In this document: positions 1 to 64,000 of the stretch, piece by piece | Numbering within the stretch: the stretch's first letter is position 1 | Layout of the letters: every line of letters starts with the position of its first letter | Assembly: GCA_030595925.1 (NCBI GenBank) | Contig: JAUVLC010000001.1 | Span: 1,476-65,475, forward strand | Direction: 5' to 3' | From: Clostridia bacterium | GTDB taxonomy: Bacteria; CBDUZB01; JAGLHV01 | DNA: 64,000 nucleotides | The notes under the pieces: generated by a model | What the model was told of the DNA's origin: nothing | The model's database searches: none | What the model saw: the letters and a program-made list of their open reading frames with translations, nothing else | Made by a program: the position numbers and the translations under genes

Positions 1-114
1 ATCCTCACTGTACCCACCTTCCGACATAGTAAAACAATGTTTTTGGACAATTTTATACAAAACCACCTACACTTTTAATCACCTTTCGAGTCTTTTTTAA
101 AATAAATCCAAAAA

Positions 115-510
115 TTACGGAACGAGATTTTCCATCAACATAATTTTATCTTTTTCACTAATCGAAATAAATTTTACCCCCAATCCATAATCTCCTTTTT
201 CCTTATTATCTTTAGTAATCCACACCACTTTTCCCTTCGCTTTTATTGAATGAGAACTTACAGAAAGAAATATTTCTATAACTAAACAACTTTCTTGTTG
301 AATCAAATGTGATAATAACTTAGCCGGTATATGAACACCATTAATCAAAATTCCATTACCGCTAATGTTAACGCTTTCAGATCTATATCGTTTTGTACGG
401 TTAGCAATTTTATCACAAATCTCAAACTCCACCAAAACATTCAAAGAAACCCTTTTCCCTTTTCTTCGATTCATCCCCCAGGAACAATGATCATTTATTT
501 TCTTTGCCAT
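115..510 (-). CDS. PilZ-domain protein
   Basis: 131 aa; RRxxR...NISxGG-like PilZ pattern (RRKGKRVSLNV...NISGNGILI) ending in a GKVVW...G.GVKF motif. Confidence 0.45.
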   Translation of the reverse strand: MAKKINDHCSWGMNRRKGKRVSLNVLVEFEICDKIANRTKRYRSESVNISGNGILINGVHIPAKLLSHLIQQESCLVIEIFLSVSSHSIKAKGKVVWITKDNKEKGDYGLGVKFISISEKDKIMLMENLVP

Positions 511-684
511 TTTTTCACCCCAGTTTAATCTAAATCAACAACAATCTTACAAAAACAAACCACACAAGGTTTAATCACAGTTAAACTCTACATCACTATT
601 AGACAATATGTCAACTGTCTTCTTTTAAGATAAAAATTACAAAAAAACAAACCACACTATACTTTTAATAAAACTGAAATCCTG

Positions 685-957
685 TTATCCCCCAAACTTA
701 TAAACTTTCCTGATTTTTTCAATTACTTCCCATGTACACTTAAGTCCTTTAGGAAACACAACTAAATCCCCTTTATTAATTTCAACATCCCCCTCAGAAG
801 TTTTTACCTTTACCTTCCCCTCTAATATATAACATGTTTCATCATCACTATACTCCCAATCAAACGTACTGGGTACACATTCCCACGGACTCCAACTATT
901 TATACCCAACAAATCTATTTCTTCCCTATTTGGTTTCTTTTTTTTGATTTGACACAT
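685..957 (-). CDS. small cupin-fold protein (DUF861-like)
   Basis: 90 aa; cupin-like beta-barrel signature (YILEGKVKV...GDLVVFPKG); N-terminal start uncertain. Confidence 0.35.
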   Translation of the reverse strand: MCQIKKKKPNREEIDLLGINSWSPWECVPSTFDWEYSDDETCYILEGKVKVKTSEGDVEINKGDLVVFPKGLKCTWEVIEKIRKVYKFGG

Positions 958-1208
958 TTTCCTTTCCTCCTAAAAATGAAACAAATGAAGTCCACGTTTA
1001 CTTAAGCTGTAATAGCACATAAAAAAACACTGTAGTAAAAATTAAAAATGTACAGGCAAAAACAAAAGTTAAAAATTTTTTTAAAAAATAAATTGAAAAA
1101 CGAAGAATAATAATTCCTATACAAATTAAAATTATTAATTTTAAACTCATTTTAATTCCTCAATTCATTTATTTTTAGCTATCATTCCACTAAGTCTACT
1201 CGAAAGTA

Positions 1209-1281
1209 TGCCCCTAGCAGGATTCGAACCTGCGCTCCTGGCTTCGGAGGCCAGTACTCTATCCAACTGAGCTATAGGGGC
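1209..1281 (-). tRNA. tRNA-Arg (anticodon CCG)
   Basis: Reverse complement folds as a cloverleaf: acceptor GCCCCTA/TAGGGGC, D-arm AGCTCAGTTGGATAGAGT, anticodon stem CTGGC/GCCAG with loop CTCCGAA, T-arm GGTTCGAATCC; 73 nt, no encoded CCA. Confidence 0.8.
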
Positions 1282-1301
1282 TAATAATTTCAAATTTTTC
1301 T

Positions 1302-3986
1302 TTATTTAGTATTTTCTCTTATTATTTCCTCAACCTGAGCTAACGATTCTTCAAGTTTTTCTTTGTTTTTTCCGCCCCCCTGTGCTAAATTCGCCCGTCC
1401 CCCACCCGATCCATCAACAATCTCTGTTAGTTTTTTTATTATTTTCCCGGCATGTAATCCTTTTTTAACTTCACTATCAGCCACCATACAAATTAAAAAA
1501 GGTTTATTATCAATTATACTACCTAAAACAATTACCCCTTTTTTTAATTTATCCATTAATCTATCGCCATAATTTCTCAAATCTCTGCTATCAGCTGCCT
1601 CTATTTTATGGCTCAACACATTTATTCCAGCAATTTTTCTAACCTCATTTTTCACCAAATCTACAGACTGAAAATTAAATACCTCCCCTCTCATTCGCGA
1701 AAGTTCTTTTTTCTGTTCTTCACTAGTTTTAATAATCTTTTCTATTTGCATTTCAACAAGGTTAACAGGGACTTTTAATACATTGGCAATATTTAGCAAA
1801 TCTTTTTCTTCTTTTTTAACAAACTGATATGCTGCCTCCCCTGTTAATACTTCAATTCTTCGTACTCCGGAAGAAATACTTGTTTCGTTAATTATCTTAA
1901 ATAATCCTATTTCACCGGTTGCACAACAATGGGTTCCACCACATAATTCAATACTTACTGCATCTTCCGGGGCATCCCATCCTTCAGAACTAATCATAAC
2001 TACCCTGACTTTTTCACCGTATTTTTCTCCAAAATGAGCCATTGCCTGCATTTGCTTTGCCTCATCCAGACTAATTTCCGAAATAAGAACAGTCAAATTT
2101 TTTCTAATCATCTTATTTACTAATTCTTCTGTTTTTTCTATTTGCTCCGGTAATAAACCTGAAAAATGAGTAAAATCAAAACGAAACCGGTCACACTCTA
2201 CCAGAGAACCTGATTGTTTTACATGCACACCTACAATCTGCCTTAACGCAGCCTGTAACAAATGTGTTGCCGTATGACTTCTACTAATTGAACTTCTTCT
2301 TTCCGTATCAATAAAAGCATCAACAGTATCCCCTTTTCTAAATTTTCCTTTTAAAACTTTCACTTTATGAATAACTAATTTACCAAACATTTTTTCAGCA
2401 TTCAAAACACTCATTTCCGCCTCAATTTTTTTACCGTTTTCGCTTTTTATTTCTTTCAATATTTTCCCTTTATCTCCTACCTGTCCTCCTGATTCTCCAT
2501 AAAAAGGAGTTTCGGACAAAATAATTTGAACAACATCACCTTTTTTAATTTCGTCGATAATTTTATTGTTTTCTCCAATAATCATATCAATCTTTGCTAA
2601 CAGTTTATTAAAGAAATAACCCCTGAATATCGTATCTCCAACTTCTTTATGTATTTTGTCATAAAATGTTTTTTCTCTTTCATTAAATCCTTTCCATGAT
2701 TTGCTGGCAGTTTTTTGTTGTTTTTCCATTTGATTTTTAAACCCCTCCTCATCAATACCAATTTTTTTCTCCTCGGCAATCTCCCTGGTTAAATCCAGAG
2801 GAAAACCATAAGTATCATATAATTTAAATACTTCTTTACCCGGTATTCTTTTCTTACCCTTTTTTCCTAAATCTACAATCAAATTCGCAAGCATCTCATA
2901 TCCTTTATCCAGTGTCTCTTTAAATCTTTCCTCTTCCATTTTACAAATTTCACGAATATAATTTTTTTTTGTAACAAGAGCAGGATAAAAAGAACCCATT
3001 ACTTCCACAACTTTATCGCTAAGTTTATATAAAAAAGATTGCTGTATTCCTAATAATTTACCTTCTTTGGCTGCCCTGCGCAAAATACGCCGTAGAACAT
3101 ATCCCCTCTCTTCATTCGCAGGCAAAATTCCGTCATTTATTAAAAACACTATTCCTCTTATGTGGTCAGTAATAATCCGAAGAGAAATATTATCACGTTT
3201 GTTTTCATTATAAGAAACTCCTGCCAACTTACAAACTTCATCCATAATTGGTTTCAAAAGATCCGATTCAAAAACAGTGGGAACATTCTGTACCACTGCT
3301 GACAATCTTTCTAACCCCATACCGGTATCAATATTTTTTTGCGGCAATGGTTTTAATGTTCCGTTACTACTTTTTTCAAATTGGGTAAAAACCAAATTCC
3401 ATATTTCTAAATATCGATCACAATCACAACCAGGGGCACAACCCGGTTTTCCACAACTATATTCTTTTCCTCTGTCTATTAAAATTTCCGAACAAGGACC
3501 ACATGGACCGGTTTCCGCCATTTGCCAAAAATTAGATTCTTTACCCAAACGCACAATCCTTTCTTCCGGTAAAAATTTTCTCCAAATCTGATATGATTCA
3601 TCATCTTCATTATACACAGACGCATAAAGCTTAGCTTTTTCTAAATCCATTTTATCGGTCAAAAATTCCCATGCCCAAGAAATGGCCTCTTCTTTGAAAT
3701 AATCTCCAAAAGAAAAATTACCAAACATTTCAAAAAAAGTATGATGCCGATTTGTATAGCCCACGTTCTCAATATCGCTTGTTCTAAAACAACACTGCAG
3801 AGAAGCTGCTTTGGACGATTCAGGTTTAGTTTTACCTAAAAAAATATCCTTAAAGGGAACCATTCCGGCACTTGTAAAAAGAAGGCTGGGATCATTTCCC
3901 GGAATAAGAGAACTACTCGGATAAATCTTATGTTTTCTTTTTTTAAAAAAACTTAAAAATTTTTCTCTGATTTCACTGCTCTTCAT
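1302..3986 (-). CDS. alaS: alanine--tRNA ligase
   Basis: Class II motifs (FTSAGMVPFK), editing domain, C-terminal DHHA1 with GGGRANLAQGGG; ORF track extends to 4022 but the RBS-supported start is MKSSEIREKF (GGGGGAAG upstream). Confidence 0.9.
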   Translation of the reverse strand: MKSSEIREKFLSFFKKRKHKIYPSSSLIPGNDPSLLFTSAGMVPFKDIFLGKTKPESSKAASLQCCFRTSDIENVGYTNRHHTFFEMFGNFSFGDYFKEEAISWAWEFLTDKMDLEKAKLYASVYNEDDESYQIWRKFLPEERIVRLGKESNFWQMAETGPCGPCSEILIDRGKEYSCGKPGCAPGCDCDRYLEIWNLVFTQFEKSSNGTLKPLPQKNIDTGMGLERLSAVVQNVPTVFESDLLKPIMDEVCKLAGVSYNENKRDNISLRIITDHIRGIVFLINDGILPANEERGYVLRRILRRAAKEGKLLGIQQSFLYKLSDKVVEVMGSFYPALVTKKNYIREICKMEEERFKETLDKGYEMLANLIVDLGKKGKKRIPGKEVFKLYDTYGFPLDLTREIAEEKKIGIDEEGFKNQMEKQQKTASKSWKGFNEREKTFYDKIHKEVGDTIFRGYFFNKLLAKIDMIIGENNKIIDEIKKGDVVQIILSETPFYGESGGQVGDKGKILKEIKSENGKKIEAEMSVLNAEKMFGKLVIHKVKVLKGKFRKGDTVDAFIDTERRSSISRSHTATHLLQAALRQIVGVHVKQSGSLVECDRFRFDFTHFSGLLPEQIEKTEELVNKMIRKNLTVLISEISLDEAKQMQAMAHFGEKYGEKVRVVMISSEGWDAPEDAVSIELCGGTHCCATGEIGLFKIINETSISSGVRRIEVLTGEAAYQFVKKEEKDLLNIANVLKVPVNLVEMQIEKIIKTSEEQKKELSRMRGEVFNFQSVDLVKNEVRKIAGINVLSHKIEAADSRDLRNYGDRLMDKLKKGVIVLGSIIDNKPFLICMVADSEVKKGLHAGKIIKKLTEIVDGSGGGRANLAQGGGKNKEKLEESLAQVEEIIRENTK

Positions 3987-4018
3987 TACTTCCCCCAACA
4001 CAGTATTAGTTTTTATTT

Positions 4019-4900
4019 TCAAACTACATTTTGTATCTGTTCTTTTAATTTTTCCAATTCACTTTTAATTTGAATCACTTCACAGGAAATTTCATAATTA
4101 TTTACTTTTGCCCCGATAGTATTTATTTCCCGGCTCATCTCCTGAATTATAAAATCCATTTTTTTTCCTACCTCACTTCCGTTTTTAAATGTTTTTACAA
4201 ACTGTCCGAGGTGACTCTTAAACCGGACAACTTCTTCGGTAACCTCCATCCGTTCTGCAATAATAGAATTTAATAAAAAAGTTTTTTCATTACTTTTTTG
4301 AGTACCTTTTAAAAAATTCTGGAGTTTATCCCTCCACAATTTGTTTTCATATTTTTTAACTGCTTTCGGTAATTGAAGTTTAATTTTAGAAAAACAGGAA
4401 TTAATTTTCTTAACCCGTTTAGTAAAATCAACACCTATAATCTTCCCTTCATTTTTACGCATACGCTCTAATTGTACCAAAGCCTGATAAAGAACATTTT
4501 TAATATCCTTAAGAAGTTTTTTTGTGTTTATTTTTGTTTTTTTTATTTTTAAAATACCAGGCAAACTCATAAAAAAATCTAATTTAAACTCGTCCTTCCT
4601 GTTTAACATTACGGATAATTTTTCTCCTGCTTTTCTGTAACTATAAACCATATCTTCATCTATTTCTACTTCACTACTATCAACAGAATCCCCATAAGTT
4701 CCTTCAGTCAGATTTACAAAAACATCGATTTTACCCCTTTTTATTTTACATTTTACAATTTTTTTAATCTCTTCTTCAAAAAAAAATAAAAACGGGGGTA
4801 ATTTTACATTCACTTCACAAAAACGGCGGTTTAATGCCCGTATTTCTACTCTACAATTTCCATTTTTCCCCTGACCATAGCCAGTCATACTTTTTAGCAT
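4019..4900 (-). CDS. YicC/YloC family stress-induced protein
   Basis: N-terminal MLKSMTGYGQGK hallmark of the YicC family; RBS AAAGGA supports Met6 as the start. Confidence 0.75.
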   Translation of the reverse strand: MLKSMTGYGQGKNGNCRVEIRALNRRFCEVNVKLPPFLFFFEEEIKKIVKCKIKRGKIDVFVNLTEGTYGDSVDSSEVEIDEDMVYSYRKAGEKLSVMLNRKDEFKLDFFMSLPGILKIKKTKINTKKLLKDIKNVLYQALVQLERMRKNEGKIIGVDFTKRVKKINSCFSKIKLQLPKAVKKYENKLWRDKLQNFLKGTQKSNEKTFLLNSIIAERMEVTEEVVRFKSHLGQFVKTFKNGSEVGKKMDFIIQEMSREINTIGAKVNNYEISCEVIQIKSELEKLKEQIQNVV

Positions 4901-5002
4901 ATTTTTTCCTTTCATTTTAATATTTTCAGCCAGAGGCTTAAACCAATTCTAATCATCTAACAATCTGTCTGTCAACGGTAAACCGTCAACTGTTTTCTGT
5001 TT

Positions 5003-5890
5003 TTATCCACGAGGATGATATTTCTTGTGTAAAATTTTCAGTTTTTCCCTGGTAATATGAGTATAAATCTGAGTAGTAGAAATATCAGAATGGCCTAACA
5101 TTTCCTGAACAAAACGTAAATCCGCACCACGCTCCAATAGATGTGTCGCAAAAGAATGCCTCAATGTATGAGGACTCACCGTCTTATAAATACCGGCTTT
5201 TTTCATATATTTCTTCACTATCTTCCAAAAACCCGTCCGAGAAAACTTTTTTCCTCTCTGACTTAAAAACAAAATTTTTTTATCAGATTTTTTTTCATTC
5301 CGCACTTTTTCCAAATAAACATTAACGGCATTTTTTGCTTTTTTACCTACCGGAATTATTCTTTCTTTATTACCTTTTCCCAAACATTTAACATATTCCA
5401 TCTTTAAATTAATATCCGATAATTTTAAATTAATTATTTCCGAAACCCTCATTCCCGTAGCATACAACAATTCTAACATTGCCCTATCACGCAATTTATT
5501 ATTGGATTTTTCAGCATCATTCTTCAAATAATCAAGTAACTTTTCAATTTCTTTAATACTCAAAACGTTTGGGAGGCTAAAACCGCTTTTTGGTGTTTTT
5601 AAATTAACAGTAGGATCTGTTTTTGCATATCCCTCCGTAATCAAGAAACGGTGAAACATTTTCACGGAAATTAAAAATCTCCCTAAAGAAGAAACTTTTA
5701 TTCCCTCTTTTTTCCTCGATTCCAAATAAAATAATATCTCTTTATAGGTTAAAGAAAAAAGAGAACATTTTCTTTTTTCTAAATAGTTAAGATAAGCACT
5801 TAAATCAGATAAATAAGCATCTTGAGAATTTTTAGAAAGTCCTTTTTCAAACGCTATGTAATTAATAAACTCTTCTAAAATTTTTTTCAT
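5003..5890 (-). CDS. tyrosine recombinase, XerC/XerD family
   Basis: 295 aa; catalytic region ...GMRVSE...HTLRHSFATHLLERGADLRFVQEMLGHSDISTTQIYTH (R-H-R-Y family); N-terminal SAM-like domain; core-genome context. Confidence 0.8.
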   Translation of the reverse strand: MKKILEEFINYIAFEKGLSKNSQDAYLSDLSAYLNYLEKRKCSLFSLTYKEILFYLESRKKEGIKVSSLGRFLISVKMFHRFLITEGYAKTDPTVNLKTPKSGFSLPNVLSIKEIEKLLDYLKNDAEKSNNKLRDRAMLELLYATGMRVSEIINLKLSDINLKMEYVKCLGKGNKERIIPVGKKAKNAVNVYLEKVRNEKKSDKKILFLSQRGKKFSRTGFWKIVKKYMKKAGIYKTVSPHTLRHSFATHLLERGADLRFVQEMLGHSDISTTQIYTHITREKLKILHKKYHPRG

Positions 5891-6519
5891 TTTTCTATTA
5901 TTTCGCGTAATAATAAATTATTCTTTTTCTCTTCACCTAATGAAGAAAACGGCCCATGTCCGGGAAGAATAGTTAGATTATTATCTAATACCAACAGTTT
6001 TTTCTTAAGTGAATTTTTCAATGCTTCCCTGTCCCCTCCCGGAAGATCATATCTGCCAATAGAATTCTTAAACAGGGTATCTCCGGTAAAAAGAACATCC
6101 TGGCCTAAGAGACAAATCCCTCCCGGAGTATGCCCGGGAGTATGAATTACTTTTAATTTTTGCATACCAAATTTTATTATTTCATTGTCTACCAACCTTC
6201 TATCTATCTTAAAAGAAACAAACATTTCCTGTTTGCTAAAAGAAAGGTCATATTTCCCCATCTCCATCATATCCGCGTCTTCCTGATGAACTAAAATTTT
6301 TGCACCCGTTGAACGTTTTACTTCTCTATTAGCTCCCGTATGATCTAAATGTACATGAGTATTTATAATATATAATATTTTAAAAGATTCTCCCTGAATA
6401 AGATCTATTATTTTCTCCGACTCATCCCCGGGATCAATAACCACACCCATTCCCGTTTCATCACAAACAAATATATAACAATTAGCCTGTAATTGTCCGA
6501 CCGTTAATAATCTAAGCAT
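5887..6519 (-). CDS. MBL-fold metallo-hydrolase (glyoxalase II-like)
   Basis: INTHVHLDHTG (HxHxDH) zinc motif; 210 aa; 4-nt overlap with the downstream recombinase gene. Confidence 0.7.
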   Translation of the reverse strand: MLRLLTVGQLQANCYIFVCDETGMGVVIDPGDESEKIIDLIQGESFKILYIINTHVHLDHTGANREVKRSTGAKILVHQEDADMMEMGKYDLSFSKQEMFVSFKIDRRLVDNEIIKFGMQKLKVIHTPGHTPGGICLLGQDVLFTGDTLFKNSIGRYDLPGGDREALKNSLKKKLLVLDNNLTILPGHGPFSSLGEEKKNNLLLREIIEK

Positions 6520-6538
6520 TTTTTACCTCTTTTTTTAA

Positions 6539-7540
6539 TCATTTTTTACTTTGATTATGTTTATCCAACAATTCTTTTTCTACTTCATCCCTTACCTTAA
6601 AGTTTTGTTTTAAAAACCTTTTTGCATTCTCTTTCCCCTGTCCCAATCGCTCACTCTTATAAGAAAACCATGTTCCTCCTTTATTAATAACTCCGTATTC
6701 AACACCCAAATCTAAAATACATCCTTCATGGGAAATACCATGATCATAATCCATATCAAATTCTACCTGACGAAAAGGCGGTGCAACTTTATTTTTTACC
6801 ACTTTCACCCGTATTCGCGCACCCACTATTTGACTATCATCTTTCAATTGGCCGATTCTGCGAATATCCAATCGTACAGAAGAATAAAATTTAAGAGCTC
6901 TCCCGCCGGTTGTTGTCTCCGGATTACCAAATATAACCCCAATTTTTTGTCTTAATTGATTAATAAAAATAAGACAGGTTTTAGATTTGGAAATAACAGC
7001 AGTCAATTTCCTTAATGCCTGAGACATTAACCTTGCCTGTAAACCCATATGAGCATCACCCATATCACCTTCAATTTCTGCCCGCGGAACCAAAGCAGCA
7101 ACCGAATCAATTACAATTACATCTATTGCCCCACTCCGTATTAAAGTTTCTGCAATTTCCAAACCTTGTTCTCCATTATCAGGCTGAGAAATTAAAAGAT
7201 TGTTAATATCCACACCTAACTTTTTGGCATACAGAGGATCCAATGCATGTTCTGCATCAATAAAAGCTGCTATTCCTCCTTTTTTTTGCGCATTAGATAT
7301 TATATGTAAAGAAAGAGTTGTTTTTCCTGAAGATTCCGGACCAAAAATCTCTATTATTCTACCACGGGGAACCCCTCCTACTCCAATGGCAAAGTCTAAT
7401 GACAAAGAACCTGTAGATATAGATTCTATTCCTTTTGTATAACCTTCTTCTCCTAATTTCATTATAGAACCTTTACCGTAAGATTTTTCTATTTGGGTTA
7501 CTGCCAAACTTAAAGCTTTTTCTCTATCTGTTTGTGCCAC
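6539..7540 (-). CDS. recA: recombinase RecA
   Basis: 333 aa; N-terminal [23 protein letters not shown], Walker [11 protein letters not shown]1/L2 regions typical of RecA. Confidence 0.95.
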
Positions 7541-7574
7541 TTTTTAACCTCCTATTTTAAACTTTATTTAAAAA

Positions 7575-8198
7575 CTAATTTGTATCTTTAAAAATCTCTT
7601 TGTTTTTTATAACATAAATAACTCCTGAAAAAAGAGTTATACATGTTGTAACAAACATTAAATAATAAGGGATTTTTTTCAAACATAATCCTAAATAATA
7701 TTTACTTAAACTTCCGGAATAAAACAAAACCACTTTTGTACTCCCCAATTCATTTATCCACGCATTCACAATCAAAATTAATAAGACAACAATAATCGTT
7801 GTTATCTGAAATGTTGTCTTAAATTTACCACTTTTAGATGCATCAATAATTTTTCCCTGGACTGCAGCTAAAGTCCGCAAACCGGTTATACTAAATTCCC
7901 TGCTAATAACACAAACCACCATCCATGCAGGTATTTGTAACTCTTCCAGTCCTACAAATGAAATAAAAGCCGCTGAAACCAAAAGTTTATCAGCTAACGG
8001 ATCCATAAACTTACCAAAATTAGAAACACAATTATACCGCCGGGCAATACGGCCATCAAACAAATCAGTAAGAGCTGCCACGATAAAAACAACTAGGGCA
8101 ATAACCCGGGTATAAAAATTATCATAAAACATATACATCATAAATAAAGGAACCAAAACAATTCTGGTAAGGGTCAATTTATTAGCTAAATTCATCAT
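7575..8198 (-). CDS. pgsA: CDP-diacylglycerol--glycerol-3-phosphate 3-phosphatidyltransferase
   Basis: CDP-alcohol phosphatidyltransferase motif DLFDGRIARR...G.F.DPLADKLLV; start trimmed to MNLANKLTLTRI to avoid a 50-nt overlap with rimO. Confidence 0.7.
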   Translation of the reverse strand: MMNLANKLTLTRIVLVPLFMMYMFYDNFYTRVIALVVFIVAALTDLFDGRIARRYNCVSNFGKFMDPLADKLLVSAAFISFVGLEELQIPAWMVVCVISREFSITGLRTLAAVQGKIIDASKSGKFKTTFQITTIIVVLLILIVNAWINELGSTKVVLFYSGSLSKYYLGLCLKKIPYYLMFVTTCITLFSGVIYVIKNKEIFKDTN

Positions 8199-8232
8199 TT
8201 TAATCCTGCTAAAAACTTTTTTTATCAAATCA

Positions 8233-9576
8233 CTAATGGACGCTATTTTTTTCAATACAAATTCCTTCCAGATCATAAACATCCGATCCTGTTATTTTAA
8301 CCTGAACAAAATCACCTATTTTTTTTGCCTCTTTTGAATAAACATACACAGACCGATCTATTTGAAAAGCATCTTCCTGCAACCTTGCTTTCAAATATTT
8401 CTTTCTCCCGCATTTCCCTTCAATAACTGCTTCCTTTATTTTACCCAATTCTTCTTTGTTTTTTTCATAAATAATTTTCTGTTGAAGAGTCATTAATCGT
8501 TTTTGCCGGTATTTTTTATCTTTTTCAGGGACTTGCGATTTCAACAAAAAAGCCTTTGTTCCTTTTTCACGTGAATAGATAAAAGACCCCACCTTTTCAA
8601 ATTTAATTTTTTTAATAAAGTCTAAAAGTTCGTTAAATTCTTCCTTTGTTTCTCGTGGAAAACCATTGATAAATACAGTCCGCAAAGAAAGATTAGGTAT
8701 CTTCGACCGTAAATAGCAAATTAAATTTACAATATCCTTTTTGTTATAATGTCTGTTCATTAAAAATAAAATTTTATTATTTATATGCTGTAGGGGCAAA
8801 TCAATATAGTTACATATCTTTTTATATCTTGCCATTGTATTAACCAATTCAACATTTATATGACTGGGATAAGAATATAGTACTCGAATCCATTTTATCT
8901 TTTTTATCTTAACTAATTCTTTCAAAAGCATAGACAACCTAAACTCTCCATATAAATCCATCCCATAAAAAGTCGTATCCTGTGCAATAAGATTTATTTC
9001 CTTTACCCCTTTCTCAGATAAAATTTTTGCCTCTTCTAAAATAGAAGACATCGGCCTTGATTTATATTCCCCCCTTAAAGAAGGAATCAAGCAATAACTA
9101 CAACGATTATTACACCCTTCTGCTATTTTTATATAAGCCATATAAAAAGGGGTAGAAATATAACGGGGAGTTTTAGCATCATAGAGACAACCAGGCAAAT
9201 TAACATAAAGTTTTTTCTTCGCCTTCCCTCCCACTATTTGCAATATTCTAAAAATTTCTCCTGTTCCTATAAAACAATCTACTTCCGGCAACTGTTTAAT
9301 CAACCTATCTTTATACTGCTGAACCAAACAACCTGCCACAATCAAAAACTTACACTTTCCTTTTTTTTTATACCTGCCTAATTCTAAAATAGTATTAATA
9401 GATTCTTCTTTAGCCATTTGTATAAAACTACAGGTATTAACAATTAAAACATCTGCTTTATCGAATTTTTCCTCAGAAACAAAGTTATATCCTTCTTTTA
9501 TTAATAAACCGGTTATAATTTCGCTATCCACCAAATTCTTAGGACACCCCAAACTAATTATTCCAACATTTTTCAT
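8233..9576 (-). CDS. rimO: ribosomal protein S12 methylthiotransferase RimO (MiaB-family radical SAM)
   Basis: N-terminal MTTase domain with LGCPKNLVDSE, radical-SAM CNNRCSYC, C-terminal TRAM domain; 447 aa. Confidence 0.7.
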   Translation of the reverse strand: MKNVGIISLGCPKNLVDSEIITGLLIKEGYNFVSEEKFDKADVLIVNTCSFIQMAKEESINTILELGRYKKKGKCKFLIVAGCLVQQYKDRLIKQLPEVDCFIGTGEIFRILQIVGGKAKKKLYVNLPGCLYDAKTPRYISTPFYMAYIKIAEGCNNRCSYCLIPSLRGEYKSRPMSSILEEAKILSEKGVKEINLIAQDTTFYGMDLYGEFRLSMLLKELVKIKKIKWIRVLYSYPSHINVELVNTMARYKKICNYIDLPLQHINNKILFLMNRHYNKKDIVNLICYLRSKIPNLSLRTVFINGFPRETKEEFNELLDFIKKIKFEKVGSFIYSREKGTKAFLLKSQVPEKDKKYRQKRLMTLQQKIIYEKNKEELGKIKEAVIEGKCGRKKYLKARLQEDAFQIDRSVYVYSKEAKKIGDFVQVKITGSDVYDLEGICIEKNSVH

Positions 9577-10298
9577 TCCGGTTCCTTTTCTAAAAATATT
9601 TCATTAACTTCCCCTCTTTGTCCGGAAGTAATATCAATAAAATCTCCATTAAATTTTACCTTTACTCCAAATATATTGCCGATTCTTACCCTGAAATTTT
9701 TTTTTGCTTCTAAAAACATTACCTCATCCTTTTTGATTAACCCTTCATAAGCTAATTCTCCATCTGCTGTCACTCTTAACCATGTAGACTTTTCCCCTTT
9801 AATTTCCAAATATACTTCTTTCGATATTTTAATTTCCGGCGGGACAACAACAGGTACTTCCCGATAAATACTTTCCCCAACAACATCCTTTTTATTGGAT
9901 TCCGGTTTACTCCCAAAAAGCGAAAAAAACAACAGTGCTACTCCTAAACTCACCCCTATGATTATACCTGTTTTATTAACAAATAAATTACTATTTTTAG
10001 CTTTTGTGCCTTTAACTAAATTTTCCCGGGTTTTATTTAAATGATCCTTTTCCTGATGAGTTTGCCAATAATTTTTTACCACATCATTCTCATCTAACCC
10101 TAAATATTTACTATAACTACTAAGAAAACCCGTAACATATATTTCAGCGGGAAAAATTTCATAATTTTCCTCTTCCAAAGCCCTTATATATTTTTCTCTT
10201 ATTTTTATTTCCTGTTCTATATCGGTAAAAGAAAGTTTCTTCTCCTCCCGTATCTCCCGTAAACGAACACCATTAAATTCTTCCATATTTCCCTCCAT
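9573..10298 (-). CDS. RodZ-like helix-turn-helix cytoskeletal protein
   Basis: N-terminal HTH (GVRLREIREEKKLSFTDIEQEIKIREKYIRALE), a single TM segment, C-terminal DUF4115-like domain. Confidence 0.55.
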   Translation of the reverse strand: MEGNMEEFNGVRLREIREEKKLSFTDIEQEIKIREKYIRALEEENYEIFPAEIYVTGFLSSYSKYLGLDENDVVKNYWQTHQEKDHLNKTRENLVKGTKAKNSNLFVNKTGIIIGVSLGVALLFFSLFGSKPESNKKDVVGESIYREVPVVVPPEIKISKEVYLEIKGEKSTWLRVTADGELAYEGLIKKDEVMFLEAKKNFRVRIGNIFGVKVKFNGDFIDITSGQRGEVNEIFLEKEPE

Positions 10299-10315
10299 AA
10301 AAAAATCGAATTTAT

Positions 10316-11026
10316 TTAATTTTCAAAGACAGACACACCCTGGGGTATTTTAAATTTAAACAATTTTTGTTTTATTTTAGTATTAATTCTTAAATCCAAA
10401 ATACTCGAAACAATTATCATTTCAGTTGTCTCTACTATTATTTCCACCGGTAACCACATAAAGGACGAAATCTTTAAAGTTACAGTAAAGTCATCAACTT
10501 CGGAAGAAGCTATTTTTAACAAATAACAATCATTTTCTTTTTTAAATAATATTACATCCCCTGTTTCTACCAAATTTATTATAGATTTCCCAAAACCCAA
10601 ACCCAAAAATTCCCCACCCAACCCTACTCGAAATTTATCACTTTCTACATTCTCTATATTAACCTGATTATATTCGGGCAAATAAATCCATAATTTTTCC
10701 CCATCACAAACAATCTTTTGTGAAGTATGATTTTTACTGTTTATATATAGTTTCCGGGGTTTTTGAAAAGCAACTTTTCCTTTTGTTTTAAAATACTCTT
10801 CTGTTAATTTCACCTTTACTTGCTGACTAAAATTAAATCTAATACTTGAAATTTCATTTTCTTTAATCTCTATACGTTTTAAAACATCTTTCAAAGATAA
10901 ATTCGTTCCTTCTGCAAATAAAACAGCCCTTATTCCAAAAATAATAACCCACAAAACTAAAAATTTCTGTAAAGGAAAAAATGGCCTTAAAAAATTAAAT
11001 ATTTTCATTTTTTTATAATCTCTCAC
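10316..11026 (-). CDS. LolA-like outer-membrane lipoprotein carrier family protein
   Basis: Signal peptide plus LolA-like pattern (F.QQV...G.V.FQKP.K......Q.IVCDGEKLWIY.PE); moderate. Confidence 0.4.
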   Translation of the reverse strand: MRDYKKMKIFNFLRPFFPLQKFLVLWVIIFGIRAVLFAEGTNLSLKDVLKRIEIKENEISSIRFNFSQQVKVKLTEEYFKTKGKVAFQKPRKLYINSKNHTSQKIVCDGEKLWIYLPEYNQVNIENVESDKFRVGLGGEFLGLGFGKSIINLVETGDVILFKKENDCYLLKIASSEVDDFTVTLKISSFMWLPVEIIVETTEMIIVSSILDLRINTKIKQKLFKFKIPQGVSVFEN

Positions 11027-13194
11027 TAGTCCTGTTTATAATCATTTTTATCAATTAAAATCTTCCGTGATTTAGTATTATCTGCCAAAGAACTAATTAT
11101 CCCATCTTCTTCCATACTATCAATTAATTTTGCAGCTCTTATATAACCAATCCCTAATTTTCGTTGAAGAAAAGAAGTAGATGCCTGATTTGCCTTAATT
11201 ACTAAATTAACAGCTTCATCAAACAAGGAATCTTTTTCTTTTTTTTCACCTTGTTTATGTTCTGTATGCAAAAAGTTAAAATTATAATTTGGTTTTCCGT
11301 TTGCTTTTATAAATTTTATTATTCGTTTACTTTCTTCATCAGAAACAAATGCACCCTGCAATCTTATTGGTTTACTGGCTCCTGATGGTAAAAAAAGCAT
11401 ATCCCCTTTTCCAATTAAGTCCTCAGCACCATTTACATCCAAAATAACCCGGGAATCCATTTTCGAAAGAACCTGAAAAGCAATACGCGAAGGAAGATTT
11501 GCTTTGATTAACCCGGTAATAACATTTACCGAAGGCCGCTGCGTAGCTAAAATTAAATGAATCCCCACTGCCCGTCCCATTTGAGAAAGCCGAATAATTG
11601 ATTCTTCTACTTCTCGGGAAGAAACCATCATTAAATCAGCAAGTTCATCAATAATAACAACTAAATAACATTCTCTATCTCCTTCTCCCGAAACAGAAGA
11701 TGATTTTGCAGCTGATTTATTATAAGATTCTATGTTCCGTACCATTCTTTTAGAAAATTTTTCATATCTTTCTTCCATTATTTTTATTAGTGCCCTGAGA
11801 ACAAAAGTGGCTTGTTTAGACTTACAAATTACCGGAGCATAAAGATGGGGAATCCCGTCATAAACTGACAACTCTAACCTTTTCGGATCAATTAATACAA
11901 ATTTTACTTCATCAGGTTTAGATTTATAAAGAATACTTGTAATAATTGTCTTCACCCCAATACTTTTTCCTGAACCGGTAGCCCCGGCTATAAGTAAATG
12001 CGGCATAGATGCTAAATCCGCAACATAGGGAATTCCTGCAACAGTTAAACCCAAACCTATCGTTAATTTTGAAGAGGAATTCCTGAATTTATCAGTCATT
12101 AATATCCTTTTCAAACCAACAAAGCTGCTTTTAAGATTGGGTATTTCTATGCCTACTGCTGCTTTACCCGGTATGGGCGCTAAAATTCTTACATTACCCG
12201 ATTTCATAGTTAAAGCAATGTCATTGGATAAATTAAGAATACGGCTTACCTTTACACCCGGAGCAAGTTCAATTTCATAACGGGTAATTATAGGTCCCGG
12301 ATTAACCTGTACCACTTTAGCTTTAATATCAAAATTGTTTAAAGTCTTCTCCAAAAGAAAAGCATTCTCTTTCAGATCTTCTTCCTTTTGTTTTATTTTC
12401 GTTGTAGATGGATTGACAAGAAAATCTAAAGAAGGTAATTTGTATTCAACCGGACATTGAAAGGAATTTCGACTACCCGAAAAAAAATTCTTAAAAACTC
12501 CCTTTTTACTTTCTTCATTAAGACTTTTTTTATCATTTAAAAATTTCTCTTTTTTATTAAACAATTGGCAGGAAAAAAATTTGTCGGAATGCACGGATGA
12601 GCCAATTTTTATATCCCTCTTATTTTCGCGTAAATTATTTTCTTTAATAAAAAAGGAAAAAAATGCTTTTGCTTTTTTTGCGGCATAACTAAAAACCCTT
12701 AACGGCTGTTTATTCAAAAAACCAATCAAGGAAAAACCCGTAGTCAAAACAACGGATATGATCAATATCGTAATAAATAATATATAACTTCCTATATATC
12801 CAAATCCACTTAGTAAAAGTTTTGAAAAATATTCTCCAAACACTCCTCCATCCACTTTAGAAAAATCAAAAAAACTAAATAAAGAACAACTTCCGATTAA
12901 AAACAATAATACCCCAATAATTTTAAAAGTTATTTTATCAATCTTTTCTCTTTTAAAAAAACTTACTCCTCCAAGAAACACAAGCAGAGGTAAAAAATAA
13001 CTCCCTCCTCCAAGATAAAGAAGTAAATACTTAGCTAAAAATTCCCCAAAAACGCCGACATAACAAACTTTACCTGAAGAAAGCAAGCTCAATAAAATCA
13101 AAATAGCTAAAGCAAAAAACACAATTGCCACTATCTCAGACTTTCCTTCTTTCCGATGCATTATAGATAATTTCTTATTCTTTCCTTTTTTCAT
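11026..13194 (-). CDS. ftsK: DNA translocase FtsK
   Basis: N-terminal TM helices, motor domain with Walker A GATGSGKS, C-terminal gamma (winged-helix) domain; the start may be GTG at 13236 or ATG at 13194. Confidence 0.85.
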   Translation of the reverse strand: MKKGKNKKLSIMHRKEGKSEIVAIVFFALAILILLSLLSSGKVCYVGVFGEFLAKYLLLYLGGGSYFLPLLVFLGGVSFFKREKIDKITFKIIGVLLFLIGSCSLFSFFDFSKVDGGVFGEYFSKLLLSGFGYIGSYILFITILIISVVLTTGFSLIGFLNKQPLRVFSYAAKKAKAFFSFFIKENNLRENKRDIKIGSSVHSDKFFSCQLFNKKEKFLNDKKSLNEESKKGVFKNFFSGSRNSFQCPVEYKLPSLDFLVNPSTTKIKQKEEDLKENAFLLEKTLNNFDIKAKVVQVNPGPIITRYEIELAPGVKVSRILNLSNDIALTMKSGNVRILAPIPGKAAVGIEIPNLKSSFVGLKRILMTDKFRNSSSKLTIGLGLTVAGIPYVADLASMPHLLIAGATGSGKSIGVKTIITSILYKSKPDEVKFVLIDPKRLELSVYDGIPHLYAPVICKSKQATFVLRALIKIMEERYEKFSKRMVRNIESYNKSAAKSSSVSGEGDRECYLVVIIDELADLMMVSSREVEESIIRLSQMGRAVGIHLILATQRPSVNVITGLIKANLPSRIAFQVLSKMDSRVILDVNGAEDLIGKGDMLFLPSGASKPIRLQGAFVSDEESKRIIKFIKANGKPNYNFNFLHTEHKQGEKKEKDSLFDEAVNLVIKANQASTSFLQRKLGIGYIRAAKLIDSMEEDGIISSLADNTKSRKILIDKNDYKQD

Positions 13195-13225
13195 TGATTC
13201 CAACCTAAACCATTTTCTTTCTAAT

Positions 13226-14026
13226 TTATAATACACTTATAAAGACAATTAATCCTACACTCCAACAATAATAACTAAATAAAATTAGCGTTCGGTTTTT
13301 TAACATTCGTATCAATAATTTTAAACTAAGCCAACCGAAAATGAAAGCAAAAACCATTCCGATTAAATATTGCAGCAACAAAATTTTTTGTCCATTAAAA
13401 TTTAAATTTTTAAATTGAAGGAAATTCGCACCTAATATGGCCGGAAGTGCAAGCAAAAAAGAAAATCGTACTGTCTCTTCTCTCCTCCACCCACATAACA
13501 AACCAGCACAAATGGTTATCCCTGAACGGGAAATCCCGGGCAATATGGCTATTCCTTGCATAAACCCAACAAATAATACATCTTTTACCGTTATTTCCAA
13601 AATACTCTTTTTTTCACTACTTTTAGTAAATTTTTCTACCCACCAAATTAAAGTCCCTGTTACCAAAAGTAAAATCGCCACCAAAGATATATTCTCAAAA
13701 ACTTTTTCAAAATAGTCCTTCAGAAGAATTCCCATTATTGCCGTAGGAACAGATGCAATAAACAACAACCAAAAAGTACGACACCAAATATCCGTCTTCC
13801 ATTGTTTATATTTGTGAAAATTTTTTAAAATTTGCCAAATTTCATTTCGATACAAAGTTATCACCACTAAGGCAGTACTAAAATGTAGTAAAACATCAAA
13901 CAAAACCTGGGATGACTTTATTCGTAAAAAATACTGCATAAAAACCAGATGAGCAGAACTGGAAATAGGCAAAAATTCACTTATTCCCTGAGTTATTCCC
14001 AAAATAATCGATTTAATAAAAGACAT
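13226..14026 (-). CDS. uppP: undecaprenyl-diphosphate phosphatase
   Basis: BacA/UppP signature ILGITQGISEFLPISSSAHL; polytopic membrane protein of 266 aa. Confidence 0.85.
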   Translation of the reverse strand: MSFIKSIILGITQGISEFLPISSSAHLVFMQYFLRIKSSQVLFDVLLHFSTALVVITLYRNEIWQILKNFHKYKQWKTDIWCRTFWLLFIASVPTAIMGILLKDYFEKVFENISLVAILLLVTGTLIWWVEKFTKSSEKKSILEITVKDVLFVGFMQGIAILPGISRSGITICAGLLCGWRREETVRFSFLLALPAILGANFLQFKNLNFNGQKILLLQYLIGMVFAFIFGWLSLKLLIRMLKNRTLILFSYYCWSVGLIVFISVL

Positions 14027-14149
14027 TAATAACTCCTTCTAATAACTAACTTTTAATTATAACAAAAAGTTCCCTTAAAAACAATAAAAAAATGCCTCCT
14101 ATTAACTATTATAATAAGAGGCATTAAAATTTGAAGTTAATTTACTTTA

Positions 14150-14355
14150 GGGTCTGCTGAAAAACCCAGCAGTCCCTGATTTCACAGATTAAAAAGCAGA
14201 TTACACAGATTAAAACTCAGACGACAAAATTGATGTACTTTTTTCAATATCTGTGTAATCAAGGCTTACTGAAAAATTTATATGCAGTCATTTACATATT
14301 TATTCCATCGATATTTTGTCCGCCTGAGGCAAATTCGCATTTTTTCAGTAAGCCC
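14150..14355 (+). repeat. MITE-like ~200-bp dispersed element, copy A
   Basis: GGGTCTGCTGAAAAACCCAGCAG...GGCTTACTGAAAAAT...ATTTTTCAGTAAGCC with internal inverted repeats; two further copies at 34585-34768 (inverted) and 49449-49740. Confidence 0.6.
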
Positions 14356-14552
14356 TACTTTAATGAAATTAGATATCCTTTTTCCCTCTTCTCTATAACC
14401 AATTTATCTTCCCTGGCAAGCCATCCGATACCCATACAAATTAAAGTATTGGAAATTTTTAAATGAGTTTTTAAATTTAAGACTGTGACGTCACCATTCT
14501 GATTTAAATATTCCCATATTCTACCAGCAACTTCTCCTGCCAACTCAACCAT
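14355..14552 (-). CDS. small winged-helix protein (DUF2582-like)
   Basis: 65 aa; pattern resembles the ~60-aa winged-HTH DUF2582 family; low certainty. Confidence 0.35.
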   Translation of the reverse strand: MVELAGEVAGRIWEYLNQNGDVTVLNLKTHLKISNTLICMGIGWLAREDKLVIEKREKGYLISLK

Positions 14553-14594
14553 TTATTAAACTCCTTTTTTTTATTGCATATTTTAAAAAAAGGG

Positions 14595-14632
14595 TGGAAG
14601 TTTCGTTCCACCCTTTTTTTAAAATATTAAAC
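14595..14632. terminator. bidirectional rho-independent terminator
   Basis: AAAAAAAGGGTGGAA-gtttcg-TTCCACCCTTTTTTT: an 8-bp GC-containing stem flanked by an A-run and a T-run. Confidence 0.6.
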
Positions 14633-14637
14633 CATTT

Positions 14638-14736
14638 TTACTTTTTTTTCTTTTTTACTACTTTCTTCTTTGCAACTTTCTTCTTTACCACTTTCTTCTT
14701 TGCAGGTTTCTTTTTCGCTTTTTTCTTAACCACCAT
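14638..14736 (-). CDS. possible 32-aa lysine-rich small basic protein (histone-H1/Hc-like tail)
   Basis: MVVKKKAKKKPAKKKVVKKKVAKKKVVKKKKK; an RBS GAGGTGG lies 7 nt upstream and the terminator at 14595-14632 lies immediately downstream; below the ORF-track size cut-off. Confidence 0.3.
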   Translation of the reverse strand: MVVKKKAKKKPAKKKVVKKKVAKKKVVKKKKK

Positions 14737-14915
14737 TCTTTTACCACCTCTTTTCTTTTTAAAAATTAAGTGCTTACATTTTAATTATATACCCCAAAAA
14801 ATATTTCTGTCAAGAAAAAAATTCATTTTTAATTGTTTTTTTTATTTATTTTTTAAACAAAAAAAAATAAATAAAACTTAAAAATAAAAATTCCGACGTC
14901 AAATTTCATTTAATT

Positions 14916-15404
14916 TTACAAATAAGAAATTGAAAACAAATCCTCACCCTGTTGAACAGACTTCCCATTTTTTATTAATATTTTCATTATCTTACATTTT
15001 TTTTCTGCTTGAATTTCGTTCATCACCTTCATTGCTTCAATAATACATATTGTTTCACCCTTTTCCATAACACTATTTACTTCCACAAAAGGAGGTGAAT
15101 CCGGTGAAGGAGATTCATAAAACACGCCGGGTATCGACGCCTTTATCGTTTCTGTTTCTTTAATATCTTTTTGTTCCACAAAAGAAGCTGTTAAATCAAG
15201 TCCCGCCAAATCCCTGTTTTCTTTCACCATAACCCTCTCTTCTTTACTACCCCTTTCACTTTTTCTTTTTATTTTTATTTTATATTTTTTTTCATCCAAT
15301 TCAATTTCTAATAAATTACTCTTCACCATTAAATCATAAATTTTTTTTATTTCTTTAACGGTCATATCCTCCTTAACTTTGCCCTTACTATTCTTTCTCA
15401 TCAC
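14916..15404 (-). CDS. accB: acetyl-CoA carboxylase biotin carboxyl carrier protein
   Basis: C-terminal biotinyl domain EAMKVMNEIQAEKKCKIMKILIKNGKSVQQGEDLFSI; the true start is probably MTVKEIKKI (15365). Confidence 0.8.
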   Translation of the reverse strand: MMRKNSKGKVKEDMTVKEIKKIYDLMVKSNLLEIELDEKKYKIKIKRKSERGSKEERVMVKENRDLAGLDLTASFVEQKDIKETETIKASIPGVFYESPSPDSPPFVEVNSVMEKGETICIIEAMKVMNEIQAEKKCKIMKILIKNGKSVQQGEDLFSISYL

Positions 15405-15440
15405 AACCCCTCAACATAAAAATTAAATTATTTTTTCCTG

Positions 15441-17507
15441 TTAATCTAAAACTGCTTTTCGTGACAAATTTATTCTTCCCTGCTTATCTATTTCCATTAC
15501 TTTAACGCTAATTATTTCTCCTTCTTTAAGAACATCCTCAACTTTATTTACTCTTTTTTTGTCCAATTGAGAAATATGAACCAATCCTTCCTGTCCCGGC
15601 AATACTTCCACAAAAGCTCCAAAAGGAACTATTCGCATAACCTTCCCTTTATATACTTTTCCCACTTCAACCTCAGCAGTTAAATTCTCAATTATTTCCC
15701 GGGCTTTTTTTACAGCAGAAATTTCCGTTGCGGAAATAAATATTTTTCCATCATCATCAATATTAATTTCCACATTCGTCTCTTCTGTTATTTTTCTAAT
15801 TGTTTTTCCTCCCGCACCAATTACCGTCCTGATTTTTTCCGGATTTATTTGCAAAATTGAAATTTTCGGAGCATAAGAAGAAACTTCCTTTCTGGAATCA
15901 CTTATTACTTGTTCCATTTCTCCCAGGATAAATAATCTTCCGTTTTTTGCTTCCTTTATAACTTCTTTTAGAATCTGTAAACTAACACCTTTTATTTTAA
16001 TATCCATTTGTAATGCAGTAATACCTTTTCGCGAACCTGCTAATTTAAAATCCATATCACCTAAGTGATCTTCTAATCCCTGGATATCAGTAAGAACTCT
16101 AAATTTTTCCCCTTCTTTAATTAAGCCCATTGCCACACCCGCTACCGGCCCGGAAATTGGAACCCCTGCATCCATTAAAGAAAGACTTCCTCCACAAACA
16201 GATGCCATAGAAGAAGAACCATTAGATTCCAAAATATCAGATACAAGTCGTATAGTATAAGGAAATTTTTCATCCGAAGGTAATACCGGTATCAAAGATC
16301 GCTCGGCTAATATTCCATGACCTATTTCTCTTCTCCCCGGTCCCCGGTCAGGTTTTACCTCTCCGGTACTAAAAGAGAGGAAATTGTAATGAAGCATAAA
16401 TCTTTTCTTATATTCTTTCTCCAACCCATCAACAATCTGCATATCCGAACTGGTTCCTAAAGTAGTAACTGCCAAAGATTGTGTTTGCCCCCGAGTAAAT
16501 AAACCGGAACCATGAACACAAGGTAAAAATCCAACCTTACAGGTAATAGGCCTTATCTCTTCCGGATTCCTTCCGTCTAAACGTTTCCCTTCTTCTATAA
16601 TCAACTTTCTTACCCGGGCAGATAACAATTCTTTTATTATACCTGAAACTGCATCAGACTTATCACCAATAATATCCTTGAAATGAATCAAGGTTTTATC
16701 CTTTATTTCTTTTATTATTTTCTCTCTTTCTTCTCCATCCTTAATTAAAACGGCATTATTGATATTCTCTTTACAAAATTCTTTTATTTTGTTTTTGTCT
16801 TCATCGCTTAAAAAATTACTTTCCACAAATTCTATTTTTCCTTTTCCATTATCCTTTACAAATTCTTCTTCTTTTTCCACTATTACTTTTATTTGAGAAA
16901 AAGCCGCTTCTAAGGCTTCAAATAAATCTTCTTCTGATATTTCCTTGGTGATCCCTTCCACCATAACAATACTTTCTTTAGTTCCGGTAACTACAATATC
17001 TAAATCACTCTTTTCCATTTCAGATAATAAAGGATTAATCTTAAGATTTCCATCAATCCTTCCTATTCTTACCGCACCTATGAGATTATCAAAGGGAATA
17101 TCTGAAAGGCCAAGAGCAACAGAAGCCCCTATAATAGCCGGAATATCGGAATTATTTTCCTGATCAGAGGAAAGAACCATTGCTATTATTTGTATTTTTC
17201 TGTCTACCTGTTGAGGAAACAAAGGCCTGACGGAACGATCAATCAATCGTGAAGTTAATATCTCTTTTTCCCTAGGCCGTCCTTCTCTTTTAAAAAATCC
17301 ACCCGGGACCTTCCCTGCAGCATAAGTTCTCTCTTTGTAATCTACAAACAAAGGAAGAAAATTCATTGATTCTTCTACTTCAAAAGACGCCGTTACCGTC
17401 ACCAGTACTACCGTTCCACCATATTGTACTAAAACAGAACCATTAGATTGTTTAGCCAATTCACCTGTTTGTATTATTAAATCTTCTTCCCCTAATTTGA
17501 ATTTCAT
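15441..17507 (-). CDS. pnp: polyribonucleotide nucleotidyltransferase (PNPase)
   Basis: 688 aa; two RNase PH domains plus C-terminal KH and S1 domains. Confidence 0.95.
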   Translation of the reverse strand: MKFKLGEEDLIIQTGELAKQSNGSVLVQYGGTVVLVTVTASFEVEESMNFLPLFVDYKERTYAAGKVPGGFFKREGRPREKEILTSRLIDRSVRPLFPQQVDRKIQIIAMVLSSDQENNSDIPAIIGASVALGLSDIPFDNLIGAVRIGRIDGNLKINPLLSEMEKSDLDIVVTGTKESIVMVEGITKEISEEDLFEALEAAFSQIKVIVEKEEEFVKDNGKGKIEFVESNFLSDEDKNKIKEFCKENINNAVLIKDGEEREKIIKEIKDKTLIHFKDIIGDKSDAVSGIIKELLSARVRKLIIEEGKRLDGRNPEEIRPITCKVGFLPCVHGSGLFTRGQTQSLAVTTLGTSSDMQIVDGLEKEYKKRFMLHYNFLSFSTGEVKPDRGPGRREIGHGILAERSLIPVLPSDEKFPYTIRLVSDILESNGSSSMASVCGGSLSLMDAGVPISGPVAGVAMGLIKEGEKFRVLTDIQGLEDHLGDMDFKLAGSRKGITALQMDIKIKGVSLQILKEVIKEAKNGRLFILGEMEQVISDSRKEVSSYAPKISILQINPEKIRTVIGAGGKTIRKITEETNVEINIDDDGKIFISATEISAVKKAREIIENLTAEVEVGKVYKGKVMRIVPFGAFVEVLPGQEGLVHISQLDKKRVNKVEDVLKEGEIISVKVMEIDKQGRINLSRKAVLD

Positions 17508-17547
17508 CTTGTTAACACTCCTTATCCTTTAATTTGTTTAATATTTT

Positions 17548-17817
17548 TTATTTGCGTAAACCCAATTTATTGATGGTTTGTCTGTATTCTTTGAGATTAT
17601 ACTCTTTCAAATAATTCAGCAACTTCCGCCTTCTCCCTACTAATTTTAAAAGTCCTGTACGAGAATGATGATCTTTTTTGTGCGTTTTAAAATGTTCATT
17701 CAAATATTCAATTCGAGAAGTTAAGAGTGCAACCTGCACCTGAGAAGACCCGGTATCTTTCTCATGGCTTTTAAATTTATTAACAACCCCCTTTTTTGAT
17801 TCTTTGTTTAAACTCAT
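17548..17817 (-). CDS. rpsO: 30S ribosomal protein S15
   Basis: 89 aa; [48 protein letters not shown]. Confidence 0.95.
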
Positions 17818-17856
17818 TATATACTACCTCCTCATTCTATTTAATTTAAATATAAA

Positions 17857-18840
17857 CTAATTATGAAATTTTATTTTATCATATTTTACTTTTTTTGTAA
17901 ACATTTTAAAAAGATAATTTCTTTTATCTTTTTTTTGTGCACCCTTTATATCCTTAATCATCTGTCTGACTAATTCTTCTTTATTATTGAATTTCTTTTC
18001 ATCCCGTATTTTTTTAATTAATTCTATTTCTATTTTTTTCCTATAAATATTTTTATTAAACCCAAAAATATGGACTTCAACTGTTTTCTTATCCGCTTTT
18101 GAATACAAAGTAGGGCGAAAACCAATATTAACAATACCCCCATACCGTCTTGCTTTATAAAACACATCAGCCAAATAAACTCCCTGTGGTAAAATTACAT
18201 TTTTTGAACAACTCAGATTTGCTGTAGGAATATTCCACTTCATACCAATACCCTTCCCTTTAACTACTATCCCTGAAAATTTGTACCTATAACCCAACAG
18301 GCTATTAGCAATGTCGAGCTTTCCCTCTTGTAACAACTGTCTGATTTTCGTACTACTTACTAACAGATTTCCAACCTTAAAAGGAGAAATTATGTTTACT
18401 TTTATATTATATTTTTTTCCTTCTTTTTTTAAATCATTAATATTTCCTGTTCGCTTGTATCCAAAACCAAAATTATATCCAACAAAAATTTCTTTGCATC
18501 CGATTTTTTTCCACAATATCTCTCTTACGAAAGTCTCGTGAGTCATATTAACAACTTTTCTATCAAAATTTATTACCAGCATTACATCTACGCCTATATC
18601 CCTTAATAATTTTTCTTTTTGTTTAAGGGTAGACAATAAATATATTTTTTTTTCAGAAAAAATTATGTTTCTGGGATGTAAATCAAAGGTAACAACCATA
18701 CTGGAAAGATGTAACCGGCAAGCACGTCTCACGGCAGAATTAACCACTTTCTGATGACCTCGGTGAACTCCATCAAACACACCCATAGTTACTACGAAAT
18801 TCTTCTTTTTTAACCCATTTAAACCATTAATAACCTTCAT
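17857..18840 (-). CDS. ribF: bifunctional riboflavin kinase / FMN adenylyltransferase
   Basis: N-terminal nucleotidyltransferase motif VVTMGVFDGVHRGHQ followed by a C-terminal riboflavin-kinase domain. Confidence 0.9.
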   Translation of the reverse strand: MKVINGLNGLKKKNFVVTMGVFDGVHRGHQKVVNSAVRRACRLHLSSMVVTFDLHPRNIIFSEKKIYLLSTLKQKEKLLRDIGVDVMLVINFDRKVVNMTHETFVREILWKKIGCKEIFVGYNFGFGYKRTGNINDLKKEGKKYNIKVNIISPFKVGNLLVSSTKIRQLLQEGKLDIANSLLGYRYKFSGIVVKGKGIGMKWNIPTANLSCSKNVILPQGVYLADVFYKARRYGGIVNIGFRPTLYSKADKKTVEVHIFGFNKNIYRKKIEIELIKKIRDEKKFNNKEELVRQMIKDIKGAQKKDKRNYLFKMFTKKVKYDKIKFHN

Positions 18841-18877
18841 TTTTTACAACTATTTCCCTTAAAAAACAATTTTATTT

Positions 18878-19870
18878 TTATAATTTTTTACTCGCATATT
18901 CTTGAGCCGCATCCAATACTTGTTTTTTTACTTCTTTAAGTGTTCCGCATATTTTACAACCTGCCGCTTTAATATGTCCCCCTCCACCAAAAAGAACAGC
19001 AATTTTTCTCACATCAGCTTTTCCATTGGAACGAAAACTTACTTTGATAAAATCTTTTTTCTCTTGAAACAAAATAGCTATTTCTACACCAAAAATCATT
19101 GAAGCATAATTAATAAGACCTTCCGTCTCCTGTCCGTTTACACCTGTTTTTTCATATATCTTTTTATTAACTTCTAAATAAGCAATTTTATTTGCTGAAC
19201 TAAGCTTTAAAGTAGAAAGAACCATACTTAATAATTTTTGTTCCTGAAAACTTTTATTTTGATAAACCTTTTTTGATATTTCTTTAGGTAAAACTCCCAA
19301 TCTTAAAAGTTCGCTGGCAATGGAAAAGACATTGGAAGAAGTATTACTTTCCTGGAACTTACAGGTGTCCGTTAAAAGTCCCACATAAATGCATACTGCT
19401 TCCCGGAAAGTTAATTTATTCTTTGCTTCTTTTAATAAATAATATATTTGTTCAACGGTTGAACTAAATTTATGGTCAACAAAATTGATATCTCCAAACA
19501 AAGGAGTTTTAATATGATGATCAATATTTACCATTATTTTCGTTTGTTTTTTAAAATCTATAATATCCCCTGTCCTTTCCTGAGAACCACAATCCAAAAT
19601 AAATGCTACGTCGAATACCCCTTTTATTTTTTTTCCTTCTTTTATCTTTTCACTCCCCGGTAAAAACTGATAACTGAAAGGAATCGGATCTACCATTGCA
19701 ACACAAACCTTTTTTCCTTTACTTTCTAAATATGCTGCCAGAGCAAGGCTCGAACCAAAACTATCCCCATCAGGATGAATATGACTGGTAACAAAAAAAG
19801 TATTATTTTTATCAATAACATTTAAAATTTCTTTTAATATCTCTTTTTCTTTCTTAAGCAACCTTTTCAT
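18878..19870 (-). CDS. DHH/DHHA1 phosphoesterase (NrnA-like)
   Basis: DHH motifs (HIHPDGDSFGSS...DHH) plus a DHHA1 C-terminus (GGGH); it occupies the slot where truB usually sits. Confidence 0.65.
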   Translation of the reverse strand: MKRLLKKEKEILKEILNVIDKNNTFFVTSHIHPDGDSFGSSLALAAYLESKGKKVCVAMVDPIPFSYQFLPGSEKIKEGKKIKGVFDVAFILDCGSQERTGDIIDFKKQTKIMVNIDHHIKTPLFGDINFVDHKFSSTVEQIYYLLKEAKNKLTFREAVCIYVGLLTDTCKFQESNTSSNVFSIASELLRLGVLPKEISKKVYQNKSFQEQKLLSMVLSTLKLSSANKIAYLEVNKKIYEKTGVNGQETEGLINYASMIFGVEIAILFQEKKDFIKVSFRSNGKADVRKIAVLFGGGGHIKAAGCKICGTLKEVKKQVLDAAQEYASKKL

Positions 19871-19882
19871 TTTTCTATTACC

Positions 19883-20251
19883 TTAAGTCTGCTTTTCATT
19901 CTTTTTTATTTTTTCTAATAAATCCGTAATATGAGAAGCATCTTCCGGTATCCGGTCATAAAAAAATTCAATATGAGGTGTATATCTTAGTCTCACCCTT
20001 CTACCTATTTGCCGACGAATAAAAGAATTAGATGCTTTTAAAATTTCAGATGTTTCTTTTCTGTTTTTTTCCGTACCATAAACACTGTAATAAACCTTTG
20101 CATGCCGCAAATCATTAGTAACTTTTACCTGAGTTATAGTTATAAAACCAAGTTTAGGGTTATTTATTTCCCTTCGTATGATCCCGTTTATTTCTTCACG
20201 CAAAAGCTCACTCACCCGCTCAGATCTATTAGACACCGCTCCCCCTCTCAT
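19883..20251 (-). CDS. rbfA: ribosome-binding factor A
   Basis: 122 aa; RSERVSELLREEI...NPKLGFITITQVKVTNDLRHAKVYYSV. Confidence 0.85.
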   Translation of the reverse strand: MRGGAVSNRSERVSELLREEINGIIRREINNPKLGFITITQVKVTNDLRHAKVYYSVYGTEKNRKETSEILKASNSFIRRQIGRRVRLRYTPHIEFFYDRIPEDASHITDLLEKIKKNEKQT

Positions 20252-20304
20252 ACATTATCTAATGATTATAATCATATACTAAACTTAAATAATACAATTT
20301 ATTC

Positions 20305-22458
20305 TTATAATGTATCCGGAGATTCTTTAAGTTCAAAAATTTCTATTATATCATTTTCCTTAACATCCTGAAAATTTTCTAATACTATTCCACATTCATG
20401 ACCTGCTGATGCTTCACGAATATCTTCTTTGAAATGCCTTAAAGAATTAATCTTTCCTTCATAAACAATAACATTGTCTCTTAATAACCTTGCCAGTGAA
20501 TTTCTCAAAAGTTTTCCCTCTTTTACATAACATCCGGCAATACACCCAACTTTAGGGGCTTTAAAAATCTGTCGCACCTCTACTTTTGCTAAAACAATTT
20601 CTGTTGTTTGCGGGGCTAATAACCCCTCCATCGCTGCTTTAATATCAGATACCAATTCATAAATAACTCTATATGTTTTTATACTTACCTTTTCTCTTTC
20701 CGCTAAAAAATTCACCGTTTGTTCGGAACGAACATTAAACCCAATTATCAATGCATCCGAAGCTACCGCCAAAAGAACATCTGCTTCATTAATTCCCCCT
20801 ACACCACTATGTATTATAGACAATTTTATTTTATCAGAATTTATTTTTTCCAAAGAATCCCTTACTGCTTCCACCGAACCACGAACATCTGCTTTAATAA
20901 TTATTTTCAATTCCTCAATTTTTCCCGTTTCTATCTGTTGATGCAAATCTTCCAGACTAATATGTTGTTTTTTCTTTATCGTTTCCTGCCGATTTATATC
21001 CTGTCGCATCTGACTAATATATCGTACCTTCTTCTCATCTTTCATTACCCTGAATTTATCACCAACATGTGGAATATCAAAAAAACCCATTATTTCTACA
21101 GGGGTAGAGGGAGAAGCTTCCTTTATCATTTTTCCGTGATCATCCAACATTGCTTTAACTTTTCCAAAAGTTAATCCCACAATGAAAGAATCCCTTATTT
21201 TTAAAAGTCCTTCCTGGATTAATACTGTAGCTAAAATTCCTTTTTTGGAATCCAACCTTGCTTCAACAACCGTACCCCGGGCAAAACCACTAACATCACT
21301 AACCAACTCTAAAACCTCAGCTTCCAAAAGAATCATTTCCAATAAATCTTCCAAACCTGTTTCTTTCTTTGCTGAAACCTCCACAAAAACCGTTTTACCC
21401 CCCCATTCTTCCGAAAGTAAATTTAAATTCGCCAAATCCTGTTTTATTCGTTGAGGATCCGCTGACGGCAAATCCATCTTATTTATCGCAACAATAATCG
21501 GAACCCCTGCCGCCCGTGCATGGTCTATTGCTTCAACAGTTTGCGGCATCATACCATCATCAGCAGCAACAACTAAAACGACAATATCCGTAATTTGTGC
21601 ACCTCTGGCACGCATTGCAGTAAAAGCCTCATGCCCCGGAGTATCTAAAAAAACAATATCACCCTTATCTGTTTTTACTTTATAAGCTCCAATGTGTTGT
21701 GTTATATTCCCCGCCTCTTTTTCTACAATCTTCGTTTTCCGAATAGCATCCAGTAAAGAAGTTTTTCCGTGATCGACATGTCCCATTATCGTAACAACCG
21801 GAGGACGAGACTTAGAAACGGAAGCACTTATTTCTTCTTCCAGTATTTCTTCACCATAAAGAGGAATAATTTCTATTTCATATCCGAATTCTTCACTTAC
21901 CAAAGATACTACATCTAAATCTAATCGCTGATTAATAGTAGCCAAAATATTCAACGACATCATTTTTTTAATCAAATCACCTACTTCAACCTGTAGCTTT
22001 TCCGCCAATATTTTAACAGTAATAAATTCATTTACTTTAATTTTCGATTTTTGTTCTAATTTGATTTCTTCGGAAGGTTTAACTATGTTTTTTTCTTTTA
22101 TTTTTACTTCTTCTTTTTCTACTACTTTTTCTTTTACTCCTTTTTCAACTATCTTCTTTTCTACTTTTTTTACTACTTTTTCTTTTTTCTTTTGGCTCTT
22201 TTCTTTTTCTATTTTCTTTTTCTTATCTTCCTTAACTTTTAGTGCACTTTTAGAAACAGTCTTAATTGCTTTCTTTTTTGCCACTTTTTCTTTCACTTCT
22301 TTTTTAACACCGACCTTAAGCTTTTTTTTAGTTGTTATTTCTCCCTCTTTCTTTTTTATTTCTTCCTTTTTCTTAGCAGAGGTGATTTTTGTTCCTTTTT
22401 TTTCTTTAGAGCTACTCTTTCCGGTAGACTTCGTCGTAATTTTTTTCTTAATAGCCAT
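20305..22458 (-). CDS. infB: translation initiation factor IF-2
   Basis: 717 aa; Lys/Glu-rich N-terminus, G-domain [13 protein letters not shown]-terminal beta-barrels. Confidence 0.95.
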
Positions 22459-22516
22459 TTTTTTCTCACCTTTTTTTAGATTTCAAAAAGAAACTAAAAC
22501 TTTCTTTAAAAATTTT

Positions 22517-23752
22517 CTATTTTTTTAATGCTTCTTTAGCTGCCTTATGTATTTTTTCTGCCATTTTAGGCCCAATCCCCTGAAGAATTGTCAAAGCAGA
22601 AGAGGGAACAGCAACAATGCTTCGCACTGAATGAAACCCTCCGCCAAATAAGGTCTTTGCCGTTTTTTCTCCAATTCCCGATAATGAAGAAATTTCTTTC
22701 AACCCTAAAGTCACAGCCTCTTTCTTTTGAGCTTCACTTTTTATATCTACATGCCATCCGGTTAATCTTGCTGCCAAACGAACATTTTGTCCTGACTTTC
22801 CAATGGCAAGAGACAATTGATCGTTAGCAATTATAACCTCTGCTTTTTTATCTTTATTATCTGTTATTACTTTAAGAACTTTAGCCGGACTTAGAGAATT
22901 GCCTATATAAACAATAGTGTCGTCACTCCAATTAATCATATCGATCCGTTCACCGCGCAATTCATCAATAATTGCCCGAATTCGCGAACCTTTTACTCCA
23001 ACACATGCTCCTACCGGATCGACTCTGCTATTATGAGAAAAAACAGCTACTTTTGCTCTTACTCCAGGATCTCTTACTATATTCTTTATTTCCACTGTCT
23101 TATCATATACTTCAGGCACTTCCAATTCAAACAACCTTTTAATCAATTCCGGATGGGTCCGCGAAACTAAAACCTGCGGACCTTTGGAAGTTTTAGTTGC
23201 ACTCACGATATATACTTTTAGTCGTTCACCTATCCGATAAGTCTCACTTTTTACCTGTTCCCGGAAAGGCAAAATAGCTTCTATTTTCCCTAAATCAACA
23301 ATAACATTATTGTTTACAAATCGTTGAACACTTCCATTGAGCACCATTTTTTCTTTTTGTTTCATTTCATTATACAAATTTTCTCTTTCTGTTTCACGAA
23401 TACGTTGAATAATTACTTGTTTAGCTGTTTGAGCAGCAATCCGGCCAAAATCATCTGTTTCAATTTTTATTTTTATGTCCGACCCCAACTTAACATTAGA
23501 TTTTATTTCTTTCGCCTGGGAAAAGGAAATTTCATGTGCGGAATTTTCAACTTTTTCCACAACCTTTTTTATTATCCAGGCTTTAATCAATCCCGTATCA
23601 ATATCTACCTTCGCTTCCACATCCTGCGTCTTACCTGAATGCTTCCGAAAAGCAGATATTAACGCTGTCTCAATCATTTTTAATAATTCTTCTTTTTTAA
23701 TCCCTTTTTCTCTTTCAATCTGTTCTAAAACAGATAAAAGTTCCTGCTCCAT
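22517..23752 (-). CDS. nusA: transcription termination/antitermination factor NusA
   Basis: S1, KH1/KH2 and C-terminal HhH repeats; RBS GGGAGG supports the MEQELLSVLEQ start (the ORF track extends to 23800). Confidence 0.9.
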   Translation of the reverse strand: MEQELLSVLEQIEREKGIKKEELLKMIETALISAFRKHSGKTQDVEAKVDIDTGLIKAWIIKKVVEKVENSAHEISFSQAKEIKSNVKLGSDIKIKIETDDFGRIAAQTAKQVIIQRIRETERENLYNEMKQKEKMVLNGSVQRFVNNNVIVDLGKIEAILPFREQVKSETYRIGERLKVYIVSATKTSKGPQVLVSRTHPELIKRLFELEVPEVYDKTVEIKNIVRDPGVRAKVAVFSHNSRVDPVGACVGVKGSRIRAIIDELRGERIDMINWSDDTIVYIGNSLSPAKVLKVITDNKDKKAEVIIANDQLSLAIGKSGQNVRLAARLTGWHVDIKSEAQKKEAVTLGLKEISSLSGIGEKTAKTLFGGGFHSVRSIVAVPSSALTILQGIGPKMAEKIHKAAKEALKK

Positions 23753-23814
23753 AATATTCCTCCCAACACTAAATAAAATATATTTGCGTAACGAAATCAA
23801 ACCTGTTTTTCTAA

Positions 23815-24270
23815 CTAAATTTCCAAAACTAAACGGGCACCTGAGATTTCTTCCAAAGGAATTTTAATACATTCCCCCTGTTCTTTTTCTATTTCGACAA
23901 TTCCTTTTTCACATCCTATTAATTTCACCTCGAAATGCCTCTGATTATTAATAGGTTTATAAGTAGTAAGCTTTACTTTCCGCATTAAAAACTTTTTAAA
24001 ATCTTTCTCCTTTTTTAACACCCGGTCTAACCCGGGAGAAGAAACTTCCAGAAAATAATCGTGAGGAGTAAAATCCATCTCTTCAAGCAATTCCCTTAAT
24101 TCTGCACTAACCTTTTGACAATCGTTTAACCCTACCCCTCCTTCTTTATCAACAAAAACCTGCAACAACCACTTATTTAATTTGTGATATTGAACATCCA
24201 CCAATTCCATTTCGTTTCTTCTTATTACCGGTTCAATAACTTTTTCTATTATTTCGTCTATCTTTTTCAC
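23815..24270 (-). CDS. rimP: ribosome maturation factor RimP
   Basis: 151 aa; RimP N- and C-domains; lies upstream of nusA as usual. Confidence 0.85.
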   Translation of the reverse strand: MKKIDEIIEKVIEPVIRRNEMELVDVQYHKLNKWLLQVFVDKEGGVGLNDCQKVSAELRELLEEMDFTPHDYFLEVSSPGLDRVLKKEKDFKKFLMRKVKLTTYKPINNQRHFEVKLIGCEKGIVEIEKEQGECIKIPLEEISGARLVLEI

Positions 24271-24317
24271 TTCTTTTATTCCTCAAAAAAATCCCTTTGA
24301 CAAATATCTCCCTAAGA

Positions 24318-24350
24318 AAAACAAAAAGTGGGCTATTCACCCACTTTGCT
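24318..24350 (-). terminator. putative rho-independent terminator downstream of the radical-SAM gene
   Basis: On the minus strand GCAAAGTGGGTGAATAGCCCACTTTTTGTTTTTC: a 7-bp stem then a T-run. Confidence 0.4.
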
Positions 24351-24506
24351 ATTTTATAACATATTTTCAAAATCATTGCAAGCCTTTTTTATCCATTTAT
24401 TCATCTTTTGGAAATACAAGGATATACCATTCCTTTTTTTATAGCACAATTCTTTATTTGCCATCCTTTACAATTTGGAACAAGTTAAAAGGCAATTTTA
24501 AAAACA

Positions 24507-25382
24507 TTAAACAAAATTGATAAAAGGACATATTCTTACCGGCTCTTGCAAATCTTTCCTATATCTATTCTTTACCACATTTATAAATTCTATATCACTG
24601 TCAACTTTAGTAAACGGAACATCAAAAGCACAATAAGACACCTCTCCCCAGGAATTGATAAAAATTAAACTTCTCCCTCTTTCACAATACGGAACTAGTT
24701 CTGAAAAGGGATAAATAAAAGGTTTTATGCAATTATCTATATTTATTTTTGAAAAAGTTTCAAAGGATATAAAGTAATTTTTTATTTTTGATAGGAATTC
24801 AATTAACTCTTCTTTGGTAAAATCTAATTGGACCAATTTGGGAACAATTAAATATATTGAGTCAACATTAGGCGACATATTCTTGATTAAATCAACACCT
24901 ATTTTTAATACCTGCTTGGTCAAAAGCAAATTTATATTTACCACTTTTACATAATTTTTTAATTTTATTATAGCTTTTAGAAAAGATTTTATGTTATTAT
25001 TTATATCAACCTTGTATTCATCAAAGGAAAGAGAAACTAAATCACAATATTTAAATATTTTCCCTTCAAAATTGATTATATTTTCATAATTGGTAGTTAT
25101 AGAAAATTTTATTTTTTTCACCCTGGCTAATTTACTTAATACTTTAAGAAAAACAAGGTTTTTATCGCTTATATTTTTTTTATCGATATAATTTACTGAC
25201 ATGGCAATTTCTTTTATTCCTAATACAGGTAAAGAATTAATAATTGATTCAAAAAAATATATACTTTTTTCTGCTTTTTTATTTATTTTGCGGAATTTAA
25301 TATAACAAAACGGACATTCTTTCATACAATCAGCAGTAGGATGTAAAGAAAGTATCGATGGAAATTGAGAAGGCATATTCAT
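24507..25382 (-). CDS. radical SAM domain protein of unknown specificity
   Basis: CxxxCxxC near the N-terminus (ADCMKECPFC); 291 aa; sits at the core/island boundary. Confidence 0.5.
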   Translation of the reverse strand: MNMPSQFPSILSLHPTADCMKECPFCYIKFRKINKKAEKSIYFFESIINSLPVLGIKEIAMSVNYIDKKNISDKNLVFLKVLSKLARVKKIKFSITTNYENIINFEGKIFKYCDLVSLSFDEYKVDINNNIKSFLKAIIKLKNYVKVVNINLLLTKQVLKIGVDLIKNMSPNVDSIYLIVPKLVQLDFTKEELIEFLSKIKNYFISFETFSKINIDNCIKPFIYPFSELVPYCERGRSLIFINSWGEVSYCAFDVPFTKVDSDIEFINVVKNRYRKDLQEPVRICPFINFV

Positions 25383-25388
25383 CTCCTT

Positions 25389-25697
25389 TAGAGCTAAGAG
25401 CTAAGAGCTAAGAGCTAAGAGCTAAGAGCTGAGAGCATAGAGCTAAGTGCTAAGTGCTTAGAGCTAAGAGCAAAGAGCTAAGAGCTAAGTGCTAAAAGCT
25501 AAGAGCTTAGAGCTAAGAGCAAAGAGCTAAGAGCAAAGAGCTAAGTGCTAAGTGCTTAGAGCTAAGAGCAAAGAGCTAAGAGCTAAGAGCTAAGAGCAAA
25601 GAGCTAAGAGCAAAGAGCTAAGTGCTAAGTGCTTAGAGCTAAGAGCAAAGAGCTAAGAGCTAAGAGCTAAGAGCTGAGAGCATAGTGCTAAGAGCTT
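25389..25697. repeat. AGAGCWW heptamer tandem array (~44 units)
   Basis: Direct read: agagcta agagcta ... agtgcta agagcaa agagctt; period 7. Confidence 0.9.
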
Positions 25698-25779
25698 AAC
25701 GATTAGTTAATTTCAGATTAATCTGTAATTTTTTTATCATGAATCGTGAATCCTGTATCCTGAACGAAAGGAAACAAAA

Positions 25780-26124
25780 ATGTTTAACATTTCCCAAGAG
25801 GCAAAAAATAATTTTAATTTAGGAAATAATTATTTTAAGCAGAAAAATTTTGCAGCGGCAATCTTAGCCTATCAAAAAGCTCTAAAAATCTGTCCGGAGT
25901 ATATAGATGCCTATAATAAATTGGGAATAATTTATGTTTTTCAAGGTAAATTTGAATCAGCAAAAAATGTATATTTTAAAATAATTGAAACAGAAACAGA
26001 AAATTATAAAATTCGTTATATGTCACATAATGCCTTAGGTGAAATTTACAGCAAATTAGGAAACTATAAAGAAGCCATAAATGAATTTAAAAAAGCGGCA
26101 AGGAGTATTAAGCAAAGAGCTTAG
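25780..26124 (+). CDS. TPR-repeat protein
   Basis: 114 aa; TPR-like AxxxYxxALxxxP repeats (AILAYQKALKICPEYIDAYNKLGIIY...); the C-terminus runs into the heptamer array. Confidence 0.55.
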   Translation: MFNISQEAKNNFNLGNNYFKQKNFAAAILAYQKALKICPEYIDAYNKLGIIYVFQGKFESAKNVYFKIIETETENYKIRYMSHNALGEIYSKLGNYKEAINEFKKAARSIKQRA

Positions 26125-26298
26125 AGCTTAGAGCTATGAGTTTAGAGCAAAGAGCTTAGAGCATGGTAGCCGCAGGCTTTCCTCCAAACAGATGGCGGAC
26201 AAGTAGCCTGCGAATTAACCAATTTTCCACTAGTAAAAAATGGCAAATAAGCATATTTTCAGATTGAGGGACTGATGATTTTTTTCAACAGTCCCTAA

Positions 26299-26499
26299 TT
26301 AAATATTAGAATTCTGATTTTTTATCCATTCCGCAACAAATCGATTCATTTTAAGTCTCGTCTCTTCATTTCTCGGTTCAAAAGAAAATTGTTCTAAAAT
26401 ATCTTTCATAATCTGTTTTTTAAACTTTTCCACTTCCGAAGGCAAAGTTAAAACAAATTCAGCATCTGACTCATCAAAAACGATATATTCTTCCATCAT
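26299..26499 (-). CDS. hypothetical small acidic protein
   Basis: 66 aa ORF with an AAGGAAAGGA RBS; no recognisable domain. Confidence 0.3.
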   Translation of the reverse strand: MMEEYIVFDESDAEFVLTLPSEVEKFKKQIMKDILEQFSFEPRNEETRLKMNRFVAEWIKNQNSNI

Positions 26500-26517
26500 T
26501 AATATCCTTTCCTTATT

Positions 26518-26951
26518 AAGCTTAGAGCTAAGGGCTTAGAGCTAAGGGCATAGAGCTAAGAGCTAAGTGCTAAGGGCTAAGAGCTAAGGGCTGAGAGCTA
26601 AGAGCATAGAGCTAAGAGCATAGAGCTAAGAGCATAGAGCTAAGAGCTTAGAGCTAAGAGCAAAGAGCTAAGAGCTAAGTGCAAAGAGCTAAGAGCTTAG
26701 AGCTAAGAGCTAAGAGCATAGAGCTAAGTGCTAAGAGCTAAGAGCAAAGAGCTAAGAGCTAAGAGCTAAGAGCATAAAAGCAAAGAGCTAAGAGCTAAGT
26801 GCAAAGAGCTAAGTGCAAAGAGCTAAGAGCGTAGAGCATAGTGCTAAGAGCTTAGAGCTTAGAGCTAAGAGCAAAGAGCTTAGAGCTAAGAGCATAGAGC
26901 GTAGAGCTAAAAGCTAAGAGCTTAGAGCTAAGTGCTAAGAGCATAGAGCTT
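26518..26951. repeat. AGAGCWW heptamer tandem array (~61 units)
   Basis: Longest AGAGCTA-type array in the window; degenerate units AGAGCTA/AGGGCTA/AGAGCAT/AGTGCAA. Confidence 0.9.
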
Positions 26952-26984
26952 AACGATTAATTAATTACAGATTAATCTGTAATT

Positions 26985-27112
26985 TGCAATCTGTAATTTT
27001 TTTATCCTGTATCCTGAATCCTGTATCTTGCATCCTATATCCTGTATCGTGAATCGTGAATCGTGTATCGTGAATCGTGTATCGTGAATCCTGTATCGTG
27101 AAATGTTATTCC
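26985..27112. repeat. ATCNTGW heptamer tandem array
   Basis: atcctgt atcctga atcctgt atcttgc ... atcgtga atcgtgt; preceded by the palindrome CAGATTAATCTG and AATCTGT units. Confidence 0.9.
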
Positions 27113-27235
27113 TGCAGACAGAATGTGTTGTTTTACAGAACTCTAAATATCTTTTCTCTTTCTATCTGTGTAATCATCTTTTTTAAATCTGTGTAATCAA
27201 GTATCTGCGAAAACTTTTGAGCAGATACTAATTAT

Positions 27236-27667
27236 TTATTCCAACTCTAACTTTTTAAAACGTTCTGAATCCACAGATGCATCTAAGTCCTTTATTTCTT
27301 CGTCTTTAGTTGAACTACATTTTTCTTCTTGTTTTGTTAAAACTTTTGTTTCCCTTGAAGGAGATTTAATAGTAAAAGCCTTTCCCTCTAAGTTAATAGT
27401 CACTTTACGGTCATCTATTTTAAATATTTCTAATTCCGGAAAATGATACTGCTTTTTTATCTGATAAATAAGTTCTATAAAAGAAAGTATATTTTTCCCC
27501 CCAAATAAATCCTCACGGTCTTTATCCAATCTAAAAGGGGAATTACTTTCGATTACATATACTTTTATTAAGTGACTTAAAATCTCTACTAATTCATCTC
27601 TTTCTAAATTTTGAAGAGACTTAACTATTTCCTGCTTTACTTTCTGATTTTGATTTAATGGTTCCAT
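27236..27667 (-). CDS. hypothetical protein (last gene of the 28795->27236 operon)
   Basis: 143 aa; RBS AAAGGA; no domain recognised. Confidence 0.45.
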   Translation of the reverse strand: MEPLNQNQKVKQEIVKSLQNLERDELVEILSHLIKVYVIESNSPFRLDKDREDLFGGKNILSFIELIYQIKKQYHFPELEIFKIDDRKVTINLEGKAFTIKSPSRETKVLTKQEEKCSSTKDEEIKDLDASVDSERFKKLELE

Positions 27668-27679
27668 CTCTTTTTTCCT

Positions 27680-28357
27680 TTATTTATCCCATAGACAATT
27701 TTTTAATTTACTTTTATCTAAATTTACTTTAACAAACTTTGCTCCCCGGAAATCAATACAACTTAGATTAGCTCCCTCTAAATTTACATTTATTAAAACA
27801 GTCCCTCTGAAATCAGCGTTTTCAAGATTAGCCCCTTTTAAGTTTACATCTAATAATACTGCGTTACTAAAATTTGTCTTTATCAAAGAAGGAGTGCCAA
27901 GAAAATTGTCAGCTATAAAATTAGTATGTATAATCGTTGCTTTCCTGAAATTACTTCCGTAGAAATCAGTGTTCTTAAACTCTGTTAAAATAATGCTCGC
28001 CCTTTCGAACGACGAATTCATCGAAAAACAATCACTAACTTTAGTATAGTGAAAGTAGGAACAAGAAAAATCAGATTCTGCAAGGTTAGAAGAAAATATA
28101 TTCGAACTATCAAAAACACAAAACGCAAAATTGGTTTTGCAAAGCATTGCTTTAAAAAAGATAGTATGGTTTAGTTTAGAATTATTTAAATCTGAAGAAG
28201 TAAGATTCAAATCTTTTAGAGAAGTTTGATTTATTTCAACTTCCGATAAATTCACTTCATTCAAATTAACTTTATCAAAAATATCCTGCGAAAATTTCTT
28301 TTCTTTTTTATATTTTTCTAATATCAATTCACGGCTAAATTTAGAATATTCCGCCAT
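27680..28357 (-). CDS. pentapeptide-repeat protein
   Basis: 225 aa dominated by A(D/N)LxG-type pentapeptide repeats (NLENADFRGTVLINVNLEGANLSCIDFRGAKFVKVNL). Confidence 0.75.
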   Translation of the reverse strand: MAEYSKFSRELILEKYKKEKKFSQDIFDKVNLNEVNLSEVEINQTSLKDLNLTSSDLNNSKLNHTIFFKAMLCKTNFAFCVFDSSNIFSSNLAESDFSCSYFHYTKVSDCFSMNSSFERASIILTEFKNTDFYGSNFRKATIIHTNFIADNFLGTPSLIKTNFSNAVLLDVNLKGANLENADFRGTVLINVNLEGANLSCIDFRGAKFVKVNLDKSKLKNCLWDK

Positions 28358-28360
28358 TTT

Positions 28361-28795
28361 TTAATCCTGCTTCTCAACTTCTGTGACAGTAGATTTACCA
28401 ACGACTTTCGATTTTTTCTCGTTAATTCCCTGATTTTCAAAAATAGTAGCCATATTTATATCAATAGGTTGCCCACACTTCTCACAAGATACTTTTTCCA
28501 TTGTATCTCCCTTGCTATTTATCCTGGAATGAAAATCCTGTAAATAATTAAGATCTGCAAGAAAAAGTTTTTCTATTACTTCCGAAGTTATTTCGGTCAA
28601 AGGACCCAATTTAGTTATAATTCTGGAAAGCAGAAGTATTGGATAATAATCTTCATTTCTTGCTATTCTTTGATCGTTAGATACTTCTATCTCATCTTTA
28701 GCATTAACTAACCTCATACACCCTTTTCGATAAAGCCTTCCACTCTCATCCCTATAACCAATTGGGAGTACAAAATCAAATTCTGTCTGTAACAT
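28361..28795 (-). CDS. hypothetical protein with a C-terminal zinc-ribbon (CEKCGQP)
   Basis: 144 aa; conserved leader AAAACGAAAGGAGG upstream; tightly coupled to the pentapeptide-repeat gene. Confidence 0.45.
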   Translation of the reverse strand: MLQTEFDFVLPIGYRDESGRLYRKGCMRLVNAKDEIEVSNDQRIARNEDYYPILLLSRIITKLGPLTEITSEVIEKLFLADLNYLQDFHSRINSKGDTMEKVSCEKCGQPIDINMATIFENQGINEKKSKVVGKSTVTEVEKQD

Positions 28796-28930
28796 TTTTC
28801 TATTACCTCCTTTCGTTTTTAAGCTAAGAGCTAAGAGCTAAGAGCTAAGAGCTTAGTGCAAAAAGCTAAGAGCAATCTAAACCCGCATTTTTTTATCCTG
28901 TATCATGTATCATGTATCATGTATCATGTA

Positions 28931-29137
28931 TCATGTATCATGTAATTTGGACTGATTTTCCTGTTCTACTTCCTCTTCATAAAACTCAGAAGTTTTTTCT
29001 CTTTCCACTACCTCTCCCATCGCTCCTTCTAAAAACTTAGAAAAATCAAGACATTTCTTACCTTTCACCCCTTTAACATGAATTGTTATTTCTCCTTCCG
29101 GAGAAATACTAATTTCCATTTCTTTTTTCATGACCAT
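28931..29137 (-). CDS. DUF2997-like small protein
   Basis: 68 aa; MEISISPEGEITIHVKGVKGKKCLDFSKFLEGAMGEV...EFY fits the DUF2997 pattern; overlaps the DUF1257 gene by 10 nt. Confidence 0.55.
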   Translation of the reverse strand: MVMKKEMEISISPEGEITIHVKGVKGKKCLDFSKFLEGAMGEVVEREKTSEFYEEEVEQENQSKLHDT

Positions 29138-29532
29138 TTCCTCACTACCAATTTTATAGTTTGATCTTCTTCTACTTTATCCTCTACTAAGGTAAAACCC
29201 TGTTTTTTGACCTCACTGCTAACTTTGTTATAGGCATAGCGTTGCCTTAATTTCTGCATAAATTCTTCCTGCTTAAATCCAGCATGTGATTCTACTCCCC
29301 ACCAGTCAGCAAAAACTTCACACATACCTCCATCCTTTACTTTAACGCCTATGTCGTAAGAACTTTTGGTATCAATTTTCAAATCCGCTTCCTCTTGATT
29401 TCCATTCCAGCCTCGTACATAAACTTTGGCTTTATCCTTGCCTTCTGTATATTTATACCCTAATTCTTCTATCGTCTTCTTTAAACAAACCAAATCATTA
29501 ATTTTTGTATCTACTTTGGTAAAATGAGACAT
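29128..29532 (-). CDS. DUF1257 (Ycf35-like) protein
   Basis: MSHFTKVDTKINDL...VRGWNG...YDIGVKV...ADWWGV are hallmarks of DUF1257; RBS GGGAGG supports the start at 29532 (the track's extension to 29577 reads through the heptamer array). Confidence 0.65.
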   Translation of the reverse strand: MSHFTKVDTKINDLVCLKKTIEELGYKYTEGKDKAKVYVRGWNGNQEEADLKIDTKSSYDIGVKVKDGGMCEVFADWWGVESHAGFKQEEFMQKLRQRYAYNKVSSEVKKQGFTLVEDKVEEDQTIKLVVRKWS

Positions 29533-29707
29533 AAAAATTTTCCTCCCTTTTTTCACGATACACGATTCAAGATACATGATACAAACAAATTATTAGTGGT
29601 AGCCGCAGGCTTCAGCCTGCGTTTCCTTATGGTCATTGCTAATAGCTAAGAGTATTTCAAATTAACCTATATTCTATAATTCTATATCCTGTATCCTGTA
29701 TCGTGAA

Positions 29708-31261
29708 CTATATTTCCAATTTCCGGGAACTTTTTTCCGTATCTTTAACTATATCCATAGACGCTCTTCTTGCCCTGGTCTTTGCCCATTCCCGTATAGC
29801 TTTAATTTCTCTTTCCATTGTCTGAGAAAGAGGAATTAATTCATTAGCACTGTGAATTACCAGGTCTGTATTAATATCTGTATTTGATTCAAAAGCATCG
29901 TATAGAGCGGATATTATCACTTCTTCAATTTCCGAACCACTATATCCTTCTGTATCTTGAGCTATTTTTTCAATATCAAAATCCTGGGGATTTCTTTTCC
30001 TTTTCTGAATATGAATACGAACAATTTCTTTTCTTTCCTCAAAATCAGGTAAATCTACATAAAAAATCTCATCAAAACGACCTTTACGCAGTAATTCCGG
30101 TGGAAGTAAACTAACATTATTAGCAGTAGCTACTACAAAAACAGGGCTATTCTTTTCTTGCAGCCAGGTAATAAAACTGCCAAAAACCCTTGCGGTTGTT
30201 CCGGCATCTGAAAAAGAAGAACTTTGAGTTCCGGAAAAACCCTTTTCCAACTCATCCATCCATAGAATAGATGGGGCAACGGCTTCCGCAGTTTTAATTG
30301 CTTTTCTCATATTTTCTTCCGAAGAACCGACTAACCCGGCAAATATCTTTCCTACATCTAAACGCAACAGGGGTAATTGCCACAAATTACCTACAGCTTT
30401 AGCAGTGAGAGACTTCCCACAGCCGGGTATACCGATAAGTAAAATTCCCTTGGGCTGGGGAAGACCAAATTCTCTGGCCCGCATAGTAAAAGCTAAACCT
30501 CTTTTTCGCAGCCATTGTTTTAATTCTCCTAACCCTCCCACATCATCAATTTTTTCGTTCGCATTGTAAAATTCTAAAATCCCTGATTTTCTAATTATCT
30601 GTTCTTTTTCCGAAAGAATTACATCGATATCAAACTGTCCCTTCTTTACTAACGATTTGGCAAAAACACTTTCTGCCTCGTTGGCAGTCAATCCCAAAGC
30701 TGCTTTTACAATCCGCTCTCTTTGATTTTTATTAAGAGTAGTTTCTACCTTCGAATTATTAGGTAAAGATTTTAATATTCCATCAATAATTTGATTTAAT
30801 TCCTCTGCAGCCGGTAAATTATAATCCACCACGACAATCTCTTTCTCCAACTCAGCAGGAATTTTAAGCAAAGGAGAAAGAAAGATTAAGTTTTTATAAC
30901 TATTTTTTAAAAGCCTATTAACATCCCTTAACCTTCGCACAACTACCGGATCTTTAAAATACGGATGAAAATCACGAAAAACGAAAATTGCATTTTCTTT
31001 TGAATTAATCACTAATTCCAAAGCTTTCAGGGGATCTTTTAAATCCGGTGATTCATTTTTTATTCCGGTAATTCCTTCAGTAATCGACCAACAAATTAAT
31101 TTCTTTTCCCGCTTAAAAGCAATTTGCCTCAGGGTATTTTCTACCCGCATTTCTTCACAGGATAATAAGTATATTAAAGGATACCGTGCTCTAATCAAAC
31201 ACTCAATTTCTTCCAGTATTTTGTTATTGTCCTCTTTATCATGTTTAAATTTTCCCTCCAC
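29708..31261 (-). CDS. AAA+ ATPase (CDC48/FtsH-like single AAA module)
   Basis: Walker [10 protein letters not shown], Walker B ILWMDELE and SRH region; probable GTG start at 31261 with RBS AGGAGAGG; either the partner of DUF1257/DUF2997 or an eCIS Afp15-like assembly ATPase. Confidence 0.8.
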
Positions 31262-31328
31262 ATTCCTCTCCTTTCTTTCACGATACACGATACATGATTC
31301 ACGATACATGATACAAACAAATTATAAA

Positions 31329-31397
31329 CTGGTAGCCGCAGGCTTCAGCCTGCGTAATTTCTCCCATACAAACGCAACCTAAAGGTTGCGGCTACCA
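31329..31397 (+). repeat. three-way-junction hairpin element (GGTAGCCGC...GCGGCTACC)
   Basis: An outer 9-bp stem GGTAGCCGC/GCGGCTACC encloses hairpins GCAGGCTTCAGCCTGC and GCAACCTAAAGGTTGC; the related core GGTAGCCGCAGGCTTYAGCCTGCG occurs at 26165, 29597, 32731, 34346 and 38617, and inverted at 43823, 44896 and 57698. Confidence 0.6.
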
Positions 31398-31521
31398 CTC
31401 TAATAATCTGAAATCTGTAATCTATAATTTTTTTATCCTGTATCCTGTATCATGTATCCTGTATCATGTATCTTGTATCATGTATCCTGAATCTTGCATC
31501 CTGTATCCTGTATCGTGCATA

Positions 31522-32661
31522 TCATGTATCGTGAAAATATTTACAAAAAATACATTCATCCCAGTCTTTTTTCATCCATCTACCACATTTATCACATCTT
31601 ACCCTTGTAGAAGGCGCACCTAAAATTTCTATATCCTCAATTCTTCTTTGACGTAAGACAAACCAACCTATTAAGATTAAAACGATAATTATACCCATTA
31701 CTATTAGAAGTACAACCCACTTTGATATAGGCACAACCGTTGCAATAAAATTTTTAGTATCGCTTATGGTTTTTCCCTTATATTTTGTTTTTATAGTTAA
31801 TTGATGCAAGCTATCATCCGGTTCAATTTTAGCAGCTTTAAATTCAATTATGTAGTTTTTTTCTATTTGAGATAGCATTTTCTGCAAAATACCGGATATC
31901 ATAGTTGATTTTTTGGCTTTAAGATATAGTCCCCCCGTAGCTTTAGACATTTTTTCAAGATTTCTTAAGTCTTTTGTACCTAACAGAGAATAGCCTATTG
32001 TGTAAATAGGTATATTATGAGTTTTTGCTTCTTTTATTACTTCACTAAATGTTATCTTACTGCCGGTATCTCTCCCATCCGATATAATAATTACTGCCCG
32101 TCTTAAAGGCAGGTTTAAATCTTCTTTTAAAAGGATTTTTGCCTGCCACACCGCATCATATAAAACCACCGTACTACCCATCACTTTAAGTTTACTAATT
32201 TTGTCCTTTCTCTTTTCGCTATCAGCAGTAAACCCGGATATTGTTTTTACATGATCACCAAATGCAAGAACGGCAATTTTATTTTTGGCGTTTAATTTGG
32301 AAATAAAATTAACAACCGCTCTTTTTTCGTCATTTAAAGGTTTACCTTTTAATATCCCATTAGCACTCATCACCACTACAATAGACACACCCTCATCTTT
32401 AAATTGAAATCCTTCTACATTTATTTTTTTCCCTCCGGGTGTCCCATCCTCGAGCATCTTAAAATCATCTTTAGACAAAGTGGTTACCGCCTTATGCTGA
32501 CCATCAGCTACCGTAACATACGCTTTAACCTTTGGAAATTGGGAAGAATTTACCTGATCTATTCTTAAATAAGGACCCGCACCCATAGCAATATTAGACT
32601 TAAGAATTATTCCTAATATTGTCAAATATAATATCTGCTTTTTTAAAACCCCACCAAACAT
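31522..32661 (-). CDS. von Willebrand factor A (vWA) domain protein with a TM segment and C-terminal zinc-ribbon
   Basis: Signal peptide; vWA MIDAS-type region (VVVMSANGIL...ISDGRDTG...IPIYTIGYS); a TM helix near residue 310; C-terminal CDKCGRW...CIFC. Confidence 0.7.
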   Translation of the reverse strand: MFGGVLKKQILYLTILGIILKSNIAMGAGPYLRIDQVNSSQFPKVKAYVTVADGQHKAVTTLSKDDFKMLEDGTPGGKKINVEGFQFKDEGVSIVVVMSANGILKGKPLNDEKRAVVNFISKLNAKNKIAVLAFGDHVKTISGFTADSEKRKDKISKLKVMGSTVVLYDAVWQAKILLKEDLNLPLRRAVIIISDGRDTGSKITFSEVIKEAKTHNIPIYTIGYSLLGTKDLRNLEKMSKATGGLYLKAKKSTMISGILQKMLSQIEKNYIIEFKAAKIEPDDSLHQLTIKTKYKGKTISDTKNFIATVVPISKWVVLLIVMGIIIVLILIGWFVLRQRRIEDIEILGAPSTRVRCDKCGRWMKKDWDECIFCKYFHDT

Positions 32662-32874
32662 ATTTAATCCCTCCTTTTATGAGCTAAGAGCTTAGAGCAA
32701 AGAGCTTAGAGCATACTGCTTGAAGCACATAGGTAGCCGCAGGCTTTAGCCTGCGATTCTTTTTGATCATTGCTAATAGTTAAAAATATTTTAACCCAGT
32801 CTAAAATCTGCAATTTGTAATTATTTTTTATCATGAATCTTATATCTTGTATCATGTATTTCCTTCTAAGTTGT

Positions 32875-33105
32875 TTACTTTACGCTCTTAGTTTTTTATT
32901 CTTTATTCTTTTACTCTAAGCTCTTAGCTCTTAGCTCTTAGCTCTTAGCTCTATGCTCTTAGCTCTAAACTCTTTGCTCTAAGCTCTACGCTCTAAGCTC
33001 TACGCTCTTAGCTCTATGCTCTTAGCTCTATGCTCTAAGCTCTTAACTCTAAGCTCTGCACTCTATGCTCTATGCTCTATGCTCCTTAGCTCTATGCTCC
33101 TCACA
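32875..33105. repeat. TAGCTCT (reverse-orientation AGAGCWW) heptamer array
   Basis: ctcttag ctcttag ctctatg ctctaag ...; preceded by the junction motif TTTCCTTCTAAGTT. Confidence 0.9.
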
Positions 33106-33487
33106 AACACTTAAACTTAAACTCTATATCCCCCAATTTAACAATATCATTATCTATAATTTGTTGTTCTCTAATTTGAGTACTATTTACAAAAGAACCT
33201 GTCGGAGAATCAAGGTCTACAATATGAAACTCCCCGTTATCATAAGTAATCTTAGCATGCTGTTTACCGATAGACTCATCATTAATAATTACATTCGAAT
33301 CAACAATAGATTTTCCAATAATATTTTTTCCATCCCGAAGTCTAAAATCCTGTCCTTTAAATTTTCCCTCTAAAGCAACTATCCACCCTACCACCGGACG
33401 AAGACAATTAGGACATACATCCCAGGAACGATGCATCAAATGCTGCTCCACCCTCCCATTACAAAACTTTTTACTAAATAATCGCAT
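33101..33487 (-). CDS. FHA-domain protein with an N-terminal zinc-ribbon
   Basis: 128 aa; CPNCLRP followed by an FHA fold (IIGKS...VIINDESIGKQHAKITYDNGEFHIVDLDSPTGSFVN); conserved leader AAAACGAAAGGAGG. Confidence 0.7.
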   Translation of the reverse strand: MRLFSKKFCNGRVEQHLMHRSWDVCPNCLRPVVGWIVALEGKFKGQDFRLRDGKNIIGKSIVDSNVIINDESIGKQHAKITYDNGEFHIVDLDSPTGSFVNSTQIREQQIIDNDIVKLGDIEFKFKCL

Positions 33488-33665
33488 TCTTAGTCCTCCT
33501 TTCGTTTTTAAGCTAAGAGCTTAGAGCTAAGTGCTAAGAGCTAAGTGCTAAGAGCTTAGTTAATTTAAAAATTAATCTGTAATCTGTAATTTCTGTATCC
33601 TGTATCCTGTATCTTGTATCTTGTATCTTGTATCTTGTATCTTGTATCTTGTCTCCTTTTTCCTC

Positions 33666-33694
33666 TTGACAAAATTAAAATATGATGTTATAAT
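33666..33694 (+). promoter_or_regulatory. sigma70-type promoter for the MazE/RelE-like toxin-antitoxin pair
   Basis: TTGACA (33666-33671), a 17-nt spacer, then TATAAT (33689-33694); the RBS AGGAGG and ATG at 33745 follow. Confidence 0.5.
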
Positions 33695-33744
33695 TATATT
33701 GAAATATGAAATTCATATATTCAAATTATCTCAGGAGGTTAACC

Positions 33745-34014
33745 ATGTTAAGAAAATTAGGACAAAGTTATCAAATCGCTTTACCAAAACAGATTATAAA
33801 AGAACTTGGACTTAAAGTAAATGACTATTTAGATGTAATTACAAAAGATAACAAAATCATTATTGAACCAAAAGTCTTAATTCCCAAAGAACAAGCCTAT
33901 TTCTATACCCCTCACTGGCAAAAGGGTGAAAAAAAAGCTAGTAAAGATATTAAAAAAGGTCGTGTTACCAAAACAAAGAACTTAAAAGAGCTATTTAAAA
34001 AATTGGATAAATAA
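33745..34014 (+). CDS. AbrB/MazE/SpoVT-family antitoxin
   Basis: MLRKLGQSYQIALPKQIIKELGLKVNDYLDV swapped-hairpin beta-barrel signature; AGGAGG RBS; the start sits 39 nt inside the ORF-track call. Confidence 0.6.
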   Translation: MLRKLGQSYQIALPKQIIKELGLKVNDYLDVITKDNKIIIEPKVLIPKEQAYFYTPHWQKGEKKASKDIKKGRVTKTKNLKELFKKLDK

Positions 34015-34017
34015 CCT

Positions 34018-34275
34018 ATGCATATAGAAGCAACTGCTACTTTTACAAAGCTTTATAAAAAATTACCTTCTAACATTAAAGAGAAAGTAAAAAAAGCTTT
34101 AAAACTTTTACAAAACAATCCCTCTCATCCTTCTTTACGACATAGAAAAATAGCCGGTCAATATGACATCTTTGAAATAAGCATAACAATGAACTATAGA
34201 ATAACCTACCAAAAAATTAGAGAAATAGCTTACCTTAGAAAAATAGGCACACATGATATTTTGAACAAACCCTAA
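34018..34275 (+). CDS. RelE/ParE-family toxin
   Basis: 85 aa; its start lies 3 nt after the antitoxin stop; C-terminal pattern RHRKIAGQYDIFEISITMNYRITYQ...IAYLRKIGTHD is typical of RelE/ParE. Confidence 0.55.
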   Translation: MHIEATATFTKLYKKLPSNIKEKVKKALKLLQNNPSHPSLRHRKIAGQYDIFEISITMNYRITYQKIREIAYLRKIGTHDILNKP

Positions 34276-34345
34276 ACACAATTCATGCTACATGATTCAA
34301 AATTCAAAATACACGATACACAATGTATGATACAAATTTCAACTT

Positions 34346-34434
34346 GGTAGCCGCAGGCTTTAGCCTGCGTAATCTTTTTCCCTTATAAACGCAACCTTCC
34401 TCCAGAGGCGGACAAGAAAGGTTGCGGCTACCTT
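34346..34434 (+). repeat. three-way-junction hairpin element, extended copy
   Basis: GGTAGCCGCAGGCTTTAGCCTGCG...GCAACC(ttcctccagaggcggacaagaaa)GGTTGCGGCTACC. Confidence 0.6.
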
Positions 34435-34584
34435 CTTTTATTTTTAATTGCTAATCTTTTAATCTGTAATCTTTTTTTGCAATCTGCAAAACCCTCATTT
34501 ATACAAGCAGATTTGCTTGCAAGCAAATCTGCTTGTAAACATTATAATAAACATCAATGCCCCTGTCAAAGAAAATATAACTTA

Positions 34585-34768
34585 GGCTTACTGAAAAATG
34601 CAAATCCGCCTCAAGCGAACAAAATATCGACGGAATAGATATACAAATAATTGCATATAAATTTTTCAGTAAGCCTTGATTACACCGATTTTGTCGTACA
34701 GGTTTTAATCTGTGTAATCTCCTTTCTAATCTGTGAAATCAGGGGCTGCTGGTTTTTTCAGCAGACCC
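34585..34768 (-). repeat. MITE-like element, copy B (inverted, shorter variant)
   Basis: Its reverse complement aligns with 14150-14355 and lacks a ~30-bp internal segment; it abuts the stop of gene 34771. Confidence 0.6.
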
Positions 34769-34770
34769 TA

Positions 34771-35616
34771 TCATTGAAACAACTCCTCAACCATCAGCAT
34801 ATTAGTTCCGTGTGTATGCCACCCTGCTGTACACTCAGTTGCATGGTTATTCTTAACCTGTACATCTATAGTATGCTCACCAGCAGAAATATCCGGAACC
34901 AAAATCATATGGGAAGCAAAATTCATAGACCAGTTTACACCAATAACACCAGTGCCGCCACTAATATAAAGAACCCCATCTCCATCAATTCTTACTCGCC
35001 AATCAGAGGCAGCGAAGGCTGAACTTCCTCCTTGATAGTGACCCAAACAATCATAATAAACTATTCTAAGTACTGAATTATCGTATTTTTTAGTAAAGTT
35101 TAAAATTCTATCCGGATAGGTCGTCCAACTTGTGGGAGTAAGTCGGTTATCAGGCATCCCTTTCATATAAGTAATGTGACTTTTGGGTTTTTCCGAATGT
35201 TCGGCTTTTTCCGAATATAAAGAATATGCTACCCCGGTTAATTCTTCTCTGGGTTTAAGTATTGTTGTCTCTTCTATAATAATCTCTAAATAATATGTTG
35301 CTTCATTCCATTCAATATCCGATAATGATTTGTTACTACCCAATTGATAATTAAATAAACCATTATTTATCAAAACATCCTGCTGTTCACTGTTCCAAAT
35401 AGAATTTCCCCCTGCAGCAACATTATAAATCTTAAACTCTATTGTTTTTGTTCCGTTAACCGGCTCTCCATTTTCTTTCAATTTACCCTGATAATTAATC
35501 TTTCCCGGCAAGCCAGCAAAGAGCAAAGAGCTTTGAGCATAGAGTAAAAAGCAAAAAGCTAAGAGCATTGAGCGTAGAGTAAATGATACGATCCCCTTAA
35601 ACAAAATTTTCTTCAT
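34771..35616 (-). CDS. secreted tail-fibre/adhesin-like protein (paralog of 42723..43661)
   Basis: Signal peptide encoded by the AGAGCWW array; the N-terminal ~120 aa are nearly identical to 42723..43661 (GLPGKINYQGKLKENGEPVNGTK...NGLFNYQLGSNKSL...PREELTGVAYSL). Confidence 0.5.
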   Translation of the reverse strand: MKKILFKGIVSFTLRSMLLAFCFLLYAQSSLLFAGLPGKINYQGKLKENGEPVNGTKTIEFKIYNVAAGGNSIWNSEQQDVLINNGLFNYQLGSNKSLSDIEWNEATYYLEIIIEETTILKPREELTGVAYSLYSEKAEHSEKPKSHITYMKGMPDNRLTPTSWTTYPDRILNFTKKYDNSVLRIVYYDCLGHYQGGSSAFAASDWRVRIDGDGVLYISGGTGVIGVNWSMNFASHMILVPDISAGEHTIDVQVKNNHATECTAGWHTHGTNMLMVEELFQ

Positions 35617-35753
35617 TTTTCCTTCCCCTTTCTTTATTAAGCTAAGAGCTAAGAGCTAAGAGCTAAGAGCTAAGTGCTTAATTAATTTAAACTTAATCTG
35701 TAATTTCTGCATCCTGTATCCTGTATCGTGAATCCTGTATCGTGAATCCTGAA

Positions 35754-36317
35754 TCACCTGATTATCATTATCCTTCCTTTTCTCTTCTCTCCCTGATTAT
35801 TAGTAATTACATATATATACACCCCACTAGAAATATCCTTTGACTTGTCCCACCGATACCTGCCATCTCCATCTGTTTCTTCCAATTCACAAACCTTCTC
35901 TCCCGAAATAGTATAAATTTTAATTTTGGCATAGGGGGTCAGATTGGTAAAAGTAATGCAGGAATGCTTACCGGGTTTAAAAGGAACCGGATAGGCAAAT
36001 ACCTGGTCTAAATTATTTTTCACTGAATCTATATCCCCGGACAAAGATTCCTGACTTACTCCCAAAAAACCCAGAGATAACTCGTAATTCCCTCCATAAA
36101 AAGTACCAACTCCCCCTGGCTGGCCAAAAGAACTTACCAGCTCAAAATCACCCCCTTTTAAAGCAGCAAGACTTCCACTGGCAATAACAGAACTCTCAAT
36201 GGAATAATCCCCACCGGTCAAAGACCATATCAACCCAGCAACTAAAAATAAAAACAACAATACATTTACCACGACTCTACTAATTTTCCCTACCCGAACA
36301 CAACTTGATTTAAACAT
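35754..36317 (-). CDS. small secreted protein with a T9SS-type C-terminal sorting domain
   Basis: The C-terminal ~80 aa (FAYPVPFKPGKHSCITFTNLTPYAKIKIYTISGEKVCELEETDGDGRYRWDKSKDISSGVYIYVITNNQGEKRKGRIMIIR) resemble a Por-secretion CTD and are ~85% identical to the C-terminus of 51716..53698; the start is refined to MFKSS (RBS AAAAAGGAGGG). Confidence 0.6.
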   Translation of the reverse strand: MFKSSCVRVGKISRVVVNVLLFLFLVAGLIWSLTGGDYSIESSVIASGSLAALKGGDFELVSSFGQPGGVGTFYGGNYELSLGFLGVSQESLSGDIDSVKNNLDQVFAYPVPFKPGKHSCITFTNLTPYAKIKIYTISGEKVCELEETDGDGRYRWDKSKDISSGVYIYVITNNQGEKRKGRIMIIR

Positions 36318-36364
36318 TTTCCTTCCCTCCTTTTTTTCATGATTCAAGATACACAATACATGAT

Positions 36365-36757
36365 TCACGATGTAAAGATATTATGTTTCTCCTGAACCGA
36401 CTTAGTAAAATTATAAAGCTTGGCACCTAACTCCTTATAACATTCGTAAAGTTCATTAAATATGGACATAGCTAATGATCCTGTTTCACATAAAAGTTCA
36501 AGATGTACTTTTGTTTCATCACAAGAAGCAATAGCATAAACTAAATATTGAATAAATTCATTTCTATGGCGTCTTCGCCCAAATCCTTCAACAATGTTAG
36601 AAACAATTGATTTAGAAGATCGTCGAATTTGACTTCCCTCTTCATACATTTCAAATTTAGGAATATCTTTCAGTGTCATTTTATGTATTTTTACAGCATT
36701 TTCTTTTGCTAATTGATATATCTCTAAATCCCTATAAGACATTGGCTTTTTACTCAT
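36365..36757 (-). CDS. four-helix-bundle protein (23S rRNA intervening-sequence protein family)
   Basis: MSYRDLEIYQLAKENAVKIHKMT...FPK.E.Y...SQIRRSSKSIVSNIVEGFGRR matches the TIGR02436-type family; RBS GGAGGG. Confidence 0.8.
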   Translation of the reverse strand: MSKKPMSYRDLEIYQLAKENAVKIHKMTLKDIPKFEMYEEGSQIRRSSKSIVSNIVEGFGRRRHRNEFIQYLVYAIASCDETKVHLELLCETGSLAMSIFNELYECYKELGAKLYNFTKSVQEKHNIFTS

Positions 36758-36945
36758 CACCACCCTCCGTCAATCCATCCTGCATCCTGTATCGTGTATC
36801 CTGTATCCTGTATCATGAATCTTGTATCCTGCATCCTGTATCCTGTATCATGAATCTTGTATCCTGTATCCTGTATCCTGAATCCTGAATCGTGTATCCT
36901 GTATCGTGTATCCTGTATCCTGTATCATGAATCTTGTATCCTGTA

Positions 36946-38454
36946 TCATATTTCCTGATAAAACCATAATTTCGCCATATTATCCCTGGTACCGGAAATC
37001 CATTTTTGAGAAATCTTTAGAGTATCTGATTTGATATACTGAGCATCTACAATATAATACCAGTTTCTCCAACGATTTTTTGTATCCCTTCCCCTTATTG
37101 ATAAATCTCCTGTTTTCTTCCCATTGACCGATATTTCTATATTTAAATCTCCGTAAAAATAATCAAACCTGCGAATAAAAAGCAACTCCCTGTTAGGAAC
37201 AACATTTTTAATCGTCCATTCAGTAGTTCCTTCAATATACCCCTTTACTATACCTTCTACTTTTTTTCCATCAGGATAAGTAAAACTTTGCCTTCCTGTA
37301 AACTGGTCTTTAGCATCTATTACTTTAAAATTATGTTGTTTTTCAGAATTTTTTTCAGCAAAATCAATTACATCAATCTTAGTATATTTCTTATCTCCGA
37401 CTATTAAAGTCCTGGGCAAATCCTGACTCATCATTTTAATATCATTCAAACCAAGACGCTTTGTTAATAACATAGTCTTTATCAAATCCATAGCTTCTAC
37501 CTGAGTTCTAAGTAACAATTCTAAATCTTCCAAACTATCACTGTACTTTGCAACAAATTCAGAAAGTTGCTGGACTTTTGCTTTATAATCTCCAAAAATA
37601 GACATAGTCGAATATTCCCACTGAGGTAATTTTTTTTCAGCTTCGATAATTTCCCTTACAATTTTATTATCTATCTCCACAATAGGTCTTATCATTTCTA
37701 TCATCTGAGAAACATTCAGACTTCCTCCGCGAACCAACATCAAAGATGTAATCGCCGTAATTTGTAAATCTCTTATGGAAGAAAGAGGCATTTCTCCTTC
37801 TACTAACATCATTGTATTTTTTGTCCTGTCTAATGTATGTATTACTTGCTTTTTTAAATAAGGAGACAAAGTAGGTATCGCCATTTTTACCCATGGAACA
37901 AAACGAAGATCTATTTCATTAACCCCTGGTTTCATAGAGTCTTTTACCTCACTTATAATTATCTTACCTTCTTTATCCTGTTCTAAATAAATACGCGCAA
38001 GCTCTATAGCTTTCATAGAATCCGGGACAGTAGCAGTTATTTCGATTTTAGAAGACTCTAAACTTTTCCTATAGCCCTGGTATTTAGGATTGGCTTCATT
38101 TACAAAAAAATCAACCGGTGTTTCTATAAATTCAATAGTAACATAAAGAAGACGAGGAAGTTTATATTTTTGTAATTCAATATTTTTTATTACCGATTCA
38201 TGTAAAAATATATCATTCCCTTCTCCATCAATAGCATATCCGGAAGCAATTTCCACAGTCAAACCCTCCCCTTTCTGATGACTGGAAACTTTTAACTCCC
38301 CCTCATATCCAGGCACAATCCCATAACCATAAAAAATTCTATTCTGCAATTTCCTCTTTTCAATGTGATAACCATGAGCCTCACTCCAATGATTTTCTGT
38401 GGCTACCAACCCTTTAAAAAAATTTGCCCGTTTAAAACCTTTTAATTCTTCCAT
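36946..38454 (-). CDS. hypothetical 502-aa protein (possible structural component)
   Basis: Long ORF with an RBS-like leader and no recognisable motif; a fragment of the 4HB gene's 3' end lies upstream. Confidence 0.45.
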   Translation of the reverse strand: MEELKGFKRANFFKGLVATENHWSEAHGYHIEKRKLQNRIFYGYGIVPGYEGELKVSSHQKGEGLTVEIASGYAIDGEGNDIFLHESVIKNIELQKYKLPRLLYVTIEFIETPVDFFVNEANPKYQGYRKSLESSKIEITATVPDSMKAIELARIYLEQDKEGKIIISEVKDSMKPGVNEIDLRFVPWVKMAIPTLSPYLKKQVIHTLDRTKNTMMLVEGEMPLSSIRDLQITAITSLMLVRGGSLNVSQMIEMIRPIVEIDNKIVREIIEAEKKLPQWEYSTMSIFGDYKAKVQQLSEFVAKYSDSLEDLELLLRTQVEAMDLIKTMLLTKRLGLNDIKMMSQDLPRTLIVGDKKYTKIDVIDFAEKNSEKQHNFKVIDAKDQFTGRQSFTYPDGKKVEGIVKGYIEGTTEWTIKNVVPNRELLFIRRFDYFYGDLNIEISVNGKKTGDLSIRGRDTKNRWRNWYYIVDAQYIKSDTLKISQKWISGTRDNMAKLWFYQEI

Positions 38455-38689
38455 CCTTATTCCCTCCTTTTATTCACGATACAAGATACACGATACATGA
38501 TTCATGATGTAAAGATATTGTGTTTTTCCTGAACCGATTTAGTAAAATTATAAAGCTTGCCCCCTTTTCACGATACAAGATTCATGATTCACGATTCACG
38601 ATATAAATCTCAATTTGGTAGCCGCAGGCTTTAGCCTGCGAATTAACTGATTATAAAACTAAAATCACTTTAAAATCTGTAATCTGTAA

Positions 38690-39132
38690 TTCTTTATCCT
38701 GTATCCTGTATCCTGAATCCTGAATCGTGTATCCTGTATCGTGTATCCTGAATCCTGTATCTTGAATCTTGTATCGTGAATCCTGTATCCTATAATCCTG
38801 TATCGTGTATCCTGTATCCTATATCCTATAATCCTGTATCGTGTATCCTGTATCCTATATCCTATATCCTATATCCTATATCCTATATCCTATATCCTAT
38901 ATCCTGTATCCTATATCCTATATCCTATATCCTATATCCTGTATCCTGTATCCTGTATCGTGAATCATGTATCTTGTATCTTGTATCTTGTATCTTGAAT
39001 CTTGTATCGTGAATCCTGTATCCTATATCCTGAATCCTGAATCGTGTATCCTGTATCTTGAATCTTGTATCGTGTATCCTGTATCGTGTATCCTGAATCA
39101 TGTATCCTGAATCGTGTATCCTGTATCTTGAA
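38690..39132. repeat. ATCNTGW heptamer tandem array (~63 units, longest in the window)
   Basis: atcctgt atcctga atcgtgt ... atcctat x9 ... atcttgt; it spawns the spurious ORFs 38776..39012(+) and 38925..39143(-). Confidence 0.9.
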
Positions 39133-39990
39133 TTATATTTCATTTTCCCCTATAACCATTTCCTTTACTTTTTCTTTTTTCTCTTCTTCAGAAACAGCGA
39201 AAATAAGAAAATATTTAGTATGAGCCGGTTTCTCAGTACGAATTATTTCATGAATCTTTTTTATAGTATAATCATCCACCTTTTTTACAGGTAAAGGAAC
39301 TTTAACCGTAAAACAATGGGCTAAATCCACTTTTTCTTCAATAATACTATCCATTCCCACCAGTGAGCCTACTCCAATCTCAAAATCCTTAAAAGGAAAA
39401 TGGTGCTCTATGATTTCAGGTTCTACACCGGTAATTATTTTTAAATAAAGTTTTAATCCTCTTAACGTTCCTCTCCACTTATAAATCTCCACCGCATTTT
39501 TTATTAATTTCCTTTTCTTTTCTTCTGTCCAGTTCTCATCCAAAACCATAGCCATCCACGAAGCAAGCCAGGGAAGAAAAACAGAAGGTGCATAATAAGG
39601 ATGAAAATAGGTATGTATATTATCGAGTTTTTCCTGAACACCAGAAAGCAAATGTTGAAAAATCCACAGATAATCCTTTAGAAAATTCTTTCCGTTAAAT
39701 TTTTGCTCGTGAAATATTGCCGGCAACCAGTCAAGATAACTTTTCCGACAAATAGTAACATCTATTGTTTTATCTAAATTTACTTTCTCTCCAACCTCTG
39801 GTTTCTGCCTAAGCACAGTATTTATTACCCGATGACTTTCCTCATAATAAACATCACCCAGCTTAAAACCGGCATTGTTCATCACCTTTTTTGCCCGTTC
39901 CAAAGACAAATTAATCAGATTAGGAACAATTACCTTTTCTTTTTTAAAGTCCTTTTTTGAAATATTTACTGCTATAGCCATTTTATTCAC
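39133..39990 (-). CDS. PASTA-domain protein with a phage P2 gpI-like tail/baseplate domain
   Basis: N-terminal PASTA-like segment (VIVPNLINLSLERAKKVMNNAGFKLGDV...IDVTI); the C-terminus (WRGTLRGLKLYLKIITGVEPEIIEH) is reminiscent of the tail protein I family; tentative. Confidence 0.35.
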   Translation of the reverse strand: MNKMAIAVNISKKDFKKEKVIVPNLINLSLERAKKVMNNAGFKLGDVYYEESHRVINTVLRQKPEVGEKVNLDKTIDVTICRKSYLDWLPAIFHEQKFNGKNFLKDYLWIFQHLLSGVQEKLDNIHTYFHPYYAPSVFLPWLASWMAMVLDENWTEEKKRKLIKNAVEIYKWRGTLRGLKLYLKIITGVEPEIIEHHFPFKDFEIGVGSLVGMDSIIEEKVDLAHCFTVKVPLPVKKVDDYTIKKIHEIIRTEKPAHTKYFLIFAVSEEEKKEKVKEMVIGENEI

Positions 39991-40221
39991 CTCCGTTTAT
40001 TAGCGTAGAGCAAAGAGCTTAGAGCATAGTATGATTCAGGATACAGGATTCATGATATAAAATACAGGATGTACTATACATGATTCACAATATAATACAA
40101 ATAACAATTACAAATTTTAAATTTAGATACTGTCGTAATCGTAGTGTCCGCCATTAAGCATAGACGAATAAAACATAATAAAATTTGATTTCAAAATAAA
40201 ACCCAAGTACAAATTTATAAA

Positions 40222-57927: not shown

Positions 57928-58977
57928 TTATACTGCATTTCTTCTCACACTAAACGATGTAGTGTATCCTTCAGGATGAAAAACATGTGTAGAAGATACT
58001 ACATAATAGTTACCACTAAATCGTTTTCCCAATGCCTTCAACTCTAAAATCGTTCCTGCTCTAATTTTTGGATTACCACTGCAAGTTCCCTCAGCAGTTA
58101 TAAAATCCATAGAAATTTCGTTAAATTTTGCCTGAGCAATATTTTCCGCTTCACTTTGACTATGAATGGAATTATCTATCAGCATCACCTTAGAATCCCC
58201 AATAAAATCCTTAATCAGCTTTCCACCTGAATTGTTTCCCTTCATGGTGGTTATTTCATCACCACTGGTAGCTTGGGCAATTATTACCTGCTGTTTTTTA
58301 GTATCCCAGCCTCTTACTTCTACCTCACTTGCCTGATGAGCAATAGAAAGAGAAGAATAAAATTCTATAAGTGTTTTTCCCCATTCCAAAATAACATTTT
58401 CAGATAAATTTTCCCGCGACTTGATAAATTTAAGTGTCTTGTCTTCTACCCCCAGTTCATAACGAATTCTTTTTGCTCTCTCCAGCAGAAACTCAAGATT
58501 CGTTTGATTATCCTGAAGTAAATAATCATGAACGACATTAGTTTCATCTAATTTTGGATTAAGTCCTACTTCCTGAGCAATTTGAGCTGCTATTTGCGAA
58601 TCTTTCATTTGCACAAAAGTTCTTGTTTTTCTATTATGCTTTAACCTATGCATCCTATCAAACCCTCTAACTGTCAAATTATCAGGTGACCCTTTTGTAT
58701 AACCTGCATCTAAGGCAGTAATCTCACCTACTACCATTGTTGTTATATCGTTTAAATAACCCAAATCTATTTTTACCTCACTTTGTAAAAAGAGCAAATC
58801 CGAACCCGCCCATTCCCGTCCACTATCATTTAAAGTAAGAGTAAACATAGTAGGAGTATTCAAATAATCCTCTATTATTATTTCAGAAATAGCCGCTATA
58901 GCTTTATCTTTAAGCCTTTGACCATTTACATAAATTAAGAAACTCGGTACTAATTTACCTTTGTCATCTCCCGGCAT
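57928..58977 (-). CDS. baseplate hub protein, phage late-control gpD/gp27-like (tentative)
   Basis: ~350 aa; lies directly upstream of the gp5-like spike as in P2 (D...V) or T4 (gp27-gp5); start refined to MPGDDKG with RBS AAGGAG; weak motif-level support. Confidence 0.4.
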   Translation of the reverse strand: MPGDDKGKLVPSFLIYVNGQRLKDKAIAAISEIIIEDYLNTPTMFTLTLNDSGREWAGSDLLFLQSEVKIDLGYLNDITTMVVGEITALDAGYTKGSPDNLTVRGFDRMHRLKHNRKTRTFVQMKDSQIAAQIAQEVGLNPKLDETNVVHDYLLQDNQTNLEFLLERAKRIRYELGVEDKTLKFIKSRENLSENVILEWGKTLIEFYSSLSIAHQASEVEVRGWDTKKQQVIIAQATSGDEITTMKGNNSGGKLIKDFIGDSKVMLIDNSIHSQSEAENIAQAKFNEISMDFITAEGTCSGNPKIRAGTILELKALGKRFSGNYYVVSSTHVFHPEGYTTSFSVRRNAV

Positions 58978-59347
58978 AATTATCATCTCCTTCTTTTCAC
59001 GATACAAGATACAGGATACAGGATACAGGATACAGGATACAGGATACAAAATTCAAGATTTAGGATTCACGATTCAGGATAAAAGCAATTACAAATTTCA
59101 AATTGATTCGCTGTTTTCAATCTAATTTTTATCCTGTACCTCGAAATATCATTCCTACGCGTCTTTAATGTCATTCCTGCGGAAGTAGGAATCTATTACA
59201 TTTTAGATTCCATATCAAGTACGGAATGACAGAATGTTTGTATCATGTATCGTGTAATTTCACCCTCACCTTATTCCTCTCCCCTCAAGGGAGAGGAAAA
59301 TCCTGCATCGTGTATCCTGTATCATGTATCGTGAATCCTGTATCATG

Positions 59348-59968
59348 TTAATAAAGCGGTGGTATTTTCAATCGTCTACCTGGCTTTATATTCATTGGAT
59401 CATCAATACCATTAGCATCAGCAATGACCCTCCATTTATTGGGGTCATCATATTCTTGAGCAGCAATCGTAGTCAAATTTTCTCCTTGTTTTATAGTTCT
59501 TCTTTTGGTATGGTCAGCAGAATGTCTGGGTTTTTCCTGCATTTGACTATAGGCAGTACTATACTCTTTAAAAAGTACCTTTAAGGTTGCTCTTACAGGA
59601 GTTCCATCGTTTAAAAACATAGTAAATCTTGCCACCATATCTTCTAAGACACATTTAAATTTTAATTTGCCCCAACTAAAAAGACACAAAGGAGGCCTGT
59701 GTTGGTCCGCATTAACCATCATTAACTCCTCAATCTTTTTAGTATAATTCCTCACATCCGTCCGTTCTTCAGAGGTATCAAAAAACAATTCCATAGAAAG
59801 TTTTTTTCTTTCCCCGGTAGTAAACTCCACCGCCGGAGAATCTAAACCCTGAATCTGATGTTCCTTCCAGGGGGTTTTCTTTTCAACTACATATTCCTTA
59901 GGGTTAAAAAGAACTTTAATCTCCTCATTGGTATCTAAATTAGTTATAGTTGCTTTTTCAAGAGCCAT
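59348..59968 (-). CDS. LysM-domain tail protein (tube-initiator / P2 gpX-like)
   Basis: N-terminal tube-like domain (IKVLFNPKEYVVEKKTPWKEHQIQGLDSPAVEFTTGERKKLSMELFFD) plus a C-terminal LysM (RTIKQGENLTTIAAQEYDDPNKWRVIADANGIDDPMNIKPGRRLKIP); start MALEKATI with RBS AAAGGAGG. Confidence 0.55.
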   Translation of the reverse strand: MALEKATITNLDTNEEIKVLFNPKEYVVEKKTPWKEHQIQGLDSPAVEFTTGERKKLSMELFFDTSEERTDVRNYTKKIEELMMVNADQHRPPLCLFSWGKLKFKCVLEDMVARFTMFLNDGTPVRATLKVLFKEYSTAYSQMQEKPRHSADHTKRRTIKQGENLTTIAAQEYDDPNKWRVIADANGIDDPMNIKPGRRLKIPPLY

Positions 59969-60127
59969 ATTTATAGCCTCCTTTCTTTCACGATACAAGA
60001 TTCATGATTCACGATACAGGATTCAGGATACAGGATTCAGGATACAAGATTCAAAATCCAAGATCCACGATTCAGGATTCAGGATACAAGATATAAAATA
60101 CAGAATGCAGAATTCAGGATGCAGGAT

Positions 60128-60916
60128 TCACCCAAAGACACTTATATATTTTTTGTAAAAGTTTCTATACTCTACATCTGTTAATCTTTCTTTTGCTATT
60201 TTTAAATCCCGCTTGATTTTCTTTTCCATCATTCTATAAACTTTTTGTATATCTTCTTGTGTACAATTAATTACTTTACCGTTATCAAATTTTACTGCAA
60301 TTAATTTATTAGTGTTTGTATGAAAATTTATAGAAACAACCCTTGTTTCTTCTGATTCTGTTTTTATCTTTGCCTGAATTCTTTTATCTTTAGATAATTT
60401 TACTTCTTCCTGTGTTGGTTCTATCGATTGTCCCTGAACAAAGACTAAATCTTGTTCATTTGCTAATGCCTCTTGTTCTAACTGTCTCATCTTTTCTATA
60501 CTGGCATTTTTTGTTTCTCCCTTTTCTTCCTGCATTATATGTGTCATTTCATGCTTAAGTAATCTTATTCCTTCTTCTGTATCCGGTCTGAATTTTCCCC
60601 TGGCAAAATATATGTCTTTCCCTGCGGTAAATGCCTCTGCCCCAATCTTCCCAGCGGCCAAATTAGATAATTCATCCGTATGAATCTTTACATTTTTTAA
60701 ATCCTGCTCTGCAACCGGTTCTAACTTTGACAAGGTATCTACATCTAAAGTTCGGGAAGGCTTCATCCTGTTTAATTCCTTTTCCATAAAATCAAAAATT
60801 TCCGATGGTATAGCCTTAAAACTTTTCCCCAATTCCATCTTAGGAAGAAAAGTCTTACTTTTACCTTTACCGGTCAATTTTATCGTCCATTTAATTTTTT
60901 TAATGTGTAGTGACAT
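60128..60916 (-). CDS. DUF4157 (eCIS-associated metallopeptidase-like) domain protein
   Basis: VKIHTDELSNLAAGKIGAEAFTAGKDIYFARGKFRPDTEEGIRLLKHEMTHIMQ matches the DUF4157 core (...AFT.G.DI.F..G.Y.P.T..G..LL.HELTHV.Q). Confidence 0.8.
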   Translation of the reverse strand: MSLHIKKIKWTIKLTGKGKSKTFLPKMELGKSFKAIPSEIFDFMEKELNRMKPSRTLDVDTLSKLEPVAEQDLKNVKIHTDELSNLAAGKIGAEAFTAGKDIYFARGKFRPDTEEGIRLLKHEMTHIMQEEKGETKNASIEKMRQLEQEALANEQDLVFVQGQSIEPTQEEVKLSKDKRIQAKIKTESEETRVVSINFHTNTNKLIAVKFDNGKVINCTQEDIQKVYRMMEKKIKRDLKIAKERLTDVEYRNFYKKYISVFG

Positions 60917-61002
60917 TGTTTCTTCCTTTCATAAGCTTTTTTCGGGTCGAATCCTTCTAGTTCTCTAGGACAAGTTAATCCAACCCCCTACAACTCTTAT
61001 AG

Positions 61003-62631
61003 TCACCCTTCTACCCATCTTCCTATTGACGGTCTATCTTCCGGAGGTTTAACAAAATGAATATCTTTTATATCTATTCCTGAATCTTGTAATTTCTGAA
61101 AAATTCTTTTTAACTTCTTTATATTCCTTCTTTCCATATCTTTTTCTATCTCTTTATATAAAAATTGCTTCTGCCTAAGTATTTTTGAAAATTTACTCAA
61201 CGCTTCCCAAGAAAAATTTTTATCATCCAATTTAATTTTGCTATCAATAAACACCTCTTCTACCTTGCGTAACTTTTCTATCGCTTCGAACAAATTATCC
61301 ACTTTATCTAAACTAACACTTACTATTGCTTTGGCTACATTATTCACAGAAAACTCCATAAACAATTTCTCATGTTTTATTTTTAATTTTCTAAGACGTT
61401 TCTGTTCATTTACTTCTATTATTTGCTCACCTTGTTTTAAATGTTGCCTTTTTCTTTCTTCATTTAAAATAAACCTTGTTGGAAGTCTGTCATCCTCTCT
61501 TAAAATTATTTCCCTTCTGCCAGAATCTTTAAACCTATTTTTCTTTAATTTTATCAATAAATTTTGCAATTCAAGTTTGTTACGATTTATTGCGTTTTTA
61601 ATATAATTACTTTTAGAATCATATTTTTCAGCAACCATAAAATACAATAAAGACTTTCTCATAAATTCAATCTTTTTATCAATGTTTTGCGACTGAAAAT
61701 ATCTTCTTTGGAGAGCTTTACGATAAAATCTTAAACCCCTGTCATAATAAATTTGTGCTCTTCTTTCCATTTTATTGATCGCAAAAAATTCATTTACATC
61801 CTTTTTTAAATACAAATCCTTTTTTGAAAATGTCAAATTTTCATTAAAAATCAAACTTCTTTTTTCTATAATTTTATTAACTTTATTTACTATCTTTTTA
61901 ACTAAAGGTTCTACCTGAATATCATTATCTAAATTTAAATCTGACATTCCTTCAACACTATCTATCTCCACATCATGTGTCATTAAATACTGTGCTAATT
62001 CCGGGTTATTAGCTAACTCTTTATAAATATATGGTTCAATTAGACTTTCGAGCATTGTTTTAATTCTTAAAAATCTTATATTGTCTTCTTGTTCTTTGTC
62101 TTGTGCTTTAATTTCAATATTGTCTATCTTTATTAAAGGTTCATTGGACTTGCTTCTTGCAAAAACTTCCGTTAAATATTTTTCCATATTTTCTGCTTGT
62201 TTTTCCAAATCTTGTGTAGAGGAAAATCCCTTCATTGCTAATTCTCCTGCTTTTCCTTTCTGTTGGGCAATATGGGTTAATTCATGTCCTATCAATGCTT
62301 TCCCACCAGTTGTTTCCGGATTATATTTATCTTGAGCAAAATATATATCTTTTCCATAAGTAAATGCTTCTGCATTTAAATTATTTGCTGTATCTTGTGA
62401 TGTTTTATCTGTATGTATTTTTACATCACCCATTTTAAATCCCATTATCGGCTCAAACTTTTTTCTAAGCTCAGAACTAAGAGGAGTCCCATAACTTTTT
62501 CTAATCCGTTCTATCGGGTCAGAAACTGTTTCTTTTAAAAGTGTGGTAGAATCAAGCATCATATAATCATGATAGGCCCAACCTTCTGCTATTTTCTTAC
62601 TTAATTCTTTCATTGTTTCTTCTTTGTTCAT
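61003..62631 (-). CDS. DUF4157 domain protein with a long C-terminal coiled-coil-rich extension
   Basis: VKIHTDKTSQDTANNLNAEAFTYGKDIYFAQDKYNPETTGGKALIGHELTHIAQQKG; 542 aa. Confidence 0.8.
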   Translation of the reverse strand: MNKEETMKELSKKIAEGWAYHDYMMLDSTTLLKETVSDPIERIRKSYGTPLSSELRKKFEPIMGFKMGDVKIHTDKTSQDTANNLNAEAFTYGKDIYFAQDKYNPETTGGKALIGHELTHIAQQKGKAGELAMKGFSSTQDLEKQAENMEKYLTEVFARSKSNEPLIKIDNIEIKAQDKEQEDNIRFLRIKTMLESLIEPYIYKELANNPELAQYLMTHDVEIDSVEGMSDLNLDNDIQVEPLVKKIVNKVNKIIEKRSLIFNENLTFSKKDLYLKKDVNEFFAINKMERRAQIYYDRGLRFYRKALQRRYFQSQNIDKKIEFMRKSLLYFMVAEKYDSKSNYIKNAINRNKLELQNLLIKLKKNRFKDSGRREIILREDDRLPTRFILNEERKRQHLKQGEQIIEVNEQKRLRKLKIKHEKLFMEFSVNNVAKAIVSVSLDKVDNLFEAIEKLRKVEEVFIDSKIKLDDKNFSWEALSKFSKILRQKQFLYKEIEKDMERRNIKKLKRIFQKLQDSGIDIKDIHFVKPPEDRPSIGRWVEG

Positions 62632-62644
62632 GTCTTCTCCTAAA

Positions 62645-62772
62645 AGCTTAGAGCTTAGAGCATAAAGCGTAGAGCTTAGAGCGTAGAGCTTAGAGCGTAG
62701 AGCTTAGAGCATAGAGCTAAGTGTTAAAAGCTAAGAGCTTAGAGCAAAGAGCTAAGTGCTAAGAGCGTAGTG
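62645..62772. repeat. AGAGCWW heptamer array
   Basis: agagctt agagcat aaagcgt agagctt agagcgt ... Confidence 0.85.
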
Positions 62773-62828
62773 TATCCTGTATCCTGTATCCTGTATCATG
62801 TATCTTGTATCATGTATCTTGTATCCTG

Positions 62829-63350
62829 TTAAATATCATGCATCTTCTTCTTTTTCATATATTCTCTGCAAAAATTGGTAAATAAATCCCTAACAGTACT
62901 TTTTGCGGACACACCTGTTTCTTGTAAACTAACATCCTTATCTTCTTCTCTTTGTGGAGAAGCTTTCTGTACCGGAATAGATTTATTTTGTCTATCAATC
63001 TTTACTACAGGTTGTCCCTTTCCGCCTTCTGCATAAGACGAAGTAGCTTTATCCCTGTTGTTAAAAAGAGAGAGAAGAACAAAATCACTTTCAGAATGTT
63101 CAGCAGACCGAACAGGTCTATCATCATTTTTACCAGGTACTTCTATCTTGTTACTTATTATTGTAGGACTAATTTTTGGATAAACCGCTTTGTCAGTTAT
63201 GTTTTTAGATAACTGGTTCGATATTAAAGGTACATTATTACCCACTTTGTTATCTTCAAAAAAAGGGGATAGAGAAAATAGTTTTTCCATAATAGCAGGA
63301 AATGGCGATTCTCTTTCTATGAGCATAGGGCTAAGAGCATAGGGCATAGA
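62829..63350 (-). CDS. hypothetical protein (true start uncertain; the upstream ORF extension is repeat-derived)
   Basis: The track ORF 62829..63785 reads through the ATCNTGW array (IQDTRYR...); the plausible real starts MPYALSP/MLIERES/MEKLFSL lie after an AGAGCWW remnant; no domain recognised. Confidence 0.3.
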   Translation of the reverse strand, partial: SMPYALSPMLIERESPFPAIMEKLFSLSPFFEDNKVGNNVPLISNQLSKNITDKAVYPKISPTIISNKIEVPGKNDDRPVRSAEHSESDFVLLSLFNNRDKATSSYAEGGKGQPVVKIDRQNKSIPVQKASPQREEDKDVSLQETGVSAKSTVRDLFTNFCREYMKKKKMHDI

Positions 63351-63404
63351 GTTTTTGTTTATTGGTCCTTCGCCTGAGAAGGATAAAGCGAATTGTTCAT
63401 TAAT

Positions 63405-63650
63405 GCTTGCATCCTGTATTTTGTATCCTGTATCGTGCATCCTGTATCGTGTATCCTGTTCTTCATCCTGCACCCCAAATTTTGGATTATGTATTCTGTA
63501 TCTTGGATCCTGTATCGGGTATCTTGGACCTTGTACCGGATATCTTGGATCCCGTATCGGAAATCGTGCATCATGTATTTTATGTTTTATGTCCTGCATC
63601 CCAGGTTCCGTATCTCCTGCATCCTGCGTCCTGTCATCCAGCATCTTTAA
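63405..63650. repeat. ATCNTGW heptamer array (mixed, degenerate)
   Basis: atcctgt attttgt atcctgt atcgtgc ... atcttgg atcccgt; the source of four overlapping spurious ORFs. Confidence 0.85.
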
Positions 63651-63749
63651 ATAATATTCTTTCATTGTCATCGTAGGAATAATATATTTAGAAATTTCCC
63701 CTGTCTCATTGGGAATATTCGGTAATTCGGACAAAGCATCTCGTGAATC

Positions 63750-63935
63750 CTGCTCTATGCTCCTTACTCTATGCTTTTCGTTCAATGTTCTTTGCTCTAT
63801 GCCCTTTGCTCCATGCTCTTCGCTCCATGCTCTTTGCTCTTTGCTCTCTACTCTATGCTCCCCGCTCTTTGCTCTTTGCTCTCTGCTCTCTGCTCTATGC
63901 TCTTCGCTCTTTGCTCTTCGCTTAGAAACAGGAAT
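63750..63935. repeat. reverse-orientation AGAGCWW (GCTCTNN) heptamer array
   Basis: ctctatg ctcctta ctctatg ... ctctttg ctctctg. Confidence 0.85.
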
Positions 63936-64000
63936 ATTTACTATCTCATATGTAGGTTTTTTATGTATATTTGAATAGGCGGGAAATTCTTCACCTTTTT

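Follow-up and report, generated by a model that had tools for sequence, protein, structure and literature searches.

It is well supported that the intergenic spacers of a 38-kb island in the window, the 64,000-nucleotide stretch of Clostridia bacterium DNA analyzed here, contain heptanucleotide simple-sequence arrays that are hyper-expanded and belong to three unit families. The arrays have a recognizable anatomy and a gene-relative polarity, are unstable in length, and are restricted to the island. We favor a reading, at a probability of roughly 45%, in which they would be transcribed as length-drifting intercistronic or 5′-UTR spacer, be processed, and affect expression, with copy number acting as a per-gene expression rheostat.

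Heptanucleotide arrays are confined to an injection system island

Of the 29 island intergenic spacers above 30 nt in length (from 25,390 to the end of the window), 24 contain period-7 arrays, against none of the five such core spacers, a contrast with a hypergeometric p of ~0.001 by our own estimate. Together they amount to ~3.3 kb, or ~8.5% of the 38-kb island. Tandem Repeats Finder returned ~40 arrays of period 7 (and 14/21), all at or beyond 25,390, the largest being 25390-25696 (43.9 copies of AGAGCTA), 26519-26950 (432 nt, ~61 units) and 38695-39127 (61.6 copies of TATCCTG). An independent period-7 autocorrelation scan of the window found 25 segments totaling 3,257 nt and no segment before 25,380, so the 25-kb core is empty of them. 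The motifs GCTCTNNGCTCTNNGCTCT and GATNCANGATNCANGAT have 96 and 183 matches in the window, every one at or beyond 25,390, and neither matched in 100 dinucleotide shuffles. The arrays are genuine and far above chance expectation; all three approaches agree with the initial annotation, which had placed arrays from 25.4 kb onward and none in the core. Across >100 kb of core DNA from this lineage, where spacers of 170-890 nt do exist, no arrays were found, and the restriction to an accessory island holds in all sequence obtained.

The island genes make up a horizontally acquired extracellular contractile injection system locus (eCIS; Afp/PVC-like, a “molecular syringe”). It is ~90% identical to the island of a relative (contigs L141/L144), whereas the cores are only ~74% identical, and closer relatives do not have it at that site; its ancestry is separate from that of the core. 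The eCIS genes form a co-oriented, operon-like block. Distant homologous eCIS operons are compact, with spacers mostly below ~250 nt and many below 80, and no arrays were present in those compared, so the spacers here are an add-on to a normally compact operon. From the co-orientation and the compact homologs we infer an operon structure, in which the spacers would probably be transcribed as intercistronic or 5′-UTR RNA. Against this reading, long untranslated spacers within operons normally invite Rho-dependent polarity.

Three unit families form a quasi-palindromic module

The units belong to three heptamer families, a/A (NNGCTCT), b/B (WCANGAT) and c/C (ACAGATT), rather than the two counted initially, when AATCTGT/ACAGATT had been taken for linker units. 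On the coding strand the module grammar is A-J-B-C followed by c-b-a-SD, in nested mirror order (J, junction; SD, Shine-Dalgarno), and most spacers contain the subset B-C-a-SD. The arrays combine with a GTAG-type REP hairpin and a shared Shine-Dalgarno junction, and the combination is well supported as a quasi-palindromic intergenic module. The inverted array arms described earlier in several spacers do exist, but the whole layout is a nested palindrome. The order first proposed (B array, then ACAGATT units, then a array, SD and ATG) accounts for 10 of the 24 spacers that carry arrays; the remaining ones are truncated or mirror-image. Orientation follows gene sense for 163 a-units (28 opposite) and 195 B-units (45 opposite), and strong AGGAGG sites lie 1-15 nt after the end of a- or b-arrays. 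The features, all on the minus strand unless stated, are:

25390-25696: a-array, ~44 TAGCTCT-type units (AGAGCTA on the plus strand), directly adjoining the AAAGGAG Shine-Dalgarno and ATG of a radical-SAM-like gene (24507-25382)
25700-25763: central linker with palindrome ATTTCAGATTAATCTGTAAT (C/c units), A7/T7 run and four B units, which become, when read on the plus strand, a b-array with the ACGAAAGGAAAC SD of the TPR gene (25780-26124)
26519-26950: a-array, ~61 units, site of the L124 indels (below)
26955-27102: linker (palindrome ATTACAGATTAATCTGTAAT at 26964-26983; C units; A7), then B-array of ~14 units
28822-28944: compact module B7-linker-a5-TTAAAAACGAAAGGAGG, 5′ of a 144-aa gene
31262-31530: hairpin-type spacer with B12, C3, REP doublet (GGTAGCCGCAACC... 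/ ...CGCAGGCTGAAGCCTGCGGCTACC) and inverted b-array
32662-33100: fullest module, with A-array (32914-33099, AGAGCTA sense, ~26 units), junction AACTTAGAAGGAAA, B, C, REP, a5 and SD
33507-33672: module B8-C3-linker-a6-TTAAAAACGAAAGGAGG, 5′ of the FHA gene
35630-35757: module B6-C-TTTAAATTAATTAAG-a5-SD
36777-36947: B-array of 24 units, the entire spacer between a 502-aa gene and the 23S_rRNA_IVP gene
38455-39132: 678-nt spacer with B-array of ~62 units (38695-39127), C2, REP, two inverted b-arrays (38474-38508, 38568-38602) and SD
39991-40221: mirror-half module c-b-a-SD, 5′ of Tail_P2_I
42507-42632: a-array (ATGCTCT/TAGCTCT, ~15 units) adjoining the SD of the PAAR gene
43662-45096: spacer split by an AF2212-like/PIN toxin-antitoxin pair (44011-44747, plus strand), with B-C-REP modules duplicated on either side (43744-43915, 44818-44989) and a degenerate A-array plus J junction (45011-45095)
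48579-48623: short module B3-C-a2-SD, 5′ of gp25
51538-51720: array-only module B8-linker-a8-SD
53727-53889: degenerate A units, J junction and B7, 3′ of the Phage_base_V gene
54700-54839: mirror-half module c-b4-a5-SD, 5′ of the Phage_base_V gene, which is thus bracketed by inverted flanks (b a ... A B)
57573-57927: B arrays and the third 172-nt B-C-REP copy (57621-57792)
58990-59350: B arrays together with further small repeats (CCTCTCCCTTGAGGGGAGAGG; TGTCATTCC...GGAATGACA), plus an inverted b-arm that continues into gene 57928-59049 at its annotated 5′ end
59987-60131: b-array (ATCCTGW sense on the coding strand), ~20 units, the entire spacer 5′ of the CIS tube gene
62639-62835: B8 directly followed by a-array (~18 units) and SD, 5′ of the eCIS_core gene
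63408-63926: B units (63408-63470) and AGAGCTA-sense A-array (63751-63922) at the window end; these arrays overlap a doubtful ORF call

The conserved linkers reported initially exist but are each rare: CAGATTAATCTG and TTAATTAATTTAAA occur twice and TTTCCTTCTAAGTT three times. Two copies of TTAAAAACGAAAGGAGG are present. Its core, GCTTAAAAACGAAAGGAG, has three and is the junction common to several genes and to the relative. The leading idea at that stage, per-gene modules with a promoter in each linker and an insulator in each array, now appears very improbable. The organism does use promoters of the sigma-70 type, such as TTGCAA-N17-TATAAA of rimP, which its relatives conserve, and weak -35/-10-like matches fall in some linkers, but sigma-70-like sites are not enriched over shuffles (87 vs 79.5 and 74 vs 75.5), linkers have no conserved -10 at fixed spacing across modules, and the only two 12/12 promoters lie outside the array modules, one in the inserted toxin-antitoxin cassette and one at an orphan site.

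The arrays are imperfect. Family a varies mostly at positions 1-2, and family B at position 1 and at position 4, where entropy reaches 1.84 bits; this leaves five invariant positions per unit (GCTCT and CA-GAT). The WCANGAT degeneracy and the A-run that follows it also occur in unrelated metagenome contigs with GC of 0.40-0.50. Such position-specific conservation beside fully degenerate “N” positions, in a degenerate motif shared with other taxa, could reflect a multivalent platform on which a sequence-specific DNA- or RNA-binding factor reads the invariant positions and coats the spacers. This factor would be a nucleoid-type protein that silences the acquired island, or an RNA binder of the S1/CSP/RRM type. 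For the TAACTGA repeats, binders of the S1, Csp or CsrA type have been proposed (MacGregor 2015, PMC4679880). We consider this explanation unlikely: no candidate binder was found within the window, and copy numbers of 2 to 62 speak against a defined stoichiometry. In addition, CsrA needs GGA, which the variable unit position breaks, and HutP-type binding needs UAG, which is not conserved in the units.

The REP element GTAGCCGCAGGCTnnAGCCTGCGG occurs as a doublet and has the GTAG-plus-palindrome form used by RAYT transposases. A 172-nt B-C-REP element is present in three copies (43744-43915, 44818-44989 and 57621-57792), two of which flank the inserted toxin-antitoxin pair. Together with the mirror-image ends and the filled and empty orthologous sites (738 vs 37 nt), these features would fit a composite palindrome that transposes into spacers as a MITE- or REPIN-like element carrying cassettes, with or without the REP hairpins. 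That origin seems quite improbable, since the window contains no transposase or RAYT gene, no target-site duplication was seen by eye at one filled/empty pair, and modules differ mainly in unit number, not in presence or absence of a fixed-length element. The sole integrase-family gene in the window is XerC/D-like and lies in the core.

Arrays change length between close relatives

An assembly artefact was rejected, as the same arrays are found in an independent JGI contig (L124). Across 25691-32612, this contig differs from the window only by an N run (scaffold gap), a 35-nt deletion and a 14-nt insertion, both indels lying inside the single a-array 26519-26950. At orthologous spacers in the relative, unit families and linkers are kept with far fewer copies, and spacer lengths are 37 vs 738, 58 vs 678, 78 vs 397 and 138 vs 439 nt. 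In L144, the counterpart of 32662-33100 consists of a simple 138-nt hairpin, A4...a5, that of 35630-35757 (L144 2566-2668) is B2-C-a5, and that of 38455-39132 is 58 nt. The two genomes carry the radical-SAM/TPR spacer in opposite orientations, and some array spacers have received toxin-antitoxin cassettes, which sit inside duplicated modules. The arrays are therefore unstable in length, and both the length variation and the rearrangement sites anticipated by the initial annotation are borne out, the former by the 35-nt and 14-nt indels and by 10-20-fold size gaps to the relative.

This instability is also what a strong rival would predict, namely that one ancestral module spread among spacers by gene conversion and that functionless heptamer tracts grew by replication slippage. 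The expansion in this lineage would then reflect a recently acquired, rarely expressed and weakly selected island, and order and polarity would reflect only descent from an SD-bearing module that must face its gene. Copy numbers differ hugely at orthologous sites of close relatives, with arrays wholly absent at some; 7-nt-step indels separate otherwise identical contigs; distant eCIS operons lack arrays; and spacer flanks and linkers seem, by eye, about as conserved as genes (80-93%). In viral contigs, (AGAGCTA)3 was no more frequent than composition-matched controls (1 and 4 matches vs 3 and 1). Heptamers are also the commonest class of bacterial long simple-sequence repeat, ascribed to polymerase slippage in the account relayed by a later paper (Mrazek 2007, via PMC4679880). 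Against neutrality, variation is limited to two of seven positions per family, with WCANGAT plus A-run recurring in unrelated contigs, unit families are kept at orthologous sites despite ~10% divergence, the mirror grammar is strict, and the lineage core lacks arrays despite its long spacers. On balance we regard neutral expansion as quite possible, though short of an even chance.

A proposed transcribed spacer of drifting length

There is good support for arrays that lengthen and shorten in 7-nt steps, through slipped-strand mispairing or unequal exchange, and for entire modules that can invert, duplicate and take in gene cassettes. Under the preferred reading of a transcribed spacer, the purine-rich B array would form the stretch after the upstream stop codon, and the pyrimidine-rich a array, (UAGCUCU)n, would reach to the module’s own strong SD. 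Stops in three frames of the a-array may uncouple each cistron from upstream translation. Real a-arrays carry TAG/TAA in every frame, as first noted, with a longest run without stop of 18-34 codons. The companion claim that B-type units are open in all frames holds only in part: the complement of ATCATGT has TGA, and ATCGTGA and ATCCTGA carry TGA themselves, which closes some frames of the actual B arrays.

The CUCU tracts of a-arrays may also partly mask the SD GGAGG. The predicted unpaired probability of the SD is 0.16-0.86 (median ~0.36) after a-arrays, compared with 0.67-0.84 after B/b arrays and mostly 0.67-0.80 in core genes. Shuffled a-arrays mask the SD equally well, indicating that masking is a composition effect. 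Pure TAGCTCT is not unusually unstructured, as 64% of all heptamer classes fold less.

Where inverted partner arrays exist, the arms could pair in many registers and form long hairpins serving as processing or stability sites. Predicted folding separates two classes: array-only modules fold like or worse than shuffles (z of about -0.8 to +4.4), with 51538-51720 less structured than 200/200 shuffles (z = +4.4), and spacers that contain inverted arms, a REP hairpin or some further palindromic repeat reach z of -6 to -12. Among the latter are 31262-31530 (MFE -97.4 vs -51.3 kcal/mol in shuffles, z = -11.5), 38455-39132 (z = -8.8) and 58990-59350 (z = -5.9). Since a complementary partner array is missing from most spacers, a hairpin role cannot be general.

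Copy number would then be a drifting per-gene rheostat, as for the (ATCTTTC)n 5′-UTR repeat of Haemophilus influenzae hmw1A. Between the two relatives, array sizes differ 10-20-fold beside genes that are ~90% identical. No compensating change is visible beside this difference, which counts against the rheostat and is what neutral expansion predicts. In other phyla, this a-family repeat lies upstream of start codons mostly in the opposite sense (34 AGAGCTA vs 8 TAGCTCT), arguing against a universal orientation-specific function.

Relation to known repeat systems

The arrays share only regular repetition with CRISPR; as initially stated, they are not CRISPR, having a 7-nt unit, no unique spacers, no cas genes and a scattered placement between genes. 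Like integron attC sites and Vibrio superintegron repeats, they place an imperfect palindrome between almost all accessory genes, with cassette insertion in spacers, but there is no IntI integrase, there are no attC R/L boxes, and the eCIS operon order is conserved rather than shuffled. REP/BIME/REPIN elements are likewise intercistronic with hairpin-forming inverted copies, and the GTAGCCGCAGGCTnnAGCCTGCGG doublet has REP form; the heptamer arrays differ as variable-number tandem direct repeats, not fixed-length palindromes, with no RAYT in the window.

A mechanism has been demonstrated for just one heptamer array, that of hmw1A/hmw2A, which is transcribed and acts via a hairpin and RNase III (PMC12721329). 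Expression there is inversely proportional to repeat length, RNase III processes the transcript, and repeat-number change is transcription-dependent (PMC12721329). As here, a variable-copy heptamer array lies between upstream region and start codon and forms one arm of a long hairpin (predicted in our case). The Haemophilus system is a single locus and family with a G-rich non-repeat partner arm and measured expression, whereas the island has dozens of spacers and inverted-array partners.

The arrays are an extreme variant of a described, functionally unexplained heptanucleotide class and not a new kind of system; the initial annotation had recognized no described class, but LSSRs (Mrazek 2007) and TAACTGA repeats (MacGregor 2015, PMC4679880) already cover it. 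LSSRs (Mrazek et al. 2007) and cyanobacterial STRRs, too, are tandem intergenic 7-nt units, many per array and several types per genome, with 7-nt-step copy changes, patchy phylogeny and unexplained function. They are spread genome-wide, whereas the present arrays are island-confined in the sequence available, make up 8.5% of a 38-kb island, reach ~62 units, and comprise three families in fixed mirror-image order with common linkers and SD junction. TAACTGA repeats of Beggiatoaceae, Cyanobacteria and Bacteroidetes also form gene-polar heptamer arrays adjoining start codons, of up to 43 copies and, in some spacers of Bacteroidetes, interspersed with other heptamers; they show strain indels in 7-nt increments and have a suspected post-transcriptional role and horizontal spread (PMC4679880). 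Their units are different, SDs are rare in BOGUAY repeat spacers whereas the arrays here lead into a strong canonical SD, and the island also has a second family behind its stop codons and is palindromic in overall layout. Both Bacteroidetes and Cyanobacteria are known to have mixed assemblages of heptamers, with up to 43 copies (MacGregor 2015, PMC4679880), and among the matches listed (AGAGCTA)3 occurs in at least 120 stretches from >70 organisms of >10 phyla.

Heptamer arrays fill the spacers of an eCIS island

The first 24.3 kb of the window encode housekeeping genes, all on the minus strand (alaS, xerC/D-like, recA, miaB-like, ftsK, pnp, ribF, infB, nusA and rimP). From 25.4 kb onward, we find the genes of an extracellular contractile injection system (eCIS), including a CIS tube, a GPD/YQBQ hub, two Phage_base_V spikes, gp25, Baseplate_J, PAAR and Tail_P2_I, accompanied by two eCIS_core (DUF4157) proteins, an AAA ATPase, and DUF1257/DUF2997, VWA, FHA, pentapeptide, TPR and T9SS-tagged proteins. 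Throughout core and island, GC skew is strongly negative (-0.2 to -0.45) and nearly all genes lie on the minus strand. Internal repeats occur in the LysM-domain gene (41092-41875; a 393-nt tandem duplication, 89% identity) and in the gene for a T9SS-tagged protein of 660 aa (52613-53596; coding repeats of 183-195 nt, NHL repeats).

The initial annotation described period-7 arrays that begin at 25.4 kb and are absent from the core, an observation confirmed here by the agreement of Tandem Repeats Finder, autocorrelation and a shuffle control. Across the whole window, Tandem Repeats Finder identified about 40 period-7 arrays, some also scored as period 14 or 21, all at or beyond position 25,390. 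The largest are:

25390-25696: array, 43.9 copies of AGAGCTA
26519-26950: array, 432 nt
38695-39127: array, 61.6 copies of TATCCTG

A period-7 autocorrelation scan of the window yielded 25 segments totaling 3,257 nt, none of them in the first 25 kb; with a more permissive setting the scan returned 42 segments (3,343 nt). In the window there are 96 matches to the degenerate pattern GCTCTNNGCTCTNNGCTCT and 183 to GATNCANGATNCANGAT, and neither matches at all in 100 dinucleotide shuffles. Arrays are present in 24 of 29 island spacers and in none of the five core spacers. Their location is mainly intergenic, with array ends reaching into ORFs only at doubtful ORF starts. Because the same arrays recur over window positions 25691-32612 in L124, an independent and near-identical JGI metagenome contig, they are not an assembly artefact.

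Three unit families form an ordered spacer grammar

Two unit families had been proposed. Both are real, family a being (T/A)(A/T)GCTCT and family B (A/T)CA-N-GAT on the coding strand, but the AATCTGT units taken for linkers constitute a third family of heptamers, C, reading ACAGATT in the coding sense. We write a, b and c for the mirror-image senses of A, B and C. Units vary mostly at two positions in each of families a and B; in B, entropy reaches 1.84 bits at position 4 and 1.25 at position 1, with 0.4-1.05 at positions 2, 3 and 5-7. GATC is nearly lacking from the B arrays, where GAT is followed by C in 2 of the 183 matches listed. The linkers named in the initial annotation are present, each only two or three times in the window. 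AGAGCTA and TAGCTCT do place stops in every frame, as claimed; the companion claim that B-type units are stop-free in six frames does not hold, since ATCATGT carries TGA on its complement and ATCGTGA and ATCCTGA contain TGA.

Reading and tokenizing all spacers on the coding (minus) strand revealed a common grammar. Its first half runs A (AGAGCTA sense) - J (the junction AACTTAGAAGGAAA) - B (ACAGGAT sense) - A-run - C (ACAGATT), and its second half, after optional REP hairpins, runs c - b (ATCCTGT sense) - a (TAGCTCT sense) - Shine-Dalgarno (SD) - ATG. The whole is a nested palindrome centered on the perfect palindrome ATTACAGATTAATCTGTAAT. The gene-relative order proposed earlier is a subset of this grammar, B-C-a-SD, that describes ten spacers and from which the others deviate. 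Representative spacers are:

39991: mirror-half spacer, c-b-a-SD
54700: mirror-half spacer, c-b-a-SD
31262: B...b arms flanking REP elements
38455: B...b arms flanking REP elements
59050: B...b arms flanking REP elements
32662-33100: near-complete module, A26-J-B-C-REP-a5-SD

Unit polarity is strong, with 163 a and 195 B units in the gene sense versus 28 and 45 in the opposite sense. A strong AGGAGG begins 1-15 nt past the end of an a or b array, and the junction GCTTAAAAACGAAAGGAG is common to several genes and to the relative carrying the sister island; the modules thus carry the ribosome-binding site.

Modules and neighboring genes also share homology. The ends of paralogous genes run on into the adjoining array modules at 35318-35617 and 43363-43662 (88% identical over 300 nt) and again at 35707-36006 and 51669-51968 (78% over 300 nt), which suggests duplication or gene conversion that included the spacers.

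The REP-like element consists of GTAG and a GC-rich palindrome, GGTAGCCGCAGGCTnnAGCCTGCG. One inverted, REPIN-like doublet is present, and some copies have a loop insertion, CTTGTCCGCC...GGAGGAA.

The eight copies of the REP-like element in the window
29598-29621: REP-like element
31331-31396: REP-like element, the inverted doublet
32732-32755: REP-like element
34346-34369: REP-like element
38617-38640: REP-like element
43823-43846: REP-like element
44897-44920: REP-like element
57700-57723: REP-like element

The array dialect appears to travel with the island

The best named homologues of the PNPase are only 55-57% identical (Elusimicrobia, Zixibacteria, Omnitrophica), and the host is an unclassified, deep-branching bacterium. 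Exact-protein look-ups of the radical-SAM-like and FHA proteins gave no match. Two contigs of a relative from another metagenome, L141 and L144, are syntenic with the window across the island/core junction, with DNA identity of 88-93% in island genes and only about 74% in nusA/infB. In two closer relatives (PNPase 92% and 83% identical), proS adjoins rimP and no island is found at that site. Given the differing identities of island and core and the island's absence there in closer relatives, acquisition by horizontal transfer is the simplest reading.

The island boundary (24271-25382) lies just upstream of a conserved rimP promoter, TTGCAA-N17-TATAAA, and hairpin. proS abuts this promoter in the closer relatives (L158 1781-1957, L161 2729-3091); in the window and the more distant L144, the radical-SAM-like gene, the TPR gene and the eCIS island are found there.

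The proposal that arrays are confined to the accessory island stands for the window's 25-kb core and for the core contigs examined in five related lineages (L001-L003, L158-L163; about 110 kb in all), none of which has arrays; these contigs do have spacers of 170-890 nt. The rimP-nusA core spacer of L144 has one short tract of another unit (CAAGCAC x3), and the island spacers of L144 also contain an AGGCACA-type family, so the lineage is able to make other heptamers. Provisionally, then, the A/B/C dialect would travel with the island and be island-specific within the sequence seen, namely 64 kb of the source genome and the relatives' contigs.

Arrays change in length and spacers change in content

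That the arrays vary in length, as initially suspected, is borne out both by 7-nt-step indels and by unit-number differences at orthologous spacers. Over 6.9 kb, L124 differs from the window by a run of N (a scaffold gap) and by two indels within the 61-unit a-array, one a deletion of 35 nt (5 units) and the other an insertion of 14 nt (2 units). Orthologous spacers of L141/L144 share the A/B/C units, the linker AAATTACAGATTAATTTTAAATTAACTAAGC and the SD junction with the window but are much shorter, at 37 nt versus 738 in the window, 58 versus 678, 78 versus 397, 138 versus 439 and 103 versus 137. Array expansion thus appears lineage-specific. In homologous eCIS operons (44-45% Baseplate_J identity), spacers are mostly below about 250 nt, many below 80, and none contains a period-7 array; the array spacers are an add-on to a compact operon.

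Spacers are also rearranged. Towards the radical-SAM gene, the radical-SAM-like/TPR spacer of the window has the order B4-C-a43 and that of L144 the order A3-b4, so the spacer has been flipped between the genomes. Two type II toxin-antitoxin pairs, both missing from the orthologous L141/L144 spacers, lie inside island spacers:

33666-34275, + strand, against the operon direction: MazE/ParE pair at 33706-34275, with a perfect TTGACA-17-TATAAT promoter
44011-44747, + strand, against the operon direction: AF2212-like/PIN pair, bracketed by two direct copies of a 172-nt B-C-REP unit

A gene for a 23S_rRNA_IVP protein (PF05635, an Avd-like four-helix bundle) occupies different spacers in the window (36365-36763) and in L141 (1577-1975), adjoined by B arrays in both, and looks like a small mobile gene.

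A more elaborate reading is a 'zipper' code, borne by the island, tolerant of register and composed of the three heptamer families. In this scheme, each eCIS gene would stand between inverted array flanks (b a - gene - A B) that pair as RNA or DNA and are read by a dedicated factor. The flanks would set expression gene by gene while also serving as recombination substrate for spacer inversion and for the capture of cassettes such as the toxin-antitoxin pairs and the 23S_rRNA_IVP gene. We regard this as improbable. If true, it would amount to a heptamer counterpart of integrons or REPIN systems, moving with the island between hosts.

The arrays belong to a described repeat class

Heptamer arrays have been known from cyanobacteria for decades, and later from sulfur bacteria, Bacteroidetes and many other groups. 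As cited in PMC4679880, Mrazek (2007) found heptanucleotide repeats to be the commonest class of long simple-sequence repeat (LSSR) in many bacterial genomes and blamed slippage. The window arrays have the attributes of this LSSR/STRR class, with a head-to-tail 7-nt period beyond chance, intergenic location and 7-nt-step polymorphism, and by these defining tests they belong to it. The initial impression of an unrecognized repeat class is therefore abandoned. The locus is a variant of a described class: on this island, in an otherwise compact operon, heptamer arrays have broken out to an extreme degree and follow an ordered grammar.

TAACTGA repeats directly precede start codons in Beggiatoaceae, Cyanobacteria and Bacteroidetes, in arrays of up to 43 copies with other heptamers mixed in, and show 7-nt indels between strains; horizontal spread is suspected (MacGregor 2015, PMC4679880). 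Heptamer tracts close to start codons in Nostoc influence the expression of reporters, in a manner left unresolved. To our knowledge, the hmw array of H. influenzae is the only heptamer-array case with a demonstrated function. There, the 5'-UTR transcript contains (ATCTTTC)n as one arm of a hairpin that RNase III cleaves, and expression is inverse to array length (PMC12721329). The window arrays abut the SD; a hairpin arm is predicted in spacers with inverted arrays or REP hairpins and not in array-only modules.

Other classes were compared as well. CRISPR arrays, with repeats of 23-50 nt, unique spacers and usually cas genes, had already been set aside, rightly: the units are contiguous and 7 nt long, without unique spacers, and no cas domains occur among the island proteins. 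Integrons are defined by an IntI integrase together with attI and with attC sites whose R/L core boxes delimit promoterless cassettes; the window has no integron integrase, its only integrase-family gene being the core XerC/D-like one, and gene order instead matches compact eCIS operons. The GTAG and imperfect palindrome of REP/REPIN elements are found in the hairpin element alone, not in the heptamer arrays, and no RAYT (IS200/IS605-like) transposase gene is present in the window. A mobile element, a minor alternative, could also take the form of a MITE, defined by fixed length, terminal inverted repeats and target-site duplication. The modules are mirror-image, their length varies continuously, and no target-site duplication was seen by eye at one filled/empty pair (window 26498-27235 versus L144 9569-9605).

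Predicted RNA structure and possible roles

Array-only modules fold about as well as dinucleotide shuffles or less well (z about -0.8 to +4.4); for spacer 51500-51730, all 200 shuffles fold better. Very strong folding (z -6 to -12) is seen for spacers that contain inverted arms, REP hairpins or other palindromic repeats, and in the inverted-array/REP spacers 31262, 32662 and 38455 the array is predicted to be an arm of a stable hairpin (z -6.8 to -12). Arrays of ACAGGAT, ACAGATT and TAACTGA have zero predicted structure. We rejected selection for unstructured RNA, as 24% of all heptamer classes are likewise structureless and TAGCTCT, with its AGCT core, is predicted to be more structured than most. 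The predicted probability that the SD is unpaired has a median of about 0.36 behind a-arrays and is 0.67-0.84 behind B/b arrays and for most core genes. Sequestration specific to array order was rejected, since shuffled a-arrays mask the SD equally; the masking would thus be an effect of CU-rich composition.

The per-gene promoters suggested initially are not supported, as sigma-70-like sites show no enrichment over shuffles, and promoters are a minor alternative. So is a specific binding factor. CsrA binds GGA and HutP binds UAG-N4; binding by either is not claimed because the required bases coincide with variable positions of the unit profiles. In an Rfam scan of the window, only tRNA-Arg (1209-1281) reached the gathering score, and the arrays match no curated RNA family.

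We favor, with a probability of roughly 45%, a reading in which the arrays are transcribed and, while drifting in length, would act in an intercistronic or 5'-UTR role. Neutral runaway expansion ranks next, as a serious though somewhat less probable explanation. The locus is an unusually clean natural experiment for these two readings: a compact, well-understood eCIS operon in which almost every gene is now separated from the next by an acquired array module, a sister island that is 90% identical and has the modules in short form, and a near-identical contig differing only by 7-nt-step indels. If array length alters expression, the effect would be measurable gene by gene, with the stoichiometry that the injection machine is known to require as the yardstick; otherwise, the locus would be a clear case of a bacterial operon in which microsatellites have grown by neutral runaway.

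Heptamer arrays in other genomes

A scan for (AGAGCTA)3 in one genome per GTDB species matched at least 120 stretches from more than 70 organisms and more than 10 phyla (GC 0.33-0.71), among them Acidobacteriota, Gemmatimonadota, Cyanobacteria, Bacteroidota, Gammaproteobacteria, Omnitrophota, Planctomycetota, Firmicutes and several others; the source organism was not among the matches listed. Among these, 135 of 138 (AGAGCTA)n arrays are intergenic, and in about 27% an inverted partner array lies no more than 250 nt away, the figure for control windows being 4% singly and about 9% when both flanks are counted. The sense beside start codons, again among the matches listed, is AGAGCTA in 34 cases and TAGCTCT in 8, opposite to the window; this bias is noteworthy beyond the window. 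Many other heptamer units occur at the same loci. In Acidobacteriota, Gemmatimonadota and others, AGCT-core arrays often form inverted pairs directly upstream of start codons, and the AGAGCTA array frequently adjoins ATG without a separate SD.

A metagenome scan with the B-array/A-run junction gave only 15 matches, none from the source organism, and uncovered the layout [WCANGAT]n-A7-[inverted units] in intergenic positions of unrelated contigs. Viral contigs showed no excess of the two units over composition-matched controls, at counts (1-4) too low to inform. We therefore claim wide recurrence of the units, not special status.

Other elements of the spacers

Terminator-like matches in the window are the REP hairpins. 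A second perfect sigma-70 promoter lies at 34541-34569 on the minus strand, followed by the 34-nt palindrome ACAAGCAGATTTGCTTGCAAGCAAATCTGCTTGT and, to about 34300, by a strongly folding, REP-containing stretch without an ORF; it may encode a small RNA or be transcribed antisense to the toxin-antitoxin pair. GATTACACAGATT units and a segment of the TTACTGAAAAATTTATATGCAAT type recur in three long stretches of non-coding sequence, which fold with z of -4.5 to -6.7; one lies in the core, and none matches Rfam at the gathering threshold:

14027-14915: non-coding stretch
34276-34770: non-coding stretch
49446-49988: non-coding stretch

Two further small repeat families occur in spacers, and the spacers of L144 and L141 contain versions of the second as well:

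49905-49885 and 59296-59276: CCTCTCCCTTGAGGGGAGAGG...GGTGAGGGTGAA
57883 and 59231: TGTCATTCCGTACTTGATA...GCAGGAATGACA

Follow-up and report, generated by a model that had tools for sequence, protein, structure and literature searches.

A Ycf46-family AAA+ ATPase, DUF1257 and DUF2997 in a contractile injection system locus: a possible replacement for Afp15

Within the 64-kb window (the whole stretch of DNA analysed), five genes encode a zinc-ribbon FHA protein, a vWA protein, an AAA+ ATPase and two small proteins of the DUF1257 and DUF2997 families (table below). The interval 39133-63785, upstream of them, contains genes for the baseplate, the spike and the tube initiator of a contractile injection system (CIS), whose sheath, tube and terminator genes are outside the window. 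The region is best read as that end of the CIS locus which encodes assembly and accessory functions; the locus is of the eCIS type since eCIS_core (DUF4157) genes are present. A Pvc16_N cap gene was not found in the window; it was found only in soil relatives.

All Pfam matches of the five genes exceed the gathering scores, with E values of 1e-11 to 1e-29 as the overall range, and the profile searches bear out the earlier identification of the two small proteins as DUF2997 and DUF1257. The true starts of the DUF1257 and ATPase genes are later than those of the longest ORFs, whose extra N-terminal codons are translated heptamer repeats. DUF1257 starts at MSHF (29532), preceded by a GGGAGG Shine-Dalgarno sequence, and the ATPase at a GTG at 31261, giving 517 aa; an NCBI record exists for the identical ATPase sequence. 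The DUF2997 protein has 66 aa, or 68 aa if the upstream ATG at 29137 is used. Its start overlaps the DUF1257 stop as ATGA, which suggests translational coupling of the two genes.

Table. Genes and spacers of the region, with window coordinates
Feature	Coordinates	Strand	Description
p502 gene	36946-38454	-	No Pfam match; conserved partner directly upstream of FHA-vWA in related CIS loci
Zinc-ribbon + FHA gene	33101-33487	-	Pfam FHA E 8e-14, Yop-YscD_cpl 1e-12; 128 aa
FHA-vWA spacer	32662-33100	.	7-nt tandem arrays and hairpin
vWA gene	31522-32661	-	Pfam VWA E 1.3e-11; 379 aa
vWA-AAA spacer	31262-31521	.	TATCCTG and CACGATA arrays and two hairpins
Ycf46-family AAA+ ATPase gene	29708-31261 (longest ORF to 31309)	-	Pfam AAA E 4.5e-29 and AAA_lid_3; 517 aa
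AAA-DUF1257 spacer	29533-29707	.	Hairpin CGCAGGCTTCAGCCTGCG and a few heptamers
DUF1257 (Ycf35-like) gene	29128-29532 (longest ORF to 29577)	-	Pfam DUF1257 E 1.5e-22; 134 aa
DUF2997 gene	28931-29131 (ORF to 29137)	-	Pfam DUF2997 E 7e-17
DUF2997-p144 spacer	28796-28930	.	TATCATG x7 and AGCTAAG x7
p144 gene	28361-28795	-	Conserved CxxC protein, possible tail-assembly chaperone
Pentapeptide-repeat gene	27680-28357	-	Pfam Pentapeptide E 6.7e-27; 225 aa
p143 gene	27236-27667	-	Conserved, no Pfam match
p66 gene	26299-26499	-	Small conserved ORF, no Pfam match

The earlier note had placed repeat spacers between all five genes. This holds for the FHA-vWA and vWA-AAA junctions, where 7-nt tandem arrays occur as they do at both outer flanks, but not for the overlapping DUF1257 and DUF2997 genes; the repeats at the AAA-DUF1257 junction amount to no more than about two 14-nt units (29552-29584). 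In the FHA-vWA spacer, CTCTAAG is repeated 26 times at 32914-33099, GAGCTAA lies at 32681-32712 and the hairpin at 32738-32755; the same spacer in L001, a 94%-identical relative, is only 139 nt long. The hairpin CGCAGGCTTyAGCCTGCG is common to the FHA-vWA, vWA-AAA and AAA-DUF1257 junctions. The TATCATG array downstream of DUF2997 also codes for the final codons of that gene. Since every spacer from 25390 to 64000 is filled, the repeats are a feature of the locus or genome and not of the five genes.

The AAA, DUF1257 and DUF2997 genes form a near-invariant three-gene operon. Among metagenome loci found via DUF1257, the ATPase is directly upstream in 44 of 45 and DUF2997 directly downstream in all 78 of 78. 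Of the 17 CIS-free genome loci with a close ATPase relative, 15 have both DUFs, at least one of them no more than 1 kb from the ATPase, and one of the two exceptions is cut off by a contig end. The earlier proposal of a conserved module with a recurrent ATPase partner is thus upheld. The trio occurs in two settings, namely within CIS loci (the window, spirochaetes and a soil clade) and where CIS genes are not detectable. Most trio loci have no CIS gene within 8-10 kb, indicating that the trio does not need a CIS. Its neighbours in CIS-free loci are FHA, Ser/Thr-kinase, pentapeptide, beta-propeller, Band7 or Hsp70 genes, and these loci include canonical FHA proteins beside Ser/Thr kinases.

In the soil clade, DUF2997 is directly followed by the Pvc16_N gene in ten loci. 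Where the sequence is long enough, the order is AAA-DUF1257-DUF2997-Pvc16_N, with a gp19 tube gene next in L097. This slot, directly before an Afp16-like terminator, mirrors afp15-afp16 on pADAP. In spirochaete CIS loci the ATPase is located between a GPD hub gene, accompanied by an rSAM gene, and either VgrG or DUF2997, DUF1257 lies upstream of Tail_P2_I, away from the ATPase, and several loci have no detectable DUF.

By its sequence, the ATPase is a Ycf46-family AAA+ enzyme and not an Afp15 orthologue, since it is collinear over its full length with the Acaryochloris Ycf46-like ATPase (37% identity over 503 aa) and is alignable with Afp15 over 188 residues of the AAA core only (28% identity). 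Its homologues carry the JGI label SpoVK/Ycf46/Vps4. Among solved structures it best matches the D2 domains of CDC48/p97/VAT (E 1e-58 to 1e-60), so that the earlier description "CDC48-like" suits the AAA core but not the rest of the protein. The catalytic motifs (Walker A and B, sensor 1, Arg fingers) are intact. In pore loop 1, GLVGSSE, a Leu occupies the position that is aromatic in Afp15 and cyanobacterial Ycf46; a non-aromatic pore loop 1 argues against processive threading by an AAA+ ATPase. No second Afp15-like AAA was found in the window or in any related CIS locus. DUF1257 is confidently modelled as a non-enzymatic interaction fold, probably a KA1/TBP-like alpha+beta domain, while the AF2 model of DUF2997 (a beta-hairpin, a helix and a disordered acidic tail) is of low confidence (pLDDT 65).

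The module in the window reaches downstream to 26299, taking in p144, the pentapeptide gene, p143 and p66. Pfam and PHROG searches gave no match for the window copy of p144; three of 11 family members weakly match the Gp41_Mu tail assembly protein (best E 3.5e-4) and one of 11 matches Phage_TAC_7 (E 0.15). There are two p144 paralogues in the spirochaete-type CIS loci L005, L007 and L010, and a fused pair in L004. The p144 protein is not Afp16-like. Pentapeptide homologues accompany the trio in both CIS and CIS-free loci. In many metagenome loci, and also in L001 and L017, p143 homologues adjoin the pentapeptide gene that accompanies the trio, and those of p66, present in L001, L004, L005, L010, L031 and the soil CIS clade, are always near the pentapeptide gene.

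The layouts noted earlier for the FHA and vWA proteins are present and conserved in homologues. The vWA protein consists of an N-terminal hydrophobic signal or anchor, a beta domain, the vWA domain, another beta domain, a TM helix (approximately residues 312-337) and a cytoplasmic CDKC...CIFC zinc ribbon. The N-terminal ribbon of the FHA protein is C..H..CPNC in the window, and C..H..CPxC is kept in 10 homologues. Alignment of the vWA protein with 10 homologues from CIS loci reveals a degenerate MIDAS, [FML]S[ANS][NG]G replacing DxSxS, while SDGRD, the TM helix and C(P)xC...C(P/I/V)FC are kept. The phosphate-binding Arg of the GR motif is missing throughout the small ZnR-FHA family, and the window copy has GKQH in place of SRxH, having lost Ser-Arg. 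In the window ORFs that were scanned against Pfam, neither a kinase nor a phosphatase domain turned up. Each of the ten CIS loci with the FHA-vWA pair has it next to baseplate genes, and the order Tail_P2_I - p502 - FHA - vWA is found in L003, L005, L010, L011, L013, L014, L020 and L022; two additional genes separate p502 from FHA in L001, and L004 has only a cut-off fragment of p502. The p502 homologues score 700-855 bits. Because the pThr-binding Arg and the MIDAS are missing, FHA and vWA look like scaffolds and not T6SS-style phospho-switches. The T6SS-like regulatory role suggested earlier for this pair is less well supported: the pairing and the membrane topology are conserved, but the ligand residues are lost, and the scanned window ORFs yielded no kinase or phosphatase.

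The explanation that we prefer, and to which we give about even chances, is that a hexameric ATPase would fill the Afp15/Pvc15 role of classical eCIS, namely ATP-driven chaperoning of tail assembly and/or cargo loading. DUF1257, as an interaction domain, and DUF2997, as a hairpin-helix mini-protein with an acidic tail, would be its dedicated cofactor or adaptor pair in a physical complex. The p144, pentapeptide beta-helix, p143 and p66 proteins would act with the ATPase on the same substrates, and the ZnR-FHA protein, the membrane-spanning vWA-ZnR protein and p502 would be phospho-independent scaffolds that tie the machine, on its baseplate side, to the cytoplasmic membrane. The Afp15-like role is supported by the status of sole Afp15-like AAA, the slot before Pvc16_N, the position between the hub gene and VgrG or DUF2997 in spirochaete loci, the intact catalytic motifs and the effector loading reported for Pvc15 (PMC11495950, PMC9054023); the cofactor role by the confident DUF1257 model; the role of the downstream genes by the weak Mu gp41 matches of p144; and the scaffold role by the conserved gene order, the membrane topology and the degenerate pThr and MIDAS residues. 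Counted against this explanation are the dominance of CIS-free loci, the Leu pore loop, the spirochaete DUF1257 genes away from the ATPase and the DUFs sometimes undetected, the sheath, tube and terminator genes outside the window, and the low-confidence DUF2997 model. The earlier suggestion that the trio may in addition serve as an eCIS ATPase is supported by the status of sole Afp15-like AAA and by the position in the soil clade, although the enzyme belongs to the Ycf46 family and is no Afp15 orthologue. The trio ATPase would be a Ycf46-type replacement for the usual Afp15 type in an injection-system locus, and the trio is also found in many bacteria where no such system lies close by.

It is possible, though rather unlikely, that the trio is the invariant core of a stress or conflict module, autonomous and dependent on NTP, with variable partners (FHA, pentapeptide, p143, beta-propeller, Band7, Hsp70 and STK-STAND proteins), which in a few lineages adjoins or gates a CIS and is not an assembly or loading chaperone. 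Such a module might, for example, decide when the cell commits to particle production and release. The dominance of CIS-free contexts fits this idea, as does the company of the trio: STK-STAND-TPR together with a canonical FHA protein, a fusion of FHA with a lytic transglycosylase, Band7/SPFH with an NHL+TPR propeller, or, amid the toxin-antitoxin and restriction genes of a Pseudanabaena plasmid, GrpE, Hsp70, an ABC-type ATPase and a WD40 propeller. A TPR-CHAT protein lies beside a solo ATPase, and all three trio families also occur as PHROG phage families. The repertoire mirrors the variable partners of vWA-MoxR and related conflict systems described in PMC7159879. However, none of the PADLOC defence models matches either DUF, and the hits of the ATPase to the IetA and TRIP13 models are confined to its AAA core. 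The fixed slot before the Afp16-like gene (ten loci) and the location among spirochaete CIS core genes fit a structural or assembly role better than they fit co-location by chance, and the ATPase is the sole candidate for the AAA function present in >85% of eCIS-like loci (PMC6899500).

We consider it improbable that the ATPase recycles contracted sheaths like ClpV and that FHA and vWA form a T6SS-like membrane complex controlled by threonine phosphorylation, which would make this a cell-anchored, T6SS-like CIS. FHA proteins have an established role in T6SS regulation, the vWA protein is membrane-spanning, and VgrG-toxin cassette arrays surround the ATPase in a T6SS-like layout on a Treponema succinifaciens plasmid. 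FHA is enriched in eCIS loci with an odds ratio of 5.6, according to the Geller et al. supplement. On the other hand, kinase and phosphatase domains are not found among the window ORFs scanned, the FHA and vWA families lack the phosphate-binding Arg and the MIDAS, respectively, and the eCIS_core genes mark the locus as eCIS-type, Pvc16_N being found in soil relatives and not in the window. Moreover, the ATPase has one AAA ring and a non-aromatic pore loop, unlike ClpV, a two-ring Clp/Hsp100 protein. Finally, it is barely credible that we are dealing with an ordinary, diverged orthologue of Afp15 which the two DUF genes accompany as incidental passengers: earlier eCIS surveys score any PF00004 AAA protein as Afp15 or an "ATP supply" component, but only AAA-core residues align with Afp15 against whole-length collinearity with Ycf46-like proteins, the DUFs follow the ATPase clade with the CIS present or absent, and DUF1257 occurs once among 22,287 eCIS genes in the Geller et al. 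survey.

Like Afp15/Pvc15 (Cis15), the trio ATPase is the single AAA+ gene product of its CIS locus and has a classical-clade AAA core with intact catalytic motifs; in soil relatives its operon directly precedes the Pvc16_N/Afp16 terminator gene. In contrast, it has 517 aa with a Ycf46-type N-terminal region, where Afp15 has 696 aa with a degenerate D1. Outside the 188 core residues there is no similarity, and pore loop 1 carries Leu where Afp15 has Tyr. The Afp/PVC loci are without the two obligate small proteins.

Ycf46 and Ycf35 (DUF1257) are known from cyanobacteria and red-lineage plastids. The trio ATPase shares full-length homology with a cyanobacterial (Acaryochloris) Ycf46-like ATPase, and the same DUF families are also adjacent in the cyanobacterial DUF2997-ycf35-fed7 cluster (PMC4284462). 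In red-algal plastid genomes, ycf35 and ycf46 belong to a set of four genes whose occurrence follows the habitat, marine or freshwater (PMC5940233). However, in the cyanobacterial chromosomes sampled the ATPase is away from the DUF pair, cyanobacterial Ycf46 retains an aromatic K[YF]VGESE pore loop, and the setting there is one of redox and stress (Fed7, RpaB regulon) instead of a phage-tail machine.

T6SS Fha1/TagH with PpkA/PppA and the T3SS inner-membrane component YscD resemble the locus in the small FHA protein of a contractile-machine locus and in the Yop-YscD_cpl match. The threonine-phosphorylation pathway of T6SS differs in the kinase and phosphatase, which were not found among the window ORFs scanned. 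Binding by the window FHA protein is probably phospho-independent, since the phosphate-binding Arg is missing together with Ser; the YscD FHA domain binds in a phospho-independent manner.

The vWA-MoxR and related NTP-dependent conflict systems, as presented by Kaur, Burroughs, Iyer and Aravind 2020 (PMC7159879), likewise combine an AAA+ core with vWA, FHA, pentapeptide, TPR, beta-propeller, Band7, Hsp70 and STAND-kinase partners that vary between related organisms. A term search of that paper found no mention of CDC48 or contractile systems. The trio ATPase belongs to the classical clade (CDC48-D2-like), not MoxR, and DUF1257 and DUF2997 take the place of a vWA co-chaperone as its invariant partners. 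CDC48/p97/VAT with their small cofactors, whose D2 domains are the best structure matches, are the model for the putative adaptor role of the DUFs, but the trio ATPase has a single AAA ring and an unrelated N-terminal region. Its non-aromatic pore loop resembles that of p97 D1, not D2.

The window carries a contractile injection system (CIS) locus of the extracellular (eCIS) type, in which baseplate, spike, hub, tube initiator and eCIS_core are all represented within 39133-62631. Genes for PAAR, Baseplate_J, gp25, two Phage_base_V spikes, a GPD hub, a PASTA-Tail_P2_I fusion, a CIS_tube-LysM initiator and two eCIS_core (DUF4157) proteins lie at 39133-63785, upstream of the genes considered here. 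No sheath, tube or DUF4255 terminator gene was found among the scanned window ORFs of at least 100 amino acids, nor was a Pvc16_N gene found in the window. Sheath, tube and DUF4255 terminator genes are present in the related loci L004, L005 and L097, and those of the window CIS probably lie beyond position 64000. Downstream of about 25400 stand housekeeping genes (RimP, NusA, IF2, RbfA, onward to AlaRS). With CIS genes on one side and housekeeping genes on the other, the five genes lie at the distal end of the CIS locus. The stretch is a bacterial chromosome segment of low GC content (about 33%), with nearly every gene on the minus strand. PASTA is a peptidoglycan- or muropeptide-binding module; LysM and PG_binding_1 proteins are encoded in the same CIS locus.

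Window positions of the five genes, of the genes that accompany them and of other features discussed
Feature	Positions	Strand	Evidence or remark
DUF2997 (PF11211)	28931-29137	-	Pfam E 7e-17; 61.4 bits (cut-off 24.1); covers positions 2-47 of a 47-residue model
DUF1257/Ycf35 (PF06868)	29128-29577 (longest ORF)	-	Pfam E 1.5e-22; 80.2 bits (cut-off 22.2); covers positions 2-103 of the model
AAA + AAA_lid_3 ATPase	29708-31309 (longest ORF)	-	Pfam AAA E 4.5e-29
VWA	31522-32661	-	Pfam E 1.3e-11
FHA + Yop-YscD_cpl	33101-33487	-	Pfam E 8e-14
p144	28361-28795		homologues travel with the trio
Pentapeptide protein	27680-28357		homologues travel with the trio
p143	27236-27667		homologues travel with the trio
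p66	26299-26499		homologues travel with the trio
p502	36946-38454		directly before FHA-vWA, after Tail_P2_I, in most related CIS loci
MazE antitoxin and ParE toxin	33706-34275	+	MazE E 1.6e-11; ParE E 1.4e-5
Paralogous secreted proteins	34771-35616; 42723-43661		second matches CTHRC1_C
T9SS C-terminal sorting-domain protein	35754-36368		neighbour of secreted protein
23S-rRNA-IVS-type four-helix protein	36365-36763		neighbour of secreted protein
Tail_P2_I baseplate protein	39133-39990		N-terminal PASTA; same combination in L003 and L090
LysM and PG_binding_1 proteins	40222-41955; 48606-49445; 59348-59998		
In-frame tandem duplication, 577-aa LysM protein	41092-41875		393-nt unit x2
In-frame tandem duplication, NHL-repeat protein with T9SS sorting domain	52663-53596		183-195-nt unit x3
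Radical-SAM protein with CxxxCxxC	24507-25382		weak PADLOC viperin (pVip) matches, E 1.9e-6
Heptamer-array examples	25390-25696; 26519-26950; 32914-33099; 36777-36947; 38695-39127		

The five genes and their domains, as claimed in an earlier note on this DNA, are real, each Pfam match exceeding its gathering score. The resemblance to DUF2997 and DUF1257 claimed there for the two small proteins is likewise borne out, both HMMs scoring over threshold across their whole models. Two of the genes start later than their longest ORFs. The true start of DUF1257 is the MSHF at 29532, with a GGGAGG Shine-Dalgarno sequence in front, and that of the ATPase is a GTG at 31261. The exact products, of 134 and 517 amino acids respectively, are recorded in NCBI, and the MSHF N-terminus is invariant across 40 DUF1257 homologues. 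JGI names the window DUF2997 protein (28931-29131) "flagellar hook-basal body complex protein FliE", a label backed by none of the matches obtained.

It had also been proposed that each of the five genes is separated from the next by repeat spacers. This holds for the FHA-vWA and vWA-AAA junctions, which contain tandem heptamer arrays plus a hairpin (CGCAGGCTTyAGCCTGCG), but not for the others: the AAA-DUF1257 junction has the hairpin and merely about two 14-nt units, and the DUF1257 and DUF2997 genes overlap in ATGA. Almost every spacer of the CIS locus (window 25390-64000) is occupied by heptamers repeated in tandem, with up to about 60 copies per array. The units are AGCTAAG/CTCTAAG and TATCnTG/CAnGATA, found in both orientations, and a longer form of the hairpin (GGTAGCCGCAGGCTTyAGCCTGCG) recurs beside the arrays. 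Some arrays extend into coding sequence, such as the last DUF2997 codons and false N-terminal ORF extensions. No 7-nt array of these units was found in the housekeeping part (window 1-25000). The repeats are almost absent, down to 4-5 copies, from L001, a relative whose proteins are about 94% identical. Since they fill spacers across 25390-64000 and nearly vanish in L001, they are a trait of this genome's locus and not of the five genes. An Rfam search of the spacers gave no match; the nearest published analogue found is a set of direct repeats, TAACTGA, between genes of marine Beggiatoaceae (PMC4679880).

DUF2997, DUF1257 and the AAA+ ATPase (the trio) form a recurrent module. For a survey from the ATPase side, 80 genome loci were fetched, together with loci from exact-protein look-ups, and annotated by iterated HMMs derived from the proteins of the window. 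For 24 of the 33 ATPases with scores of 600 bits or higher (identity of about 55% and above), DUF2997 and/or DUF1257 occurs in the fetched stretch. When the loci with such ATPases are restricted to CIS-free ones, meaning that no CIS genes are detectable within 8-10 kb, both DUFs are present in 15 of 17, and at least one of them is then no more than 1 kb away from the ATPase. Of the two exceptions, one is a sequence that ends 2 nt past the ATPase; the other, L006, is a true solo ATPase. ATPases below 440 bits (cyanobacterial Ycf46, Bacillaceae, Methylococcales) are accompanied by the DUFs in just 1 of 40 cases. From the other side, metagenomes were scanned with the DUF1257 profile: the ATPase is directly upstream of DUF1257 in 44 of the 45 loci with enough sequence, and DUF2997 directly downstream in 78 of 78. 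The neighbourhood association anticipated in the earlier note is thus confirmed in both directions. It is limited to one DUF1257 subfamily and one ATPase clade.

Judged by its sequence, the window ATPase is of the Ycf46 type and not of the type of Afp15/Pvc15, the usual AAA+ ATPase of CIS. Its homologues measure about 510 amino acids (506-549), are 60-67% identical across phyla (63% for the closest relative in the genome collection) and bear the JGI label SpoVK/Ycf46/Vps4. It is collinear with a Ycf46-like protein of Acaryochloris marina over 503 residues (residues 16-496; 37% identity, E 2e-125), whereas BLASTP aligns it with Afp15 of pADAP in the AAA core only (188 residues, 274-460; 28% identity, E 5e-11) and detects no homology to Afp15/Pvc15 outside that core, in the N-terminal region or the degenerate D1. 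The closest solved structures in a PDB sequence search, the D2 domains of CDC48/p97/VAT, are generic matches only. The classical-clade AAA+ motifs (Walker A, Walker B, sensor 1, arginine fingers) are intact, and LLRKGRFDE is conserved family-wide. Pore loop 1 reads GLVGSSE and lacks the aromatic residue of K-[YWF]-x-G. Nearly all listed members of the trio/CIS clade have (S/G)LVGSSE, with Leu or Ile at the aromatic position (Tyr in L014), unlike cyanobacterial and Bacillus Ycf46-like proteins (K[YF]VGESE) and Afp15 (KYIGETE). A non-aromatic pore loop speaks against processive unfolding and fits remodelling or scaffolding.

Membership of the IetAS anti-phage system was considered and rejected: IetA models match just the AAA core (residues 280-512, E 6e-26), and no neighbour matched an IetS protease model. 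PADLOC, applied to ten proteins, made no defence-system assignment and for the neighbours of the ATPase returned only the weak pVip match of the radical-SAM gene. This gene stands where the CIS locus meets the rimP-nusA-infB operon, a position conserved in L001. Phage records hold distant ATPase homologues in mycobacteriophages and Rhizobium phages, and DUF1257 in cyanophages; the two were not found within the same phage groups in these records.

Trios embedded in CIS loci occur in the window, in L001, in L090 (its assembly is fragmented, its gene order the same), in spirochaete-type loci and in a soil clade. The full spirochaete-type order is visible in L010, the remaining loci showing parts of it: DUF1257 - Tail_P2_I - p502 - FHA - vWA - sheath - tube - CIS_tube - GPD - NrdG-like 4Fe-4S protein - AAA - DUF2997 - p144 - pentapeptide - p66 - p144 ... 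eCIS_core. Ten loci of the soil clade have a Pvc16_N gene directly after the trio. The order in L097 is eCIS_core ... (p66, p143, pentapeptide) AAA - DUF1257 - DUF2997 - Pvc16_N ... gp19 tube. On the 166-kb plasmid pTRESU01 of Treponema succinifaciens (L087, 41563-77285), a Ycf46-type ATPase lies among repeated VgrG/Pvc8 or baseplate-V genes, with a polymorphic-toxin (type 44) gene after one spike gene and ankyrin and YARHG genes nearby, an arrangement that constitutes a T6SS-like array of spike-effector cassettes.

The NrdG-like 4Fe-4S/radical-SAM gene directly precedes the ATPase in several spirochaete CIS loci (L004, 5413-5967; L005, 7402-8004; L087, 19363-19971; L094, 6059-6700). A CIS-free Bacillus cereus plasmid carries a true homologue (34% identical, E 4e-36) two genes ahead of AAA-DUF2997; the order there is NrdG-like 4Fe-4S protein, HhH protein, AAA, DUF2997. 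As the cyanobacterial DUF2997-ycf35 pair is located with fed7 (PMC4284462), an iron-sulfur protein is a recurrent neighbour of these families. The window radical-SAM gene is not the equivalent of the spirochaete gene (E 0.97).

The module exceeds the five genes first noted, since four more travel with the trio: homologues of p144, the pentapeptide protein, p143 and p66 accompany it in CIS as well as CIS-free loci. The p144 protein has a C-terminal CxxC and is represented by two paralogues in some spirochaete-type CIS loci (L005, L007, L010). Gp41_Mu is weakly matched by 3 of 11 members of its family (best E 3.5e-4) and Phage_TAC_7 by 1 of 11 (E 0.15); the window copy matches neither. A search of the PDB with the p144 profile gave nothing meaningful, and identity as an Afp16-like terminator was ruled out (hhalign probability 0.2%). 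Between p502 and the FHA gene the window contains insertions: the ParE/MazE pair, two secreted proteins, the protein with a T9SS sorting domain and the 23S-IVS-type protein. The toxin-antitoxin pair, which separates the FHA gene from the CIS genes upstream, is missing from this position in L001. The paralogous secreted proteins have N-termini nearly identical over about 40 residues.

The FHA and vWA proteins had been taken for a membrane-anchored regulatory pair, with T6SS firing as the precedent. The architecture is as supposed. The vWA protein begins with a signal or anchor and also has a TM helix and, on the cytoplasmic side, a CxxC...CxxC ribbon; in the FHA protein a C..H..CPxC ribbon stands at the N-terminus. 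Homologues keep both layouts. A T6SS-like phospho-switch is not upheld. Compared with the phosphothreonine-binding motif (Gly-Arg, Ser-x-x-His, Asn), the window FHA domain has GK..., GKQH (for SRxH) and VN, and the small zinc ribbon-FHA family has G-x-G instead of GR throughout, so that the phosphate-binding Arg is missing. At the first motif of the vWA MIDAS (DxSxS...T...D), the window protein has MSANG and the family at large [FML]S[ANS][NG]G; SDGRD is kept. Neither a Hanks-type kinase (Pkinase) nor a PP2C phosphatase domain was matched among the scanned window ORFs, whereas in the T6SS threonine phosphorylation pathway genes for both enzymes accompany that of the FHA protein. A contrast is offered by the CIS-free trio loci, whose large FHA proteins are canonical (IGR..VSRVHA..TNGT) and adjoin Ser/Thr kinases. 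Because the FHA Arg is missing, the MIDAS degenerate and no kinase or phosphatase found, we read the pair as putative phospho-independent scaffolds, one membrane-spanning and one cytoplasmic, tied to baseplate genes. Geller et al. report FHA as enriched in eCIS (odds ratio 5.6) and DUF1257 as occurring once only among eCIS genes; they took vWA for a possible anti-eukaryotic domain. A literature search on FHA, vWA and zinc-ribbon proteins in CIS gave nothing specific.

Trios without CIS have varied partners. Loci of Myxococcota type begin with STK-STAND-TPR and vWA (YfbK-like) or BatD-like genes, followed by a canonical FHA + coiled-coil protein (about 700 aa), AAA - DUF1257 - DUF2997 and a conserved protein of about 250 aa. 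Another type has pentapeptide and p143 genes divergent from the trio, then an FHA-lytic-transglycosylase fusion; yet another has Band7/SPFH, the trio and an NHL+TPR propeller in that order. On plasmid pPg_01 of Pseudanabaena galeata (L093, 129817-137974) the genes encode GrpE, Hsp70, DUF1257, an ABC/SMC-type ATPase, a hypothetical protein, DUF2997, a Ycf46-type AAA and a WD40 propeller. With toxin-antitoxin and restriction genes around it, this stretch resembles a defence or conflict island built on chaperones. In the main rival explanation, the trio would be an engine for remodelling or "conflict" that works autonomously with exchangeable partners and does no more than gate the CIS. The partners found with it are closely like those of vWA-MoxR-type systems (PMC7159879). 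A neighbour-joining tree, rough and without support values, confines the CIS-embedded ATPases to one half of the clade, where two CIS-free groups are mixed in among them. In the window, as in every related CIS locus, the trio ATPase is the one Afp15-like AAA found. The non-aromatic pore loop does not discriminate between an autonomous engine and a replacement of Afp15.

The mechanism we propose is such a replacement: the Ycf46-type hexamer would take the place of Afp15/Pvc15 in this CIS lineage, with DUF1257 and DUF2997 acting as its cofactors and p144, the pentapeptide protein, p143 and p66 possibly assisting on the same substrates. Pvc15 has been reported to load effectors into the tube (PMC11495950, PMC9054023). 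The DUF1257 model (pLDDT 91) predicts a beta-alpha-beta4-alpha2-beta2 fold whose best structural neighbours are KA1/TBP-like interaction domains (Z at most 7), with no enzyme signature. The DUF2997 model is weak (pLDDT 65) and consists of a hairpin, a helix and an acidic disordered tail. Both models are compatible with adaptor or cofactor roles.

A wider reading, which we regard as rather unlikely, would make AAA(Ycf46-type)-DUF1257-DUF2997 the invariant engine of widespread, undescribed modular systems with exchangeable inputs and outputs (FHA/Ser-Thr kinase, pentapeptide + p143, beta-propeller, Band7, Hsp70 or a whole CIS). In CIS loci it would be a decision or commitment device coupling a cellular signal to particle assembly and release, and the unlinked cyanobacterial and plastid Ycf46 and Ycf35/DUF2997 would be the same machine. 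If so, two long-orphan ycf genes would gain a common function.

A mechanism is currently lacking for Ycf46, Ycf35 and DUF2997 alike, and the strict operon linkage outside cyanobacteria leads to the testable hypothesis that Ycf35 and DUF2997 are Ycf46 cofactors. Searchable open literature mentioning DUF1257 or DUF2997 holds no link to an ATPase or a CIS, and the CIS surveys covered by a term search do not tell ATPase families apart. Cyanobacterial Ycf46 has been studied as a stress- and KaiC-linked ATPase with no known partners. In red-algal plastid genomes, the presence of four genes follows the marine or freshwater habitat, and ycf35 and ycf46 are two of them (PMC5940233).

We class the finding as a CIS whose ATPase module is a different one, and it brings with it a cross-field hypothesis on Ycf35 and Ycf46. 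The "Afp15" slot would then be filled by at least two unrelated ATPase architectures, the Ycf46-type version coming with two obligate small partners and conserved accessories (FHA-zinc ribbon, vWA-TM-zinc ribbon, p502, pentapeptide, p143). This is relevant to understanding and engineering assembly and cargo loading in non-Afp/PVC systems. Unlike in the window trio, cyanobacterial Ycf46 is encoded away from the DUF2997-ycf35 pair, and in the soil clade the two DUF genes are inserted into what is otherwise the afp15-afp16 order of pADAP.

Follow-up and report, generated by a model that had tools for sequence, protein, structure and literature searches.

An intact four-helix-bundle gene between inverted heptamer arrays and a probable 3′ stump of a second such cassette in a contractile-injection-system operon

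The intact four-helix-bundle gene and its repeat arms

The whole stretch of DNA analysed here, 64,000 nucleotides long and called the window below, carries an intact gene for a four-helix-bundle (4HB) protein, which sits between co-directional genes of a contractile-injection-system operon. The features at this gene are as follows.

35754..36317, minus strand: downstream gene for a small T9SS C-terminal sorting domain protein, with its ATG at 36317 (Logan call of 187 aa)
36318..36364, minus strand: leader Y, 47 nt, the downstream arm of the intact cassette plus an A-run and a GGAGGG serving the next gene
36365..36757, minus strand: intact 4HB gene of the 23S rRNA IVS / S23p family (PF05635, TIGR02436), 130 aa plus stop
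36763..36768, minus strand: Shine-Dalgarno sequence GGAGGG of the intact 4HB gene, 5 nt before its ATG, read from the sequence
36776..36947, minus strand: upstream arm of the intact cassette, a tandem run of about 24 heptamers of the GATACAG / GATTCAC type (gene strand), from a unit scan
36946..38454, minus strand: CIS13-like contractile-injection-system gene, 502 aa, between the intact cassette and the stump described below

The product of 36365-36757 matched PF05635 with 2e-27 (96 bits, cutoff 33.8) and TIGR02436 with 2.9e-25 (88.6 bits, cutoff 24). It is a bona fide PF05635/TIGR02436 four-helix-bundle protein gene, as the first-pass annotation had held in calling it canonical and TIGR02436-like. 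The JGI and Logan gene calls agree on one ATG, which gives the 130 residues. The AF2 model, built as a monomer, had a pLDDT of 91.4 and four helices (12-30, 34-60, 65-91, and 97-124). Searching with this model in Foldseek retrieved two proteins annotated as "S23 ribosomal protein family", Xcc0516 (2gsc, TM 0.83/0.91, rmsd 1.1 Å) and BT_0352 (2rld, TM 0.72/0.80), which share the same four-helix bundle and the R-x3-S-x3-N-x2-E motif at a sequence identity of 22-28%; 4dwl was also found. These three structures have five chains each. The published motif of the family is GxxRxxxSxxxNxxE (PMC3936711). In the window protein it comprises R46, S50, N54, and E57, and the leading G lies one or two residues away from where the published motif would place it. 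Across 28 homologues N54 and E57 were invariant and R46 and S50 nearly so. About 4150 homologues were found at E <= 1e-10, the best being 73% identical, and no close relative was found in viral contigs. PADLOC gave no match at the locus, which leaves a reading as anti-phage defence unsupported, and consensus scans for a promoter or terminator belonging to the cassette gave no more than shuffled sequences did.

The repeat spacers on both sides of this gene are the arms of a 4HB cassette, that is, inverted heptamer arrays, a point that the first-pass annotation had missed. TRF placed the upstream array at 36777-36947 (171 bp, period 7, 24.4 copies), and leader Y carries four inverted units, ATCATGT ATTGTGT ATCTTGA ATCATGA. 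The two arms can pair with a duplex dG of -33 kcal/mol (z -7.5); across the window the arms gave values of -28 to -51 kcal/mol (z -6 to -9). The stem formed by the arms of the intact cassette would measure about 23-30 bp, and the closing stem in the MFE fold was about 23 bp. When the whole cassette was folded against shuffles there was no extra stability (z -0.63), so that the arms alone stand out.

Among the neighbours, the product of 35754..36317 matched TIGR04183 with 8e-08 and, weakly, Por_Secre_tail and CHU_C. The CIS13-like product matched NF053767 CIS13_fam with 1.7e-10, which is under the cutoff.

The 64-nt copy and the spacer that holds it

A second spacer, on the other side of the CIS13-like gene, holds a copy of the 3′ end of the 4HB gene, here called the stump. 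Its features are listed below.

38455..38501, minus strand: stump leader of 47 nt with four inverted units and AAAAGGAGGG, up to the ATG of the CIS13-like gene
38502..38565, minus strand: 4HB stump, codons 111-130 plus stop, with an in-frame TGA just upstream and without a start codon
38566..38602, minus strand: orphan leader X, five inverted units and then AAAAGGGGG, joined without a gap to codon 111 of the stump
38605..38640, minus strand: REP-like hairpin element CGCAGGCTAAAGCCTGCGGCTACC, mid-spacer, with four aligned copies in the window
38695..39130, minus strand: GATACAG-type array of 433 bp after the Tail_P2_I stop (TRF 38695-39127, 61.6 copies)
39133..39990, minus strand: PASTA / Tail_P2_I baseplate gene (PF09684, 8.3e-17), upstream of the spacer that bears the stump

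When 36250-36800 was compared with the window by blastn, 36323-36428 aligned with 38460-38565 over 106 bp (90.6% identity, E 1.5e-37). A copy of about 65 bp had been announced at 38505-38568, with the proviso that its similarity might fall to background on proper alignment. It did not: with the heptamer arrays masked, 36365-36428 and 38502-38565 were identical at 58 of 64 positions (90.6%, E 4e-18). The homology is thus real, with two corrections. The coordinates were about 9 nt off, since the quoted strings, correct in themselves, lie at 36359-36422 and 38496-38559; and the shared segment extends to 111 nt, an ungapped match at an offset of 2137 bp that runs from codon 111 through the stop and the 47-nt leader to the ATG (36317 and 38454). 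The 3′ boundary is equal in both copies, to the base, and the earlier claim that cassette boundaries move finds no support here. By tblastn the last 20 residues of the 4HB protein matched 38564..38505 on the minus strand. The family profile, run against the six frames of the 64 kb, found the intact gene with E 6e-72 and the stump with E 0.0027 (profile positions 111-127), and neither search detected a further 4HB fragment above noise in the window.

That the copy is a chance similarity or a chimera assembled from repeat-rich sequence has a negligible probability. Short-read contigs do break inside the arrays, and two Logan contigs, L002 and L004, terminate within heptamers. Against this, three independent assemblies (these two and the JGI contig L001) gave identical sequences for the stump and for the intact gene, the copy has four substitutions of its own and unique flanks, and the value of 4e-18 was obtained with the repeats masked.

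Of the 54 unambiguous coding sites, 4 distinguish the stump from the gene. Each of these is a synonymous transition at a third position, and over the 18 codons first and second positions are unchanged (0/36); four random transitions would give an all-synonymous pattern with P = 0.0097. Because of this pattern, the stump appears to have been coding sequence for the greater part of the time over which it diverged, an argument for selection whose basis is 18 codons.

The same differences bear on a very improbable reading, in which the 4HB protein would be an Avd accessory factor of a DGR and the two segments a template/variable repeat pair. The model does superpose on bAvd of the Bordetella phage DGR (4dwl, 8ub7) with a TM of about 0.7, which is the same fold, and target-like genes lie close by. 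However, the protein shares about 12% sequence identity with Avd and 22-28% with Xcc0516 and BT_0352; a Pfam scan of about 58 ORFs found no reverse transcriptase (RVT); the two segments differ by synonymous C/T and A/G transitions and not by adenine-specific changes; and the repeat sits within the 4HB ORF itself. With neither a reverse transcriptase among the ORFs scanned nor an A-biased template/variable repeat, the locus effectively refutes this reading. The target-like genes near the 4HB locus are of fibre and lectin type.

The stump leader is identical to leader Y at 39 of 47 positions without gaps, while the other 23 leaders in the window reach at most 23/47. Its units 1-2 have 0 and 1 mismatches to leader Y and 2 and 2 to orphan leader X, and its units 3-4 have 0 and 0 mismatches to X and 1 and 1 to Y. 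It looks like a hybrid of two neighbouring leaders, as unequal crossing-over would give, an argument that uses about 7 informative sites within heptamers that are alike in any case. On the other side of the stump, a module of inverted units plus AAAAGGGGG like that of orphan leader X is found 8-10 nt before the real ATG of the AAA-ATPase and DUF1257 genes (31262 and 29531). By this comparison of sequences, orphan leader X is an orphaned translation start site. Its G-run reaches 38560, inside the junction zone, and the deletion junction of the stump lies at about 38559-38567. Considering the synonymous differences together with this orphan Shine-Dalgarno module, we propose that a once-complete second gene was later deleted internally.

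The rival closest to the first-pass annotation, which had spoken of recombination between spacers, is that there was at no time a full second gene and that template switching or gene conversion, with the near-identical heptamer/SD leaders as primers, put a 111-nt piece before the CIS13-like gene. We regard it as unlikely. The heptamer arrays would supply abundant short homology, and since a two-unit indel separates the assemblies they are unstable in length at this locus: L001 is without two units (14 bp), in the neighbouring CTTAGCT-type array and not in the GATACAG-type arm. The stump leader is a mosaic, and the copy and the generic similarity of the leaders both end at the start codon. But neutral drift should have reached the first and second positions, where 0/36 have changed against 4/18 third positions; one end of the piece would lie within unique coding sequence, which offers no priming homology; and it would be left unexplained why the 5′ junction coincides exactly with a whole orphan SD module. 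Some recombination and deletion between repeat-filled spacers has to be assumed, and to this extent the earlier claim stands; the stump does not have the look of a piece copied alone.

It could also be thought that the 4HB 3′ end and the inverted units form a cis-acting RNA element (for processing, as an sRNA, or for protein binding) that regulates two genes. The length and the register to the ATG are kept exactly in both copies, and both can pair with long upstream arrays. We nevertheless hold this to be improbable: there are two copies only in 64 kb, about 20 other genes of the window with heptamer leaders do without the 64-nt segment, the substitutions track codon positions and not structure, and the Rfam scan of the window gave one match only, a tRNA at 1209-1281, and none in the spacers.

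The 433-bp array is a potential pairing partner for both inverted arms of the stump spacer; with either of them the duplex dG was -46 kcal/mol (z -8 to -9). The CIS13-like homologues are placed after Tail_P2_I in compact eCIS operons, the nearest in a protein search being 47% identical, and a metagenome scan with the CIS13-like protein found nothing. In related eCIS operons the gap between Tail_P2_I and the CIS13-like gene is just 33-71 bp and holds no 4HB gene; the two such loci read, L087 and L089, are compact, with neither 4HB gene nor arrays. From these comparisons the 678-bp spacer would be a derived insertion. Genomes with a RecA 94-96% identical exist.

A 24-mer of the hairpin element is carried by more than 120 metagenome contigs. 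As a marker of 4HB cassettes the element was rejected, with a 4HB match at 1 of 80 loci, and for the same reason we consider the copy at 38605-38640 an independent REP-like element.

Cassettes in other genomes and known elements

A survey of 79 homologous 4HB loci in GTDB genomes of more than 10 phyla, with flank windows of 110 nt, indicated that the architecture recurs. The upstream flank was complementary to the downstream flank at z >= 4 in 53 of the 79 loci; the remaining 26 cassettes had no significant arm complementarity in these windows. A period-7 signal was present in 45 upstream and 44 downstream flanks, against 3 of 170 background windows. Reverse-complementing the downstream unit gave the upstream unit with at most 2 mismatches in 46 of 57 cases; in the controls, the same orientation gave 5/57 and units paired across different loci about 42%. 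The core GAT[AGT]C (GATDC) occurred in 37 of 56 units and in 2% of random heptamers. Most cassettes (56/73) had the orientation of the genes on either side, from which they were separated by about 70 bp, and neither rRNA nor known RNA families were found in 20 other 4HB loci. The wider pattern is that 4HB genes of many phyla lie between inverted GATDC-core arrays in strings of co-directional genes, outside rRNA; our search of the accessible literature found no description of 4HB genes tied to heptamer arrays there.

The closest known element is the intervening sequence (IVS) in the 23S rRNA of Coxiella burnetii, which holds an S23p ORF, is closed at its ends by a 28-bp stem that RNase III cuts, and carries tandem heptamers just before the ORF in a strain-variable number; the ORF is under reductive evolution and its protein is probably not even made (PMC4990558). 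Such IVS with an S23p ORF also occur in Leptospira, Brucella, and Xanthomonas, and are regarded as selfish elements (PMC4990558). The window element resembles that of Coxiella in having the same protein family in the loop, a stem made by terminal inverted repeats (about 28 bp in Coxiella), and heptamers upstream of the ORF. It differs in lying between protein-coding eCIS genes and not in rRNA, in its arms, which are heptamer arrays of up to 171-433 bp where Coxiella has 2-4 units, in its unit (GATACAG-type against GACAGAT), and in having a strong SD for the ORF and for the downstream gene. The RNase III cut is known in Coxiella, whereas here it is predicted by analogy from the stem.

Tandem heptamers are also found without such a context. 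The cyanobacterial STRR heptamers are intergenic tandem 7-nt repeats. The TAACTGA heptanucleotide direct repeats are intergenic in marine Beggiatoaceae and some cyanobacteria (PMC4679880). Both are like the present arrays in being tandem 7-nt units of intergenic regions just before start codons, but the unit is another one, and inverted pairs or a flanking of 4HB genes are unmentioned in PMC4679880.

An integron gene cassette was rejected as a description of the locus. The flanks are heptamer arrays and by eye show no attC-like single imperfect palindrome, and the sole tyrosine recombinase of the window, a Phage_integrase-family gene at 5003-5890 that we take to be XerC/D-like, belongs to a housekeeping block 30 kb off.

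Proposed origin and working of the cassette

Taking these results together, we favour, with some reserve, the explanation that the gene is an IVS-type selfish cassette outside rRNA and that the 64-nt copy is what remains of the 3′ end of a second cassette, functional at one time and later deleted internally. The likeness to an IVS is meant by analogy in its working; it is not an rRNA IVS. The cassette would consist of the 4HB ORF with its own Shine-Dalgarno sequence within inverted GATDC-core heptamer arrays, put between co-directional eCIS genes. On transcription of the operon the arms would pair as a dsRNA stem of the length given above. RNase III would cut this stem, by analogy with the 23S rRNA intervening sequences, and release the 4HB message, while the downstream gene would keep the exit Shine-Dalgarno sequence brought by the cassette.

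A second cassette would once have lain directly upstream of the CIS13-like gene. It may have arisen by unequal crossing-over between similar inverted-array/SD leaders, with a 2137-bp tandem duplication, or by insertion of a cassette at that place. It would then have diverged under coding constraint until an illegitimate deletion took the second copy from just past the Shine-Dalgarno sequence to codon 110. The third-position divergence of about 0.2 implies a long coexistence of two 4HB copies, which is unusual for a 2.1-kb tandem duplication. An already diverged paralogue inserted from elsewhere in the genome, instead of a tandem duplication, is a possible source.

Taken alone, the stump is a small pseudogene relic and fairly ordinary. 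As part of the proposed explanation it would be a dated footprint, suggesting that IVS-type 4HB cassettes duplicate and decay in operons, with the repeat arms and the exit ribosome-binding sites outlasting them, and it would provide a link from the puzzling heptamer-filled spacers found here to a selfish element already described. For the large 4HB family the wider pattern suggests, as a hypothesis, RNase III excision from mRNA and possibly repeat binding by the protein.

A more speculative extension, to which we give little credence, is that the 4HB protein and the GATDC-core arrays form a single two-part system. The 4HB cassettes would then be IVS-like elements living within operons of more than 10 bacterial phyla; in this genome their arms would have multiplied into about 25 arrays, and the single surviving 4HB protein would act in trans. 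If so, this protein of Avd-like fold could bind the repeat RNA or DNA, directing RNase III processing, re-initiation of translation, or recombination, and the stump would mark the turnover of protein-coding copies with the arrays persisting. A precedent of the fold acting on nucleic acid in an RNP is bAvd, which according to the description of PDB entry 8ub7 belongs to the ribonucleoprotein of the DGR reverse transcriptase. The density of arrays per 100 kb is 64 here, 2.9 around other 4HB genes, and 0 in controls, with about 25 heptamer arrays spread over the contractile-injection-system operon.

The intact gene and its truncated copy

The analysis concerned the following features, located in a part of the window whose genes all run on the minus strand.

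36365-36757, minus strand: intact four-helix-bundle (4HB) ORF, 130 aa, ATG at 36757 with GGAGGG 5 nt upstream
36317, minus strand: ATG of the next gene on the intact side, T9SS-sorting-domain protein
38454, minus strand: ATG of the next gene on the stump side, CIS13-like protein

The 4HB protein scored 96 bits against PF05635 (cutoff 33.8) and 88.6 bits against TIGR02436 (cutoff 24). Its AlphaFold model, built with 28 homologues as input, showed four long helices with a pLDDT of 91.4. Xcc0516 (2gsc) was superimposable on this model with a TM of 0.83/0.91 and an rmsd of 1.1 Å, and so was BT_0352 (2rld); the superposition of Avd (4dwl, 8ub7), a DGR protein, was looser (TM about 0.7). The family is huge and its conservation unusually high, with 4150 relatives at E ≤ 1e-10, the nearest at 73% identity, in Nitrospirota, Planctomycetota, Desulfobacterota, and others.

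The copy of the gene end reported by the first-pass annotation, whose quoted strings were correct and whose coordinates for the copy were about 9 nt off, was borne out and extended by alignment. By blastn, 36323-36428 matched 38460-38565 over 106 bp with 90.6% identity (E 1.5e-37), and with all heptamer arrays masked the unique core (36365-36428 and 38502-38565) still gave E 4e-18. The register is exact at an offset of 2137 bp, and both loci are identical in three further contigs, one from JGI and two from Logan. The shared stretch comprises codons 111-130, the TGA stop, and the 47-nt leader up to the ATG of the next gene. The leaders are identical at 39/47 positions, the top value among 23 other leaders of the window being 23/47. 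With no start codon, an in-frame TGA directly ahead of codon 109, and coding capacity for just half of helix 4, the upstream copy is a pseudogene stump. Profile and tblastn searches found no further 4HB fragments in the 64 kb.

Origin of the stump

Across 18 unambiguous codons the stump and the intact gene showed four differences, every one a synonymous third-position transition, with 0/36 changes at first and second positions; four transitions placed at random would all be synonymous with a probability of 0.0097. The solely synonymous differences indicate that for most of its divergence the fragment still belonged to a translated gene. Just 5′ of the stump there are five inverted units plus AAAAGGGGG, the same module that lies 8-10 nt ahead of the true start codons in the AAA-ATPase and DUF1257 genes. 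Here the ribosome-binding site is orphaned and joined straight to codon 111, which looks like a deletion junction.

In the stump leader (38455-38501), units 1-2 match the leader after the intact gene (36318-36364) and units 3-4 match the orphan leader that abuts the stump (38566-38602). Such a hybrid, an argument with few sites behind it, would result from unequal crossover between the two leaders, which would duplicate the 2137-bp unit of CIS13-like gene, array, and 4HB gene and place the 4HB copy before the CIS13-like gene. A later deletion that began at the orphan Shine-Dalgarno and extended to codon 110 would yield precisely the arrangement seen today. It is also possible that, instead of tandem duplication, an already diverged cassette was inserted at the stump site; the third-position divergence, about 0.2, is high for a tandem duplicate. 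By either route, we infer that a full-length second 4HB copy once existed. The spacer recombination proposed at first pass is supported in part; the movement of cassette boundaries claimed with it is unsupported. As a relic, the stump is an ordinary one.

Heptamer arms of the 4HB cassette

The greater interest lies in the general link, within operons, of 4HB genes to inverted arrays of GATDC-core heptamers. Upstream of the intact gene is a 171-bp GATACAG-type array; downstream are four inverted units (ATCATGT ATTGTGT ATCTTGA ATCATGA), the last unit region supplying the gene's TGA stop. The same layout was seen by eye around two 4HB homologues, one in an ENA contig and one in Ca. Wunengus, there between CusB and CusA, and in some homologue gene calls the array is read as protein (N-terminal MIHDTGY).

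We surveyed 80 4HB loci in GTDB genomes that represent more than 10 phyla. The upstream and downstream flanks were reverse-complementary at z ≥ 4 in 53/79 loci, and a period-7 signal was detected in 45 of the upstream and 44 of the downstream flanks (background windows, 3/170). In 46/57 loci the upstream unit and the reverse-complemented downstream unit differed at no more than two positions, against 5/57 for the same-orientation control; units paired across different loci still matched in about 42%, because the GATDC core is common to most loci. The unit varies by lineage (GATACAG, GATGCTG, GGGATGC, GTCGCAG, and others), with the GAT[AGT]C core kept in 37/56 units, compared with 2% of random heptamers. 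Co-orientation with both neighbours was observed in 56/73 cassettes, with median gaps of about 70 bp, and none of 20 loci tested contained rRNA. The heptamer repeats are arms of the 4HB cassette. In the window they are computed to pair at ΔG −28 to −51 kcal/mol (z −6 to −9), and in the MFE fold of the cassette (651 nt) the array and the inverted units form a closing stem of ~23 bp; the stability of the whole fold is nothing unusual (z −0.63).

In Coxiella burnetii, the 23S rRNA intervening sequence (IVS) carries the S23p ORF, now under reductive evolution, with strain-dependent numbers of tandem GACAGAT heptamers ahead of it and a terminal inverted-repeat stem of 28 bp that RNase III cuts (PMC4990558). 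The window element has every architectural feature in common with this IVS but is not located in rRNA; we therefore provisionally describe it as IVS-like in working, not as an rRNA IVS. In an incomplete coverage of the literature, no description of the 4HB/array link was found outside work on rRNA IVSs. The link may be functional or merely selfish. A DGR was ruled out (no reverse transcriptase among about 58 ORFs scanned, and no adenine-biased repeat), as were an integron cassette (no IntI integrase close by, no attC-like palindrome by eye) and a defence component (no PADLOC match).

Two decayed 4HB genes were also seen. One, in a Nitrospirae MAG (L035, 324-626), is 5′-truncated to residues 26-126, lacks upstream heptamers, and retains the downstream arm; the other, in a Nitrospirota MAG (L023, 3001-3276), has an apparent frameshift past residue 95. 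Decay sparing the 3′ arm may be common.

Array proliferation in the eCIS cluster

Also of interest is the extreme array proliferation in this extracellular contractile-injection-system (eCIS) cluster, which begins at 25.4 kb and contains eCIS_core (two), CIS_tube, GPD hub, Phage_base_V (two), gp25, baseplate J, PAAR, Tail_P2_I, the CIS13-like gene, and an AAA ATPase. Tandem heptamers of two families fill nearly every spacer, in about 45 arrays of up to 433 bp (25390-63923) with none of either family in 1-25000. The housekeeping block at 1-24 kb (AlaRS, RecA, FtsK, PNPase, IF-2, NusA) is free of arrays of the two spacer families, with three weak period-7 tracts only, none with GATDC cores. The cluster has 64 GATDC-core arrays per 100 kb; the surroundings of other 4HB genes have 2.9, and control loci totalling 433 kb have 0. 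In related eCIS operons, which are compact, Tail_P2_I and the CIS13-like gene are 33-71 bp apart and neither 4HB nor arrays occur, so the 678-bp spacer bearing the stump is derived.

On the gene strand the two families are of GATACAG/GATTCAC and CTTAGCT type. The typical spacer runs from stop through GATACAG array, CTTAGCT array, and Shine-Dalgarno to start; in some, the GATACAG array is followed by a hairpin, inverted units, and Shine-Dalgarno. Array instability was seen directly in the JGI contig of the same organism (L001), otherwise identical to the window across 4.25 kb, from which 14 bp, CTTAGCTCTTAGCT, two CTTAGCT-type units, are absent (35640-35678; L001 about 3324). The array thus varies in length within the population, or its assembly is unstable. 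A 318-aa ORF with no match in Pfam (62829-63923) lies between oppositely oriented CTTAGCT-type arrays (63749-63923 and 62644-62769), so inverted pairs that enclose a gene are formed by the second family too.

Several other features were observed in the window. A MazE-like antitoxin/ParE-like toxin pair (33706-34275, plus strand) lies mid-cluster, opposite to the otherwise unidirectional eCIS genes. Two fibre-like genes (Bdello_MAT_N-like) share 80% identity in their 5′ parts (35219-35514 and 43261-43559), and the T9SS sorting-domain ends of a 187-aa gene and an NHL-repeat gene (35756-36002 and 51718-51964) are 78% identical. In-gene tandem units occur in the LysM/NPP1-like 577-aa gene (41092-41875; two of 393 bp, about 90% identical) and in the NHL-repeat gene (52487-53596; three of 183-195 bp).

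A REP-like hairpin, CGCAGGCTRAAGCCTGCGGCTACC, at times accompanied by a second one, GGTAGCCGCAACCTTTAGGTTGCG, is located at 38605-38640, 34334-34369, 31317-31380, and 29585-29622. It was not linked to 4HB genes, and no family in Rfam matched it; an exact 24-mer of it occurs in >120 JGI metagenome contigs of very diverse base composition. Inverted copies lie within a dispersed repeat of 110-124 bp (43754-43877, 44828-44951, and 57644-57754; about 92% identical), made of heptamer units, ATTACAG units, the inverted hairpin, and an A-rich tail. Another dispersed non-coding repeat occurs both in the housekeeping block and in two spacers of the eCIS cluster (14148-14354 and 34585-34770, inverted, 80%; 14221-14290 and 49520-49589, 90%).
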